DNA from: an uncultured Solirubrobacterales bacterium
GTDB taxonomy: Bacteria; Actinomycetota; Thermoleophilia; Solirubrobacterales; Solirubrobacteraceae
NCBI GenBank assembly: GCA_963804675.1
Contig: CAWDRI010000001.1
Span: forward strand, 2,663,842-2,727,841
DNA length: 64,000 nucleotides
Direction: 5' to 3'
Part shown: one piece after another, positions 1 through 64,000 of the stretch
How positions within the stretch are numbered: position 1 is the first letter of the stretch
How the letters are laid out: each line of letters opens with the position of its first letter
Program-made: the position numbers and the translations under genes
The notes under the pieces: generated by a model
What the model was told of the DNA's origin: nothing
Database searches by the model: none
What the model saw: only the letters and a program-made list of their open reading frames with translations

Positions 1-495
1 CTGCCGCAGGCCAGCAGCGAGATCGCAGAGCTCGCCGAGGGCAGCTCCTTCCAGCCGGTGATCGCCGAGCCGGGGGTGGTGCCCGAGCAGGTCACGCGGC
101 TGGTGCTGTGCACGGGCAAGATCTACTACGACCTCGCCGGCCACCCCGACCGCCAGGGCAACGCGGGCGTGGCGATCGGCCGCGTCGAGTTGCTCTACCC
201 GTTCCCGGAGCAGTCGATCCGCGATCTGATCGCCCGCTACCCGAACCTGCGCGAAGTGATCTGGGTGCAGGAGGAGCCGCGCAACATGGGCGCACGGGCA
301 CACATGTCGCCGCGTTTGATGCAGATCATGCCCGAGCGCATCCACTTCGCCTACATCGGCCGGCCCGAGCGGGCGAGCCCCGGCGAGGGCTACCCGGCGG
401 CGCACATCGCCGAACAGAGCCGCATCGTGCGTACCGCGCTGGACCTCACGATCGGCACGTCGCAATACCCGCGCAAGACGCCGGGGGAGCGGTGA
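1..495 (+). CDS. sucA: 2-oxoglutarate dehydrogenase E1, C-terminal part (5' truncated by window)
   Basis: Frame open from base 1; motifs LVLCTGKIYYDL, RVELLYPFP, WVQEEPRNMGA, YIGRPERASPGEG. Confidence 0.92.
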   Translation: MPQASSEIAELAEGSSFQPVIAEPGVVPEQVTRLVLCTGKIYYDLAGHPDRQGNAGVAIGRVELLYPFPEQSIRDLIARYPNLREVIWVQEEPRNMGARAHMSPRLMQIMPERIHFAYIGRPERASPGEGYPAAHIAEQSRIVRTALDLTIGTSQYPRKTPGER

Positions 496-786
496 ACATC
501 CCGAGCAGACCGCACCCGACCCGGGAAGCGCGCTGAGCCGCGATGCTCTGGCGACGCTTCATCGCGATCCTGCGTCAGCGCCGCCGCAAACGGCGCGGGC
601 GGTTGGGCCGCTAGAGCCCCTGTCCGCGCGCCCGCGGTCGGCCCGCGAGCGCGTCCAAAAGCCGGTCCGCCGACGTTGGCCGGCGAGCCCGCCCATGCAG
701 CCTAGTGTCGTGAGTCAGAATTTCGCGGCCGCCTCGCGGCGTCTGGACACGCCTGGACCCACCCGGCCGGCGAGCCCCCCATGCAG

Positions 787-1584
787 CTAGCGTCCGCGCC
801 AGACCGGCGCGCGCTTCTCCTTGAAGGCGGTGGCACCCTCTTTGGCGTCCTGCGAGGCGAACACGGGGCCGGAGATCGCGCGCTGGCGGTCCCACATCTC
901 GGCGGAGGACCAGTCGGACTGCTCCTGCAGGATGCGCTTGGAGGCGGTCAGCGCGAGCGGGCCGTTGGCCGCGAGCACGGCGGCCAGTTCGAGCGCGACG
1001 TCGACGGCCGCGCCGGGGTCGGCGAGCCGGTTGACGACGCCGAACTGGTGAAAGCGCTCGGCGGGTTGGGGCTCGCCGGTGAGCGCAAGCTCCATCACGA
1101 GGTGGTAGGGCATGCGCCGCGGCAGGCGCAGCAGCGCGCCGCCGGCGGCGACCAGCGAGCGCTTGACCTCGGGGATGCCGAGTCGCGCGCCGCGCGCGGC
1201 GACGAGCAGGTCGCAGGCGAGCGCGACCTCCATGCCGCCGGCGACCGCGAAACCCTCGATCGCGGCGATCAGCGGCTTGCGCGAGGCGCGTTGGGCGATG
1301 CCGGCAAAGCCGCGGTCGCCGAAGTAGGGCGACTCGCCACGCACGAAGGCGCCGAGGTCCATGCCCGCGCAGAAGAAGCCGCCGGCGCCGGTGAGAATTC
1401 CGACGGAGAGGTCCGCGTCGGCGTCGAGTTCATCGAGCGCCTGCGCGATCCCCTGCGCGACGGCGGCATTCACCGCGTTGCGAACCTCGGGCCGATCGAT
1501 CGTGATCAACAACACGTCGTCGCGGCGCTCGGTCGTGACGGCGGCGGCGCTCCTGGCGACTGCGGGGCTCTCGTCTGCGCTCAC
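787..1584 (-). CDS. Enoyl-CoA hydratase/crotonase family protein
   Basis: IDRPEVRNAVN, FCAGMDL, KPLIAAIEGFAVAGGMEVALACDL, LGIPEVKR; GTG start at 1584 chosen to avoid overlap with nucS. Confidence 0.92.
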   Translation of the reverse strand: MSADESPAVARSAAAVTTERRDDVLLITIDRPEVRNAVNAAVAQGIAQALDELDADADLSVGILTGAGGFFCAGMDLGAFVRGESPYFGDRGFAGIAQRASRKPLIAAIEGFAVAGGMEVALACDLLVAARGARLGIPEVKRSLVAAGGALLRLPRRMPYHLVMELALTGEPQPAERFHQFGVVNRLADPGAAVDVALELAAVLAANGPLALTASKRILQEQSDWSSAEMWDRQRAISGPVFASQDAKEGATAFKEKRAPVWRGR

Positions 1585-1595
1585 GACAGGGAATC

Positions 1596-2288
1596 CTACG
1601 CCGCAAACAGCGTCAGCTCGGGCTCGCGTTCGCCGCGCAGCACGTGCAGGTCCACCTCGACGCAGTCGATCCCACGCGCGCCGGCCAGCACGCGCGCCTG
1701 GGGCTTGATGTGCTGGGCGGCGAGCACACCGCGGCAGTCGCGCAGCGCGGGGTCGGTGCGGATACGCTCCAGGTAGCGGGTGAGCTGCTCGACGGAGTCG
1801 ATCGTGCCGATGCGCTTGATCTCGACGGCGACCCAGCCATCGTCGGGGTCGCGGCACATCAGGTTGACGGGGCCGATGTCGGTGGGCCACTCGCGGCGCA
1901 CGAGCCGAAAGCCCTCGCCACAGATCGCCGGTGCGTCGGCCAGCAGCTCCTGCAGTTCGCGCTCGCGACCCTCCTTCTCCAGTGAGACCAGCGTGTCCAG
2001 TTCGTGCTCGATGTCGGCGATCACCTCGCGCACCGCGATCTCCAGGCGCTCCTCCTGGCGGCGCTTGCGCGCGACCAGGCCGACGAGGTCCCCGGCCACG
2101 TCGTGCTCCTCTTCGAGCACGACCGGCGGCGTCATCCAGTTGAGCGGTTTGACGTTGGGGCCGCCGCCGTCGGCCCAGACCATGAAGGTGCCGTCGGCCT
2201 TGTGCATGAGCAGCCGCACGGCCTCGGGCAGGACGGTGGTCACGCGACCGATGTAGGAGACCTCACAGCGGGCCACGATCAGGCGCAT
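1596..2288 (-). CDS. nucS: Mismatch-specific endonuclease NucS/EndoMS
   Basis: MRLIVARCEVSYIGR, HKADG, KPLNWMTPP, VRREWPTDIGPV, VAVEIKR, VEQLTRYLE, AQHIKPQARVLA. Confidence 0.93.
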   Translation of the reverse strand: MRLIVARCEVSYIGRVTTVLPEAVRLLMHKADGTFMVWADGGGPNVKPLNWMTPPVVLEEEHDVAGDLVGLVARKRRQEERLEIAVREVIADIEHELDTLVSLEKEGRERELQELLADAPAICGEGFRLVRREWPTDIGPVNLMCRDPDDGWVAVEIKRIGTIDSVEQLTRYLERIRTDPALRDCRGVLAAQHIKPQARVLAGARGIDCVEVDLHVLRGEREPELTLFAA

Positions 2289-2481
2289 CCGGGGAACCTA
2301 CCGGCTGCGTCGGATCGCTCATCTGCTCGTGGTCGTGCTCGTGTTCACCGGCGAGCGCCTCGCGAAACTCCCGCATCCCCTTGCCGGCAGCGCGCGCGAG
2401 CTCGGGCAGGCGTTTGGGACCGAACACGATCAGCGCGACGGCGGCGAGGAAGATGATGTGAACGGGGTTCTCGATGCCCAT
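2263..2481 (-). CDS. tatA: Twin-arginine translocase TatA/E subunit
   Basis: Single TM helix followed by FGPKRLPELARAAGKGMREFR. Confidence 0.88.
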   Translation of the reverse strand: MGIENPVHIIFLAAVALIVFGPKRLPELARAAGKGMREFREALAGEHEHDHEQMSDPTQPVGSPDAPDRGPL

Positions 2482-2616
2482 GACGACGATGCGGATCCTG
2501 CGGATGGAGTCTGGCGGCTGGGAAACCGGCCGGAATTCGGCCCGAATCGGCCCTGTCCCAGGCTAGCGCGATCGCGAGCGCGCGAAGCCGGCCGATCCGC
2601 GGTTTAGGCTGCGCCG

Positions 2617-3333
2617 GTGGCCCAAGAGCCGACCGCCGCCGCCGCTGGTACTGGTGCTGTCACCGCCGCTATATCCCCCGGGCGCCCCTACCCGCCGCCG
2701 CCCGCAGCCGAGCCGTTTTGGCCCGCGCAGGCGACGATTCTGGCGGCGATCGCGCTGCAGCTGGCGCTGCCCGAACGGCTGACGGCGGGCCCGCGGTTGC
2801 TGGTGCCGGGGTTGGAGGCGGCGCTGCTGCTGGGGATGTTCATCGCGACGCCCAACCAGCTCGAGCACGAGCACCCGCGCCGCAGGCGAGTGGCGCTTGG
2901 GCTGACGGCGTTCGTGACCACGGCGAACATTTACTCGTTGGGCGCGTTGACGCACTTCCTGTTGCACCACAACGTCACGCAGGGCCGCGAGCTGATCACG
3001 TCGGGGGTGCTGATCTGGCTGACGAACTTTCTGATCTTCGCGCTGTGGTACTGGGAGATCGACCGCGGCGGGCCGGGCCGGCGCGCCGCGGGCCACGACC
3101 GGGCGCCGGACTTCCTGTTCCCGCAGATGGCGGACGACCGAATCGAGCCGCGCAATTGGCGCCCGCGGTTCATCGACTACCTGTACGTCTCGATGACCAA
3201 CGCGACCGCGTTCTCGCCCACAGACACGATGCCGCTGACGGCAACGGCCAAGAGCATTATGGGACTGCAGGCGCTCGTGTCGCTGGTCACGATCGGGCTG
3301 ATCGTCTCGCGTGCGGTGAACATTCTGGCGTGA
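2617..3333 (+). CDS. Integral membrane protein (DUF1345-like)
   Basis: Several TM segments; PDFLFPQM, PRFIDYLYVSMTNATAFSPTDTMPLT. Confidence 0.75.
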   Translation: MAQEPTAAAAGTGAVTAAISPGRPYPPPPAAEPFWPAQATILAAIALQLALPERLTAGPRLLVPGLEAALLLGMFIATPNQLEHEHPRRRRVALGLTAFVTTANIYSLGALTHFLLHHNVTQGRELITSGVLIWLTNFLIFALWYWEIDRGGPGRRAAGHDRAPDFLFPQMADDRIEPRNWRPRFIDYLYVSMTNATAFSPTDTMPLTATAKSIMGLQALVSLVTIGLIVSRAVNILA

Positions 3334-3376
3334 GCCCAACTTTGGAACGCTGCAATCACCGCTCGCCCGGTCCGCG

Positions 3377-5683
3377 ATGAGCGCGTTCGCGACGCTGTTC
3401 GACCATGACTTCGAGCTGCTCGTCGCGGACCTGCTGGGTGCGCGGGAGCGATGCGAGTACGAGGCGTTCGCGCGCGGCCGGGATCTCGGCATCGACCTGC
3501 GCCGCCGCGACCGGCACGGCGCGCTGGAGGTGGTGCAGGTCAAGCACTTCGAGCGCTCGCGCTTTGCTGATCTCGCCAGGGCGGCCAGGGAGGAGCGGGT
3601 CAAGCTCGAGCAGCTCGATCCGCAGCCCGACCGATATCGCTTTGCGACCTCGATGGCGCTCACGGTCGAACAGAAGGACAAGCTCGTGGCGATCCTCGAC
3701 CCCTATGTGAAGGAGACCGCCAACGTCCTCGGCGAAACAGAGCTCGAGCTGCTGCTGCGCCAGCACCCCGAGGTGGAACGTCGGCATCCAAAGCTCTGGC
3801 TGCGCGGATCGGGCCAGCTGCTCGACATGGTCCATGCCGACGTGCGCAGCCGCTCACGGTCGCTGCTGGCGAGGATCGAGCGCCAGCTGCCGGTCTACGT
3901 CCGTCATCGTGGCTTCGATGACGCCCGGCGGCGTCTGCACGAGCAGCGCGTGCTGGTGGTCGCGGGCCCTCCGGGAGTCGGCAAGACGACGCTCGCCGAG
4001 ATGCTGGTCCTCGACGCGCTGCGCTCGCGCGAGTACGACGAGCCGATCGCGGTTTCACGCAACGTCGAGGAGGCCTGGAGGGTCCTCGATCCCGAACGCC
4101 GCCAGATCATCCTCTATGACGACTTCCTCGGACGGGCTGCCCTCCAGCGGCTGGACAAGAACGAGGGGGGATCGCTGGTCGAGCTGATGTGCACGGTGAA
4201 CGAGGCTCCGCACACCCTGTTCCTGTTGACCACACGGGAGTACATCCTCCGCGAAGCCGAGCAGCTCGACCAGGAACTCCATCGCCTGGTCGCACACCGC
4301 ATGCTGTTGGAGCTGCGCGACTACGACCTCCTGGACAGAGCCGAGATCTTCGTCAGTCATGCGCGCCACGCGGGACTCCTGCCGGCGCGTGCGCGGGAAG
4401 CGCTGCTCAACAGCGACTCCTACATGCGGATCCTCACGCATCCCAACTACACCCCGCGAACCATCTCCTACATCACGGGCTCCGCAGGGCCGGCGTTGGA
4501 CGCGGAGGAATCGGAGGACTACGTGGCCTTTGCGCTGGCGACGCTGGAGGACCCCGCGCGACTGTGGAGCCGGGTCTTCAGGAGCGAGCTGGGGGTCAAC
4601 GAGCGGGCGCTCCTGCTGGCCCTCGCCTGTAGCCCGGGCGCGATGAGGGAGGCCGAGCTGCTCGATGTCTACGGTCGTGTCGCCGAGCACACCGGCGCGG
4701 AGGGCGGCGCGGAGGTCTTTCACCAAGCGCTGCGCACGCTGGACGGCAGCATGGTCGAAACCTCCACGTGGACCGATCTCTCCAACCCCTCCGCGCCGTT
4801 CGTCTCGATCGCCTTTCGCGACGGCGCCTTGGTCGACTATCTCCTGGAACACATTACGAAGACCCCGCAAAGCGCAATCGCGTGCCTGCATGCGGCGCCC
4901 ACCTTCGGAGCGGTCGACCAACTGCTCGCCGAGACGGGGCTCACGCAGCTTCCCGGTGTGAGCGCGAGCATCGCTGAGGCAGTCGAACGGACATATCCCC
5001 TCACAACAGCAGGGATGCCGAGCGGCGCGCTACCCCACCCTGCGTCGCGGCTCGCCAGCTATCGCACCCCCTACGACCCGGCGCGTCGGCTGCTGCGGGT
5101 TCGCGAAGCGATGCAGGACAACGAGGAGCTTGCGGGGCTGCTGGGCGAGTGGTGGCAGGAGCGACTGAGCGAACTCGTCGCGCAACTCGATGACGGCGAC
5201 TACAGCCCGTGGGGGATGCCGCTGGAGTTGGTGAGCACCGCCCGCAAAGACCTCGAGCGAATTCCCGGCGCCCGCGATGCGCTCAAGCGCGCCTTCACGC
5301 AGGACCAGAGCCCCTCGGGTTGGCTGCACCTGACGAACTTCCACGCGCTATGGCCCAAGGCCTTCACACGCCGCGAATGGCAGCAGGTCCGTGAGGACTT
5401 CACCGCCTGGCTGGCTGCCGGCCCGCCGCAGGGTGAGGAGGTGACGTTGGCCGTGACCGCAGCCGAGCGCCTCGGGGTTCTGCCGCCGGAGTCGCTGCTG
5501 GCACGAGCGCGTACATTCGATGATGACTGGAAACGGAGAGTCGAGCTGCAATTCGCCTCCTACGAGCCGCGGCCCGCGAATCGGCAGCAGCTGCAGGCAC
5601 GCGAGCTGTTCGCCGGATTGGCGCGCAACCAGGGCGAGCGCGGGGAGGACCAGCCCGCTGGGTCCTCGCCCGCTGACTCCTGA
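3377..5683 (+). CDS. Mrr-like restriction endonuclease fused to STAND (nSTAND3-like) P-loop NTPase; putative defence protein
   Basis: N-terminal DFELLVADLL..GRDLGIDL..VVQVKH; Walker A GPPGVGKTT; Walker B IILYDDFLG; LLTTREYIL; HPNYTPRTI. Confidence 0.78.
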   Translation: MSAFATLFDHDFELLVADLLGARERCEYEAFARGRDLGIDLRRRDRHGALEVVQVKHFERSRFADLARAAREERVKLEQLDPQPDRYRFATSMALTVEQKDKLVAILDPYVKETANVLGETELELLLRQHPEVERRHPKLWLRGSGQLLDMVHADVRSRSRSLLARIERQLPVYVRHRGFDDARRRLHEQRVLVVAGPPGVGKTTLAEMLVLDALRSREYDEPIAVSRNVEEAWRVLDPERRQIILYDDFLGRAALQRLDKNEGGSLVELMCTVNEAPHTLFLLTTREYILREAEQLDQELHRLVAHRMLLELRDYDLLDRAEIFVSHARHAGLLPARAREALLNSDSYMRILTHPNYTPRTISYITGSAGPALDAEESEDYVAFALATLEDPARLWSRVFRSELGVNERALLLALACSPGAMREAELLDVYGRVAEHTGAEGGAEVFHQALRTLDGSMVETSTWTDLSNPSAPFVSIAFRDGALVDYLLEHITKTPQSAIACLHAAPTFGAVDQLLAETGLTQLPGVSASIAEAVERTYPLTTAGMPSGALPHPASRLASYRTPYDPARRLLRVREAMQDNEELAGLLGEWWQERLSELVAQLDDGDYSPWGMPLELVSTARKDLERIPGARDALKRAFTQDQSPSGWLHLTNFHALWPKAFTRREWQQVREDFTAWLAAGPPQGEEVTLAVTAAERLGVLPPESLLARARTFDDDWKRRVELQFASYEPRPANRQQLQARELFAGLARNQGERGEDQPAGSSPADS

Positions 5684-5725
5684 GTCCGTGAGAGGCCCGG
5701 CTCGCGGCAGCGCGCGCCGCGAGCG

Positions 5726-6799
5726 TCACGCCCTCGCGCCCGACAGCTGCGGCTCCATCGCGAGCGCCTGGGCCATGAGGTCCTCGACCTCGCCGTTCGC
5801 GCCGAGACTGCGGGCGCGGTCGAACGCTTTCAGCGCGCCCTCGCGGTCGGCGAGCGCCAGCCGCAGGCGTCCCAAACGCTCCCACGCGCCGGCGTCGGAG
5901 GGCCCGCGCTCGGCGGCCCGCTCGGCGGCTTCGGCGGCGAGGTCGACGGCGCCGATGTCTTCGTAGATGCGCGCGGCGAAGCGGTGCGGGGCGGGACGCT
6001 CGCGGTCGACACGCGCCCAGTCGCGCACCGAGCGCGCCGCGGCGTCCAGGTCGCCGGCCTGCCAGAAGGCGAGCGTCATCAGGCGCAGCACGCCGACATT
6101 GCGCGGTTCGGCGTCGCGTGCGTAAACCAGCCGTTGGGCCGCGAGCGGGTAGTCGCCTTCGGCCATCGCGCGTTGGGCGGCGACCATGAAGCGCTCGACG
6201 CGCTCGTCGGCCGGGTCGGGCTTGGAGAAGTCGACGAAGCGCATCGAGCCGGCCGGCACGGTGCGGATGCCGTGGCTGAACTTCACCCGCGCCCACTGCT
6301 GGCCGACGCCCAAACCGTCGTCATCGTCGCCGTGGCCGCCGCCACCGGTGAAGTAGATGCCGGCGACGGTGCCGACGCCCCACTCGGGGTAGGACATGCA
6401 GCGCGCGTAACGGTGCACGACCGAGTGGTCGGGCACGCGCGCGCCGAACGGGTCGTGCTCGGCGCGGTCTTTGGCGGCGGCGCGCGCGCGCTCCTCGGCT
6501 TCGTAGGCGCGCCGCCCGGCCTCCTCGCGCGCACGCCGCGCGGCGGCGGCGCTGACGCGCACGGCGGTGGCCGACACGCGCCCGCCGCGCGAGCCCTCGG
6601 CGAGCCGCTCGAGCTGGTCGGCGGCCTCGTTGATCGCCTTCAGGTGGTGCTCGTGCTCGAACTGGCGTCCGGGTGGCGCGAGGTCGGGGTGCCAGCGCTT
6701 GGCCATGCGCCGGCGCGCGAGCTGCACGGCTCGCTTGTCAAAGGGCGCCTCCAGCTCCAGCAGGAGTAGCTGCTGCTCGACGTCCAGGACCGTGGGCAT
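5726..6799 (-). CDS. J-domain protein with C-terminal TPR repeats
   Basis: ATG at 6799 (MPTVLD); RRMAKRWHPD..LKAINEAAD J-domain; TPR helices such as AWERLGRLRLALADREGALKAFDRA. Confidence 0.8.
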   Translation of the reverse strand: MPTVLDVEQQLLLLELEAPFDKRAVQLARRRMAKRWHPDLAPPGRQFEHEHHLKAINEAADQLERLAEGSRGGRVSATAVRVSAAAARRAREEAGRRAYEAEERARAAAKDRAEHDPFGARVPDHSVVHRYARCMSYPEWGVGTVAGIYFTGGGGHGDDDDGLGVGQQWARVKFSHGIRTVPAGSMRFVDFSKPDPADERVERFMVAAQRAMAEGDYPLAAQRLVYARDAEPRNVGVLRLMTLAFWQAGDLDAAARSVRDWARVDRERPAPHRFAARIYEDIGAVDLAAEAAERAAERGPSDAGAWERLGRLRLALADREGALKAFDRARSLGANGEVEDLMAQALAMEPQLSGARA

Positions 6800-6983
6800 G
6801 ACCAACAAACGGTAGCGCGCGAGCCAAGCTTGATCGGCGGGCGGCACGTGCCGTGCCGAGCGAGCGCGCGCGGGACGCGGCGACGCACCCCACGCGGGAC
6901 GGCGAAGCCGTCCAATCTGCCTCCCAGACACGCCAGCGCGCGGATGTGCCGTCGGCTGGGGGCGCCCTCTATGCTGGCGGGCG

Positions 6984-8639
6984 ATGTCCGCGCAGTACAT
7001 CTTCACGATGCACCGCCTCTCCCGCGTGCACCCGCCGGACAAGACGGTCCTGTCCGAGGTCACGCTGGCGTTCTACCCGGGCGCGAAGATCGGCGTGCTC
7101 GGCTACAACGGCGCGGGCAAGTCGACGCTGCTGCGGATCATGGCCGGGCGCGACGAGGAGTACCGCGGGCAGGCGGCGCTCGCGCCGGGGGCGAGTGTGG
7201 GGATGCTCGAGCAGGAGCCCGCGCTCGACGAGTCCAAGGACGTGCTCGGCAACGTGCAGGAGGGGGTCGCCGAGACCAAGACGCTGCTGGACCGCTTCAA
7301 CGAGCTCGCCGCCAACTACTCAGAGGACACCGCCGAGGAGTTCGGGCGCATCCAGGCGCAGATCGAAGCGGCCGACGCGTGGAACCTCGACACGCAGCTG
7401 GAGTACGCGATGGACGCGCTGCGCCTGCCCCCGCCGGACGCGCTGCTCGCCACGCTCTCCGGCGGCGAGCGCCGGCGGGTGGCGCTCTGCCGGCTGTTGC
7501 TGCGTGCGCCCGACCTGCTGCTGCTCGACGAGCCCACCAACCATCTGGACGCCGAGTCGGTGGCGTGGCTGGAGCGTCATCTGGCCGAGTACAAGGGCAC
7601 GATCGTCGCGGTCACCCACGACCGCTACTTCCTGGACAACGTCGCCGGTTGGATCCTCGAGCTCGACCGCGGGCGGGGCATCCCCTACCAGGGCAACTAC
7701 TCGAGCTGGCTCGAGCAAAAGCAGGCGCGCCTCGCACAGGAGGAGCGCACCGAGAAGGGCCGCCAGCGCACGATCGCCGCCGAGCTCGAGTGGGTGCGCA
7801 CGAACCCGAAGGGCAGGCGCACCAAGTCAAAGGCGCGGTTGGCGCGCTACGAGGAGCTGGTCGCCCAGGAGCGCAACGTCAAGCTCGAGGACGTGCAGAT
7901 CCATATCCCGCCCGGGCCGCGCCTGGGCTCGCAGGTGCTCACGGCCGAGCACCTGCGCAAGGGCTTCGGCGAACGGCTGCTGATCGACGACCTCTCCTTC
8001 GACCTGCCGCGCGCGGGGATCGTCGGCGTGATCGGCGCCAACGGCGCCGGCAAGACGACGCTGTTTGGGATGATCACCGGCGACGAGCAGCCCGACGGGG
8101 GTACGCTGGAACTGGGCGAGAGCGTGCAGCTTGCCTACGTGGACCAGTCGCGCGACGCGCTCGACCCCGCCAAGACGGTGTGGGAGGAGATCTCCGAGGG
8201 ACTCGACCTGCTGCCGGTCGGCGAGCGCGTGGTCAACTCGCGCCAGTACGTCGCGGGCTTCAACTTCAAGGGCTCAGACCAGCAGGCGCGCATCGGCAAT
8301 TTGTCAGGCGGCGAGCGCAACCGCGTGCATCTCGCCAAGCTGCTGCGCACCGGCGGCAACCTGCTGCTGCTCGACGAGCCCACCAACGATCTGGACGTCA
8401 ACACGTTGCGCGCGCTGGAGGAGGCGCTGCTGGACTTCCCGGGCTGCGCGGTGATCATCTCGCACGACCGCTGGTTTTTGGACCGTGTCGCCACGCACGT
8501 GCTCGCCTTCGAGGGCGACTCGCAGGTGGAGTGGTTCGAGGGCAATTTCGAGGCGTACGAGGAGCATCGCCACGAGCGGCTCGGAGCAGCCGCGGACCGG
8601 CCGCACCGGATCACGTACAAGCGGCTCGTGCGGGGCTGA
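6984..8639 (+). CDS. ettA: Energy-dependent translational throttle protein EttA (ABC-F)
   Basis: [25 protein letters not shown]; two ABC domains with LSGGE and LLLDEPTN; ELEWVR linker; PHRITYKRL end. Confidence 0.95.
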
Positions 8640-8670
8640 GCGCTCAGCGCCTCGCCCCCTCCCCCACGAT

Positions 8671-8700
8671 GCTGTATACTGCGCTGTATATGCCTACAGC
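8671..8700 (+). promoter_or_regulatory. Putative -10 box and autoregulatory operator of the vapBC pair
   Basis: GCTGTATA twice (8671-8678, 8683-8690) plus inverted TACAGC (8695-8700); TATACT at 8675-8680 just before ATG 8690. Confidence 0.5.
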
Positions 8701-8968
8701 AACCCGTACCCAGGTCTATCTCACGCAGGAGCAGCGCGAACGGATCGAGGAAATGCGCGCCGCCGACGGGCGCACGCTCGCCCAGGTGATCCGTGCGGCG
8801 CTCGACGAGTACTTCCTCACGCACGGCCACCAGGCCGAAGAAAGGGAGCACGCCGAGACGCAGCGTGTGCTCGACGAAACGTTCGGCATCGCCCCCGATT
8901 TCGAGGTACCTCCGCGCGAGGAGTGGAACCGCTTCGACCTCGACTGGAATCGCATTGAACGCGACTGA
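8690..8968 (+). CDS. Ribbon-helix-helix (CopG/VapB-like) antitoxin
   Basis: MPTATRTQVYLTQEQRERIE..GRTLAQVIRAALDEYF; overlaps downstream PIN gene. Confidence 0.82.
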   Translation: MPTATRTQVYLTQEQRERIEEMRAADGRTLAQVIRAALDEYFLTHGHQAEEREHAETQRVLDETFGIAPDFEVPPREEWNRFDLDWNRIERD

Positions 8969-9407
8969 GCGGGGGCGCCGACGAACGAGTGGCGTTCTGC
9001 TCGACACCGACGTTCTGATCGATCACATACGCGGGCACCGGCGCCTTGAAGTTCACGGTGCGTCGGTCTCGGTCGTAACGCGCGCCGAGCTGTTCGCTGG
9101 TCACGAGCGCGAGGAGCCGGCGGTCGAAGCCCTTCTCGGGCGGCTCTCGGAGATCGACGTCACCCGTGACATCGCGCGTCGGGCGGGACGTATTCGCCGC
9201 TCCACCGGTCTCGATATTCCAGACGCCATCATCGCCGCGACGGCGCTGAAGCTCGAGATGAGCGTCATGACCCGCAACCGGCGTCACTTCGAGCGAGTCA
9301 CGGGTCTCACTCTCCACGATCCACAGGACCATCCCGAGCCGTCCGCCAACGTCGCGTCGCCCAGCCAGCGCGAGCCACGCGCCAACGCCGAACAGCCCGC
9401 GAGCTGA
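8955..9407 (+). CDS. vapC: PIN-domain VapC-family toxin
   Basis: LLDTDVLID, SVVTRAELFAG, DIPDAIIAATA, MTRNRRHF; TTG start at 8955 inferred. Confidence 0.85.
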   Translation: MNATERGRRRTSGVLLDTDVLIDHIRGHRRLEVHGASVSVVTRAELFAGHEREEPAVEALLGRLSEIDVTRDIARRAGRIRRSTGLDIPDAIIAATALKLEMSVMTRNRRHFERVTGLTLHDPQDHPEPSANVASPSQREPRANAEQPAS

Positions 9408-9411
9408 GCCG

Positions 9412-10356
9412 ATGAGCACCCAGTTCGACCGCGACACCGCGGTGCGCCGGCGTGGCATCGCGAGCCAAGACGAGCGCACCGCCGGCAGCGACGGCACCGC
9501 GGACGGCGACGGAGCGGGCCACGACGGTGCGCGCGCGGCGGCCGCCACCGCGACCACCACCGTCACACCAACACCAACGACGCTCTTCGACGCCAACGTC
9601 TCCCCCGATTGGCGCGCTGGGCGCGGCCCGCACGGCGGCTACCTGGCGGCGATGCTGCTGCGCGCGCTGACCGAGGCCGTCGCCGACCCCGCGCGTGCGC
9701 CGCGCTCGCTGACAATCCACTACGCGCGCGCGCCCGAGCCGGGGCCGGTGCAGATCCATACCGTCGTCGAGCGCGCCGGGCGCTCGCTGAGCACGCTCTC
9801 GGCGCGCATGGAACAGGACGGCCGGCTGATGGCGTTGGCGCTGGCGGCCTTCTCGGTCCCGTGGCACGCGCCGGAGATCGCCGAACTGCCGCTGCCCGAG
9901 GTCGAGCCCGCGCGGCCGCGTGTCGATGGCCCGCGCCCGCCGCACCCGCTGGCGCCGCCGTTCGCGCGCCACCTGGAATTCCAGCCGCGGATCGGCACGA
10001 GGCCGTTCACGGGCGCGCAGGCGCCGATGGAGGTCGGTGGCTGGCTGGCGCTGGCCGAGCCGCGCCCACTGGACGCGCTGGCGCTGGCGTTCTTCAGCGA
10101 CGCGCTGTTCTCTCCCCCCTTCATCCGCCTGCACGAGCCGGCGGTGACACCGACGATCGACCTCACGATCCACTTCCGCGCGAGCGTCGCCGACACCAAG
10201 GAGCCGTGCTTCGCGCGCTTTCGCTCGACGGTCGTCCACGAAGGCTTCTTCGAGGAGGACGGCGTGATCTGGGCGCCGGACGGCCGCGTGCTGCTGCACT
10301 CGCGCCAGCTCGCGCTGATCATGCCGCTGGACGCCTCCGGCCACGTCATTCGCTGA
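9412..10356 (+). CDS. Acyl-CoA thioesterase (double hot-dog family)
   Basis: W.AGRGPHGGYLAA, PRSLTIHY, VERAGRSLS, FFSDALFSP, PTIDLTIHF, EEDGVIW..DGRVLLHSRQ. Confidence 0.85.
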   Translation: MSTQFDRDTAVRRRGIASQDERTAGSDGTADGDGAGHDGARAAAATATTTVTPTPTTLFDANVSPDWRAGRGPHGGYLAAMLLRALTEAVADPARAPRSLTIHYARAPEPGPVQIHTVVERAGRSLSTLSARMEQDGRLMALALAAFSVPWHAPEIAELPLPEVEPARPRVDGPRPPHPLAPPFARHLEFQPRIGTRPFTGAQAPMEVGGWLALAEPRPLDALALAFFSDALFSPPFIRLHEPAVTPTIDLTIHFRASVADTKEPCFARFRSTVVHEGFFEEDGVIWAPDGRVLLHSRQLALIMPLDASGHVIR

Positions 10357-10564
10357 GGGGAAAATGCATTTTTCTCAGTTACTCGCCAAAGCTATGAAGC
10401 TGCGGGAGCATCCTCCCTACACGGTATGATTTTCCTACGATGATTCTCATTGGGCGCGTAGCACAGTCCACTTTCACCCGCCACGGGCCGCCGGCCGCGC
10501 CAGCGGGCGGAACTCGTCTGAAATTTTCACGACCTGCCTTGCCGCCAGGGGGTAGCATGGCCCG

Positions 10565-10948
10565 ATGAGCAACTACACCGCGAAGCAAATCGATGAGATG
10601 GAGGCCGCCTTTGGCGGCGGTTTGAAGAAGGCGCGCGCCGAGCTTGGCGTCGAGTCCTTCGGTATGCAGGTGATAGACCTTCCCCCCAACTACCAGGACT
10701 ACCCCGAGCACGACCACGAGTCAGACGGCCAGGAGGAGGTCTACTCGGTCATGCGCGGCTCCGGCGAGATCGACGTCGAAGGCGAGCGCATCGCGCTCAC
10801 ACCCGACATCCTCGTGCGGGTCGGGCCGGGCATCAAGCGCAAGATCTACTCCGGCACAGAGGGCCTGCGCCTGCTGGCGCTGGGCGGAACCCCGGGTGCG
10901 GCTTACGAGGCCGCGGAGTTCACCGAACTGTCGGGCGCGGGCGCCTAG
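10565..10948 (+). CDS. Cupin-domain protein
   Basis: ELGVESFG, EHDHESDGQEEVYSVMRGSG, VRVGPG. Confidence 0.82.
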   Translation: MSNYTAKQIDEMEAAFGGGLKKARAELGVESFGMQVIDLPPNYQDYPEHDHESDGQEEVYSVMRGSGEIDVEGERIALTPDILVRVGPGIKRKIYSGTEGLRLLALGGTPGAAYEAAEFTELSGAGA

Positions 10949-12197
10949 CGCGCGAACGAAGTCTGCGGGTCGAGCGTGCGCGCCGCGGCGGCGATCAGCC
11001 GTGCAGCGGCGTGCACGTCGGCGAGCGCGACCAGCTCGACCGGGGAGTGCATGTAGCGCATCGGCACCGACACCAGCGCAGTCGGCACGCCGCCGCGGCT
11101 GAGGTGCACGGCGTCGGCGTCGGTGCCGGTGTTGCGCCCGGCGGCCTCGACGGTGAAGGGAATGCCCTCTCGCTCTGCCGTGCCGTACAGCAGCTCGAAC
11201 AGCGCCGGGTGCAGTGTCGAGCCGCGGCTGATCACGGGCCCCGACCCGAGCGCGTGCTTGCCCGCCTGCTTGGCCTCGATGCCGGGGGCGTCGGTGGCGT
11301 GGGTGCCGTCGACGACGATCGCCGCGTCGGGCTCCAGCGCGAAGGCGCTCGTGCGCGAACCGCCGAACGTCGTCTCCTCCTGGACGGCGGCCACCGCGAC
11401 CACCTCCCACTGCGAGCCGCCGGCCTGTGCGAGGAGCCGCGCGGCCTCCAGCGCGACGAACGAGCCGATGCGGTTGTCGAGTGCGCGCGCGGCCACACGT
11501 CCACCCAGTAGCTCCAGCGGATCGGCGTCGATCGTGGCGACATCGCCGATGCGCACCAGCTCGGCGGCCTGCGCGCCGTCGCTGGCGCCGATGTCGATGT
11601 GCATGTCGCGCAGTTCGGCGACCTTCTTGCGGTCCTCGTCGCGCAGCAGGTGGATCGGCTTGCGCCCGACCACACCGGGCAGCGCGCCGGCGCGCGTGTC
11701 CAGGCGCACGCGCTGGCCGACGAGCACCTGCGGGTCCCAGCCGCCAACGCCGTCAAACCACAGGAAACCGTCGTCGTCGATATGCGTGACGATCAGCCCG
11801 ATCTCGTCGATGTGGCCCATCACGACCAGCCGCCGCGCGCGGCTGGTGGCGGAGCCAGCGGCGCGGCCCGCGCGGCTGGTGGCGACACGCGCGCGCGAGC
11901 TGCCGACCACGTCGGCGTCGACCTGCGCACCAAAGGACTCGGCCGCCGCCCGCCATACCGCAGCGGGCGCGGTCTCGTGACCGGAGGGCCCGTGCGCGAG
12001 CAGCAGGTCGCGCAGGACCACCGGGAAGTCCACGCTTGACCCGGCGTCGGACCCCCCGCCAGACCCGACGTCGGACCCCCCGCCAGACCCCCCGTCGGAC
12101 CCCCCGTCGGACCCCCCGTCGGACCCCCCGTCGATCCCGACGCCGGACCCCCCATCGTCGGACCCGGCCTTGGGCTCGGCCTCCTCGGCGGCGTCAT

Positions 12198-12201
<4 letters not shown>
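10945..12201 (-). CDS. M42 family metallopeptidase
   Basis: [50 protein letters not shown]; GTG start overlaps acnA stop. Confidence 0.92.
12038..12165. repeat. 12-bp period tandem repeat encoding (GSDG)n in the M42 N-terminus
   Basis: Repeated GACCCCCCGTCG-like units. Confidence 0.85.
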
Positions 12202-15218
<3,017 letters not shown>

Positions 15219-15235
15219 ACGTGGCAGTTTATGAT

Positions 15236-15345
15236 CAGATTGGTCGAGGGGCCCGGCTCGGCGGCCTGCGGCCGCCTGCGCCACCCTCTTCAGATTGGTC
15301 GAGGGGCCCGGCTCGGCGGCCTGCGGCCGCCTGCGCCACCCTCTT
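15236..15345. repeat. Perfect 55-bp tandem duplication of a palindromic REP-like unit
   Basis: CAGATTGGTCGAGGGGCCCGGCTCGGCGGCCTGCGGCCGCCTGCGCCACCCTCTT at 15236-15290 and 15291-15345; inner hairpin GGCGGCC-TGC-GGCCGCC, outer GAGGG/CCCTC. Confidence 0.9.
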
Positions 15346-16417
15346 ATGCGGCCCGCTCGACGCGACCCTTGCCGGCGCGCTTGGAGCGCAGGAGCGCCTC
15401 GTCGCAGGCGGCGAGCAACTCGGCGGCGGTCATCGGCGCACGCCACTGGGCGACGCCGATCGAGCCGCGCACGCCGGGCGTGACGTCGAAGGAGGGCAGC
15501 TCGGCGAGGCGGTGCAAAGCGCGCTCGGCGGCGAAGCCGGCGCTTTGCAGGTCGGCGTTGGGGAGAATCACGACGAACTCGTCGCCGCCGTAGCGGGCGA
15601 CGCGATCGAAGGCGCGAAACTCGCCCATCAGCGCGCGCGCGACGGCGCGCAGCAGCGCGTCCCCGGCGGGGTGTCCGTGGCGGTCGTTGACGAGCTTGAA
15701 GTCGTCGAGGTCGAGCAGCAGGCAGGAGAGGCGCCCGTCGGTGCGCGCAGCACGGCCGATCTCTTCTTCGAGGCGGCGGCGCATCGCGCGGTGGTTCATG
15801 CAGCCGGTGACGGCGTCGGTGCCCGCCTCCGAGCGGGCCAGCAGCAGCGCGAGCGCGCCGGCGGCCTGGTCGACGAGCGCCGCGGCACGGTGTGCGACGT
15901 CCGCGCGCAGCGCGCCGGCCTGGCGCCAGGCGAGCACCACGACGGCCTGCACCTCGTCGCGCACGGAGAGCGGCAGAAGCAGGGCGTCTGCGGCGGCGCC
16001 GTCGGCCGCGCCCGCGAGCCGTGGCATGGCGCGGGCCAGCTCGTGCACGCCGCTGAGCTGCACGCGCTGGCCGGTGCTCGCGACCCACGCGACCGCGGGC
16101 GGGCGTTCGCCGCGGGGCGTCTGGTAGCCGAGTCGACTCTCGCCGGCGAACAGGTAGACGGTGACGGGATCCGCGGCGCCGGCGGCGGCCGCGGCCGCGT
16201 CCCGCTCGTGTGGCGCGGGGGCCGGCGCGAGCCGGTGGATCTGAACCTCGTCGGCGCCGAGCAGCGCGAACAGCTCGCGTGCGAGAGCGTCCATCACGGT
16301 CGCGGGCTCGGCGGGGCCGTCGGCGAGACGCATCAGACGGCGCAGGCCGGCGAGCAGAGGGTCGCCGGCGGCGTCGGCCTCATGCAGATCGGGGGTGTCC
16401 ATACCCACGGTGCCCAT
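15344..16417 (-). CDS. Diguanylate cyclase (GAF-like + GGDEF)
   Basis: [37 protein letters not shown]-site, RYGGDEF, SKRAGK. Confidence 0.92.
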
Positions 16418-16503
16418 CGCCCCAGAACTGTAGTGGCCTGGGCGGCCGTTCGCGACCGGGGAACCGTGAACGTAACGCGTTGTTGACGTGGGCGCCGCGT
16501 CCG

Positions 16504-19500
16504 CTATGTCCCGAAGGTGACGGTGGCGAACGCCTTGGAACTCGGGTAGTGGCGCGTCTTGGACACGAAGCCAACGCGCAGGCGCAGGCGCAGGCGGCCA
16601 AATTTCTGCAGCACTTCGGTGCCGACGCGGCTGAGCTGCACGCCGAGCGTGAGCTGGCCGGCCTGCTTGATGTGGCGGGTGGTGAACTGTAGGTCGGGCC
16701 CGCCACCGCTGACGCGGCCGCCGTTGGGCGTCTTGACGGTGACGAGCGCCTTGACGCCGGTGGTGCGGTGCGAGACGATCAGCACCGGGCAGTTGCGTAC
16801 GGAGATCTTCGTCTTTTGTGTGATCTTGGTGCCGTTCTGCCCGACGATCGTGGTCGGGGCGATGAGTTTGCTCTGTTCGCGGCAGAGGTTGCCGTTGGCG
16901 GCCAGCAGCGACTGCGGGCCGACGGGCAGGTTGACGGTGGCGCTTGTAATTGGCGCGTCGGGGAGCGATTCGAAGTTGGACGTGATGATGCCGTTGGTCG
17001 AGACGTGGCTGTGGCCGACGAGCACGATCGTCACGCCGTCGCCGCGCAGGATCAGGTCGAGGTCGGGAAACGCCTGGCCGCCGTGCGAGACGAGGTAGGC
17101 GGGCCCGCTGAGCGTGCCGGGCAGGTCGGAGGTGGTGACGGTCGCGCCGCCGACGCGCGCGCCGTTCGGGCAGGCGCCGGGCGGCGGCCCGGTTTCAAAC
17201 GCGGCGGCCAGGCACGCTTTCTTCAGGGTGCTGCCGCGCGAGGGCAGTTGCTTGGGCAGCTGCATCGTGACCTGGCGGATGTTGGCCTGTTTGGCGGTTT
17301 GGGTCACCTTGACTTCGATGCTCGCACCGTTGGCGCGCGAGGTTTTCGAGCCGCTGACCGCGCTGAGGCTGGGTTTGAACGCGAGCTTGGCGCATTCGCC
17401 GACCTGGAAGGGGGTCGAGAGCGACTGCGTGACGCCGCTGGAGGTGCCGGGCGTGATGAAGCCGCCGAGCGTCGATTCGGTCGCCAGTGCGGCGCAGCTG
17501 GTGGGGTTGGTCAGGAAGCTTTGGCGGTTGATCGAGATGACCAGGGCGCGCAGGCGCAGCGGGATGCCGCCTACTACCTGGGGCAGGGTGCTCGCCACGA
17601 CCAGACGGCCGCTGTACGGTTCAACGTTGATGGTGGCGCGGGTGACGACGTTGCCGAGGTTGAACGGCCCGGCGACGGCGGGCACGACGATCGACATGCC
17701 GTAGGGCGCGCCGTTGTAGGGGCCGGTGAGGTAGACGCGACCGTTCACGAAGGCGAACGGCGTCGGCCCGGAACCGGCGGTGACGGCCGCGGCGCCGATC
17801 TGGCTGGCGGCCGAGCAGCTGCCGGCGTTCGCTTCGGCTTCGCCACAGAGCGGCACCGAGGGGATGCTGCCGAGCAGACCGGCGGGCAGCACGCTCTTGA
17901 CCTGGCCGAGGTACTGCTGGCCTTCGGGGCGGGTGAGCGTCAGCTTGAAGGACGTCGCGGCGCCCGCGAGCGCGGACTGGGTTTCGGTGCTCTGGGAGAG
18001 CGAGAACGGCAGCGGCGAGGCGCAGGCGCCGCCGGCATTGTTGCTGTCAACGGTGAACGGTGAGCTGGAGAGCGGGTTGGCCGCGCTCACCGACCACGAG
18101 GTAAGGCTCGCGGTCGCGGTCGCCGGCCCGCAGGAGAGCGGATTGGCGATCGGAGAGAGCGCGCCGCCCTTGAAGGTCAGTTTCAGCGAGCTAAGCGGCT
18201 CTTGCGGGTTTTCCTTGAAGATGGTGGTGAACTGGCCGGTGACCGGGTTGGGCACGACCGAGCCCTGCAGGCGTATGCCGAGGCCATAGCGCGCCGATTC
18301 GACGGCGACGTAGATCGTGTACGGGGGACCGCCGATCGGCCCGTTGGCGGGCTTGCCGAGGTAGATGCTGCCCGTCAGTTCACCTTCGCCTTTTTCGGTC
18401 GGCGCGCCCAGTGGCAGCACGGCGGGGCTCTTGACGGTCGCCGAGCCGATCACCGAGCGGGCGGGGCATTCGATTTTGTTGTTCGTGCCGAGCGCCGCCT
18501 GTTCGGGCGTGCAGCCTTCCAGTTCGGAGGCGGCGGAGGGGTTGAGCGTCATCCCCGCGGGCAGGGTTACTTCGGAGTTGCGCAGATGCGAGGAGGCCAG
18601 CCCGCCCACTTCCTGGGGCTGGGGCACGCCGATTTCCACGGTCGCGCCGTCGGGCGCATCGGACTGCTTGGTTTCCGGGCTCAGTGCGAGGCTCGGCGAG
18701 AAGGGAACTTTTTCGCAGCCTGTGGTTTCCAGTGGAACCGGCGTGAGCGGCGGCACGGGGGTGAACGAGGTGTTCTTTACTTCGCCGGCGTAGGATTCGA
18801 CTTCCAGGTAGTTGGTGGCGGGACCGAGGCACGACGTCGGCACTGTCAGGAACGTGCTGTTTACCGCGGCGCTCAGGAAGACAAGCGTCGAGGAGACGAG
18901 CGGATAGGGCTCGAAGATGTTGGAGATCGTGTAATACTCGTGCGAGTCGCCGGTCGGCACGCCGCCTTTGACGGACGGTTCGCTGTACCAGCTGACACCG
19001 CCCACGATGTTCACCACGCCGGTCGGCGTCACATAGGCGAAGTCCGCCGGTGAGCCGGTGGGGGGCACCATGTTGTAGACGGCGTATTCGGCGGTTTCGT
19101 CTTTGGCTTTGACCGGGTTGTAGAAGGTGGCGACCTCGACGCCCATCTGCGAGCCGAGCGGACAGGCTTCTTTGCCGGGGGTGGTGCCGAGTTCCGCTTC
19201 GGTGCACTGCGGGATCGCGTTGGGGTTCGTGATGAAGCCCGCGGGCGAATCGACCCGCACGCGCTTGACCGGCACCACCGGTTCGCCTTTGGCGTTCGTG
19301 TTGAGCGTGAAGGCGGTGATCGAGAACACCGGATGCGAGCCGGCCTGAGTGTCAGGTTCGGTGCAGCCCGCTTTGGGGTTGGCGTTGTTGCACGCGCCCG
19401 TCTGGAAGCTGAAGGGTGCGACCCCAAATTCTTCGGCGGCCGCGAGCGAGGGCGTGGCCGACACCAACACGACACCGGCAAGGGCGAGTGTGGCGGCGAT

Positions 19501-19557
19501 CAGCGCAATCGCCGAAATTCGCGGCGTCCGAATTGCCGCAGCAGCGGGAAACCTCAT
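16504..19557 (-). CDS. Large secreted protein with four Cys-containing tandem domains and a basic C-terminal domain
   Basis: Signal peptide; four recurrences of [LS]P-x(9-13)-C..C[PS]xx[SA]xxG and terminal PTSC/PLSC/NLC motifs. Confidence 0.8.
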   Translation of the reverse strand: MRFPAAAAIRTPRISAIALIAATLALAGVVLVSATPSLAAAEEFGVAPFSFQTGACNNANPKAGCTEPDTQAGSHPVFSITAFTLNTNAKGEPVVPVKRVRVDSPAGFITNPNAIPQCTEAELGTTPGKEACPLGSQMGVEVATFYNPVKAKDETAEYAVYNMVPPTGSPADFAYVTPTGVVNIVGGVSWYSEPSVKGGVPTGDSHEYYTISNIFEPYPLVSSTLVFLSAAVNSTFLTVPTSCLGPATNYLEVESYAGEVKNTSFTPVPPLTPVPLETTGCEKVPFSPSLALSPETKQSDAPDGATVEIGVPQPQEVGGLASSHLRNSEVTLPAGMTLNPSAASELEGCTPEQAALGTNNKIECPARSVIGSATVKSPAVLPLGAPTEKGEGELTGSIYLGKPANGPIGGPPYTIYVAVESARYGLGIRLQGSVVPNPVTGQFTTIFKENPQEPLSSLKLTFKGGALSPIANPLSCGPATATASLTSWSVSAANPLSSSPFTVDSNNAGGACASPLPFSLSQSTETQSALAGAATSFKLTLTRPEGQQYLGQVKSVLPAGLLGSIPSVPLCGEAEANAGSCSAASQIGAAAVTAGSGPTPFAFVNGRVYLTGPYNGAPYGMSIVVPAVAGPFNLGNVVTRATINVEPYSGRLVVASTLPQVVGGIPLRLRALVISINRQSFLTNPTSCAALATESTLGGFITPGTSSGVTQSLSTPFQVGECAKLAFKPSLSAVSGSKTSRANGASIEVKVTQTAKQANIRQVTMQLPKQLPSRGSTLKKACLAAAFETGPPPGACPNGARVGGATVTTSDLPGTLSGPAYLVSHGGQAFPDLDLILRGDGVTIVLVGHSHVSTNGIITSNFESLPDAPITSATVNLPVGPQSLLAANGNLCREQSKLIAPTTIVGQNGTKITQKTKISVRNCPVLIVSHRTTGVKALVTVKTPNGGRVSGGGPDLQFTTRHIKQAGQLTLGVQLSRVGTEVLQKFGRLRLRLRVGFVSKTRHYPSSKAFATVTFGT

Positions 19558-19741
19558 GTCGATCCTCCCTCGGTAGCCCAGGGCATCCTTGTTTCTATCC
19601 TGGTGAACACATCATAGCCACCCGAGTTGCGCTTCCCGGGATGTAGCGTAATGTTCCGTCCTTCGGGATTTGCCCCCCAGACCAACTCTCCTGGCAACCG
19701 CCCTACCGCGGTGCGGCTCCGGCGCGGCGGGCGCGAAGGCC

Positions 19742-19905
19742 TCAGAGCCCGAGCTTGCGAACGCCGCCGAGCCGGGAGCCGACGTACATGCCGTACGCGT
19801 GGTTCTTGGCGCCGCGGTCGGACACGACGACCGCTACGTGCTCGAGCGCCTGCTGGAACTCGATCGGGAGTTCGTCGAGCGCCGAGCTTACGAGCGCCTC
19901 AACCT
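19742..19905 (-). pseudogene. Zincin_1-like metallopeptidase remnant with internal deletion
   Basis: EALVSSALDELPIEFQQALEHVAVVVSD..AYGMYVG joined almost directly to terminal GVRKLGL*; no HExxH, no clear start. Confidence 0.55.
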
Positions 19906-19967
19906 GAGTAGTCGCCGGAGCGAAAGCATCACGCCTAACGGGCCGGCCTCGCGTGCGCCCAGCGATC

Positions 19968-20411
19968 TCAGTTGGCGAGCCCGAAGTCGCGGCGCATGCC
20001 AGGCAGTGCCGTACGGTCCTTCTCACGGCCCGACGCCTCCTTTGACTTGACGATGTCCTCGGTGGCCGCGACAACGATCGTAAGGTGCTCGAACTCCACG
20101 TTGGTCGCATTGCGCATCCAGTCGTCGTACCTGCCGACACCGTCGGCGCGGCGCACGATCTCCAAGCGCCCGTGCTGCGTTTCGAAGCTCGTACCGAGCC
20201 CTCCATAGTCGGTTTTTATCAAGCCGACTTCCGCCAGCGTGCGGTTGAGCCGCTCCGCATTATCGCCCACGGAAGCCACGGCGATGTCGAGGTCCGCGGT
20301 CGCCCCCGCCCAGCCTCGCAGCTGCGCTGCAACGCCGCCGACAACGACGAAGTCAACGCCGTTGCGTAGGAGTGCTCGGAGTAGGTGAGCTTGGTCGTCC
20401 GCGAGCGTCAC
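19968..20411 (-). CDS. Small nucleotidyltransferase-fold protein (DUF6036/AbiEii-like)
   Basis: GVDFVVVGGVAAQLRG..ATADLDI and EDIVKSKEASGREKD; GTGA overlap with upstream gene. Confidence 0.78.
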   Translation of the reverse strand: MTLADDQAHLLRALLRNGVDFVVVGGVAAQLRGWAGATADLDIAVASVGDNAERLNRTLAEVGLIKTDYGGLGTSFETQHGRLEIVRRADGVGRYDDWMRNATNVEFEHLTIVVAATEDIVKSKEASGREKDRTALPGMRRDFGLAN

Positions 20412-21142
20412 AAATACATTGCCTCAAGCAGTGCCTGTAGCCCCGGTGCGCGAGAGCGCTCTGACTCGCGGGGAGCCGCGTCGGCGATGCGCAGCAGGTC
20501 TCTGGGGTTGGCGACGAGCACCCTGTTTCGCGCGTCAACGTCCACAGGCGACGCGCCTCGATGGAGGTCGCTGTAATCCCCGGTGCCGGGAAGGCTGCGA
20601 GCCATGGCCAGCGTGCCGCCCGCCGGTAGCGTCCAGGGCTCGCGAACGTCTGACTCTCGCCAGCGGTCCTCGACATCTACGGGCACAAGGCCGGCGGCCC
20701 GGAGCTCGCGAACCATCGCCACCGGGTCCGCGGCGACGAACTCAACCTGCGCGCCCTCTGGACGTTGGGGCGCCCCGATGAGGGCCGCCCCCAGTTGGCC
20801 AAATACGACCGTAGCGGTGTCAGCGCCGGCAAGCCACCGCAGTGACCGTTTTGCATCTCTCGCTGCCTCGGCCGGAAGCAGACGTTCAAGCCGCTTAGCC
20901 GGCGACAGCGCGAGCTGCTCGCTGACGCGATCGGCGAGGGTGGTGTCGCGCCTGGTGAGCCTGAGAACTAGGTCGAGCTCGCACTCCCGGATAAGAGCGG
21001 ACACGGCGTCGAGCGATGGAGCTTGGCTCCCGGACTCCCAGCGGGCGATCGTCTCCCGGGGTCGTCCGCTACGCGCGGCAAGCTGTTGCTGGGTAAGACC
21101 CGCGCGATCTCGCGCGATGCGTATGACATCCTGGGCGCGCAT
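20408..21142 (-). CDS. XRE HTH fused to a degenerate nucleotidyltransferase-like domain
   Basis: IRIARDRAGLTQQQLAARSG..TIARWESG..PS HTH; C-terminal half aligns by eye with 19968..20411. Confidence 0.78.
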   Translation of the reverse strand: MRAQDVIRIARDRAGLTQQQLAARSGRPRETIARWESGSQAPSLDAVSALIRECELDLVLRLTRRDTTLADRVSEQLALSPAKRLERLLPAEAARDAKRSLRWLAGADTATVVFGQLGAALIGAPQRPEGAQVEFVAADPVAMVRELRAAGLVPVDVEDRWRESDVREPWTLPAGGTLAMARSLPGTGDYSDLHRGASPVDVDARNRVLVANPRDLLRIADAAPRESERSRAPGLQALLEAMYL

Positions 21143-21165
21143 CTCGTCGTCATAGTAGCGTAAAC

Positions 21166-21192
21166 GTCACATAACGTGTGACTGATGCATCA
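21166..21192. promoter_or_regulatory. Palindromic operator candidate upstream of the HTH gene
   Basis: GTCACA-N5-TGTGAC (21166-21182) followed by palindrome TGATGCATCA (21183-21192). Confidence 0.5.
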
Positions 21193-21414
21193 TATCGGGC
21201 GTGATGTATCCGTCACGTCGCTTCGAGGCCGAAGCAAGAACCTATCCGGCGAGCGCGCTTTGGCCTAACCAGAAGCGAACGGTTTGCAGTGCGCGAGGCG
21301 CACCCGCACCGTCGCCCCGTCCAGGCGCCCGCTGAGGGTCTGCCCGTGGAGCGTGAGCGCGCCGTACAGCCGCCCAGCTCCGCATTTCTGCGCAAACCAC
21401 GACCGGCGGGCCCA

Positions 21415-21696
21415 TCATGGCTTCCCGGATCTGTACCGTGCCCTGGTGGACGAGCGCGTCGATCGTCGGGGCGCTCCAGGTGGGAGGAACTGGCCGCGGC
21501 GCAGACTGGGCCGCCGCGGCTTCAGCAGCGCATGAGTCGCGGCCCAGCCGCCCGGTGTGGTGGCCGCGAGGTTCGCTCGCTCGCTCGGGGGGCCGGTCAA
21601 CGCCCACGCACCAGCGGGCGCAGAGACCGCGAACGCAAGCACCATGATCACCGCCCAGCAGCCTAGCCAGACGTGGCTACGCCAGCCGCAGTTCAC
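21415..21696 (-). pseudogene. 5' remnant of a secreted-protein gene downstream of lipoprotein B
   Basis: GTG directly after the B stop; signal peptide AVIMVLAFAVSAPAGAWA; second copy at 31306-31466 cut by an RHS fragment. Confidence 0.45.
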
Positions 21697-22721
21697 CTAT
21701 CCACCGATCGGTGCGCGAAGATTCCCGACAGAAGTCGCAGAATTTTGATCGGCGACAGGCCGATTGATTGTCCGAACCACCGCACCAGCGCTGTCGAGCC
21801 ATTCCGCACGTGTTGGCTCGCTTTCGTCAATCAACTTGTTCGATCGCTGCGTCAGCTCGCGTCGCAGTGCCGGCGAAAGACCTGGACGATCCAACTCAGA
21901 CGCCAGACTTTTCAATCTCAGGCTGATCTCCATATCAGGCATTGGGGGTACAAACGCAAACGAATTACCACTTACGTTCACTGTCACTGGCTCGTTGTAT
22001 CGATAAGAAAGCCTTATCGATACAACGTCATCTGGTACGAAACCTACTATCGTTTCTCTGCGACCAAGGGCCACGGGACTAAAGACAGCGCGAAATTCTT
22101 CGATAGCTGCAAACGGTTCACATTCATCGGCACTCCAATTATGCTCTCCACGAACCTCAATCACACAAAAGACTGGCTCGATCAAACGTCGCCGGCGCTG
22201 TTCAATGAGCTCGTGCCGCACCATAGCCGGCCGGCAGTGGGCCGGCGGTAATGGTTCTGCACGACCAAACGCGGGAATAACAAAATAGCGACTGCCGTCA
22301 CCATTTGTGGCGATCTCGCGCATATAGTCCGGATAGTAATTGGACAACTCAAAAGCCTTACCTAGGACCTGGGCAAGCCTAGTTTCATTACTTAGAGCCT
22401 TCTCACTTGGCGACGCCAACCTCCGAAAGATCGCAAACCGCGTCAGTATACTCATCGGCAAAGACGTCGAAAGCGCCTGAGGAAAGAGTACGTTGAGGGT
22501 GCAGAAATTTATATCTGACGATAGCGCCAATGCAAGACGAAGCAAACGATTCATTCATATAGACCGCCGAGCTATCACCAGCAGAACATCCTGCGCTGAA
22601 TACCGTACCCATAAGAACCAACAGCACAATCAACGCACCCCTGCGGACCCTAACCAACATACTAGTTTGCGTCCTACGACCCCTCATTACCAGGTTTCCA
22701 TGGATTGAACTACAGAGTCAG
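21535..22721. repeat. ~1.19 kb direct repeat, copy 1 (copy 2 at 31306-32490)
   Basis: Near-identical sequence at offset 9770/9769 covering tip-2 end, lipoprotein B and downstream stub. Confidence 0.92.
21697..22687 (-). pseudogene. Lipoprotein family B, frameshifted copy (B2)
   Basis: Split into ORFs 22403..22687 and 21697..22554 by one extra A (GGAAAGAG near 22483 vs GGAAGAG in intact copy). Confidence 0.85.
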
Positions 22722-22955
22722 TCAATCCAGTGCGTGTAATAGGACAGCCATCTTCGCCTTTCCCTGCAGCAGGCAAAGCAAGCAGACACCATCCAGCATC
22801 GCCTGCGCTGAGTGCCGGCAACAGCACAACCCTTTCGTTCCTGGCGACCGCTGCCGGTGGGTCGCTAGCCGAACCACACCCAGCGGTGCACATAGTCGTA
22901 ACAACACCCAAGACCGCCATCGCTATCAGGTGGCGCCGGCAAGCGGGCTAGTGAC
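22687..22955 (-). pseudogene. Chimeric stub: lipoprotein A3 N-terminus fused to the end of RHS tip 2
   Basis: 22725-22955 matches 29169-29400; ends DSVVQSMETW* identical to the end of the 32456 ORF. Confidence 0.85.
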
Positions 22956-22959
22956 ACCC

Positions 22960-23510
22960 ACCAGGAACTCGACGCGTCGCCCTCTCACCCCCGCACCCCG
23001 GCGCCTCAAAAATCTCCGGGTGCCCGGCCCGCGGCTTCATCCCGGGCAACGGTGGCGATGTTGCGCCTGGGCACGACGCATTGAGAAGTACGTCGTGGTG
23101 AACAGACCTTTCTCCGTGGTGAACATATTAATAGACGGTACCCACACGAGGACAACAGCGCCCGGTCAACCAGCCCGCGGTAGGGCCTGATCCGCGTCGC
23201 CACGCCCCCTTCATACGCCATGAGGTCCCCAGACACTGTCGCCGTTATGAGTTCGCACACGCCCACTGCTGGGTGCGCCGGCGCTTCCCATTCCCGCGCA
23301 CCCGGTAATTTGAACGCCTGCGGCCTGCCGGGTCCTGTCCTTCCTGTCGATCGGCTTGCCGTACGCGCGAAGCGGCGCCATTAATCTGCGGGGCCAGCGT
23401 CAGTCGATGTCGGGCCAACCCATCAACCCGGCGGTCACCGCAAGCGACTACTTCGCTTTGCTTGGCGCCCGCCCGTGCATCTCGCGTACCGGTGGCATTA
23501 ATGACTCTCA
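22960..23510 (-). pseudogene. Decayed lipoprotein family A gene
   Basis: Frameshifted pieces GVCELI..RGLVDRALLSSC, VLLNASCPGATSPPLPGMKPRAGHPEIFEAPG and TRRVPG match the family A C-terminal half. Confidence 0.7.
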
Positions 23511-24475
23511 AGATTCTTACCCTCTCCAGCATCATAGCCTGCATGCAAATGTTTGAGCACCAGCAGACGCTGTGAGACTCCCGTTCCACCGGATACCATA
23601 ACCCACGCGCCTCGAACGTGTCGTACCACCCCTTCCCCTTCGGCCACCGGTCCTTCAAAAAATCCGGGCTGACCAGCCACAGGTGTCATTGTCGGCGGTA
23701 GTGTCGGGTTGGAGCCAGGATGTGATGCATCTACCAGCACGCTACCGACCACCATCGAGCCACCGACACTGTAGGACGTGCTAGCGCACGATAGCAGCGC
23801 GTGCGCCACAGTATCCGTTTGCGGTGCCGCACTGATCACGACAAACCCTTCCTTTGCGCGCAGTCCGGGCAGCCCAGATGCCCGAATACTGCAGACGCCG
23901 CCTCCGGGTAGCGTCGGAGCGACCCATTTCCGGCTGGGCCGCAAGAAGATAAGTGGCCTACGCTCTGCCGTGCTTCGAAACATTGGCCGCCCAAACCTAT
24001 TCAGTGGCATAAACGGCGGAGCCCCCGGGGGTACCGAGATACCGAATGCTCGCACCAGGCGTGCCCTCCCCCCTTTAATTTCAATAGCTGCTACTCGCAT
24101 ACCGTCGGACAACCCCGTCTCAGCGCGAGTAAGAACTGGGTGACCGCCTTCAACTGAGACAGCACTAACGGCACTTGTCGTCACCACTACGCCCACCCTC
24201 CTCGACGGAGGGCCATAGCTATGCCAACTTTCACCGACTATCAAGTTACCCGAACTTTTTCCTCCCATACACCCACTGTGCGCCACTACCATACACCAGC
24301 CTGCCTCGCCACTATAAACTGGCGGCACTAGAAGTACATTATAGGACAGAGCGGTCTGTGACTGGCGCGGTGAACTCGCACACGCCGATATAACACCTGC
24401 ACATACCGCCACGACCACAACTACCCCTACCCAATGTATCCCGCGCATGATACTAATATGAGATTCTACACACAT
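23498..24475 (-). CDS. Lipoprotein family A (A5), partner of RHS tip 4
   Basis: Lipobox-like ISAC; VLLVPPVYSGEAGWC, LLSCASTSY, SVLVDASHPG, VRGAWVMVSGG, QRLLVLKHL. Confidence 0.8.
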   Translation of the reverse strand: MCVESHISIMRGIHWVGVVVVVAVCAGVISACASSPRQSQTALSYNVLLVPPVYSGEAGWCMVVAHSGCMGGKSSGNLIVGESWHSYGPPSRRVGVVVTTSAVSAVSVEGGHPVLTRAETGLSDGMRVAAIEIKGGRARLVRAFGISVPPGAPPFMPLNRFGRPMFRSTAERRPLIFLRPSRKWVAPTLPGGGVCSIRASGLPGLRAKEGFVVISAAPQTDTVAHALLSCASTSYSVGGSMVVGSVLVDASHPGSNPTLPPTMTPVAGQPGFFEGPVAEGEGVVRHVRGAWVMVSGGTGVSQRLLVLKHLHAGYDAGEGKNLESH

Positions 24476-24526
24476 ACACTCTGCACCGTGGTGGCATCAC
24501 AATAAAACATGCTACTATCAAATCGG

Positions 24527-26990
24527 TCACTCGCCGGACGCCGCCCAGGAACCATCGGTAGCGTACGTAAAGAAATTTTCTATAACTTCTTCAGTTCCTT
24601 CGCCTGTGCAATTCCATCGAGGCGACAGCCCGTTAATCACTTCATTGAAGGCACCCATATTATAAACGCGCCCCCACGTCCAGACACGGTATTTGTAGCC
24701 GCGTATGCATCCGTCTTTGATATACGCTGCACCGTCTTTCGTATTGGTCCACGCCTGCCCAGGCCCTTTCTTGCCATTTGAGTGGTTACATGCCATTTCA
24801 TGCCTGCCAGATATGAATGGCGATTCTTCGTACAAACATATTTGAACTTCGAACCCGCTAACCACCCCGGTGCATTGGTAATTAGCTACATCCCAAAGTT
24901 CTTCACCAAATGGTTCTCCGAACTTCACAATAATCTTACATAGATTATGATTGCTGGCCGCGCTCGCCATACTGCCGTTACCTGCACCTTCACCTTCGCC
25001 TTCCCACGAAGGTACTCTCCCCGGCGGCTTTGCTGCCCTCGCCTTTTCTGCAAGTTCTTGTTCACGCTTTGACACCTGTTCTGCTGAGGTTCTGGCGGCG
25101 AATTCTCCGGCGGTGGTGTTGTTGGGGTTGCTGACGTATGCTGCGTTGTGGTTGGTGGGTATTCCGGGTGATAGGTCTTCGGGTGGTTGTAGCATTGCGC
25201 CGGTTTGCGGTACGTATGTGATGCCGTCTTGGGCGATGCGGCCGGTGCTGTTTTCGCTGGTGAGGCCGCTGGCGCCTTGGTAGGCGTACTTGGGTGGTTC
25301 GCCTTTGCTGTTCGGCGCGCCGAACTCTGTGCTGTTGTACGTGGTGAGTAGTTTGGTGGCGGTTTCGCTGTCTTCGACGGTGGCGACGATGTTGCCCTGC
25401 AGGTCGTGTAGTTGTAGCGTTACGTTGGCCTTCGCGGTGCCTGTTTGGATTGCGGCTAGTCCGCCTTCGATGCCGGGTATCCGTCGTTCCCATTTGCCGG
25501 GTTCGCTGGTCCACGCGATGCTGTTCCCTGGCGCGTCGTAGTGGTCTGTGACGGTGGAGGATGTTTTGCCGGTGTTGATGGTTTCTAGGACGCGGTCTTC
25601 GGGGTCGAGTTTGTATTCGCTGGTCTCGCCGTTCTGGGTTTGCTTGTATGTCTGGCTGTCGAGGTAGTATTCGCTGGTGATCGCTTGGCCGTCCGCGTCG
25701 CTGGCCGGCAGTGTTGTGGTGTCCCCGAACGCTTCGTAGGTGATGCCCGTGTCGGTCATCTGGTCGGCGGAGTCGTAGCCGTGCGCTTCAACGACAGGTG
25801 TTTCGGTGGTGCATTTCCCTTCACTGCCAGGTTTGCTGGTCGCGAGGCTCGTGCGGTCGCTGTCTTCGTTATATGTGTAGGCGCGTGTGGTGCAGCCTTC
25901 ACCGGCCGGTGTTTCCTGTACTTGTGTGAGGCGGCCCGCGTTGTCATAGGTGTAGTTCTCTGCGGCGAGGCTGCTGTTCTGCGAGAGCGCTTCGCCGTGG
26001 ATCGACGGCGTGACACTGTCTTTGAACCACGTGCATTTTTCGGTGCAGTGCGTCACCTTGTTGTATTCCAACGCTGTGGCTGCACCCACAGGATTGTAGG
26101 TGTAGGACGCGGTCATGCCGTTCGGGTAACCCACGCTCGTCATCCTGCCCTGCGCGTCATAGCTCGCCGTGAATGTCCCAGCGCCAACGTCGAGGAGTTC
26201 GGTCAGCTCGCCTGTTCCCGTGCTGTAGTGGTAGGTCTGTTCGCCTTTGCCTTCGTCAGAACCATCGTTGACTTTCGTGACCTGCCCGTTTTCGTTATAC
26301 GTGTAGGTCGCTGTGTCCCCTGAGGCGTCGGTGTAGCTTTCGAGCTCGCCCCGCCTGTTGTAATTGCTGCTCACCGTCTGTGTTTTTTCACCGACAATGG
26401 TGCTTTGTTCTTCGAGCATCCCGGTAGTCGTGCTGTACTTGTCGCTGATCTTCGGCATCGCCTTGTCGTTGCTCGATGTCTCTTCGGTCGCCAATGCCTG
26501 CCCGCTCAAGTCGAATCCGGTGCTGGTTGTCCTTTCGGTCGTGCCGAAGGTTTCGACGATCTTTTCGGCCTGGTCCCACATGTTATACGACGCGATCGTC
26601 TTCGTCGGCAGTTCGGGCATCCCGTTGCCAGGCTGCGCGACCGGGAGTGTTTGGCAGGGTAGGCCAACCCATTCGGAGTGGCTGCGGCACGCTGTCGTTT
26701 CGGCCTCTGTTTTGGCGGTGTAGTAGACGGTCTTGGCGTCGTGCGCGGCCTGGTCGTCGGGCATCCAGGTCTCGAGACGGTTGTTGTCTGCGTCGGCAAC
26801 ATAGATCTCGCCGGCCGCGTTGACCGCTATCTCCTCGGGGTCGTGCAACTGTCCTTCGCCGCTGCCGTAGGAGCCGTAGGTACCCTCGAACCCGCCCGTG
26901 GACGAGAACTCCTGGACGCGGTTGTTGGCGTTATCCACGACGTAGAGATTGCCAGCAGCGTCGGCCGCGATCGCTTCGGGGCCCTTCAGC
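24527..26990 (-). CDS. Orphan RHS/YD cassette (NHL repeats + YD repeats + non-canonical core + Cys-rich tip 4), 5' truncated
   Basis: GPEAIAADAAGNLYVVDNANNRVQEF NHL blades; YNRRGELESYTD, YDAQGRMTSVGYPNG, YDNAGRLTQV; LHDLQGNIVAT; no signal peptide (track ORF starts 26938). Confidence 0.88.
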
Positions 26991-27940
26991 CCTCACCATT
27001 GAGCGCCAGCCAAAACACATTGAGCACCGACTGAAATATGGGTTATGCGTTGAGATCATCCACGCGTGTCAGCCCAGCGCCAAACGCGAGCCGGCGCGGG
27101 ACATCCCTGTCCCGCGCCCCAGGCACGACCGTCACGTGAACCCGACCTCGCGACGCCCGCGAAAGTCACCCACCCAACCGGCTGGCTTCACCTACATGAA
27201 TCCCCACCCGCAAGTCTTTGAGCAGCGCCAGTCGTTGCGCAGCCTTGGCCTTTTTCACCTCAAGCCACGCTCCACGCACGCGACGCGCGAATAGTTCCCC
27301 TTCAGGTCCAGGGCGTTCACCTCCGGGCGACGAGAATACGCCGGGATGACCCGGTACTGGCTTCATGTCGGGAAGTGATGGGGGGGTAGCGCCGGGGCTA
27401 GATGCACTAATCAGAACGCTGGCAACCAGCGGCCAGCCATCCAGTTCATATGATGTGCTTGCACACGTAATGAATCCATCGCCTATGATCCCGGAAAAGC
27501 CATGCACTTCACTGATCACTTCACCGCCATTTACCGTAAGATCCCTTGGATTATTCCTACTCCTTATCTCACAGATTCCCTTTAACGGCCTAGCTGGATT
27601 CGCGACCCGGCGAGCCGATAGCCACTTAATGAGGGGATTTGTAGTTTCGCGGCGCGGCTGGGGAATAGTCATTTCAGCAGAATCCAGCGGTATAAAGCGC
27701 GGAAATCCACCACCTGCATTTCTTAGCTTTCCACTCACTTTCACTACCACCGCCCGCAATCCTCCGGGCAACGCCTTCTCTGCTCTCGTCGGCACAGATA
27801 CGCCTCCTTCGCCGATCCTCACGCGTGCCACCGCGGCCGTTGTCAAAGCCACTCCAACAGTTTCCGCATTACTACCGCTGCCGTCGGTACCGCTCCATGC
27901 TTCAACGATCACCGGCGCATGACTCTGAGCGCCATCGCAC
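26640..27940. repeat. ~1.3 kb near-identical direct repeat, copy 1 (copy 2 at ~34543-35843)
   Basis: Offset 7903 (27166/35069; 26938/34841); weaker homology continues through the RHS bodies to ~25075/32990. Confidence 0.92.
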
Positions 27941-28263
27941 CCACCGCCCGAAACATTTCCGACGACAATAAAGCACCAGCCCGCCCAGCCAGCTTCGGTT
28001 TCCGGAAGAAGCAGTACTTCATAGGGGTGCACAGTCCCCGAGTCTGGCCCCGCACCGACCACTACACCAGCGGTTCCGCACCCCACCCAGCACATCACGC
28101 TCATCACCGCCGCTATCCCTGCAAGCAACCAAGCGACTATCGGCCGACACAGCAGTCGTCCTTGCAGCAACGATCTCACAAGTCCACCGTGTCTGGCGAC
28201 CTTGATCTCTCGATCATGCTGCATCTGCTCAAAGCGGTGCTCTTTCGTTGACCTAAAAATCAT
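27166..28263 (-). CDS. Lipoprotein family A (A4)
   Basis: Lipobox-like WVGC; VLLLPETEAGWAGWC; C-terminal ~270 aa identical to 35069..36127. Confidence 0.82.
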   Translation of the reverse strand: MIFRSTKEHRFEQMQHDREIKVARHGGLVRSLLQGRLLCRPIVAWLLAGIAAVMSVMCWVGCGTAGVVVGAGPDSGTVHPYEVLLLPETEAGWAGWCFIVVGNVSGGGCDGAQSHAPVIVEAWSGTDGSGSNAETVGVALTTAAVARVRIGEGGVSVPTRAEKALPGGLRAVVVKVSGKLRNAGGGFPRFIPLDSAEMTIPQPRRETTNPLIKWLSARRVANPARPLKGICEIRSRNNPRDLTVNGGEVISEVHGFSGIIGDGFITCASTSYELDGWPLVASVLISASSPGATPPSLPDMKPVPGHPGVFSSPGGERPGPEGELFARRVRGAWLEVKKAKAAQRLALLKDLRVGIHVGEASRLGG

Positions 28264-28269
28264 ACTTTA

Positions 28270-28440
28270 TTATTCGTCTTCGGCGCCACCGTCTTCGCCA
28301 CCCTGCAGCTCCGGCACCAACAACACATGGCCGTCCGGCACAGAACGCGAAACATACGCGCTATGGCTGGAGCTGCGTGCACGCAAGGAGACCACGAAGG
28401 TGCAGATGGAAATCGCTGCAGCTCCGCTGAACAGATTCAC
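28270..28440 (-). pseudogene. 56-aa chimeric stub: family A N-terminal motif joined to an acidic tip-like end
   Basis: VNLFSGAAAISICTFVV..GHVLLVPELQGGE then DGGAEDE**, immediately before the A4 start. Confidence 0.55.
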
Positions 28441-28452
28441 GACACCGCCGCC

Positions 28453-29406
28453 TTACCGAGGTCCAGTTGCCTGAAGATGCTCAAGCAGCGTCAGTCGTTG
28501 AGCTTGGGTCTTGCCACCCCACACCACCAGCCAGCCGTTCTGTACGCGGCGAGCTACCTGCGGGCCTAGCTGTCCGGGCTCTTCGAACACATTGGTATGC
28601 CCGTGGACGACTTTCATCAATGGCAACAACGGTGGCGTCGTATATGGATGCGCCGCGCCGACCAACACGCTTGCTCCCATGGGCCAACCGGCAAGGCTGT
28701 ATTCGGCACTGAAGCACGCCAGGAACGCTTCGCCAACCAACCCACTGTATGCCTGCGCCTTACTGATGACATACGTGCCCCGCGCTGCCAGGCCCGACCT
28801 ATGCGTCACCTTGATGACGCACGGAGCAGGCGCCGGGCCAGTCGCATAGACAACCTTTTGGTTCGGCACTTCGAACATCAACCCGTGCCCGCCGATACTC
28901 CGTGATAGAGGATATATCGTTTGCCGCAGCTCTCGTCCGTGCACGTCAAGCGGCGTGGGACGAAACGGAGAGCCAGCCATGGCGGGCGTCTGCCCTCGTA
29001 TCGCCCACGCGACCGCACGCAAATGGTCCGGCAAGAAATTCTCCGGCTTGGTCGGCAACGGCGCACCTCCATCAAACGACACCGCAGCGACTTCACTGCT
29101 CACCAGGTCCAAGCCATCAGTTTCAGGCCTCGCCGCGCTCGTACCCCAGGTCTCGGCGACAATAGGGTATCCAGTGCGTGTGGTAGGACAGCCATCTTCG
29201 CCTTTCCCTGCAGCAGGCAAAGCAAGCAGACACCATCCAGCATCGCCTGCGCTCAGCGCCGGCAGCAGCACGACCGTTTCGTTCCTAGTGACCGCCGCCG
29301 GCGGGTCGCTGGCCGCGCCGCATCCAGTGACGCACATAGTCGTAACGACACCCAAGACCGCCATCGCCATCAGGTGGCGCCGGCAAGCCGGCCTAGTGAC
29401 TCTCAT
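28453..29406 (-). CDS. Lipoprotein family A (A3)
   Basis: Lipobox-like VTGC; VVLLPALSAGDAGWC, FLACFSAEYSLAGWP, ARRVQNGWLVVWGG, QRLTLLEHL. Confidence 0.82.
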   Translation of the reverse strand: MRVTRPACRRHLMAMAVLGVVTTMCVTGCGAASDPPAAVTRNETVVLLPALSAGDAGWCLLALPAAGKGEDGCPTTRTGYPIVAETWGTSAARPETDGLDLVSSEVAAVSFDGGAPLPTKPENFLPDHLRAVAWAIRGQTPAMAGSPFRPTPLDVHGRELRQTIYPLSRSIGGHGLMFEVPNQKVVYATGPAPAPCVIKVTHRSGLAARGTYVISKAQAYSGLVGEAFLACFSAEYSLAGWPMGASVLVGAAHPYTTPPLLPLMKVVHGHTNVFEEPGQLGPQVARRVQNGWLVVWGGKTQAQRLTLLEHLQATGPR

Positions 29407-29500
29407 TTATCCCCACCCGCAAATCCTTGAGCAGCGCCAGCCGTTGTGAAGCCCTGGCCTCCCTCACCTCAAGCCACGCTCCACGCACGCGACGCGCGCA
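29393..29500 (-). pseudogene. 3' stub of an A1/A4-like lipoprotein gene
   Basis: ARRVRGAWLEVREARASQRLALLKDLRVGINESH*; DNA matches 27200-27289; overlaps A3 ATG. Confidence 0.8.
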
Positions 29501-29511
29501 CGCACGTCGTC

Positions 29512-30516
29512 CTATGCCACCGCTGCACGTAGGTGTTTGAGCAACCTCTGACGCCGCGCCTCTCCATAGCCGCCGCTCACCACGAGCCACGCTCCCGGAA
29601 TGCGGCGTGCGACCATCGGACCGTTCGAACCCAGCGCGTCAAATACGTCGCCAGAGCCTGCGACGACCCGCATGTGCGGGAGTCGTGCAGGCCGACTCCC
29701 GGGGTGACGCGCATCGAGAAGCACGCTGGCGACGATCGGCCAACCCTGCAGTGAGTACGACGTGCTTGCGCACGAAAGAAACGGTCGGCCAAAGAGATCA
29801 TCGACGGGCGTAGCGTGCGTAACCACAAACCCTGCATTCGTGACGAGCCGGTGCAGCTCAACGGTGCGAAGCTCGCACGCGCCGGCAGGCTCTGACGCCG
29901 GGGGCTTCCAGCCTTTACCACGGCGCGGCTGATTCACTAGCGAGCCTTCTTCATTATCCCGAGGAAGAGGCTTACCATCGCGGTTCAGTGGGATGAAGCG
30001 TGGCAGGTGCGACGGCGCCATATGTGGCGGCTGACCGAACAGCGATGGAGTCTTCACCTCGGGTGCCCACGCACCGCGGGCCGTAACTACAAGCGCCCGC
30101 AAGCCCTGTGGCAGCCCCGGCTCACGGCGTGTAGACACGGGCCTACTTCCACGAATCTCCACTGCGGTTACGGCGCTTGTCGTCACCGCAAATCCCTCAG
30201 CCTGGCTTTTGCCTCTTTCGACGATCCAGAATTCTGCAAGTATAGGCCCGCGTTTTAGTCGGTCAATCTGACATCCGTCACCGGAAACGACGGTTATACA
30301 CCAACCGGCAGCGCCTCCTCGCAGGATAGGCAATAGCAACACTTCTCTGCCTACCTGCCGTGCCAACATGACAGTCGCGGATGACCCCCCACATCCATAC
30401 GCGGCAAACGTGCACGTGCTGGCAACCATTACCAGCACCCATATAGCAACCCGCGACCTACAAAGCATAGCTACCCCAATAGACCACGCATGTCTTTTAC
30501 TATAGTTCGTGATCAT
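29512..30516 (-). CDS. Lipoprotein family A (A2), partner of RHS tip 3
   Basis: Lipobox-like AYGC; VLLLPILRGGAAGWC, FLSCASTSYSLQGWP, ARRIPGAWLVVSGG; start overlaps tip-3 stop. Confidence 0.82.
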   Translation of the reverse strand: MITNYSKRHAWSIGVAMLCRSRVAIWVLVMVASTCTFAAYGCGGSSATVMLARQVGREVLLLPILRGGAAGWCITVVSGDGCQIDRLKRGPILAEFWIVERGKSQAEGFAVTTSAVTAVEIRGSRPVSTRREPGLPQGLRALVVTARGAWAPEVKTPSLFGQPPHMAPSHLPRFIPLNRDGKPLPRDNEEGSLVNQPRRGKGWKPPASEPAGACELRTVELHRLVTNAGFVVTHATPVDDLFGRPFLSCASTSYSLQGWPIVASVLLDARHPGSRPARLPHMRVVAGSGDVFDALGSNGPMVARRIPGAWLVVSGGYGEARRQRLLKHLRAAVA

Positions 30517-31305
30517 AATCTTGTCCTTCGCAGGTCACGTATGCGCCAGTTTCGTCTGGTGCTAGCCCGCCAAACGCCCTCGATTCAATGCCGGGACCCC
30601 AAATGTAGCCCCACACCCATCCAGTGTATAGGAACCCATCAGTGCAGCCTCCCACCAGTTCTTCCGTCATAAGCCCACGAGCGTTATGAGCGATCGCTGG
30701 CTTACCTTCGTTTACACAATATTCCTGTTGCCAAGGACCGCTCTTGTATTTCTTGTAAAGGCAAGCCTCAAACTTGAGGTTTGGCTGCTCTTTTTTGCAC
30801 AGAAACAGGGCACCAAATACCAACTTCTCTTCTCCTGGCGCCTTTATTTGGAAAAGCGCTTCGCACGACGGTTCACTGGGCTCCGTGTTTATCCTCGCGA
30901 TCGTGGCCCCACCGCCCGCCGGTCCCTCGGCTACTTCTATAAACCCGCCTCCGCCCGTGGGCGTAGGCACAGCACCCGGCGGGTGTGCTGCTTCTTCGCG
31001 TTCGCGGTTTTCTTGTTCGCGGTGAGAGACTTGTTCTGCTGAGGTTCTGGCGGCGAATTCTCCGGCGGTGGTGTTGTTGGGGTTGCTGACGTATGCTGCG
31101 TTGTGGCTGGTGGGTGTTCCGGGTGCGAGGTCTTCAGGTGATTGTAGCACTGCGCCGGTTTGGGGTATGTATGTGATGCCGTCTTGGGCGATGCGGCCGG
31201 TGCTGTTTTCGCTGGTGAGGCCGCTGGCGCCTTGGTAGGCGTACTTGGGTGGTTCGCCTTTGCTGTTCGGTGTGCCGAACTCGGTGCTGTTGTAGGTGGT
31301 GAGTA
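30500..31305 (-). pseudogene. Orphan RHS core + Cys-rich tip 3 (no own start)
   Basis: LLTTYNSTEFGTPNSKGEPPKYAYQGASG..EFAARTSAEQVS core shared with other cassettes; begins abruptly at ~31305. Confidence 0.85.
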
Positions 31306-32490
31306 GTCGCGGCCCAGTCGCCCGGTGTGGTGGCTGCGAGGTTCGCTCGCTCGCTCGGGGGGCCGGTCGACGCCCACGCACCAGCGGGCGCAGAGACCGC
31401 GAACGCAAGCACCATGATCACCGCCCAGCAGCTTAGCCAGACGTGGCTAAGCCAGCCGCAGTTCACCTATCCACCGATCGGTGCGCGAAGATTCCCGACA
31501 GAAGTCGCAGAATTTTGATCGGCGACAGGCCGATTGATTGTCCGAACCACCGCACCAGCGCTGTCAAGCCATTCCGCACGTGTTGGCTCGCTTTCGTCAA
31601 TCAACTTGTTCGATCGCTGCGTCAGCTCGCGTCGCAGTGCCGGCGAAAGACCTGGACGATCCAACTCAGACGCCAGACTTTTCAATCTCAGGCTGATCTC
31701 CATATCAGGCGTTGGGGGTACAAACGCAAACGAATTACCACTTACGTTCACTGTCACTGGCTCGTCGTATCGATAAGAAAGCCTTATCGATACAACGTCA
31801 TCTGGTACGAGGCCTACTATCGTTTTTCTGCGACCAAGGGCCACGGGACTAAAGACAGCGCGAAATTCTTCGATAGCTGCAAACGGTTCACATTCATCGG
31901 CACTCCAATTATGCTCTCCACGAACCTCAATCACACAAAAGACTGGCTCGATCAAACGTCGCCGGCGCTGTTCAATTAGCTCGTGCCGCACCATAGCCGG
32001 CCGGCAGTGGGCCGGCGGTAATGGTTCTGCACGACCAAACGCGGGAATAACAAAATAGCGACTACCGTCACCATTTGTGGTGATCTCGCGCATATAGTCC
32101 GGATAGTAATTGGACAACTCAAAAGCCTTACCTAGGACCTGGGCAAGCCTAGTTTCATTACTTAGAGCCCTTTCACTTGGCGACGCCAACCTCCGAAAGA
32201 TCGCAAACCGCGTTAGTATACTCATCGGCAAAGGCGTCGAAAGCGCCTGAGGAAGAGTACGTTGAGGGTGCAGCAATTTATATCTGACGATAGCGCCAAT
32301 GCAAGACGAAGCAAACGATTCATTCATATAGACCGCCGAGCTATCACCAGCAGAACATCCTGCGCTGAATACCGTACCCATAAGAACCAACAGCACAATC
32401 AACGCACCCCTGCGGACTCTAACCAACATACTAGTTCGCGTCCTACGACCCCTCATTACCACGTTTCCATGGATTGAACTACAGAGTCAG
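31306..32490. repeat. ~1.19 kb direct repeat, copy 2
   Basis: Matches 21535-22721. Confidence 0.92.
31467..32462 (-). CDS. Lipoprotein family B (B1), partner of RHS tip 2
   Basis: ALIVLLVLMGTVFSAGC lipobox-like; IVGLVPDDVVSIRL motif; ATG 32456 overlaps tip-2 stop (TAATG). Confidence 0.8.
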   Translation of the reverse strand: MVMRGRRTRTSMLVRVRRGALIVLLVLMGTVFSAGCSAGDSSAVYMNESFASSCIGAIVRYKLLHPQRTLPQALSTPLPMSILTRFAIFRRLASPSERALSNETRLAQVLGKAFELSNYYPDYMREITTNGDGSRYFVIPAFGRAEPLPPAHCRPAMVRHELIEQRRRRLIEPVFCVIEVRGEHNWSADECEPFAAIEEFRAVFSPVALGRRKTIVGLVPDDVVSIRLSYRYDEPVTVNVSGNSFAFVPPTPDMEISLRLKSLASELDRPGLSPALRRELTQRSNKLIDESEPTRAEWLDSAGAVVRTINRPVADQNSATSVGNLRAPIGG

Positions 32491-34893
32491 CGGACTGTCC
32501 ATGGCACTGCATCCACTCGTGCTGTGGGTTATATATCGAGCTATTAGGATACGCTCGCCTCGTCCCATCACTATATTCTTCGCCCCAAACCCAAGCAGTA
32601 TAGTAATATCCCGCCCCGCATACATATGTAGCCTCTACTCCACCGCCCGTCGTATTGCTAAATCCGACCCATTTTTTGTAGGGACTCACAAGACAATAGA
32701 ATTGCTTACCTGCCCCGGATGTTTCAGACACATAACCACAGAACTGTAGACGGAAAATTTCTACTGAACGTTTGCACTGAAAACTTCCAAGCGCATACAT
32801 AAAGCCAGATCCATCCTCTGTTTCGTCAAGTTCCCAATGCACTACACAATTTGCGACACTTGCAATCGTAGCCCCTCCATCCCCTTCTTCTTCCCCTGTT
32901 CCCCCGATCGTAGCACGTGGAGAAGGTGCTGATCCTGCAGGTCGCTTCGCTTCTTCGCGTTCGACTATTTCTTGTTCGCGGTGAGAGACTTGTTCTGCTG
33001 AGGTTCTGGCGGCGAATTCTCCAGCGGTGGTGTTGTTCGGGTTGCTGACGTATGCTGCGTTGTGGTTGGTGGGTATTCCGGGTGATAGGTCTTCGGGTGG
33101 TTGTAGCATTGCGCCGGTTTGCGGTACGTATGTGATGCCGTCTTGGACGATGCGGCCGGTGGAGCTTTCGCTGGTGATCCCGCTGGCGCCTTGGTAGGCG
33201 AATTTGGGTGGTTCGCCTTTGCTGTTTGGTGCACCGAACTCTGTGCTGTTGTAGGTGGTGGCTAGTTTGGTGGCGGTTTCGCTGTCTTCGACGGTCGCGA
33301 CGATGTTGCCTTGCAGGTCGTGTAGCTGTAGTATGACGTTGGCCTTCGTGGTGCCTGTTTGGATGGCGGCGAGTCCACCTTCGATGCCGGGTATCCGTCG
33401 TTCCCATTTGCCAGGTTCGCTCGTCCACGCGATGCCGTTGCCCGGCGCGTCGTAGTGGTCTGTGATCGTTGAGGACGCTTTTGTTTCCAGGATGCGGTCT
33501 TCGGGGTCGAGTTTGTATTCGCTGGTCTGCCCGTTCTGGGTCTGCTTATACGCCTGACCGTCTACGTAGTATTCGCTCGTGATCGCGTGTCCGCCCGCGT
33601 CGCCGGCGGGTAGTTTTGTGGTGTTGCCGAATGCTTCGTAGGTGGTGCCTTCGTCGGTCATCTGGTCGGCGGAATCGTAGGTGTGCGCTTCGACGACGGG
33701 GTTTTCGCCCGAACATTTCCCTTCACTGCCGGGTTTGCTCGTCGCGAGCTTAGTGCGGTCGCTGTCTTCGCTGTATGTGTACGCGCGTGTTGTGCAGCCT
33801 TCGCCTGAGGGTGTTTCCTGTACCTGTGTCAGCCGGCCCGCGTTGTCATAGGCGTATTCCTCGCCGGCGAGGGTACTGTTCTGCGAAAGCGCTTCGCCAT
33901 GGATCGACGGTGTGACGCTGTCTTTGAACCACACACAGTTTTCGGTGCAGTGCGTCACCTTCTTGTATTCCAGCGTCGTGGCCCCACCAACAGGATTGTA
34001 CGTGTAGGACGCGGTCATGCCGTTCGGATAGCCCACGCTGGTCATCTCGCCCTGCGCGTCGTAGCCTGCTGTAAAGGTGCCCGCGCCAGCGTCAACAAGT
34101 TCGGCCAGCTCACCAGTTTCTTCGCTGTAGGTATAGGTCTGTTCGCCTTTGCCTTCATCAGAGCCGTCTTTGACTTTCGCGACCTGCCCGTCTTCGTTAT
34201 AGGTGTACGTCGCGATATCGCCGGAGGCGTCGGTGTAGCTTTCCAGCCCGCCACGCCTATTGTACTTGCTAGTCACGGCCTGTGTTTTTTTCACCGACGG
34301 TGGTGCTCTGTTCTTCGAGCATCCCGGTACTCGCGTTGTATTTGTCGGTGATCTTCGGCATCGCCTTATCGTTACTTGAAGTCTCTTCGCTCGCGAGCGC
34401 CAGCCCACCCGCGCTGAATTCGGTCTTGGTCGTCCGTTCGGTCGTCCCAAAGGTTTCGACGATCTTTTCCGCCTTGTCCCACATGTTATAGCTGATCGTC
34501 TTGGTCGGCAGTTCTGGCATCCCGCTGACACCCGACTGCGCCACCGGGAGTGTCTGGCAGGGTAGGCCAACCCATTCGGGGTGGCTGCGGCACGCTGTCG
34601 TTTCGGCTTCTTCTTTAGCGGTGTAGTAGACCGTCTTGGCATCGTGCGCGGCCTGGTCGTCGGGCATCCAGGTCTCGAGACGGTTGTTGTCTGCGTCGGC
34701 AACATAGATCTCGCCGGCCGCGTTGACCGCTATCTCCTCGGGGTCGTGCAACTGTCCTTCGCCGCTGCCGTAGGAGCCGTAGGTACCCTCGAACCCGCCC
34801 GTGGACGAGAACTCCTGGACGCGGTTGTTGGCGTTATCCACGACGTAGAGATTGCCAGCAGCGTCGGCCGCGATCGCTTCGGGGCCCTTCAGC
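32456..34893 (-). pseudogene. Orphan RHS/YD cassette (NHL + YD + core + Cys-rich tip 2), frameshifted
   Basis: Paralogue of 24527..26990 with the same 5' breakpoint; T7 at 34285-34291 vs T6 at 26383-26388 splits it into ORFs 34269..34841 and 32456..34705. Confidence 0.88.
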
Positions 34894-35843
34894 CCTCACC
34901 ATTGAGCGCCAGCCAAGACACATTGAGCACCGACCGAAATATGGGTTATGCGTTGAGATCATCCACGCGTGTCAGCCCAGCGCCAAACGCGAGCCGGCGC
35001 GGGACATCCCTGTCCCGCGCCCCAGGCACGACCGTCACGTGAACCCGACCTCGCGACGCCCGCGAAAGTCACCCGCCCAACCGGCTGGCTTCACCTACAT
35101 GAATCCCCACCCGCAAGTCTTTGAGCAGCGCCAGTCGTTGCGCAGCCTTGGCCTTTTTCACCTCAAGCCACGCTCCACGCACGCGACGCGCGAATAGTTC
35201 CCCTTCAGGTCCAGGGCGTTCACCTCCGGGCGACGAGAATACGCCGGGATGACCCGGTACTGGCTTCATGTCGGGAAGTGATGGGGGGGTAGCGCCGGGG
35301 CTAGATGCACTAATCAGAACGCTGGCAACCAGCGGCCAGCCATCCAGTTCATATGATGTGCTTGCACACGTAATGAATCCATCGCCTATGATCCCGGAAA
35401 AGCCATGCACTTCACTGATCACTTCACCGCCATTTACCGTAAGATCCCTTGGATTATTCCTACTCCTTATCTCACAGATTCCCTTTAACGGCCTAGCTGG
35501 ATTCGCGACCCGGCGAGCCGATAGCCACTTAATGAGTGGATTTGTAGTTTCGCGGCGCGGCTGGGGAATAGTCATTTCAGCAGAATCCAGCGGTATAAAG
35601 CGCGGAAATCCACCACCTGCATTTCTTAGCTTTCCACTCACTTTCACTACCACCGCCCGCAATCCTCCGGGCAACGCCTTCTCTGCTCTCGTCGGCACAG
35701 ATACGCCTCCTTCGCCGATCCTCACGCGTGCCACCGCGGCCGTTGTCAAAGCCACTCCAACAGTTTCCGCATTACTACCGCTGCCGTCGGTACCGCTCCA
35801 CGCTTCAACGATCACAGGCGCATGACTCTGAGCACCGTCACAC
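34543..35843. repeat. ~1.3 kb direct repeat, copy 2
   Basis: Matches 26640-27940. Confidence 0.92.
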
Positions 35844-36127
35844 CCGCCTCCTTGAGCGCCTCCGATAGCGATAAAACACCAGCCAGCCCAGCCGGCATTG
35901 GCTTCCGGAATAAGCAGCACTTCATAGGGATGATTAAGGCCAGAGTCTGCTCCGACACCGACCACGATACCCGCGTCGCCGCACCCCATCCCACATACCG
36001 TGCTCGCGACTACCGCTATTCCCACGAGCAACCAGGTCACTCTACGCGGATACAGCGCTTGTCCTAACAGCACCGACCTCACCAATCCGCCATACCCGAC
36101 GACCTTGATCTTGCGATTACTGCTCAA
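35069..36127 (-). CDS. Lipoprotein family A (A1), partner of RHS tip 1
   Basis: Lipobox-like GMGC; VLLIPEANAGWAGWC; starts 32 bp after tip-1 stop. Confidence 0.82.
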   Translation of the reverse strand: MSSNRKIKVVGYGGLVRSVLLGQALYPRRVTWLLVGIAVVASTVCGMGCGDAGIVVGVGADSGLNHPYEVLLIPEANAGWAGWCFIAIGGAQGGGCDGAQSHAPVIVEAWSGTDGSGSNAETVGVALTTAAVARVRIGEGGVSVPTRAEKALPGGLRAVVVKVSGKLRNAGGGFPRFIPLDSAEMTIPQPRRETTNPLIKWLSARRVANPARPLKGICEIRSRNNPRDLTVNGGEVISEVHGFSGIIGDGFITCASTSYELDGWPLVASVLISASSPGATPPSLPDMKPVPGHPGVFSSPGGERPGPEGELFARRVRGAWLEVKKAKAAQRLALLKDLRVGIHVGEASRLGG

Positions 36128-36159
36128 AATAGCACCCTTCCGCCATCTCAGGCCATACC

Positions 36160-36921
36160 CTATTCGCCATCATCTTCAGCATTATTATCCTGACCAATCT
36201 CTGGCGACACATCAACATCCGAGGCTTCGCCGGATCCCTGACATGTAGCGGAGCCATGCGATGTATTCGCGCCTGCTGACCAGCGGCCGCCTGACCATAT
36301 GGTAGGCCCGCCAAGACCATGCCAATAGCGTCCATAGGCCCATACTATGAATACGCTGCCTCCTTCACATCCAAAATCTTGTCGAATGTAACCTCCCATA
36401 TCGTATTCGTAGTCATGGAAATCGTGATGGCGAAAGGCCACTTTGTTTTCAGCGTAACTATCATTGGGCTGTCTTTCATAGAGATACACGTCCAATTCAA
36501 ACACATTTAGACCCTCGCAGCGATACTTCCCTTCGTAGGTCAATCCGCCACCATCGTCGGCCCACACCGCTGCGCCCACTTCGCACCCATCGAGGTTGAT
36601 ACCGTGTTCTGGGTCTGGTTCACAATATGCGATTTCCCCCGCACATACGCCAACCGGGTGTGCTGCTTCTTCGCGTTCTCGTATTTCTTGTTCGCGATGA
36701 GAGACTTGTTCTGCCGAGGTCCTGGCAGCGAACTCGCCAGCAGTCGGATTATCCGGGTTGCTGACGTATGCTGCGTTGTGGTTGGTGGGTATTCCGGGTG
36801 ATAGGTCTTCGGGTGGTTGTAGCATTGCGCCGGTTTGCGGTACGTATGTGATGCCGTCTTGGGCGATGCGGCCGGTGCTATTTTCGCTGGTGAGGCCACT
36901 GGCGCCTTGGTAGGCGTACTT
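36160..36921 (-). pseudogene. Orphan RHS core + Cys-rich tip 1
   Basis: KYAYQGASGLTSENSTGRIAQDGITYVPQTG core, then tip with GCEGGSVFIVWAYG and ATCQG. Confidence 0.85.
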
Positions 36922-37380
36922 ACTGTAGGTGGCAGGCTGGTGGTCGGTACGCCCCACTCGGTCGTTTCGGCTTTGCTGGCAGGTTCGGTCGCGGTTTCTG
37001 ACGCGCGCGCGGTCTCGCTGACGTTGCCGTGGAGGTTGGTGAGTTGGAGCACGGGTTCTTCGCCGTTGGCTTGGGTCGCGACGAGTCTACCACCGAGACC
37101 GGCGATGTTGCGCGACCATTCGCCTAGATCGGATGCAAAGGATGGGTCGTTGCTTGGGCCGGCGTACTGAGTTGTCGTCGAAGCGCTCCGTTTTCCGGTG
37201 GCGACCGGCGATCTTTTCGGCGAGTTCGCGGGCGATGCGTTCTTCTTCGGCGATGCAAGCGTCGAGGCCTTCGGTGGCGGTGTTTTGGCCGTAGGTGATT
37301 GCCCATGCTGCGGGCTCGCTGGAGGCGCCGGTGGGGTCTGTTTCGTTGAGGGGGTTGCCACCGGTGTAGGCGTAGTCAAA
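36922..37380 (-). pseudogene. Scrambled fragments of a canonical (DPTG-type) RHS core
   Basis: YAYTGGNPLNETDPTG..ELAEKIA (37380-37206) placed before VATGKR..EWGVPTTSLPP (37205-36927); both homologous to 40288..41425. Confidence 0.8.
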
Positions 37381-38253
37381 AGACCCGCCAACCTCACCCT
37401 ATCTCGCACGGCCCTACCACCTCTCAATCCGGCACCCGCACGCCATCCGGGCAACGCGAACGCGACTGTCCATTTAAATGCGACGCGGACGATAACGGCT
37501 CGCCCGGCGGCGCCGCAGTCTGGTCGCACCGCATCGAAAGATCCGTCCTCTTGGCTGACCAAAGGACATGATCAAATTTGCTGGCCCCGCATGCCTATTG
37601 CAGCTACTCTGCGTTAGAAGGCCTATTGATATCGCCTCTCACGGAAGCCATTCAAAAACGCGCTCCCACCACGATCGCTTCCGCTCCGGATCGTGGAGAC
37701 GCCTTTGCACCTCGACTAGCTGATACATACGACTTCGAAGCCAACCGCGCAATGTCTAACCTCTCGATGTTCGTTCCTACCCAAAGCGCCGAGTACGGCG
37801 ACTCAGATTTCCCACCTTGCAATCGCGAACTACGAAGGCCGTCGTCTAGCTCGCGCCTCGACACAAAATACAACTACCGTTGCAATCATTAGAAGACCAC
37901 CAAATACCGCACGTCCATATTCATCGGCCGCAACACCCCTGACCCCAAATGACAAACCAATAATGCCGCCTAGGCCGATAGACAGGTCTCACCGGGCATA
38001 AGCTGGCGAGGTTCTCACGGCTTGTTACTGTAGCTCGCGGCATTGTGTTTGTGATAGCTGGTTGGACATGCCACAACGTCCACGGGGATAGCTGGAGCGC
38101 TTCGGGCATGTGCGTGGCGTTCTCCGGCGTAGACCCCCGGTCGGCGACCAGCACCCTCCTCGAAGCTGCCGGGCGGGTGATCGTCGCCGGCCGACCCGAC
38201 CGCAGATCATTCGAGAGGCCATCCAGGCGCAACTATGCGAAAGCTCCGGTAAC

Positions 38254-40239
38254 TCAAGCAGCGTCCTCGCCTTCACCGTAAATTCGCTCACGCGCCGTCC
38301 GAGCATCCGCGACGATCATCCGCACGTTCTCGTTCTCATCATCCTCAAACCGTGCGATCAGCTCATCCAGCGTGAGTAGAGCCTCGTCATTACGGTCAAG
38401 CTTGCCGAGTATGTCCGCCTTGCTGTAAAGCGCCGAGGCCGGGACTTCACGCGCCTGCGTGCCAGTCGCGTCCCCAAATCTCTCGGCGGTGTTGTCGAAA
38501 ATCGCCAATGCCTCCTCCCCGTACTGACCGGCCAACTCCTCAAACGCAGCGTTGGACTCATCTTCGTGTCCGAGCCGCTCGAGCACCATGGCCTTGCCGT
38601 TGAGAGCTACCGCGATTGAGTGGCGCAAGCCCGTCTCCTTGCAGCCCTGAAATTGATCGATCACTTCGTCGAACGCTTCGATCGCCTCCTCCCAGCGCTC
38701 GTCCGCGAGTAGAGCTGTTCCCTTGGCGACTAACGCGTCCGCAAGGCGTTCACGCCACCCGGGCTCAGCCCCATCACCGGCGCGCTCGATCAATGCATTG
38801 GCCAGTACAATCCCCTCCGTGGGCTGCCCCGTAACAGCGAGCAAACCGGCCTTTTCCTGCAGCGCCCTCGCAACCACCTTGCATAGCGCCGGCGCATCAT
38901 CATCACCATATCGCTCTGCGATCTCACCCCAGACGGCCATCGCCCGCTCAAATTGCCCCATCCGCTTCAAGCAGTACGCCTCGTGCCCAAGCGTCTGAGC
39001 CAGCACTTCGACAACCTTTGGATCGTCCTCGCTCGAGAGGCGCGCAATCATCTCCTCATCGGTCGCGACGGCCTCCTTCCACCGGCCGAGCCTGCCCAGC
39101 GCCTGCGCCTTGTAGTTCAGTCCTGTAGCGGCATTCAGCCACGACTCGGGTTCCTCCGTCTCGCCGAAACGAGCCGCTAGATTGTCAACGACCGCGATCA
39201 CCTCCTCATTGCGACCCTCGTCGAGCAACAGCGACGCGCTCGTCGTGAGTGCGTCGGTGATCTTTTCGCGGACATGTGGCTCAGGCTCTATCCCGTAGCG
39301 GCGTATCAATTCTTCATAGCCCACGATCGCCTCCTTTGCTCGCCCGAGCTTATTTAGAATCCACGCCTTGCTCGCAAGAGCATCGAGGCCCGCGTACCGA
39401 CGTCCCGGAGGTGGACGCTCACCAAAGGCCTCAAGAGCCTCCTCCTCCACCAAAAGCGCCTGCTCATAGCGACCAGCCTTCTGCAGGACGTAGGACTTGC
39501 CACCCAGCGCAACGGCCACCGACGTGCGTAGCTCTGACTCCGGTGCGCCCACGAAACGCGCTAGTACCTCGTCATAAACGACCAGCGCCTGCTCGTACTC
39601 ACCACAGTCACCGAGCACTCCAGCCTTCTTGTTCAGCGCTCTAGCTATAACCTCACGCACCGTTTGCTCTTCGCTCGAACCGTAGCGCTCGACCAGCTCG
39701 CTCAGCAACGTGACCGCCTCTGGACTGCGATCGGAATTAGCCAGCGCACTGGCCTTGAGCCTCAATGAATCGATCACATGCTCGACGCACCCCGGTGGCG
39801 GATCACCGCCGAAGCGCTTCAACAATGCGTTGACCGTGGCTATCGTCTGCTCGTAACGCCTCATTCTAAACAGCGCCTTTGCCCGGGCATGTAGCGTCTT
39901 CGCAATGATCTTCCGTGCCTGCGCAAGCGCGCCTTGAGGATCAGACGCATGGCTAGTCCGACTACACAATTGATCGAACGCGTTACCGGCCTCAACCAGC
40001 CGATCGAGCATTACAAGCGCACCACCTTGCCTGGCGAGCGCAGTCCGCACCCGCCTCTCGCACTCTCCGCCCCGCACCTCGCCGAATTGCTCGATCACCT
40101 GCCTGTAGCACGCTACCGCGTCCTCATATTGACGCAAGCGCAGTAATTCATCGGCTTCACAGATAAGCGAGTCCACAACCTTATAGCTACACGCATCGTG
40201 TTCCGTGTTGGCGTAATCGTCTGAGGCTATGGTGTTCAC
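38254..40239 (-). CDS. TPR-repeat protein
   Basis: Repeated ~45-aa helical units A.AL.NKA..L..LGR.EEA...[YF]DE...RFG. Confidence 0.88.
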   Translation of the reverse strand: MNTIASDDYANTEHDACSYKVVDSLICEADELLRLRQYEDAVACYRQVIEQFGEVRGGECERRVRTALARQGGALVMLDRLVEAGNAFDQLCSRTSHASDPQGALAQARKIIAKTLHARAKALFRMRRYEQTIATVNALLKRFGGDPPPGCVEHVIDSLRLKASALANSDRSPEAVTLLSELVERYGSSEEQTVREVIARALNKKAGVLGDCGEYEQALVVYDEVLARFVGAPESELRTSVAVALGGKSYVLQKAGRYEQALLVEEEALEAFGERPPPGRRYAGLDALASKAWILNKLGRAKEAIVGYEELIRRYGIEPEPHVREKITDALTTSASLLLDEGRNEEVIAVVDNLAARFGETEEPESWLNAATGLNYKAQALGRLGRWKEAVATDEEMIARLSSEDDPKVVEVLAQTLGHEAYCLKRMGQFERAMAVWGEIAERYGDDDAPALCKVVARALQEKAGLLAVTGQPTEGIVLANALIERAGDGAEPGWRERLADALVAKGTALLADERWEEAIEAFDEVIDQFQGCKETGLRHSIAVALNGKAMVLERLGHEDESNAAFEELAGQYGEEALAIFDNTAERFGDATGTQAREVPASALYSKADILGKLDRNDEALLTLDELIARFEDDENENVRMIVADARTARERIYGEGEDAA

Positions 40240-40287
40240 CTCTAGGATATCCTTTACTCGGCTTTACTCGGCTATTATACTCCAACC

Positions 40288-41425
40288 CTACAGCAGTTCT
40301 CCCAGTATCCCCTCGACAATGTCGTCTCCCACATCGTCTCCTGCATCGTCCTCTGTCCCATCCGCATCCCTCCCGACACTTCGCCTCTCAATGCGAGGCT
40401 CAATACGAACCTCAGGCGGTCGCTCATCTGGATGACCACACGCGGCCACGGCAGCGGCGAGGCCCACGCAAAGGCCACGGCGAAAACTGAATCCTGCTTG
40501 CTCCTCGCAGGCCCGGTCATTGTCCACCGAGCAGAGCGGCACAACAGAACCAAGAAGCGGCAAGCTTTCGCCAGCGCCTTTCTTTCCGCCGAGCGATTGG
40601 TAGAACACGCCGTCTTCGGTACGTGCTGCTTCCTTAGCTAGACCTTCTCTAACCGGCCTGGCGTAGGCCGCGTATTCGTATTCGCCTTCTTCCCAGTATT
40701 CTTCTTCGTAGTATTCTTCGCCTTCTGGGTAGCCGTATTCTTCGTAGTAGCCTTGGTGTTCGGCTGCGAATGCGGCTGCGTCGGCTGCCCATTCGGCGGC
40801 GAGCTTGGCGGCTTCGGCGGCGATTTTTTCGGCGAGTTCGCGGGCGATGCGTTCTTCTTCGGCGATGCGGGCGTCGAGGCCTTCGGTGGCGGTGTTTTGG
40901 CCGTCTGTGATTGCCCATCCTGGCGGCTCGCTGGAGGCGCCGGTGGGATCTGTTTCGTTGAGGGGGTTGCCGCTGGTGTAGGCGTAGTTGTTCGCGTCGG
41001 CGCCGGGGAGGGGGTCTGGCTGCAGGTACCGGCCGAGCTGGGGGATGTATGTGCGGGCACCCATTTGGGCGATGCCGGAGGGTAGTTCGGTGGGGACCTC
41101 GATCCCGCCGAGCCAGGCGTACTTGGGAGGGAGGCTGGAGGTCGGTACCCCCCATTCGGTCGTTTCGGCTTTGCTGGCGGGTTCGGTCGCAGTTTCCGAC
41201 GCGTGCGCGGTCTCGCTGATGTTGCCGTGGAGGTTGGTGATCTGGAGCACGGGTTCTTCGCCGTTGGCTTGGGTCGCGGCGAGTCTACCACCGAGACCGA
41301 CGATGTTGCGAGACCATTCCGCCGCGTTGGACGTCCAGGATGGGTCGCTGCCGGGGCCGGCGAAGTTCGTCGTCGTCGACCCGGTTCGTTTGCCTGTCGC
41401 GACGGTGAGGATCGCGCGGCCTTCG
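40288..41425 (-). pseudogene. Orphan canonical RHS core with acidic C-terminal extension
   Basis: NLHGN, KYAWLGG, MGARTYIPQLGRYLQPDP, NNYAYTSGNPLNETDPTG; RHS homology extends upstream of the 41250 track start to ~41425. Confidence 0.85.
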
Positions 41426-41498
41426 CACTTTCGACGATGTAGCCGGCGACCTGGCCATTCTGTTCGACGCTCGCGTTGTGGGTGACCGCCCTTACCTG

Positions 41499-41993
41499 TT
41501 ACACGACGACGACGGTGGCTTCAGCGGTAGCGTGCCGGCTTGTGCAGTTGACATAAATGAATGCCATCACGCGGAATCTGCCAGTCGTCCGATAGCGGTG
41601 TGTCAGCTGCCAGACGCGACGTGTCGCCGAGCCTTTCGCGGGCAGGCAGATCTGCGGCACGATGTTTCGGGAGGTTCGTGTGCCGTCGCCGTAGCGCAGC
41701 ACATAGCCGAGCTGGCCGGGAGCCGAGCGTGCGGTCGCGGTCAGGGTGAGCCGGATGTGCGTTCCGGGGCGCGCGTGTGAGGGGGTCATGCTCAGCATCG
41801 CACTCAGCCCGCGCAAACGTGTTTGAGCCTGTGTGTGTCCAGGCGACGTTGCCTCGACACCTGCCTGGGCGGCCCGTGCGCCGGGGGCGTCGGCCGCATT
41901 CGTCGAAGTGCCGCTCGAGGTGCCGCAGCCACACACGACCGCTGCAGCTGTGATCGCTGCCCCGGCGAGCAGCTGACGGCGCGTTCGTCCCAC
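41499..41993 (-). CDS. Putative lipoprotein with PKD-like domain
   Basis: RTRRQLLAGAAITAAAVVCGC signal; YVLRYGDG..LTHRYRTTGRFRV. Confidence 0.65.
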   Translation of the reverse strand: MGRTRRQLLAGAAITAAAVVCGCGTSSGTSTNAADAPGARAAQAGVEATSPGHTQAQTRLRGLSAMLSMTPSHARPGTHIRLTLTATARSAPGQLGYVLRYGDGTRTSRNIVPQICLPAKGSATRRVWQLTHRYRTTGRFRVMAFIYVNCTSRHATAEATVVVV

Positions 41994-42005
41994 GGGCAGC
42001 CTACC

Positions 42006-44846
42006 TCAGTGTCGGTGTCTGTACCGGAAGGTGACGTGCCGCGTGAACGACCGTGGTATGCCTCCTGTCGGGGTATATGTGATGGCGAAATTCGCACGCA
42101 ACAGGTCGTGTTCGGCGAGTAGCGCCTTGCCGGCGCGGTCCAACACGAGCGTGGTCGCAAACCGTCCGCCGCGTTTGACGGCGAGCCGCAGGCGCGCGAT
42201 CGTAATCGGCGCGGTGTGGCCGCGCCGGCCCGCTCGCGTGCGCGCGGAGCCCACGGTGCTCGCTGTGGCGAGGATCTGCAGTACGCCAGGTCCTGGCAGC
42301 TGCAGAGTCAGCTTGACCGCGCCGCGCGGCGTGAGATCGGTGATGCCAAGAACCTTGAATGCGTTGCTCGCGTTCGCGCTACTGCCTGGGCCGCCGCCGC
42401 TCGCCGGGCCGCCGGTCTCGGAGCCTCCAACCAGCGAGTCCCCCGAACCGTCCCCCGGCGGTCGCGGCCCGGGGACGAGCAGCGTATTGCTCACCGCACT
42501 CGCGGAGCCGCCACTGTTGGTCGCGGTCACTTCGCACGCCAGCTCGCCACCCTCGTCGGCTGGCAGCACTTGGTACGTGCTGCCAGCCGCGCCAGCGATC
42601 GGCGCGCCATCGCGCAGCCACTGGTAGGTGAACGTGGGCGGCGGATTACTCGTCCAGGACCCGTTTGAGCATGAGAGCGTCTGCCCAAGCGCCGGCGTCC
42701 CGAACGCCACCGGCGCAGAGGCATTCACGGGCGCCAGAGCCTGCGGAGGGGTCCCAACCATCACCTGACCGCGAACGTCGACGACGACGCACATCCCTTT
42801 GGGGACGCACGAAGCGCCGGTCAGTTCTTCTGCGCGAAGTTCGATGATCGGGTCGGGCGGCCTGATTGGAATGCCGTACACATTGCTCTCTACCCACGCT
42901 CCGTCCGCACCTGCCGGTTCGTCGGATGAGATCACATTACCGTCTGAGCCGTTGGCGCCGAAGCTCGTCGCGAGACACAGGCCTTCGTGCGCACATGAGA
43001 CTTCATCCAGGCCGTTGAGACCTTCGATGTGTGTTTGTGTCCACGAGGAAGGGCTGCTCATGGGATTGCCCATGGTGAGGATGGGAGCAGGACCGTCGCC
43101 CACCGTGACACACAGACTCACCGAGGGACACGAAATCTTTTTGTTTGCACCCACATACTTTAGGCTCCAGGTATCCGCTCCTGCGGCTGGTTCCGTCGAA
43201 GTGATTATGTACCCTTCGGCCGTAAGAACGCACAGGTGTTCAGACGGGCAGGAAACGCCGCTCAGGCCCGGGTACAGGCGCACGAAGCCCCACGCACCAA
43301 CGCCTCCCGTCGGATCGGCCGAGGAAACGATGTCGCCTTCCGAGTCGATCGCCACACACAGACCCACCGACGGACACGACACGCTCTTGAGCCGACGTGT
43401 CGTATCGACATCAACAACCGTCCAAGCGCCCGCACCACCCGCGGGATCGGTCGAAGTCAGAACATCGCCGTCATTGTCCACAGCGACGCAGAGGCCAGCC
43501 GAGGGACACGACACGCCATCGAGTTCGTGGCTGTCCACGTGAGCCTCACTCCATGCACCCGCGCCTCCAGCCGGGTCGGTGCTCGTCAGGATGTTGCCGG
43601 CATCATCTACCGCGACGCAGAGACCGACGGGAGCGCACGAGACACTCTGCAGGCTGCTGACGCCTACTTCCAAACTGGTCACCGTCCACGCGCTCGCACC
43701 CTTGGTCGGTTCAGTCGTGCTTACCACGGCGCTGCCATCGTCACCGAGCACACAGAGTCCTAACGACGGACACGCCGCAGCGTCGAGCGATGGATCACTA
43801 CCGTACTTGTTGCTGGTTGGTATTACGGCAGGCTTCCACGCAGGCGCACCGCCTGCCGGTTCGATCGAGGTGATGACTTCATTATCACCCAGCGCAATGC
43901 ACAAACCCGAGGATGCACACGACACATGTTCGATCAACCCTCGGCCGCTAACGCTGGCAACAGTCCATGCGCTTTTGCCACCTGTCGGTTCGGTCGCGCT
44001 GAGGATATCGCCAGAATTGTTGCTCGCGACGCACAGAGCGTCAGAGACGCACGACACATCGCTTAGGTCGGCTGTGCCGTCAACGTCGGTCTCACTCCAC
44101 GCGCCCATGCCGCCCGTGGGGTCAGTCGAGCTTACCATATTGCCTTCGCTGGCGGTGGCTAGACACAACCGCACCGACGGACATGAGAGGCCGCCAAGCG
44201 CATTACCACCGCCGAGTTTATTCGGAGTGGTCACCTTGGTTTTTGTCCATGCACTGGCGGCATTTACTGGATCGGCCGAAGTCAAGACATCGCCACGGTC
44301 ATCCGTCACGGCGCACAGGCTTTCGGATGGGCACGACACAGCTTCAAGGCGATCGCTTTCGCCTTCAGCATTGCGGGGGACTACTTCTGTGCTGGTCCAC
44401 GTGCTTCCAGCTCCAGCCGGGTCGGTCAACGTAACTACGTCGCCCTCAGCATCAACGGCGACACACAATTTCGTTGACGGACAAGACACGCCAGTGAAGC
44501 CCTCCACGCCGGTGGAGTTCTCGCTCGCGTAGGTCTTAACCCACGCCGGTGTACCTCCCGACGGGTCGGTCGAGACCAGGACATCGCCGACGCTGTCCAC
44601 CGCGACGCACAAGCCGGTCGATGGGCAGGACACGCCGGTGATGGCCGCCGGGGACGCGAACGGCGGCCGGTTATCCACGCGCAGCGGGCTAGCCCAACTC
44701 AGTGGGCCCTCTGAAGCGCATGCCCGACCGACCTCGACCATAAGAACACCCGCGACGACCGCGGTCATCACAACCAACCACAACACATCTCGCACCCCGC
44801 ACCGAGCAGCTGGGCAACTTGGACGTAAAACGTTGTCGTGCACCAT
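42006..44846 (-). CDS. Secreted protein: 14 Cys-pair repeats (double beta-propeller-like) + Ig-like + basic C-terminal domain
   Basis: 14 units like VSCPSxxLCVAVDxxGDVLxSTDPxGGxxAW; GQTLSCSNGSW..YQWLRDG..LACEVTATNSGGS; start uncertain (44846 chosen). Confidence 0.82.
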   Translation of the reverse strand: MVHDNVLRPSCPAARCGVRDVLWLVVMTAVVAGVLMVEVGRACASEGPLSWASPLRVDNRPPFASPAAITGVSCPSTGLCVAVDSVGDVLVSTDPSGGTPAWVKTYASENSTGVEGFTGVSCPSTKLCVAVDAEGDVVTLTDPAGAGSTWTSTEVVPRNAEGESDRLEAVSCPSESLCAVTDDRGDVLTSADPVNAASAWTKTKVTTPNKLGGGNALGGLSCPSVRLCLATASEGNMVSSTDPTGGMGAWSETDVDGTADLSDVSCVSDALCVASNNSGDILSATEPTGGKSAWTVASVSGRGLIEHVSCASSGLCIALGDNEVITSIEPAGGAPAWKPAVIPTSNKYGSDPSLDAAACPSLGLCVLGDDGSAVVSTTEPTKGASAWTVTSLEVGVSSLQSVSCAPVGLCVAVDDAGNILTSTDPAGGAGAWSEAHVDSHELDGVSCPSAGLCVAVDNDGDVLTSTDPAGGAGAWTVVDVDTTRRLKSVSCPSVGLCVAIDSEGDIVSSADPTGGVGAWGFVRLYPGLSGVSCPSEHLCVLTAEGYIITSTEPAAGADTWSLKYVGANKKISCPSVSLCVTVGDGPAPILTMGNPMSSPSSWTQTHIEGLNGLDEVSCAHEGLCLATSFGANGSDGNVISSDEPAGADGAWVESNVYGIPIRPPDPIIELRAEELTGASCVPKGMCVVVDVRGQVMVGTPPQALAPVNASAPVAFGTPALGQTLSCSNGSWTSNPPPTFTYQWLRDGAPIAGAAGSTYQVLPADEGGELACEVTATNSGGSASAVSNTLLVPGPRPPGDGSGDSLVGGSETGGPASGGGPGSSANASNAFKVLGITDLTPRGAVKLTLQLPGPGVLQILATASTVGSARTRAGRRGHTAPITIARLRLAVKRGGRFATTLVLDRAGKALLAEHDLLRANFAITYTPTGGIPRSFTRHVTFRYRHRH

Positions 44847-45018
44847 GCGTCTGCTTAAGGCTGTCCACATCTCCACTAGCCGAACTCTACCATCAAGCTT
44901 GGCGCTTCCAGCCTTAGCAGGCTGTCCTCCGGTCACGCCAGCCCTATCGGTAGCAGAAAGCGAGCGGTGGCATCCGAGGGACGGGCCCGCGGATGCCACC
45001 GCTTCGGTCTACTCGTTT

Positions 45019-47934
45019 CTACGGCGTAATCTTTCCGATCGCCGTTTCCTTCGCGAACCACAGGTTGTCTTCTGGGCCGGTGGTGATGCCAGCGGGGTAG
45101 CTGAAGCCTTCCAGTTCATACGCCGTAACGACGCCTTCGGTCGTGATTCGCTCAATCTTACTGTGGTCGTAGCCCCAGTCAGTGAACCACAGGTTGCCGT
45201 CTGCGCCCGCCATGATCTGACGGGGCCACGTGCTTTCGCCTGTTGCGACCGAGTATTCGGTGATTTTCCCCGACGTAGTGATCTTGCCGACCTTGTCGCT
45301 GCCGGTCTCCGTAAACCAGAGGTTGCCGTCAGGGCCGGCGGTTATGCCCCCCGGTTCGCTGCCTTCCGGCAGTACGTATTCGGTGATTGCACCCGAGGTT
45401 GTGATCTTGCCGATCCAACTGTTGGCTGTCCCGCTTTTGTTCTTCGACTCCGTGAACCAAAGGTTTCCGTCCGGCCCCTTCGTAATTCCGCCGGCGCTAC
45501 GTTCGGACGGCAGCGCGTATTCGGTGATCGTTCCCGACGTGGTGATCTTGCCGATGTGTTCGCCCTCGGCGAACCATAGATCTCCATCGGGTCCGGAGAC
45601 GATCCCCCATAGACCGTTCGCCCCGGACAGCAAATATTCGGTAATCGTACCGGAGGTGGTTATCTTGCCAATTCTGTAGGGATTGGCAATCGTGAACCAT
45701 AGGTTGCCGTCGGAGCCAGCGGCGATCTCGCGGGGATTGCCTTCTTTTGGCAGCGAGTATTCGGTGATCGATCCCGATGGGGTGATCTTGCCGATCTTAC
45801 TGCTGCGCCGATCCGTGAACCAGACGTTGCCGTCCGGCCCCTTGGCGATCCCGTTTGGTTCGCTGCCCGCGGGCAGCGAGTATTCGATGATGTGCCCAAC
45901 GGGTTGAACAGAATTAGAAGCTTTCGAGCGCGCAGAGGTCGAACCGCCGCTGTTTGTCGCCGTAACCTTCGCAACGAGTGTATGTTCGACGTCTTCGGCG
46001 TCAGGCGTGTAGGTCGAACTGGTCGCACCAGTGATTTCTTTGCATTCGCCACCGCTCGCGTTGCAGCGTTCCCAATGGTAGGTGTAGCCAGTAGGTTCAT
46101 TAGTCCACGTTCCCGTCGTTGCGGACTCAGGAACCGCCTGATCAGGTGTTTCCGGCGAGGCTACGGGCAATCCGGTGTTTTCAGGTGCGTTTGGCAGCGT
46201 TCGAAAGACCTGATTAGAACCTTCGCTCGTTTCTTTATTGCTGTTGGTCGCCACGATTCGGAAATCATACTGTTTGCCGGCCGTGAGCCCTGTGATGCCT
46301 TGATTCACTTCCACGTTGCTTGAGCCCGAGCCAGCACTCACTTCCGTTGTCTTCGACCCATACGACGTCAACGTGCCGTATTCGAAATAATATTTCGTTT
46401 CCACGCTATTAGGATTTACAGTTCCGTTTAATGTTGCCCCTATTTTTGTTATGCCCGTCGCCGGCTCGGTAACTGCGGAAGGACCCGTTGTGGTAAACAC
46501 ACCATCGGGCGTACCCCAACCGGTCGGGCCGTTATAGCCTTCTTTGGTGGCGTGGCAGAGATAATATGTTTCAGATCCTTCAGCGCCGCAAGACCCATTA
46601 CTGCCTTGGCTGATATGAAACAACATGCTCGGTTTCTTGTAGAAAGCGTCGGCACCCAGTTTTTTTGTAGGGCTGGTTGCGTGCGCCTCGACTCCGGCGA
46701 TGAATGGTGAACTGGCGCTCGTGCCGCCAACGTTGCCCCATCCGCCCTCATAGGGCGTGGTGTAGATCGATACCCCTTCAGCGACCGAGGCAACGTCATT
46801 GTCTGTACGCTTTGTGCCGCAAGCTTTGGGAACGGCTTTGACTTCCTGCCACGCGGGCTCCGACTCGTACAGGCTGCAACCGCCGCCGCTTTCCGGCCAC
46901 ACTACCTCTTTCCAGGCACGTTCACCTTCTTTTGGTTTTTCCACCTTTTCAAGCTCGGTTCCTCCGACAGCGATGACATTCGGTGATACGGCTGGCCACA
47001 AAGGTGCAGCGTAGCCGCGGTTTTTGTTATCGTAGCCGCCATCACCAGCGGACGCCGTCACCGGAACGCTCTGGTTATACGCAGCGAGATATTCTTGGCA
47101 CCCTTTTTTGGACGGACAGGCCGATTCGTCGTCCTCTGAATAGCCGTAGCTATTGCTGATCTCTGTCGCTTTTAGTTTCGCGGCCTCTTCCACCGCAGCT
47201 GCAGTTTCGGCCGGATATTCGCCATTCGCCTCGACGAGCAGAATGTGACATTCAGGACACGCCGCCGAAACCATCTCGATATCGAGAGCCGTCTCTGCTC
47301 CCCAAACCGCTGGGCCTGCTTCGGGGTAGTTAGTTTCTTCGCCTTTTACGTTGACCTTTTTAAAACAACCGTTACCACCTTCGTTTGCTTTGGTGCACGC
47401 GGTTTCGGTACCTTTGTAATAGACTTTGTATTTTGCGCGATATTCGTTTAGATCCGACTCGGCAGTACTGTCGCCATACGCATCTACGAGAGCGACCGTT
47501 TCACCAGAACCGCCCGTAGTAGGGAGTTTGTATGCCGACTGCAGATCCGCTGGATCCAGCCCTCCTTTTTCGCCGCTACCTATTAGCGGAGCGCCATCGG
47601 GGAGCTGGTAGCCATACGAAGTCGCGATCGGAACGGGATCTATCACTAGATTACATTCGGCGATCAAACCAGAACCAGAAGGACACGGCGAGTACCGGCT
47701 CGTCGTTGAAGGGATCGTAGATATTTCTTCTGGTTCGGCGCTCGCCCCGAGTTCCGTGCTCGCCCCTAGCTCCGAATTCAGTCCCGATTCCGCGCTTGCA
47801 GCTTGCGGTAGAGCACATACCAGCAGAGCGACAGAGAGAACCATCAGATAGGCGAAGCGGCTCGCCCGGTGTCTTCTCCCCAGCTCGTTTCGATCGGTTC
47901 GCCAGACTGGCTCGAAATGCATTGCCCGTATCAT
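45019..47934 (-). CDS. Secreted S53 (sedolisin-like) peptidase with FN3/Ig domains and Vgb-type beta-propeller
   Basis: ETALDIEMVSAACP, ASAGDGG, VGGTSASSP, YNGPTGWGTP; YYFEYG FN3; repeats GPDGNLWFT..KIGKITTSG.ITEY. Confidence 0.85.
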   Translation of the reverse strand: MIRAMHFEPVWRTDRNELGRRHRASRFAYLMVLSVALLVCALPQAASAESGLNSELGASTELGASAEPEEISTIPSTTSRYSPCPSGSGLIAECNLVIDPVPIATSYGYQLPDGAPLIGSGEKGGLDPADLQSAYKLPTTGGSGETVALVDAYGDSTAESDLNEYRAKYKVYYKGTETACTKANEGGNGCFKKVNVKGEETNYPEAGPAVWGAETALDIEMVSAACPECHILLVEANGEYPAETAAAVEEAAKLKATEISNSYGYSEDDESACPSKKGCQEYLAAYNQSVPVTASAGDGGYDNKNRGYAAPLWPAVSPNVIAVGGTELEKVEKPKEGERAWKEVVWPESGGGCSLYESEPAWQEVKAVPKACGTKRTDNDVASVAEGVSIYTTPYEGGWGNVGGTSASSPFIAGVEAHATSPTKKLGADAFYKKPSMLFHISQGSNGSCGAEGSETYYLCHATKEGYNGPTGWGTPDGVFTTTGPSAVTEPATGITKIGATLNGTVNPNSVETKYYFEYGTLTSYGSKTTEVSAGSGSSNVEVNQGITGLTAGKQYDFRIVATNSNKETSEGSNQVFRTLPNAPENTGLPVASPETPDQAVPESATTGTWTNEPTGYTYHWERCNASGGECKEITGATSSTYTPDAEDVEHTLVAKVTATNSGGSTSARSKASNSVQPVGHIIEYSLPAGSEPNGIAKGPDGNVWFTDRRSSKIGKITPSGSITEYSLPKEGNPREIAAGSDGNLWFTIANPYRIGKITTSGTITEYLLSGANGLWGIVSGPDGDLWFAEGEHIGKITTSGTITEYALPSERSAGGITKGPDGNLWFTESKNKSGTANSWIGKITTSGAITEYVLPEGSEPGGITAGPDGNLWFTETGSDKVGKITTSGKITEYSVATGESTWPRQIMAGADGNLWFTDWGYDHSKIERITTEGVVTAYELEGFSYPAGITTGPEDNLWFAKETAIGKITP

Positions 47935-47983
47935 ATATTTTCCTTTACTCGAACGTTGGCGACTATTGACCTATGAGTCGATG

Positions 47984-48115
47984 TCACGCGAAGATGTGCG
48001 CGGGATGTGTGCGTGTGATCTCCACACCGGTGCATAACGCTCGCGCGATTTCCGGGTTCGACCAGCCTGCGCTGAGGAGGTTCGACACCTCCCGCTCGAG
48101 ACTGGTCAACGAGAC
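47984..48115 (-). pseudogene. LuxR-type HTH remnant
   Basis: LTSLEREVSNLLSAGWSNPEIARALCTGVEITRTHPAHIFA*. Confidence 0.55.
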
Positions 48116-48365
48116 GAGCTTGTACCAACGACAGCACACCACTCCTCCTACGCACAGATCGACACCCCCACTCGAAATTTGGTAGCGAACGCCCCGCCCG
48201 CCCCCCGGCCCACCCGCCGCCGCGCTCGCGGCGAGTGGGCCGGCACGCCCCTGCCAACCCACGCGCCAGGGTCGCACGCGTCTTCGCCTGCCAGGGTCAA
48301 GCGCGGCACGGGCGGTGAGGGGAGACGCGCATCGCGCCGATCCTCCCCGATGCGACTGGCGCGCG

Positions 48366-48397
48366 CTAGTCAGAACTAAGTATTTAGTTCTGACTAG
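48366..48397. promoter_or_regulatory. Perfect 14-bp inverted repeat (operator or terminator)
   Basis: CTAGTCAGAACTAA-GTAT-TTAGTTCTGACTAG. Confidence 0.6.
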
Positions 48398-48516
48398 ACG
48401 ACTTGCCTATTTCCTGGTAGACTGTTTGATTCGTTCAGTGGGAAACATGTGTCTACCTGGCAGCCACAGCGGGCGCCATGCCGCGCAATATGTCGGCAGC
48501 GGCCCGGGCTTCGCGC

Positions 48517-51033
48517 CTACCGACTCGCCACGACCGGGTGCACGCGCGCGGTCAAGTAGCCGGGTATCGCGACGATCGCCACGGCGACGGCTGCCACGAT
48601 CGCGAAGCTGCCGAGCGCCGCGAGCAGGCCGAGCGAGTAGACGACGGGATAGGCGGTGATCGCGACCAGCGCGCGCGTCATCGCGATCTGGCCGTAGATC
48701 CCAAAGACCGCACCGATCGAACAGCCCGCGGCGAGCAGGATCGCGGTCTCCAGCAGCAGCGCCCGCCACACCGCGCCATCGGAGAGGCCGTCGAGCTTGA
48801 GCTGCGCGACGCGTGCACGCCGCTGCCAGAGCATCGAACCCATCGCCGCCGCCATCGCGAGGATCGCACCGACAAGCACGAGGTCGGATATCTGGGTGAG
48901 CTGCTCAAGGCCCTGGCGGATCGCAACATCCTTGCGGCCGTTGAGCTGGGCCGAAGTCTCGACGGTCAACCCCCCAGGTGGACCGACCACATGGCGTATC
49001 TCGCGCCGCACCTGCGTAGGCGAGGCACCTGATGTGAGCATGACGTTATAGGCACTCGCCTCGGTGCTACCCCACGCGCGCGCGTATTCGTCCGCGTTGA
49101 TGACGATCGCGCCGGGCGACCAACCGATGTTGGTGCTGAGCGCAGCGACCCTGAAGATCGTTGGCTTGGGAGCGGGCAGTGTGAACGTCTGGCCAACGTG
49201 TAGGCCCTCTTCGACGGCGATCGTCTGCGAGACGACTGCCCACCCGCCGGCGCGAACGCGGGCAGCGGCAAGCGTCGAGTTGCCAGTCACGACCTGACCC
49301 TCGGGCACAAGGCCGCTAGCGGCACGCGGCGGCGCCAATACCCAGATCCTTCGTTTGCCGTAGTCAAGCAGTCCGGCGCGATAGATATGCACGGTGCGTA
49401 CGCCCGGGAGATGTGCCAGCGTAGCCACGTCGAGCGCGCGAAACGGTACTGTCGTGAACAGATTGCTCACGCCGGGCGAGGTCACCCAGAGGTCGCTGAC
49501 CGCACTAACTTCTCGAGCCACACGGTAGAGCCCACGCAGCAGGTTGGCGTGCGCACCCTGAATGGAGACGCTGCCGAACACCGCAACCGCACCGGTCGCA
49601 GCGACGGCGAGCGTGCGGGCGCGTGCCGTCGGCGAGCGCAACTCCTTCACGGCAATGAACGGCGCCGACGCCCTCAAGTCTAGGGACAGCCGCTCGACGC
49701 CGGCGAGGATGACCGTGAGCAGGCCGGGGAGCAGGAGCAGCATCGTTGCGGTCAGGCTCACAACCCCGATCACCGCCAGCTGCGGCGCGAAAATCACGAT
49801 TGCAGTCGTCAGCGCCAGCAGCGTAATACCACCTGTCAGCAGCCAGCGACCGCGAAGGCCTGGCATCCGGCGCCGCCCGGCAGCGGCCGTCAACCTGTCG
49901 GCGAAGATCTCGCGCCGGAGGGGAGCCAGAACACCAGCTGCGGCGGCGAGCATGCCTCCCGCCAATGCGATCGCGACGCTCTGCCAGGTCACAATACGTT
50001 GAGATCCGACCGGAAACGCGAACGAGAGATAGCTGGGGCTGACGTGGAAGAGACGAATCGAAAGTAGCTCACCCAGCGCCAGGCCGACAAGCGAAGCCGC
50101 AACACCAAGCGCAAGCGCATCGAACAGCAGGACCTTGACGACGGTCGCCGGGCGGTAGCCGTCCAGGCGCAGATCGGCTACCTGTGCACGGCGTCGGGGC
50201 ACGGTGAGCAGCACCGCGTTGAACGCGAACAGGAAACCCACGAGCGCGCTGAGCGCGGCGAACAGCTGGGTGGACTCGGTAGTTGGGCGCGCAGCAGCAC
50301 GGAACAGCGTTGCTTCGAAGTCGGCCGGCTCGACGTTCAGATGTGCCGCCGCGAGGCGTTCGAGACCGCGCTGTACCTGGTCGTTGGCGCCCGGGCGGGG
50401 GAGCACGAAGATGCGCGATATGCGGCCCGTACGGCCGGTGAGCTGTTGTGCGTACGCAAGCGGCGCGACGGCCACAGGACTGTGCGCGAGCGCTCCGATC
50501 TCGTTTTCATTGAGTTCCGCGCCGACGAGCGCTGTCAGCAGGCTCCCGTCGATGCGCAGCTTGACGGTCTGCAGCGCGCCGGCGCCCACCGCACGAGCGA
50601 TCGGACTCGGCAGCGCAATTCCGTGCTGCGTGGCGAGCTGGGCGGCGGTGAAGCGACGCAGCAGCGTCCCGCCCAGGCGCGCAAGGCGTGGTTCGGTGCC
50701 GATCAGCTCGACCGCCTGTTCCCCGGCCGGCCCAATCACGCCCGCCGGCGCTTCGAGCACCGGCACGGCGGTCTGAACGCCGGGCAGGCGTTCCACGCGG
50801 CCAAGCAACCGCGCGTCGAACCCATTCGGCCCGCGCGCCATGAGCTGAAACCGCGCATGCCCGACGATCCCGTTCTCCAGCTGCTGCACAGAGCCGGTCA
50901 GGCTCGCACTGGAGACCTGCGAGGCGAACAGCAGCGCGACGCCGACGGCGATGCCGACGAGCGCGAGCAGCTCCTGCAGGCGCCGGCGGCGCAGCCGGAC
51001 GCGGTAGAGGTAGACGATGCCGCGCCATTTCAT
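48517..51033 (-). CDS. ABC transporter permease (FtsX/MacB-like, double domain)
   Basis: LALVGIAVGVALLFA, large extracytoplasmic domains, RRRAQVADLRLDG and QRRARVAQLKLDG. Confidence 0.88.
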   Translation of the reverse strand: MKWRGIVYLYRVRLRRRRLQELLALVGIAVGVALLFASQVSSASLTGSVQQLENGIVGHARFQLMARGPNGFDARLLGRVERLPGVQTAVPVLEAPAGVIGPAGEQAVELIGTEPRLARLGGTLLRRFTAAQLATQHGIALPSPIARAVGAGALQTVKLRIDGSLLTALVGAELNENEIGALAHSPVAVAPLAYAQQLTGRTGRISRIFVLPRPGANDQVQRGLERLAAAHLNVEPADFEATLFRAAARPTTESTQLFAALSALVGFLFAFNAVLLTVPRRRAQVADLRLDGYRPATVVKVLLFDALALGVAASLVGLALGELLSIRLFHVSPSYLSFAFPVGSQRIVTWQSVAIALAGGMLAAAAGVLAPLRREIFADRLTAAAGRRRMPGLRGRWLLTGGITLLALTTAIVIFAPQLAVIGVVSLTATMLLLLPGLLTVILAGVERLSLDLRASAPFIAVKELRSPTARARTLAVAATGAVAVFGSVSIQGAHANLLRGLYRVAREVSAVSDLWVTSPGVSNLFTTVPFRALDVATLAHLPGVRTVHIYRAGLLDYGKRRIWVLAPPRAASGLVPEGQVVTGNSTLAAARVRAGGWAVVSQTIAVEEGLHVGQTFTLPAPKPTIFRVAALSTNIGWSPGAIVINADEYARAWGSTEASAYNVMLTSGASPTQVRREIRHVVGPPGGLTVETSAQLNGRKDVAIRQGLEQLTQISDLVLVGAILAMAAAMGSMLWQRRARVAQLKLDGLSDGAVWRALLLETAILLAAGCSIGAVFGIYGQIAMTRALVAITAYPVVYSLGLLAALGSFAIVAAVAVAIVAIPGYLTARVHPVVASR

Positions 51034-51764
51034 GGCGAGACCGCCCGCTCCTCGGCTGCGGCCGTCACCTGCGGGTCGGGGTCGGGGTCGGGCCCGCGCT
51101 CCTGCAGGCGGCCGTCGCGCAGCGTGTGCACACGGTCGGCATAGCCGGCCGCCTGCGGGTCGTGCGTAACGAGCAGCACCGCCACGCCGCGCTCGCGGCA
51201 GACCTCGGTCAACAGGTCGAGCACTTCGCGGCCGCGTTCGCTGTCGAGGCTGCCGGTCGGCTCGTCGGCGAGCACGAGCGTCGGTTCGCAGGACAGCGCG
51301 CGGGCGATCATCACGCGCTGGCGCTCGCCCATCGAGAGCTGCTCGGCGAGGTGCCCCGAGCGTTCGCCGAGCCCGAGGCGCTTGAGCAGCGGCGCGACGC
51401 CGCGCATCGCCTGGCGCGGGCTGGCGCCGGCGCCGAGCAGCTTCAGCGCGGCGTTCTCCAGCGCGCTCGCGCCGGGGATCAGGTCGAGCGACTGGCGCAC
51501 GAAGCCGAGGTCGTGCAGGCGATAGTCGGCTGCTTCGCGCGGGGAGAGCGAGGAGATCTCGCGCCCGCCGACGAGCACCGCGCCGTCGTCGGGCGCCAGC
51601 AGCGCGGCGGCCAGCATCAACAGGGTCGTCTTGCCCGAGCCGCTCGGCCCGTAGAGCGCGACCAGCTCGCCGGGCGCAACCGTCAGCGAAACGCCGTCGA
51701 CGGCGTGCACGGGCTCGCCGTCACCGACCGGGTAGAGCTTGACGAGGTCGCGTAGCTCGAGCAC
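51030..51764 (-). CDS. ABC ATP-binding protein (LolD/MacB-like)
   Basis: GTG start 51764; GPSGSGKTT, LSMGERQR, VLADEPTGSLD, LVTHD. Confidence 0.92.
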   Translation of the reverse strand: MLELRDLVKLYPVGDGEPVHAVDGVSLTVAPGELVALYGPSGSGKTTLLMLAAALLAPDDGAVLVGGREISSLSPREAADYRLHDLGFVRQSLDLIPGASALENAALKLLGAGASPRQAMRGVAPLLKRLGLGERSGHLAEQLSMGERQRVMIARALSCEPTLVLADEPTGSLDSERGREVLDLLTEVCRERGVAVLLVTHDPQAAGYADRVHTLRDGRLQERGPDPDPDPQVTAAAEERAVSP

Positions 51765-51766
51765 GT

Positions 51767-52492
51767 CTATGCCGTGTGGCGACGGGGCAGCTCGATCAGC
51801 TCGCCCGCCGCTTGCGGTTCGCTGGGGGTGAGCAGCCGGCCGCCGCCGAGCGCGGCGATGCGATGCGCGCCAAACATGTCCCCCACTTCGGGCACGGTCA
51901 CCAGCACACCGACCCCGTCGCGCTCGGCCGTCGTACGCAGCAGCTCCATCACCGAGCGGCGGTCGATCATGTCGAGGTTCGCGGTCGGATCGTCGACGAC
52001 CAACAGGCGCGGCTTGCGCACGAGCGCGTGGGCGATCGCGGCAAACGTGCGCTGCGCGTCGGTCAGCTGCTCCCACAGCTTGTCCGCGCACTCGCCGACG
52101 CCGACGCGCCTCAGCAGGCTTGCGGCCTCCCGCCGTGCGCGGCGCCGCCCCCACTTCGCCAGCAGCGGCACCATCATCAGCTCGACGATCGTCACGTCGT
52201 CGCCCCAGCTCGCGCCGGGCCGCGCCCAGCCGACGTCGTGCAGCAACAGGTCGGCGAACTCGTTCCGCGAGAGCCGCGCGAGATTGCGACCGTTTACCCG
52301 CACGACACCGGCATCGGGAGCCTCCAGGCCGACGGCGACCCGCGCGAGCGTCGACTTACCGGCACCGCGGCCGCCCCATACCGCAACCACCTCGCCCGCC
52401 GCGACGTTCAGATCGACGCCATCGAGCACGACGACCTCCTCCGCGCCGCGCCAGCGCACCCGTCGCACGCCCTTCAGCTCGAGCAGGCCCAC
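51767..52492 (-). CDS. ABC ATP-binding protein, degenerate
   Basis: GTG start 52492; Walker A GGRGAGKST intact; signature LTDAQ, Walker B VVDDPT, H-loop LVTVP. Confidence 0.82.
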   Translation of the reverse strand: MGLLELKGVRRVRWRGAEEVVVLDGVDLNVAAGEVVAVWGGRGAGKSTLARVAVGLEAPDAGVVRVNGRNLARLSRNEFADLLLHDVGWARPGASWGDDVTIVELMMVPLLAKWGRRRARREAASLLRRVGVGECADKLWEQLTDAQRTFAAIAHALVRKPRLLVVDDPTANLDMIDRRSVMELLRTTAERDGVGVLVTVPEVGDMFGAHRIAALGGGRLLTPSEPQAAGELIELPRRHTA

Positions 52493-52493
52493 C

Positions 52494-53084
52494 TCAAACC
52501 CCGTGCAGGCCCCCGCGACCGCCGGCACCCTCGGTCCCCTGGTAGCGCAGCAGCGTGGGGCGCAGTTTTTGCAGCCACTCGATCTTCGCCTGCAGCTCCA
52601 TGGTCTCGGCTTCGTCCAATTCAGCATCGATCGCCTGCGGGAGCGTCATCTGGGCGGCGGGCGGCCGCTTCTTGCTCAAGCGCTTGAGCTCGGCGATGCG
52701 ATCGACGCACAGCTGTTCGTGTGCCCTGACCAGTTCGAGCATTCTCGGCACGTGCCACCGCTGACAGACCGCGAGCCGCAGGCGCAGCTCGTCGCGGATC
52801 GGATCCAATGGCAGCGATTCGGCCATCCACTCCTCAAAATGGCTCGTGCCCGTGGGCGTCGCACGAACGTTCGCGTTGCGCCGGCCGCCGGACTTGCGCC
52901 GCGCATTCGCGGACGTCGGCACCTCTTCGACATATCCGTCCTTGACGAGCGAGCCGATCGAGCTGTAAACAATCGAGTCGGCGAACTCCGCTACGCCCAG
53001 ACGTTCGTCAAAGCGCTGCTTGACGGCATAACAATAGCCCGGTCGATCGACGATCAACCCGAGAACTGCCTCCTTTGCAGACAT
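52494..53084 (-). CDS. PadR-family transcriptional regulator
   Basis: KEAVLGLIVDRPGYCYAV..VYSSIGSLVKDGYV..ATPTGTSHFEEWM..IRDELRLRL, AKIEWL. Confidence 0.75.
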   Translation of the reverse strand: MSAKEAVLGLIVDRPGYCYAVKQRFDERLGVAEFADSIVYSSIGSLVKDGYVEEVPTSANARRKSGGRRNANVRATPTGTSHFEEWMAESLPLDPIRDELRLRLAVCQRWHVPRMLELVRAHEQLCVDRIAELKRLSKKRPPAAQMTLPQAIDAELDEAETMELQAKIEWLQKLRPTLLRYQGTEGAGGRGGLHGV

Positions 53085-53184
53085 CACCGCGATCCTTTCT
53101 TCCCGGTCTATCCCCATAAGCCGTACAGAGGTCGGGCGATCATACCGGGGATCGCAAACCAACGCTGCCCGCCCAGAACAATCC

Positions 53185-53203
53185 CAAGATCTCGTCTTGA
53201 GAT
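53185..53203. promoter_or_regulatory. Overlapping inverted repeats upstream of padR-like gene
   Basis: CAAGA-N5-TCTTG and ATCTC-N5-GAGAT. Confidence 0.35.
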
Positions 53204-53415
53204 AAACATTTGGCTATGTTGAAGTCGTCCAAAACCGTCGTGCAACCGACGGGCGCCATCGCACGGCCGCCCTCGCAACGAGGATCGCCCACAGCAACAC
53301 ACACTGCACCCCAGGCGGCCAGGCGCTTACCCACAGGGCTTTGCTGCTAAGGGCCCGCCCTAAACGAGCGAGGAGAGATTCGAAGCCCGACCTTCAGGCT
53401 CCGCCAAGCCGGCGT

Positions 53416-54333
53416 CTACGCCGCGCCAACCACGGACCGCGCGCCCTCAGCCTCGGCCTTGCCATCGGGCTGCGCGGTCGTCAGCGACCCGTGTTCCTCG
53501 CGCGCGAGCGCGAGCGCTTCGTCGAGGCCGCGGCGCATGACGACGTCGGCGACGGGCTGTAGCAGCATCCGCAGCGGCAGGATCGCGCCGACCGGGCGTG
53601 GCGCGGTGACGCGCCGCGAGCGGCGCTCGATGCCGCGCTCGATCGCGTCGATCGCGACGCTCAGCGGCACCGTCCCGGGCGGCGTCGTGCGCGCGCGCCC
53701 GCGCGCGCGACGCGCGATCTGCGTGCGTCCGGCGCGGTTGTCAAAACCGCGTTTAACCATGTCGGTGTCGATGAAACCGAAATAACCCACGCCGACGCGC
53801 GCGCCGGAGCTGTGCAGCTCGATGCGCAGCGTATTGCCGAGCGCCTCGACCGCGGCCTTGGAGGCGTTGTAGGCGCCCATCATCGGCGCGTGCAGCGCAG
53901 CGGCGAGCGAGGCGATCGGCAGCGCGTAGCCGTTTGGGTGGGAGATGTGCGGGCCTGCGGCCCGCAGGGTGTTGTAGACGCCCAACAGGTTCACCGCGAT
54001 CGTCCGTTCGAAAAGCGCTGGGTCGCCCCCCACGATCGGCACGGCGGCGGCGACACCGGCGTTGGCCATCACGACGTCGAGCCCGCCGAGCCGCTCGACG
54101 GCGCCCTGCACCGCGCCCTCGACCTGGGCGCGGTCGGTGACGTCGCATTGAAACCACGGCGCGTCGCCGCACTGCGCGGCGACCTCTTCGAGCAGCTCGG
54201 GCTCGAGGCCCGCGAGCGCCAGGCGCGCGCCGCGGCCGTGCAGGCGCCGAGCGGTCTCAGCGCCGATCCCGCGCGCGGCGCCGGTGATGAGGACACGGCG
54301 GCCCTCCAGGGGAATGTTCTGGGTTCTGCTCAT
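53416..54333 (-). CDS. Short-chain dehydrogenase/reductase
   Basis: TGAARGIG, DVVMANAG, YNASK; ATG 54333. Confidence 0.92.
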   Translation of the reverse strand: MSRTQNIPLEGRRVLITGAARGIGAETARRLHGRGARLALAGLEPELLEEVAAQCGDAPWFQCDVTDRAQVEGAVQGAVERLGGLDVVMANAGVAAAVPIVGGDPALFERTIAVNLLGVYNTLRAAGPHISHPNGYALPIASLAAALHAPMMGAYNASKAAVEALGNTLRIELHSSGARVGVGYFGFIDTDMVKRGFDNRAGRTQIARRARGRARTTPPGTVPLSVAIDAIERGIERRSRRVTAPRPVGAILPLRMLLQPVADVVMRRGLDEALALAREEHGSLTTAQPDGKAEAEGARSVVGAA

Positions 54334-54383
54334 CTCACGCTCCAATCTAGTGCGGCCTCCCACAGGGAGCCTACCGCCCCGGC

Positions 54384-55193
54384 TCAGCGCACGGTCAGCG
54401 TCGCTTTCATGCCTTTGGCCTCGTGGCCGGGCAGCGAGCAGAACAGCGTGTAGGTGCCGGCGTGCAGGTTGAGCGTCAGCGAGGCGTGCGTCCCCGGCGA
54501 GCTGGTCGGGAACGCGCCGGCTTCGCTGCTGGTCGCGGATTCCGCGAAGTGCAGGTTGTGGGGGTCTTCGCCGCCGTTGACGAACTGCACGACGACGGGG
54601 CCCGCGGGAACTTCCGAGCGCGAGAGCGTGAAGCTGTACTCCTTGGCGATCACCTGCACGCGCGCCGGGCCACCTTCAGGGCTTTCCACGGGCGCGCCGC
54701 CGGCGGGCGCCGAAGACCCCCCACCCGCCGGGGCGCCCGCCGCTGGGGGCGCCGTCCCCCCGCCGGCGGTGCTCGTGGGGCCAGCCGCCGGCACCGCCGG
54801 CGCGGTGGCAAAGGGTCCCCCGGAACTCGGCGCAGCGGAGGCACCAACAGACTGGCCCGCTGGCAGCGAGCGCTTGCAACGGCGCCGGTGACGGTGGCGG
54901 TGCGCCGCACAGCTGTGTGCATCCCGGCGGGCTGGCCGATGTGCACGTCGGTGCGCGGACCTGCCCGCGTCCCGCCGGCCGGGCCTTCGCGCTCGCCCGC
55001 GGCCGAGCGTGTCGGTAGAGCGCGCGTCGTGCTGGGCGGAGGCTCGCCGGCTGGCGTGCGGTGCGCTGGCCGAGGCGGCGCCGGCGGCGAGGACCGCGCT
55101 CAGGGCGGCCACCGCGCAGAGCGCGGCGAGCACCGCGGCTGCCGCCGCGCCCCTGGGCGACGCCCACCCCCGCGCGCGCAGCGCGCTCCTCAT
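54384..55193 (-). CDS. Secreted cupredoxin (plastocyanin/azurin-like) domain protein
   Basis: Signal peptide, His/Arg-rich linker, DPHNL and YTLFCSLPGHEAKGM type-1 copper ligands. Confidence 0.8.
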   Translation of the reverse strand: MRSALRARGWASPRGAAAAAVLAALCAVAALSAVLAAGAASASAPHASRRASAQHDARSTDTLGRGRARRPGRRDAGRSAHRRAHRPARRDAHSCAAHRHRHRRRCKRSLPAGQSVGASAAPSSGGPFATAPAVPAAGPTSTAGGGTAPPAAGAPAGGGSSAPAGGAPVESPEGGPARVQVIAKEYSFTLSRSEVPAGPVVVQFVNGGEDPHNLHFAESATSSEAGAFPTSSPGTHASLTLNLHAGTYTLFCSLPGHEAKGMKATLTVR

Positions 55194-56581
55194 GCCTTAA
55201 CCAGCGTGGCTCGCGGGAACGACGCGGCTTCGGGGATCACGAGACCGGCTTCGGTCTGAAACCACTGCTCCAGCAGCGAGCAGTACATCGAGCGGAAGTC
55301 AGAGGTGTTGAGCGTGTTTTCGTTTTCGTCGAGTTTGGCCAGGCCGGGGAACTCGCCGACCATCTGACCGGCGGCGCGGGTGCCGATCAGGAAGGCGACG
55401 CCGCCGGCGCCGTGGTCGGTGCCCGAGCCGTTTTCGCGCGGCCGGCGGCCGAACTCCGACCACAGCTGGATCAGCACGCGGTCGGCCAGGCCGCGGGCTT
55501 CGAGGTCGCGCTGGAAGGCGAGCACGGATTCGACGCTCTGCCCGAGGTTGGTCGCGAGCGTGGTGGCCTCGTCGGAGTGCGTGTCGAACGAGCCCACGGC
55601 AGTCAGCGAGGCGCATCTGATCGGCAGCCCGGCGGCGAGCATCGCGGCGAGCGCGGCGAGCCGTTCGGGGAATTCGCCGCCGGCGGTCGGGTAGGTGACC
55701 GGCGAGATGTAGGTCGGTTTGCCGTCGGGGCCGACGAACGGCGCCATCTGGTCGAGCACGAGCTTGGTGTCCAGCGAGGCGGCGCGGGCCTGGGCGTAGG
55801 CGGGCGAGGGCGCCGGCAGTTCGCCGAGTGCGCCGAACGTGTCGAGCGCGGGGCCGAGCACCGGTTCGTCCAGGCCGTAGGCCCACATGTTGTAGCCGGC
55901 GGGCGAGGAGACGGCGGCGACGGGCACCTTGGCAGTCGCGAGCGCCGGCGCGAGGCTGTAGTCCAGCGAGAGGCCCTGAAGGGGATTGCCGGGTTCGCCG
56001 GTGGCGTCCAGAAAACGCCCGATCCAGCCGGTGCGGGTATTGGTGTCGAGCTGGCCGACCTCCCAGTAGTGGCGGCTGGTGAAATGACTCTCGTCCTGCG
56101 GCTGGTAGCCGACGGCGGGAAAGACGGTGACCTTGCCTTCTGTGTGCAGCGTCGCCAGGCCGGCGGCGTTGGGGTTCCACATCAGGCTGGGGTCCTCGCT
56201 GAACACCGGCCCGGCGCCTTCGGCGAGGCCGAGTTCGGGGCGCAGTTCGTGGTAGAGCGTTTCCTTGACCGGCGCGAGCACCGACAGCGCGTCCCAGCCG
56301 CCTTCCATGAAGATCGACACGAGCACCGGCTGGTCGGGCGGCGCCGCCGCGGCGGCCTGGGCGATGCCCGCTTCGAAATGGCGCGGCGAGAACATCGAGG
56401 CGCCATAGACGGACAGCATCGCGCCGGCGGAGCGCAGCAGAAACGAACGGCGGTCCAGGCCGGTGCCGGCGGGCAGCGGCATTCCTGGCTCGATCGCGGG
56501 CAGCCCGCGGCCGGCGACAGCGGCGCCGCGACGCAGCAGCTGGGCGCGGTTGAAGTCGTTGCAGGAGCAGCCGCTCGACAT
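55190..56581 (-). CDS. DUF1501 family protein, Tat-exported
   Basis: LDRRSFLL Tat motif; FMEGGWD, SHFTS, GWIGR, FDTH, SEFGRR..ENGSGTDHG, DFRSMY. Confidence 0.88.
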   Translation of the reverse strand: MSSGCSCNDFNRAQLLRRGAAVAGRGLPAIEPGMPLPAGTGLDRRSFLLRSAGAMLSVYGASMFSPRHFEAGIAQAAAAAPPDQPVLVSIFMEGGWDALSVLAPVKETLYHELRPELGLAEGAGPVFSEDPSLMWNPNAAGLATLHTEGKVTVFPAVGYQPQDESHFTSRHYWEVGQLDTNTRTGWIGRFLDATGEPGNPLQGLSLDYSLAPALATAKVPVAAVSSPAGYNMWAYGLDEPVLGPALDTFGALGELPAPSPAYAQARAASLDTKLVLDQMAPFVGPDGKPTYISPVTYPTAGGEFPERLAALAAMLAAGLPIRCASLTAVGSFDTHSDEATTLATNLGQSVESVLAFQRDLEARGLADRVLIQLWSEFGRRPRENGSGTDHGAGGVAFLIGTRAAGQMVGEFPGLAKLDENENTLNTSDFRSMYCSLLEQWFQTEAGLVIPEAASFPRATLVKA

Positions 56582-56582
56582 G

Positions 56583-56690
56583 GTCAGCTCACCTCGTGGT
56601 CGTAGAACACGGTCATCGTCGGCTTGCGCGCGCGGGCGCAGTCACGGTCATCGTCGGCTTGCGCGCGGAGTTGAGCACGTCAGCTCACCT
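56583..56690. repeat. 12-bp direct repeats 96 bp apart enclosing two 25-bp direct repeats
   Basis: GTCAGCTCACCT at 56583 and 56679; CACGGTCATCGTCGGCTTGCGCGCG at 56608 and 56643. Confidence 0.85.
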
Positions 56691-58296
56691 GCATGTCGGG
56701 GGCGGTGGCGATCAACATGCGCAGGGCGTTCTGGCGCAGCGCGCGGTAGGGGCTCTGCTCCCATTCGGCCATTTCGGCCGGCAGGCAGGACTGCGCGAAG
56801 GCCGCGATCGCGCCCAGCGATTCCTCGGAGAGCGGCGGATTGCCCCAGTAGGCCATCGCGTAGGACAGCGCTTCACGGTAATCCTCGGTGGCGCTGTATT
56901 CGCCTTCACCTTCCTTGGGCCATGGGTCGGCGTAAGTCTTTTGGGTGACGTAGCTGGCGATTTCCCAGCGCGCCTTGCAGGTCGAGGTGTCAAGCCAGCG
57001 CGAGAATTCCCAGCCCGCGACGTTGGGCGGGTAGAACAGCTGCTGGCCGGCGGAGGCTGAGAGCCAGGTCCAGGCAGTCGTGTCGATGTAGCGCCCGGTC
57101 GCGCGCAACAGGCCGGCGTTGTAGACCACGGGCGGCGTCAGGAGCTCGGGGCCTTCGTAGAAGTCGGGGTGCTGCAGGATCGCCTCGACGACGGCGCGGA
57201 TGCTGTGCCCGCTTTCGATGTACACACCTTGCAGCGAAGCGAGCGTCGCTTCGTCGGGTTCGGCGGGGATGAAGTAACCCCACAGCTTGGTGACGAAGAA
57301 CGAGGCGTGCAGCGGGTGTTCGACGCACAGGCGCACCGCGTCTTCCCAGTTCCAGTTGCCGGTCTGGCCGAACACGGTCTTCTGGCCCTCGTCGTGGCGA
57401 GACTGGTCGAAGTGGAAGTTTTGCAGGCCGAGGTCTTCTGACCATTCCGCGGTCCAGCCGGTCAGCGCGCGCCCCATTTCGTGCACGTCGTCCTGCGTGT
57501 AGGCGCCGCGGTCGGCGCCGAGTGAGAACAGCTCCATCATCTCGCGGGCGTAGTTCTCGTTGACTTCCCAACGGTCGTTGTAGATGCCGTCGAGGAACAC
57601 GAGCATCGCGGGGTTGGCGGTGACGGCCAGGAACAGGTCGTGGAAGCTGCCGAACGCCATCGAGCGAAACAGCTGGTTCTGGTCGAGCATCAGCTGCGGG
57701 CTGTCAACCTTTTCGTTGGAGTTGGCAAACCAGTCGTGCAAGATGTAGGTCATGCGCTCGACCAGCGGCTGGTTGGTGCGGATCATGCGATCCAGCCACC
57801 AGCAATGATCGTCACCCCACGTGTCGATCGGGTCCAGCGGGTTGCCTTCTTCGTCGTGGGGCGCCGGGCCCGAGAGGACCTCTTCGCCGCTGGGGCGCGT
57901 GAGACCAAAGACGGCCTGCTGGACGGGCTGGCCGGCGAGCGCCTGCGCTTCGCCGGGCCGCGGCCCGAAGCCCGCACGCCAGAGCAGCCGCTGGGCGCCG
58001 AGCGCGCTCAGAGGACCGCCGAGCGCGGGGGCCGGCGCAGACGACGGTGCCGGCGGGTTGGCCGGCGCGACCGGCAGCGCGACCGCCGGCGCGGCGAGCA
58101 CGCTCTTGTGACGGACCCCGCGGTGGTGATGGCGATGGCGGCGGCGATGGCCGCGATGGTGACGACGATGACGATGAACGAGGCGAGCGCTGGCGCGCTC
58201 GCCTGGATGGTGGGCGTGGCCCGCGTCACGCGCGTCGCCCGCCTCAGTCGAGGCTTGAGCGCGATCCCGCGTTGCGAGCCCCATCCCGGCCACCAT
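56680..58296 (-). CDS. DUF1800 family protein with His/Arg-rich N-terminus
   Basis: LLWRAGFGP, LVERMT..HDWF, PAMLVFLD, NENYAREMMELFSLG, RALTGW, PPNVAGW; start uncertain. Confidence 0.88.
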   Translation of the reverse strand: MVAGMGLATRDRAQASTEAGDARDAGHAHHPGERASARLVHRHRRHHRGHRRRHRHHHRGVRHKSVLAAPAVALPVAPANPPAPSSAPAPALGGPLSALGAQRLLWRAGFGPRPGEAQALAGQPVQQAVFGLTRPSGEEVLSGPAPHDEEGNPLDPIDTWGDDHCWWLDRMIRTNQPLVERMTYILHDWFANSNEKVDSPQLMLDQNQLFRSMAFGSFHDLFLAVTANPAMLVFLDGIYNDRWEVNENYAREMMELFSLGADRGAYTQDDVHEMGRALTGWTAEWSEDLGLQNFHFDQSRHDEGQKTVFGQTGNWNWEDAVRLCVEHPLHASFFVTKLWGYFIPAEPDEATLASLQGVYIESGHSIRAVVEAILQHPDFYEGPELLTPPVVYNAGLLRATGRYIDTTAWTWLSASAGQQLFYPPNVAGWEFSRWLDTSTCKARWEIASYVTQKTYADPWPKEGEGEYSATEDYREALSYAMAYWGNPPLSEESLGAIAAFAQSCLPAEMAEWEQSPYRALRQNALRMLIATAPDMQVS

Positions 58297-58390
58297 CAGG
58301 CGCGGCTCGGTCCCAGGCGCCCCCGACTTGCGCGCGGAGGGGGTGCACTCGACGGATGTTCGAGTGGCTGCCGGCGCCGGCGCGGCGCGG

Positions 58391-58425
58391 CAGGTGTTTG
58401 CCAGGCGGTCAGGTGTTTGCCAGGC
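58391..58425. promoter_or_regulatory. 16-bp direct repeat upstream of DUF1800 gene
   Basis: CAGGTGTTTGCCAGGC at 58391 and 58410. Confidence 0.4.
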
Positions 58426-58471
58426 CCCCATTCGCGCGCGCGTACGCGCGTACGCGCGCGCCGCCGCGAAT

Positions 58472-58580
58472 GGCACCCCAATCGTGCAATCACCCCGCGG
58501 CACCCCAGCCGTGCAATCACCCCGCGGCACCCCAGCCGTGCAATCACGCCGGCGGCACCCCAACCGTGCGCAATCACCCC
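58472..58580. repeat. Four-copy 27-28 bp tandem repeat
   Basis: GGCACCCCA(A/G)(T/C)CGTGCAATCACCCCGC units; last unit contains the LysR stop. Confidence 0.88.
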
Positions 58581-59437
58581 CGCGCCAGCGCAACAAAGGC
58601 AGCCGCGGCGGCGGAGAGGGGCCCGTCGCGCTGGACGAGGCCGATGCGCCGGGCGATGCGGGGTCGTGAGGCCCGCACGACTGCGCCGCGACGGCCTGCC
58701 TCGCGCGCGAGCGGGGCAGGCAGCAGGGCGGCGCCGGCGCCGGCGAGCACCAGGGGGACGATTGCCTCGCGCGAGGCGATCTCGACGGCGATACGCGGCG
58801 CGACGTCGACGGCCTGCAGGGCTTGTTCGAGCAGGAGCCGAGTGGAGGTGCCGGGCGGGCTGAGCACTAGCGGGACGGCGCGCAGGGAGGCGGGCGCGAG
58901 CGGGCCGCCGGCGGCGCTGCCGGGCGGCAGGACGAACAGCAGCTCCTGGACGCCCAGCTCGAAGGTGAGCAGCCGCTCGGCGGGCAGCGGCAGGTGCGCG
59001 AGTCCCAGCTCGCACTCGCCGGTGCGCACCAGGGTGGCGACGTCCTCGGCGCTCTCGGGCTCGCGTACGCGCACGGCGACGCCGGGGTGGGCGAGGCGGA
59101 AATGGCCGATCAGCGCGCTGAGCGGGTCGACGGCAAGGGTCGCGAGGGCAGCGATCGCAAGCGTGCCGGCGGCCAGCTCGGCGACCTCGCCGACAGCGGC
59201 GCGGGCGCTGTCGAGCACGCGCAGCGCCTGACGCGCGGGGCCCACGAGCGCCTCGCCGGCGGAGCTCAGGCGCAGGCCGCGGCCGGCGCGCACGAACAGC
59301 GCGGCGCCGAGCTCGCGCTCCAAAGCGCGCAGCGACTGGGAGAGCGAGGGCTGGGCGAGGTGCAGGCGCGCGGCGGCACGGGTGACGGCGCCGTCCTCGA
59401 CGACCGCGAGGAAGTGTCGCAGGTGGCGTTCATCCAT
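58574..59437 (-). CDS. LysR-family transcriptional regulator
   Basis: LRHFLAVVEDGAVTRAAARLHLAQPSLSQSLRALERELGAALF. Confidence 0.93.
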   Translation of the reverse strand: MDERHLRHFLAVVEDGAVTRAAARLHLAQPSLSQSLRALERELGAALFVRAGRGLRLSSAGEALVGPARQALRVLDSARAAVGEVAELAAGTLAIAALATLAVDPLSALIGHFRLAHPGVAVRVREPESAEDVATLVRTGECELGLAHLPLPAERLLTFELGVQELLFVLPPGSAAGGPLAPASLRAVPLVLSPPGTSTRLLLEQALQAVDVAPRIAVEIASREAIVPLVLAGAGAALLPAPLAREAGRRGAVVRASRPRIARRIGLVQRDGPLSAAAAAFVALARG

Positions 59438-59450
59438 AGGTAAAACCTAT
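59436..59450. promoter_or_regulatory. LysR binding box candidate
   Basis: ATAGG-N5-CCTAT containing T-N11-A, between divergent lysR and MFS genes. Confidence 0.6.
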
Positions 59451-59507
59451 CAAACAAAGACAAAATTCGTATTTGACCTATCTGTGCGGGGGCGCTGAAA
59501 TGGGTGT

Positions 59508-61238
59508 ATGGCAACGGAAGCCGTCATCGCCCAGCTGCTGCGCGAGCCGCGCCGCCCGGCGGCGGTGCGCGCCAGCTCGCGCGCGCGGTGGTTCGTCGTC
59601 GCGACGGTTTGCATCGGGGCGTTCATGGGCCAGCTCGACGCGAGCATCGTCACGCTCGCACTGCCGCACATCGGCGCGGCGCTGCACGCCGGCGCGGGCA
59701 CGACGCGGTGGGTGGCGCTGGCGTACCTGCTCGCGCTGACGGGCACGCTCGTGGCGGTCGGCAGGCTCGCGGACCGCTTCGGGCGCAAGCTGCTGTACCT
59801 GTACGGTTTTGCGGTGTTCACCGCGGGGTCGGCGCTGTGCGGGCTGGCGGGCGACCTCGGTTGGCTGATCGCCGCGCGGGTGCTGCAGGGGTTCGGCGCC
59901 GCGTTGCTGCAGGCCAACAGTGTCGCGCTGATCGCCACCGCATTGCGACGCGGGGAGCTGGCGCGCGGGATCGGCGTGCAGGGCGCGGCGCAGGCGAGCG
60001 GACTCGCGCTCGGGCCGGTGCTCGGCGGGCTGCTGCTCGCGCTCGGCGGGTGGCGGCTGATCTTTCTGGTGAACCTGCCGGCGGGGGTCGTGGGGTTCGC
60101 GCTGGGGTGGGTGCTGCTGCCGCGCAGCCGGCCCGATGCGCTGTACGCCAGCGCCGCTGCGCGGGATCGCCGCGCCCGCGTGGACCGGCCGATCGCGCAG
60201 GATCGCCCCGACCGCCTGGACCGGCCGATCGCGCACGACCACCCCGCCCCCACCCCCTTTGACTGGCCCGGCGCGGCGCTGCTGGCGGGCGCGCTCGGCG
60301 CGCTGATGCTGCTGCTGTCACTCGCGGGATCGGTGCTGCACAGCCCGCCGCAAGCGCTCGCGCTGGCGGTCCTCACGGTGGGGCTGTTCGCGGCGCTGTT
60401 CAGGCGCGAGCGGCGCGCGCCCGCGCCGGTGCTCGACCTGGCGCTGCTGCGCCGGCCGGCGCTCGCCCGCGGTTTGACCGCGGCGGGGGCGGCGTATGTC
60501 GTGATGTTCGGGGCGCTGTACGTGGTGCCCTACTACCTGGCCGCCGCCGCCGTGCCGGTCGCGCTGGCGGGCGCGCAGCTGGCGGCGCTGCCGCTCGCGC
60601 TGGGGATCGCCGCGCCGCTGGCGGGCCGCGCGGCGGGACGGCTGCAGCCGCGCACGCTGACCGCCGGCGGGCTGGCGCTGGCCGGCGCCGGCCTGCTCGT
60701 GCTCGCGCTCGAGCACGATCTGGCGGGCCGTCTGAGCGGGCTGGCGCTGGCGGGCGCCGGGCTGGGAGCATTCGTGCCGGTGAACAGCGCTTCTGTGATG
60801 GGTTTCGCGCCGCAGAGCGGCGCGGGAGGGTTGAGTGGCGTGCTCAACACGACGCGCGGCGTGGGGACGGCGCTTGGGGTCGCGCTGGCGGGTCTGCTCT
60901 ACGGCACGACGGTCGGCTCGGCGGGGGCCGGCGCGCACGGGACCGGCGCGAATGCCCTCTACGGCGCGACAGTCGGCTCCGCGGGGGGGGCGGCGCGTGC
61001 GACGGCGGCCGGTGTCAACGCCGCCGCGGCGGGACGCGGGCTGACCGTGACGCTGCTCGCACTCGCCGCGGTCGCGCTCGGCGCGGCTGTGCTGGCACGC
61101 CGCGCGCTCACCAGCACGAGCCCGGCGAGCAGGCTGGAGACGAGCATCAGCCGCCAGGCGCCGGCGAAGTCGCCGGCGGTGCGTGCCGTGCCGACGGCGG
61201 CGATGAGCGCCGCCGCGCCCAGCGCCGAGCCGAGCTGA
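59508..61238 (+). CDS. MFS transporter, DHA2 family
   Basis: FMGQLDASIVTLALP, GRLADRFGRK, ARVLQGFG, LGPVLGG..WRLIFLVNLP. Confidence 0.9.
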   Translation: MATEAVIAQLLREPRRPAAVRASSRARWFVVATVCIGAFMGQLDASIVTLALPHIGAALHAGAGTTRWVALAYLLALTGTLVAVGRLADRFGRKLLYLYGFAVFTAGSALCGLAGDLGWLIAARVLQGFGAALLQANSVALIATALRRGELARGIGVQGAAQASGLALGPVLGGLLLALGGWRLIFLVNLPAGVVGFALGWVLLPRSRPDALYASAAARDRRARVDRPIAQDRPDRLDRPIAHDHPAPTPFDWPGAALLAGALGALMLLLSLAGSVLHSPPQALALAVLTVGLFAALFRRERRAPAPVLDLALLRRPALARGLTAAGAAYVVMFGALYVVPYYLAAAAVPVALAGAQLAALPLALGIAAPLAGRAAGRLQPRTLTAGGLALAGAGLLVLALEHDLAGRLSGLALAGAGLGAFVPVNSASVMGFAPQSGAGGLSGVLNTTRGVGTALGVALAGLLYGTTVGSAGAGAHGTGANALYGATVGSAGGAARATAAGVNAAAAGRGLTVTLLALAAVALGAAVLARRALTSTSPASRLETSISRQAPAKSPAVRAVPTAAMSAAAPSAEPS

Positions 61239-62428
61239 CGGCCGGTGACCTGCACGGCGATGCCGGTCGCAAGGCGCGGGGGCGGGAGGGTCGCGGCGAC
61301 CATGCCGGTGAGCGAGGGGATCGCCAGGCCAACGCCAACGCCGCCGATCAGCATGCCGGGCAGGAAGTCGGCCGCGTAGTGCGGCGCGGCGCCGAGGTAG
61401 GCGATCCACCAGACGCCGCCGAGTGCGAACAGCGCACAGCCGAGCGCGCCGATGCGGCTCGCTCCGAAGCGCCGGCCCAGCCGCGCGCCGGGGATCGCGC
61501 TGGCCGCCGCGAGCGCGGGGCCGGGCGCGATCATCAGGCCGGCGGTGAGCGTGGAGCGCTGCCAGACGCCGGTGAGGAACAGCACACAGGCGAGCAGCAT
61601 CGCGGCAAAGGCGGCGAAGAACAGCACGGAGGCTAGCCCGGCCAGGCGGAACTGGCGGACGGCCAGCAGCGCCGGCTCGACGATCGGCGCGGGGTGGCGC
61701 GCGATGCGCCGCGCGACAACGGCGAGCAGCACAGCCGACACAGCGAGCAGCCCGAGTACGCGCGCCCCGCCCCACCCCCAGGCTTCGCCCTGCACAATCG
61801 CGGCAACGAGCGCGGCGACGGCGACCGTGAGCAGGCCGGCGCCAAGGAAGTCGGGGGTCGCCGGCTCGGGGTGGCGGCGCTCGTCGAGGATGCGCACACC
61901 GGCCACGAGCGCGGCGAGGCCGACGGGCACGTTGACGAGGAAGACCCAGCGCCAGCTGGCCTGCACGAGCAGGCCGCCGAGCGGCGGGCCGGCCGCCGCG
62001 GCGATCCCCCCGATCGCCGCCCACGCGCCGATCGCGACGTGGCGGCGCTCGGGCGGGAACTCAGGCAGCAGCAGGCCGAGCGAGGCGGGCATCAAGAGCG
62101 CGGCGCCGAGCCCCTGCACGGCCCGCGCGGCGATCAGCAGCCCGATCGAGGGCGCCGCAGCGCAGGCCGCTGAGGCGGCGGTGAAGATCGCGACGCCGAG
62201 CAGGAAGGAGCGCTTGCGCCCGAACGCGTCCGACCAGCGGCCGGCGACGACGAGGAAGGCCGCAAAGACGATTGTGTAGGCGTTGAGCACCCAGGAGAGC
62301 GTCCCCAGGCTGGTGCCCGCGAAGTGCGCGCCGATCTGCGGGAAGGCGATGTTGACGATGAACAGGTCGAGCCCCGCCATGAACACGCCGGCGACGACCA
62401 CACTCAGCACCTGCCATTTGCGCTCCAT
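60959..62428 (-). CDS. MFS transporter, DHA2 family
   Basis: FMAGLDLFIVNIAFP, GRWSDAFGRKR, ARAVQGLG, GPPLGG..WRWVFLVNVP. Confidence 0.9.
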   Translation of the reverse strand: MERKWQVLSVVVAGVFMAGLDLFIVNIAFPQIGAHFAGTSLGTLSWVLNAYTIVFAAFLVVAGRWSDAFGRKRSFLLGVAIFTAASAACAAAPSIGLLIAARAVQGLGAALLMPASLGLLLPEFPPERRHVAIGAWAAIGGIAAAAGPPLGGLLVQASWRWVFLVNVPVGLAALVAGVRILDERRHPEPATPDFLGAGLLTVAVAALVAAIVQGEAWGWGGARVLGLLAVSAVLLAVVARRIARHPAPIVEPALLAVRQFRLAGLASVLFFAAFAAMLLACVLFLTGVWQRSTLTAGLMIAPGPALAAASAIPGARLGRRFGASRIGALGCALFALGGVWWIAYLGAAPHYAADFLPGMLIGGVGVGLAIPSLTGMVAATLPPPRLATGIAVQVTGRQLGSALGAAALIAAVGTARTAGDFAGAWRLMLVSSLLAGLVLVSARRASTAAPSATAASASSVTVSPRPAAAALTPAAVARAAPPAEPTVAP

Positions 62429-62460
62429 CTCGCACCGCCTTTCTCTGTCAGGCTATGAGT

Positions 62461-62506
62461 TGCATGACGGGATGCACACTACCACGAACGGTTGCATCAA
62501 ACAACC
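62461..62506. promoter_or_regulatory. Operator candidates between MFS and HxlR genes
   Basis: TGCAT-N6-ATGCA (62461-62476) and GGTTG-N7-CAACC (62490-62506). Confidence 0.4.
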
Positions 62507-62567
62507 AAAAGGCTGGGAGCGCCCTTTCGACGGGATGCAGGGGGTTCGCTGGTAAAGTGAGCGGGGG

Positions 62568-63062
62568 ATGTTGGGCAACGACTACAAGGGTCTGAACTGC
62601 TCGATCGCGCGTACGCTCGAGCTGATCGGGGAGCGCTGGAGCATCCTGATCCTGCGCGACGTGTTCATCGGCGTGCGCCGCTTCGACGCGATCCAGCAGG
62701 ATCTCGGGGTCGCGCGCAACGTGCTCGCCGCGCGCCTGGACCGCCTCGTCGACGTCGGCATCCTCGAGCGCCGCCCCTACCAGGAGCGCCCGCTGCGCCA
62801 TGAATACCGGCTCACCGAGAAGGGCCTCGACCTGTGGCCGATCATCGTCGAGATCCTGCGCTGGGGCGACCGCCACGCCCCCGCGCCCGGGGGGCCGCCG
62901 ATCGTGTTGCGCCACCGCGAGTGCGGCGGGCTGCTGGACGAGTGGCGCATCTGCGAAAACTGCGGCAAGCCGCTGACGGTGCGTGACGTGCGCGCCGAAC
63001 CTGGGCCGGGCGCGCTCGCGGCGGGCCCCGACTCGTGGCCCGGCACGCTGGCGGCGGCCTGA
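62568..63062 (+). CDS. HxlR-family winged-helix regulator
   Basis: CSIARTLELIGERWSILILRD..GVRRFD..EYRLTEKGLDL. Confidence 0.92.
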   Translation: MLGNDYKGLNCSIARTLELIGERWSILILRDVFIGVRRFDAIQQDLGVARNVLAARLDRLVDVGILERRPYQERPLRHEYRLTEKGLDLWPIIVEILRWGDRHAPAPGGPPIVLRHRECGGLLDEWRICENCGKPLTVRDVRAEPGPGALAAGPDSWPGTLAAA

Positions 63063-63212
63063 GGACCACAGGCGAGCGGTTCGCCACATCCTGTCGTAAC
63101 ACCCTCGCGGCACGCGAGCGCGAGCGCGGTGTGAAGCTAGCGTTATAAGCGTGTTGAGAGCATTGCTATTACGCTAGAAAAATACCATCGGTGTTAAGCT
63201 ATTCGCAAATCA

Positions 63213-63245
63213 TTGCCTTTGGCATTGATTCTAAGCTATAATAGC
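63213..63245 (+). promoter_or_regulatory. Sigma70-type promoter with palindrome over -10
   Basis: TTGCCT (63213-63218), 18 bp, TATAAT (63237-63242); GCTAT-A-ATAGC palindrome; ATG 8 nt downstream. Confidence 0.6.
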
Positions 63246-63250
63246 ACCCG

Positions 63251-64000
63251 ATGAGTGGTAGAGTGGTCCGATCGGTCGGCGAGAAGTCCGCGATCGTTCT
63301 CGAGGAGATAGCGGAGAGACGACGACGTTCTGTTTCTCTCCACGGCGACGAAGCCTGGCTGCGAGAGATTTCGAACGACCCCGCTCAGCTGCTACGAGAC
63401 ATGGCTGGTCGCAGGCTGCTGTACAAAGTCGGCGCGGGACGCTACGTGGTCGCCCCACCTGCAACCTTCGCCCTGGAGCAGGCGGCGCCGATCGAGCTGC
63501 TGGTAGACCTGCGGCTCCGCGGTCAAGGCGACTACTACCTCAGTTTCCTGACGGGCCTCATTGGGCACCGGCTCACCGACCAGCACTCCACCCGAGTGTT
63601 CGCAGCGATCCGCCAGAAAAGTTCCTACCGACGAGGCGAGACCGAGATCGATGGCTACCGCCTCCACACCACTCGCCTCGCCGATTCGGTCTGGCCGCAC
63701 GGCGACGAGATCGAAGAGGTTCGCGCCTTCGATCGCGACGCCGAGTTCTACCGCCGCGCGACAGTTGAGCGGACGCTCGTCGATGCGCTTGCACGACCCG
63801 TCGAGAGCGGCGGATTCGAGACAGTCATTCAAGCATGGGCTCGCGCCGCCCGCGCGCACACAAACTGGGACCGGGTCGCAGAACTGGCCGGCCGGCAGGG
63901 AGCGGCAATGGTCCGCCGCGTTGCGTACTTGCTCCGACTACTCGGGTTCGATCCTGTCGCCAACCGGCACTTCGCCCACATCGGCGGCCGCGGCGCAAGC
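63251..64000 (+). CDS. AbiEi-family (type IV TA) antitoxin, 3' truncated by window
   Basis: Not in ORF track because it has no stop in the window; LLYKVGAGRYVV, YYLSFLTGLIGHRLTDQ, ATVERTLVDALARP..SGG, VRRVAYLL. Confidence 0.75.
   Translation, partial: MSGRVVRSVGEKSAIVLEEIAERRRRSVSLHGDEAWLREISNDPAQLLRDMAGRRLLYKVGAGRYVVAPPATFALEQAAPIELLVDLRLRGQGDYYLSFLTGLIGHRLTDQHSTRVFAAIRQKSSYRRGETEIDGYRLHTTRLADSVWPHGDEIEEVRAFDRDAEFYRRATVERTLVDALARPVESGGFETVIQAWARAARAHTNWDRVAELAGRQGAAMVRRVAYLLRLLGFDPVANRHFAHIGGRGAS

Follow-up and report, generated by a model that had tools for sequence, protein, structure and literature searches.

The window, by which we mean the whole stretch of 64,000 nucleotides analysed here, carries on its minus strand a tandem series of five RHS 3' pieces (R1 to R5, from 41478 down to 24527), all of which lack a 5' end; this agrees with an earlier note on the same DNA, which had described five orphan RHS 3' cassettes on one strand. 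R2 to R5 end in homologous cysteine-rich (Cys) tips with a lipoprotein-type gene directly behind each. R1 (40288–41478) is an orphan piece of a different, cleavable subfamily that has the full autoprotease motif (Arg, PDP, DPTG), a match to TIGR03696 (E = 3e-13) and a tip outside the Cys-sandwich family, its DNA being 84% identical to C1:2912050–2912852. The gene behind R1 (38254–40239) encodes TPR repeats (Pfam TPR) and is likely its cytoplasmic partner; a 51% homologue sits behind an R1-like full-length gene (C1:3937658).

R2 (36160–37376; tip 2 at 36160–36597) is a broken hybrid of R1-type core pieces (37376–36912) and an R5-type core end (36921–36655), and is followed by lipoprotein A1 (35069–36127), the partner of tip 2. 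R3 (32456–34889; tip 3 at 32459–32860) consists of an NHL end and an RHS cassette and is followed by B1 (31467–32462), a lipoprotein of a family unrelated to A. R4 (30500–31307; tip 4 at 30503–30877) is short, comprising a core end and a helical linker; its partner A2 (29512–30516), with a predicted FN3/Ig-like N-domain and a predicted MucB/RseB-C- or Tsi3-like C-domain, is 71% identical to its counterpart in a related genome (G009), where the tip in front is 67% identical to tip 4. Next come A3 (28453–29406), an orphan whose closest relative (56%) is the partner of a tip type not found in the source genome, and A4 (27166–28263), a hybrid duplicate of A1 (60% identical in the first ~100 amino acids, then 100%) that is homologous to an anti-sigma-type ectodomain. 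R5 (24527–26986; tip 5 at 24530–24952), again an NHL end with an RHS cassette, is followed by its partner A5 (23498–24475), a broken family-A piece (22955–23416; 80% DNA identity to C2:409125–409569), an A3-like 5' piece which sequence comparison shows to be fused to copied last codons of tip 3 (22725–22955), and lipoprotein B2 (21697–22687). All of these features are on the minus strand. The four cassette–lipoprotein pairs of the earlier note, described there as often overlapping, were recovered: stop and start overlap at R3-B1 and R4-A2, and gaps of ~30–50 bp separate R2 from A1 and R5 from A5. The duplications and hybrids that it had reported are equally evident in R2, in A4, in the A3-like/tip 3 fusion and in two repeats (32969–36117 versus 25055–28214, 89.7%; 31305–32490 versus 21535–22721, 98%, the latter copy containing B2). 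GC content per kb is 0.50–0.64 in the array versus 0.66–0.75 in the left flank.

Misassembly, which the note had named as a possible undoing of its proposal, was rejected for the junctions bridged by independent Logan contigs from other soil runs. Such contigs span R2 tip-A1 (35892–36773, 0 differences), R3 tip-B1 (32388–32591), R4 tip-A2 (30421–30727, 30374–30591 and 30439–30627) and R5 tip-A5 (24459–25043), and one covers the 5' truncation point of R3 (34745–34940). These are short-read contigs, the whole array is in no single piece, and stretches without contig cover are uninformative; no bridge over the A2-A3-A4 junctions was seen among the contig pieces shown. The array is real, with all four tip–lipoprotein junctions bridged. 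An additional base at 34285 (A run) and another at 22483 (T run) are absent from the independent contigs, so the resulting frameshifts in R3 and B2 are likely assembly or consensus errors. In one contig, from run X1, tip 2 follows a core of the R3 type (109 letters shared), a weak hint of a swap or of another copy. Among the holders of the sequence that were listed, none was RNA.

The full-length parent with a signal peptide for which the note had proposed to search the genome was found on the second contig (C2:394508–403750). It codes for 3080 amino acids, with a signal peptide, DUF6531 (794–846), RHS strands, NHL (~1780–2365) and RHS strands again, and carries many propeller and Ig-like modules; no cell-wall anchor was seen at its C-terminus. 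Its DNA is 86–94% identical to the two long cassettes (R5 86%; R3 94% across 1942 bp). PF05593 (RHS/YD) was matched by R3, R5 and the parent, TIGR03696 by R1 only and by neither R5 nor the parent; the cores align to R1-type cores. Two hallmarks of Rhs polymorphic toxin systems are present here: RHS/YD repeats with an RHS-associated core, and C-terminal domains that differ while the carrier is conserved, with orphan cassettes. A sister genome (OY969574.1) likewise holds a parent and orphan cassettes in which a shared core bears differing tips; one orphan is a near-copy of tip 2 plus A1 (L077; A 87%). Both on contig 2 and in that genome the same core bears unrelated tips with cytoplasmic-type partners, which limits to the window the notion that tips and partners are allelic series of single families; it stands there for the tips and for family A, B not being homologous to A. 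Judged from these sequence comparisons, the array stores orphan cassettes of an NHL-RHS family with signal peptides that belongs to one uncultured Solirubrobacterales genus.

RHS shells are known for encasing toxins that are released by self-cleavage. The autoprotease motif (Arg, DPxG-X18-DPxG) is complete in R1, whereas R2 to R5 are without the Arg and the second Asp; the parent core lacks the Arg and keeps a shifted Asp and DQAG. Among the 61 cores examined, the Arg is missing from every one of the 37 that bear a Cys tip. Since these cores have lost the autoprotease Arg and DPxG, the tip is likely not self-cleaved; both Asp are retained in shifted form in the parent and sister-genome cores, where cleavage may still occur.

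The tips of R2 to R5 form one family with 4–6 Cys, in which only Cys are invariant, and their predicted fold (that of tip 4 included) is an Ig-like beta-sandwich. No catalytic motif was seen in the family, no enzyme family or fold was matched, and searches of Pfam, NCBIfam, PADLOC and PDB sequences returned nothing but DUF2009 (E = 0.019) for 1 of 22 tips. Foldseek gave no match at E ≤ 0.001; adhesin repeats head the fold comparison (4mkm: Z 8.3, rmsd 3.2, 111 residues aligned), tied with many Ig-like folds. The tip is thus predicted to be a non-enzymatic, disulfide-containing beta-sandwich that works by binding. Stand-alone secreted homologues did not appear among the 11 short matches looked at (6 of them read), which are RHS fragments; a weak match occurs in 2 of 300 genomes of the phylum, and the one read is a secreted non-RHS protein. 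Elsewhere, tip-like domains also have a different lipoprotein as partner, or none. As a lead only, the ESM Atlas holds Actinomycetota clusters of 115–122 amino acids at 0.90–0.93, of low recognition value.

Family A is represented in the window by five full genes (starts at 36127, 30516, 29406, 28263 and 24475; 35–89% identical) plus broken pieces, and family B by two near-identical copies. Signal peptides and a lipobox Cys mark A as putative lipoproteins: an in-house lipobox pattern was found in 34 of 43 locus copies and in 3 of the 5 window copies; A1 (MGC) and A2 (YGC) fail the strict pattern with Cys at the same place, and others have a plain signal peptide. Searches of Pfam, NCBIfam, PADLOC and PDB sequences matched neither family, so that a described toxin or immunity family, another outcome by which the note would have fallen, did not emerge for A in the first three. 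The C-domain of A bears a middling resemblance to the C-domain of MucB (Z 7.2, rmsd 4.0, 96 aligned) and to the immunity lipoprotein Tsi3 (PDB 4luq; Z 6.5, rmsd 3.2, 92 aligned), confined to that domain (whole-chain TM 0.22–0.26); Foldseek gave a single row at 9e-4 (TM 0.22). Homology of A to B, to other partner lipoproteins ('C') or to the two anti-sigma-type proteins of the source genome (G000) was rejected (hhalign probability about 1% or less in each case). B is mobile and mostly without an RHS link: of its 19 outside loci, one has RHS next to it. A occurs without RHS in 5 of the 28 best loci, and tandem runs of its orphan copies are seen both in the window and in three other genomes (G009, G118 and G068).

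The note had called for adjacency and co-phylogeny to be examined across Thermoleophilia. In congeners, A adjoins the tip in 10 of 16 matches left out of profile building; behind the other six lie different lipoproteins, genes of cytoplasmic type, an IS or nothing at all. As found, the pair is confined to one genus and is not Thermoleophilia-wide. Tip and A co-vary over 24 pairs (Mantel r = 0.39, P = 0.0005), and for the 18 pairs with cores this is independent of the core (tip-A r = 0.48, tip-core 0.18 with P = 0.07, A-core 0.11, partial 0.47). In G073 cores are 98% alike, yet tips are 35% and partners 39% identical; between L075 and L035 the figures are 57% for cores, 65% for tips and 66% for partners. 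Overall, A stands directly behind one tip family in about 18 congeners, often with coupled stop and start, and tracks tip type, not core. Both adjacency and co-variation would be compatible with A binding and neutralizing its cognate tip. A complex prediction for tip 4 and A2 with alignments scored 0.04, its controls were not folded, and it was counted neither way. Behind two full-length genes that carry a tip, no partner follows (G000 C1:2143821; G078/L041, a 69% complete genome). Large RHS islands contain many unrelated secreted genes (G029).

A further link is given by membrane proteins of congeners: A4 is 30% identical over 330 amino acids (E = 8e-24) to the ectodomain of an anti-sigma-type protein. 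Such receptor-type homologues have a short cytoplasmic N-terminus, one TM helix and an ectodomain, in up to 4 paralogues per locus; an ECF sigma gene is directly upstream in 6 of the 12 loci fetched first and in 6 of the 8 later ones, and GntR lies beside most others. Anti-sigma profiles of Pfam and NCBIfam did not match them, and it is by gene position and topology that those behind ECF sigma factors are taken as putative anti-sigma factors, the others being GntR-linked membrane proteins. Compared with such a receptor, an A-type partner keeps the ectodomain, and a lipobox replaces the cytoplasmic portion together with the TM helix. Receptor-type domains group separately from RHS partners (SH-aLRT 99), mean identity being 32% between and 38–39% within groups, and show no one-to-one match to tip types; no member was found in G000 (88% complete), and genomes with tips are not richer in receptor-type genes (4/18 versus 32/150). 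Loss of the autoprotease motif and homology of A to anti-sigma and GntR-linked ectodomains are new here, both having been missed by the earlier note.

The explanation that we favour, with a probability of about 0.5, is that the tips are polymorphic effectors acting at the surface and that a decoy lipoprotein derived from a receptor confers immunity. Parent and orphan cassettes share long stretches of core DNA, and the pattern across genomes suggests that tip and partner move as a unit onto different cores by core recombination. Loss of Arg and DPxG would leave the tip on its shell, which it would likely exit through an opening, in the manner of teneurin C-termini, to bind as a disulfide beta-sandwich, likely to an envelope protein of related cells. 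The partner, apparently a receptor ectodomain with a lipobox, would sequester the cognate tip: its homology to ectodomains behind stress sigma factors makes it likely that it catches the cell's own tip. The spare A3 and A4 would guard against foreign tips, and the sigma- or GntR-linked receptors of congeners could be the natural target or an alarm sensor. Very high diversity, with 955 clusters at 50% identity, also counts in favour of this reading. Several observations count against this: the lack of a catalytic motif, the six tips with other neighbours, A alone in 5 of 28 loci, the absence of receptors from G000 and their lack of enrichment; a 15-kDa tip could also fit inside the shell, and partner-less tips are hard to reconcile with a lethal toxin unless protection comes in trans.

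Tolerance of partner-less tips would be natural if the tip were an identity ligand that switches transcription through neighbours' ECF anti-sigma or GntR-linked receptors, with the lipoprotein as self-signal buffer or co-receptor and no killing. The paralogous anti-sigma-type and GntR-linked membrane proteins that share the A domain, the binding-type fold and the uncleaved core fit such contact signalling, which we still consider unlikely, because receptor domains separate from RHS partners without matching tips one to one, G000 has none, and orphan cassettes with other tips have cytoplasmic-type partners, as toxin–immunity loci do. In its most developed form, also improbable, uncleaved RHS shells would show a swappable Ig-like tag to be read by these receptors, lipid-anchored receptor copies would mute the cell's own tag, and the whole would amount to a polymorphic ligand–receptor language among soil actinobacteria, paralleling the toxin-to-recognition switch of teneurins. 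That the lipoprotein uses the tip to keep a secreted RHS adhesin on its cell, or engages kin cells displaying a tip of the same type, seems quite doubtful: a tether needs no allelic series, tip-less spare lipoproteins and the many full-length RHS genes without A fit defence better, and the adhesin rows (4mkm) are tied with many Ig-like folds, even if these rows being the best for the tip, the parent's C-terminus, where no cell-wall anchor was seen, its propeller and Ig-like modules and the MafA/MafB anchoring proposed in PMC3482391 speak for it. Linkage alone would also make neighbours co-vary, and A could be mere RHS-island cargo co-inherited with tips, as B seems to be (1/19 loci near RHS) and as solitary A copies and G029-type islands full of unrelated secreted genes would allow. 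We hold this to be distinctly unlikely, since fidelity of A to one tip family in about 18 congeners, at tip identities of 11–80% and following tip type over core, implies selection. The role is likely that of a system of rivalry (or signalling) between close kin of a soil actinobacterium.

The locus exemplifies a genus-wide RHS family in which the cleavage motif was lost, the tip appears to be of a binding type and the partner was seemingly drawn from the ectodomain of a stress-sigma regulator. The pairs are small, defined (125 + 283 amino acids) and predicted to fold well, and are thus suited to allele-specific binding tests; an anti-sigma family so far uncharacterised gains its first candidate ligand in the tip. 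The RHS family also offers a model, in living bacteria, of how toxins of the RHS type could become recognition proteins, as in teneurins.

A published description of such a system was not found in the open-access literature searched. Orphan CT/immunity modules of Rhs/CDI systems are the precedent for headless cassettes: they share core DNA with a parent, have a partner gene behind and move between strains as units, but there the CTs are toxins of unrelated kinds that are cleaved from the carrier (PMC3150448). The array differs in its single fold family without a catalytic motif, degenerate protease motif, lipoprotein partner and parent on another contig. In immunity arrays of T7SS (esaG/tsaI/tipC; PMC9484751) one immunity family is similarly diversified in tandem with hybrids arising by recombination, and Tsi3 (PDB 4luq) and Imm65 (PMC3482391) are envelope-located immunity lipoproteins against envelope-acting effectors. 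The effectors in all these cases act as enzymes or membrane toxins and do not belong to the RHS proteins, and no sigma-factor receptor is involved. IdsD and IdsE of Proteus mirabilis are reportedly T6SS-delivered inner-membrane proteins without an RHS shell, unlike the array. They are a variant-specific pair in kin discrimination (self-recognition), as proposed here (PMC6682164). The anti-sigma ectodomain of RsiV (sigma-V, Bacillus subtilis) senses and inhibits a foreign protein, which is the logic suggested for the A domain, homology not being claimed; its ligand is lysozyme, with no polymorphic series (PMC5014341). Bacterial teneurin-like proteins (TLPs) such as BiTLP also have secreted NHL and YD-shell, a variable C-terminal domain and a downstream partner gene (PMC13018210, whose supplement includes three from Solirubrobacter). 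TLPs are ordered FN-plug, NHL, shell and self-cleave (R2103, D2116, D2140), whereas in our parent the NHL propellers lie inside the RHS strand region after DUF6531, as judged from DUF6531/RHS/NHL positions, and the degenerate motif sets the array apart from the self-cleaved CTD of TLPs (PMC13018210, section 7). In being without Arg and DPxG, the array cores resemble mammalian teneurins, in which the motif was likewise lost (PMC13018210).

The array occupies 41478 to 21535 on the minus strand. It comprises five headless RHS pieces (R1–R5), five full lipoprotein-type genes of family A, two genes of family B, one TPR gene and, in addition, broken pieces, in agreement with the earlier note, which had described five orphan RHS 3' cassettes on one strand, none with a 5' end. 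The abundance of duplications and hybrids described there was likewise found: a 3.1-kb unit (A plus NHL-RHS core; 89.7% identity between copies), a second of 1.2 kb (the tip 3 end plus B; 98%) and hybrids at R2, A4 and a piece at 22725–22955. GC content per kb is 0.50–0.64 in the array versus 0.66–0.75 in the left flank. The array is real; misassembly does not hold at the four tip-partner junctions, which are bridged, as is the R3 5' truncation point, by independent short-read contigs from other soil runs with 0–1 differences (coverage is piecewise, none of these contigs spanning the whole array). Extra bases at 34285 and 22483, both in homopolymer runs, are missing from such contigs and the two frameshifts are therefore likely consensus errors. 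Low-GC surface genes lie upstream of the array (42006–47934 and 41499–41993, both minus strand), among them a secreted subtilase-like plus Vgb-propeller protein, a small PKD-like lipoprotein and a secreted Cys-repeat protein whose repeat recurs in the parent RHS protein (aa about 1200–1500). At the array boundary (19968–21142, minus strand) are an HTH gene and a nucleotidyltransferase-like gene (weak DUF6036); toxin-antitoxin-like genes resembling this pair adjoin family-B genes in several congeners.

The source genome (G000) holds 18 core ends of the window's NHL-RHS type, and a search for a full-length parent with a signal peptide was successful. The closest such gene (C2:394508-403750, 3080 aa) encodes, in order, a predicted signal peptide, Big_13, DUF6531, RHS strands, Cys-repeat and NHL propellers, RHS, core, linker and tip; over about 1.9 kb, R3 and R5 are 94% and 86% identical to it in DNA. 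The core expected to be shared was so in part: NSTEFG is common to parent and window cassettes, but the EFAARTSAEQVS linker is absent from the parent and specific to the cassettes. Two orphans accompany the parent in its own region (G000:C2:394508-413611, L001). Their tips form a different family, the second that is beta-rich, and behind them lie paired genes of cytoplasmic type as partners, with one family-A gene and a family-A remnant interspersed. A further same-core cassette (G000:C1:53801-47562, L002) carries a window-type tip and a family-A gene, both broken by insertion sequences, which we take to be IS630-like. Full-length tip-bearing RHS genes without a partner gene occur at G000:C1:2143821-2134411 (L003; tip 42% identical to window tip 3) and at locus L041.

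Of the best 28 family-A loci, with each genome represented once and G174 excluded, 17 have a tip of the window family upstream of A (one across a 700-bp gap, two broken); of the remaining 11, 5 are in RHS context, 1 is ambiguous and 5 have no tip or RHS within 1.5 kb. A lies directly behind the tip in 10/16 tip matches outside the profile's training set; in the other six, all weak, the next element is a different lipoprotein in three cases and otherwise an IS, an unrelated gene or one of cytoplasmic type. Family B is near RHS in 1/19 loci outside the window, and no homology between B and A was found. The proposed adjacency of tip and lipoprotein recurs in congeners for A and mostly does not for B, and the partners are not one lipoprotein family. 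A third lipoprotein family (about 170–200 aa) lies behind divergent tips (L004:9386, L043, L047, L048, L050, L029 and L016); its domain occurs twice in secreted 620-aa proteins (C1:4035336, C1:744034). At L021 and L023, the family-A gene encodes a plain signal peptide and is in a conserved non-RHS locus behind another gene, presumably thioesterase-like.

Tip and A identities correlate over 24 unbroken pairs, of which the window supplies 3 and other loci 21 (Mantel r = 0.39, P = 0.0005), a statistic in which kin among pairs are not independent; nearest neighbours agree in 10/24 pairs and fall within the top three in 18/24. Neighbour linkage by itself yields co-variation, and might be all there is to the association. 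We consider this improbable, since tip and A change together rather than with the adjacent core, which is the useful contrast: for the 18 pairs with enough core the correlations are 0.48 (tip-A; partial 0.47), 0.18 (tip-core; P = 0.07) and 0.11 (A-core). In one comparison cores are 98% alike, yet tips 35% and partners 39%; in another, cores are 57% alike, yet tips 65% and partners 66%. A3, which has no tip in the source genome, finds its nearest match (56%) in the partner of a foreign type of tip and may by analogy resemble spare immunity genes.

Named relatives are uncultured Solirubrobacterales. In OY969574.1, a parent is followed by orphans with unlike tips on one core, including a near-copy of tip 2 plus A1. 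Family A is present in 70/150 congeners (a count including receptor-type matches and the unpublished G174) and in 4/150 genomes of an order-wide draw (2 congeners, 2 from other genera of the same family); the tip profile matches 22/150 congeners and 2/300 phylum genomes (one being the unpublished G301). A distribution of the pair across Thermoleophilia is not borne out by these counts. An RHS island of about 35 kb (L052–L053, G029:C8:1779000-1816000) combines at least 6 tips, all borne on a single core, with numerous unrelated genes for secreted proteins or lipoproteins.

According to PMC13018210, the CTD of the bacterial teneurin-like protein BiTLP is released through an Arg and two Asp (R2103, D2116, D2140), cleavage being lowered by Arg mutation, and mammalian teneurins are without the motif, their uncleaved C-terminus passing through the shell. 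In a sample of 61 distinct core ends, with a bias to R5 and A relatives, 5 have all three residues, 41 none, 10 both Asp without Arg and 5 the first Asp only; Arg is absent from 37/37 core ends bearing the window tip family. In R2–R5 the first Asp is kept, two residues away from its usual place by our reading of the alignment, and the second is replaced by Ala; R1, the sole R piece matching TIGR03696, has an intact motif. From this loss in tip-bearing core ends we infer that the tip, which is small enough for the shell interior, is probably not cleaved off, this being less firm for the C2 parent than for R2–R5 and the majority of congeners. The tip 4 model is an all-beta sandwich (pLDDT 86.5) whose best fold matches are an adhesin repeat (Z 8.3) and, level with it, numerous Ig-like domains; across 42 tips only cysteines are invariant. 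The A2 model (pLDDT 94.7) combines an N-domain of FN3/Ig-like type with a C-domain whose nearest matches, both middling, are the C-domain of MucB/RseB (Z 7.2) and Tsi3, an immunity lipoprotein (Z 6.5). Family A has no name and is very large (955 clusters at 50% identity).

Weaker family-A matches are single-pass membrane proteins of two kinds. The first has an anti-sigma-type N-terminus and is encoded directly behind an ECF sigma gene, found directly upstream in 6 of the 12 loci fetched as weak matches (two in other genera) and in 6/8 later loci examined, with sigma identity confirmed by Pfam for four loci. The second has a 'VIEEARRR' plus TM N-terminus and adjoins a small GntR gene, which two such proteins often flank. 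One or other regulator is present in 11/12 weak-match loci. ECF sigma loci are L092, L096, L098, L099, L100, L101, L114, L116–L119 and L122; GntR loci are L091–L094, L096–L098, L102 and L123. Window A4 is 30% identical to one anti-sigma-type protein over 330 aa (E = 8e-24). An unrooted tree of 74 sequences separates 51 exported copies from 23 receptor-type domains (SH-aLRT 99); as receptor-type domains are the more widely distributed, the lipoproteins may have derived from them. The membrane proteins with a family-A ectodomain form an unnamed family and are possibly a new one-component signalling module.

The most likely reading, with a probability of about 0.5, is a polymorphic effector-immunity system. 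The RHS carrier would be exported by Sec, and the Ig-like tip, retained on it, would work at the cell surface by binding; the cognate lipid-anchored lipoprotein would be its decoy, cassettes would be reloaded through recombination in the core, and the receptor-type homologues may be the target of the tip or an alarm sensor. RsiV is a precedent for a single ectodomain that senses as well as inhibits (PMC5014341). The effector-immunity reading is opposed by the absence of any toxicity sign and by the two full-length tip-bearing genes without a partner. That the tips instead signal to the ECF/GntR receptors is unlikely, as no receptor-type member was found in G000; this, together with the frequency of the GntR-linked kind (4/18 tip-plus-A genomes versus 32/150 overall), argues against a tight functional tie. 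A role of the system in tethering or adhesion is given little credence.

No description of the tip, family A or an RHS-anti-sigma link was found in searches of open-access full text. In the available part of PMC3482391, Imm65 is the sole lipoprotein immunity family named and no mention of the window's taxa was found; the supplements of PMC13018210 include at least three Solirubrobacter TLPs (teneurin-like proteins). In its working the array resembles both the orphan modules of Rhs/CDI systems (PMC3150448) and immunity arrays built from a single family (PMC9484751), but the system departs from canonical Rhs toxins in its autoprotease motif and from TLPs in its domain order.
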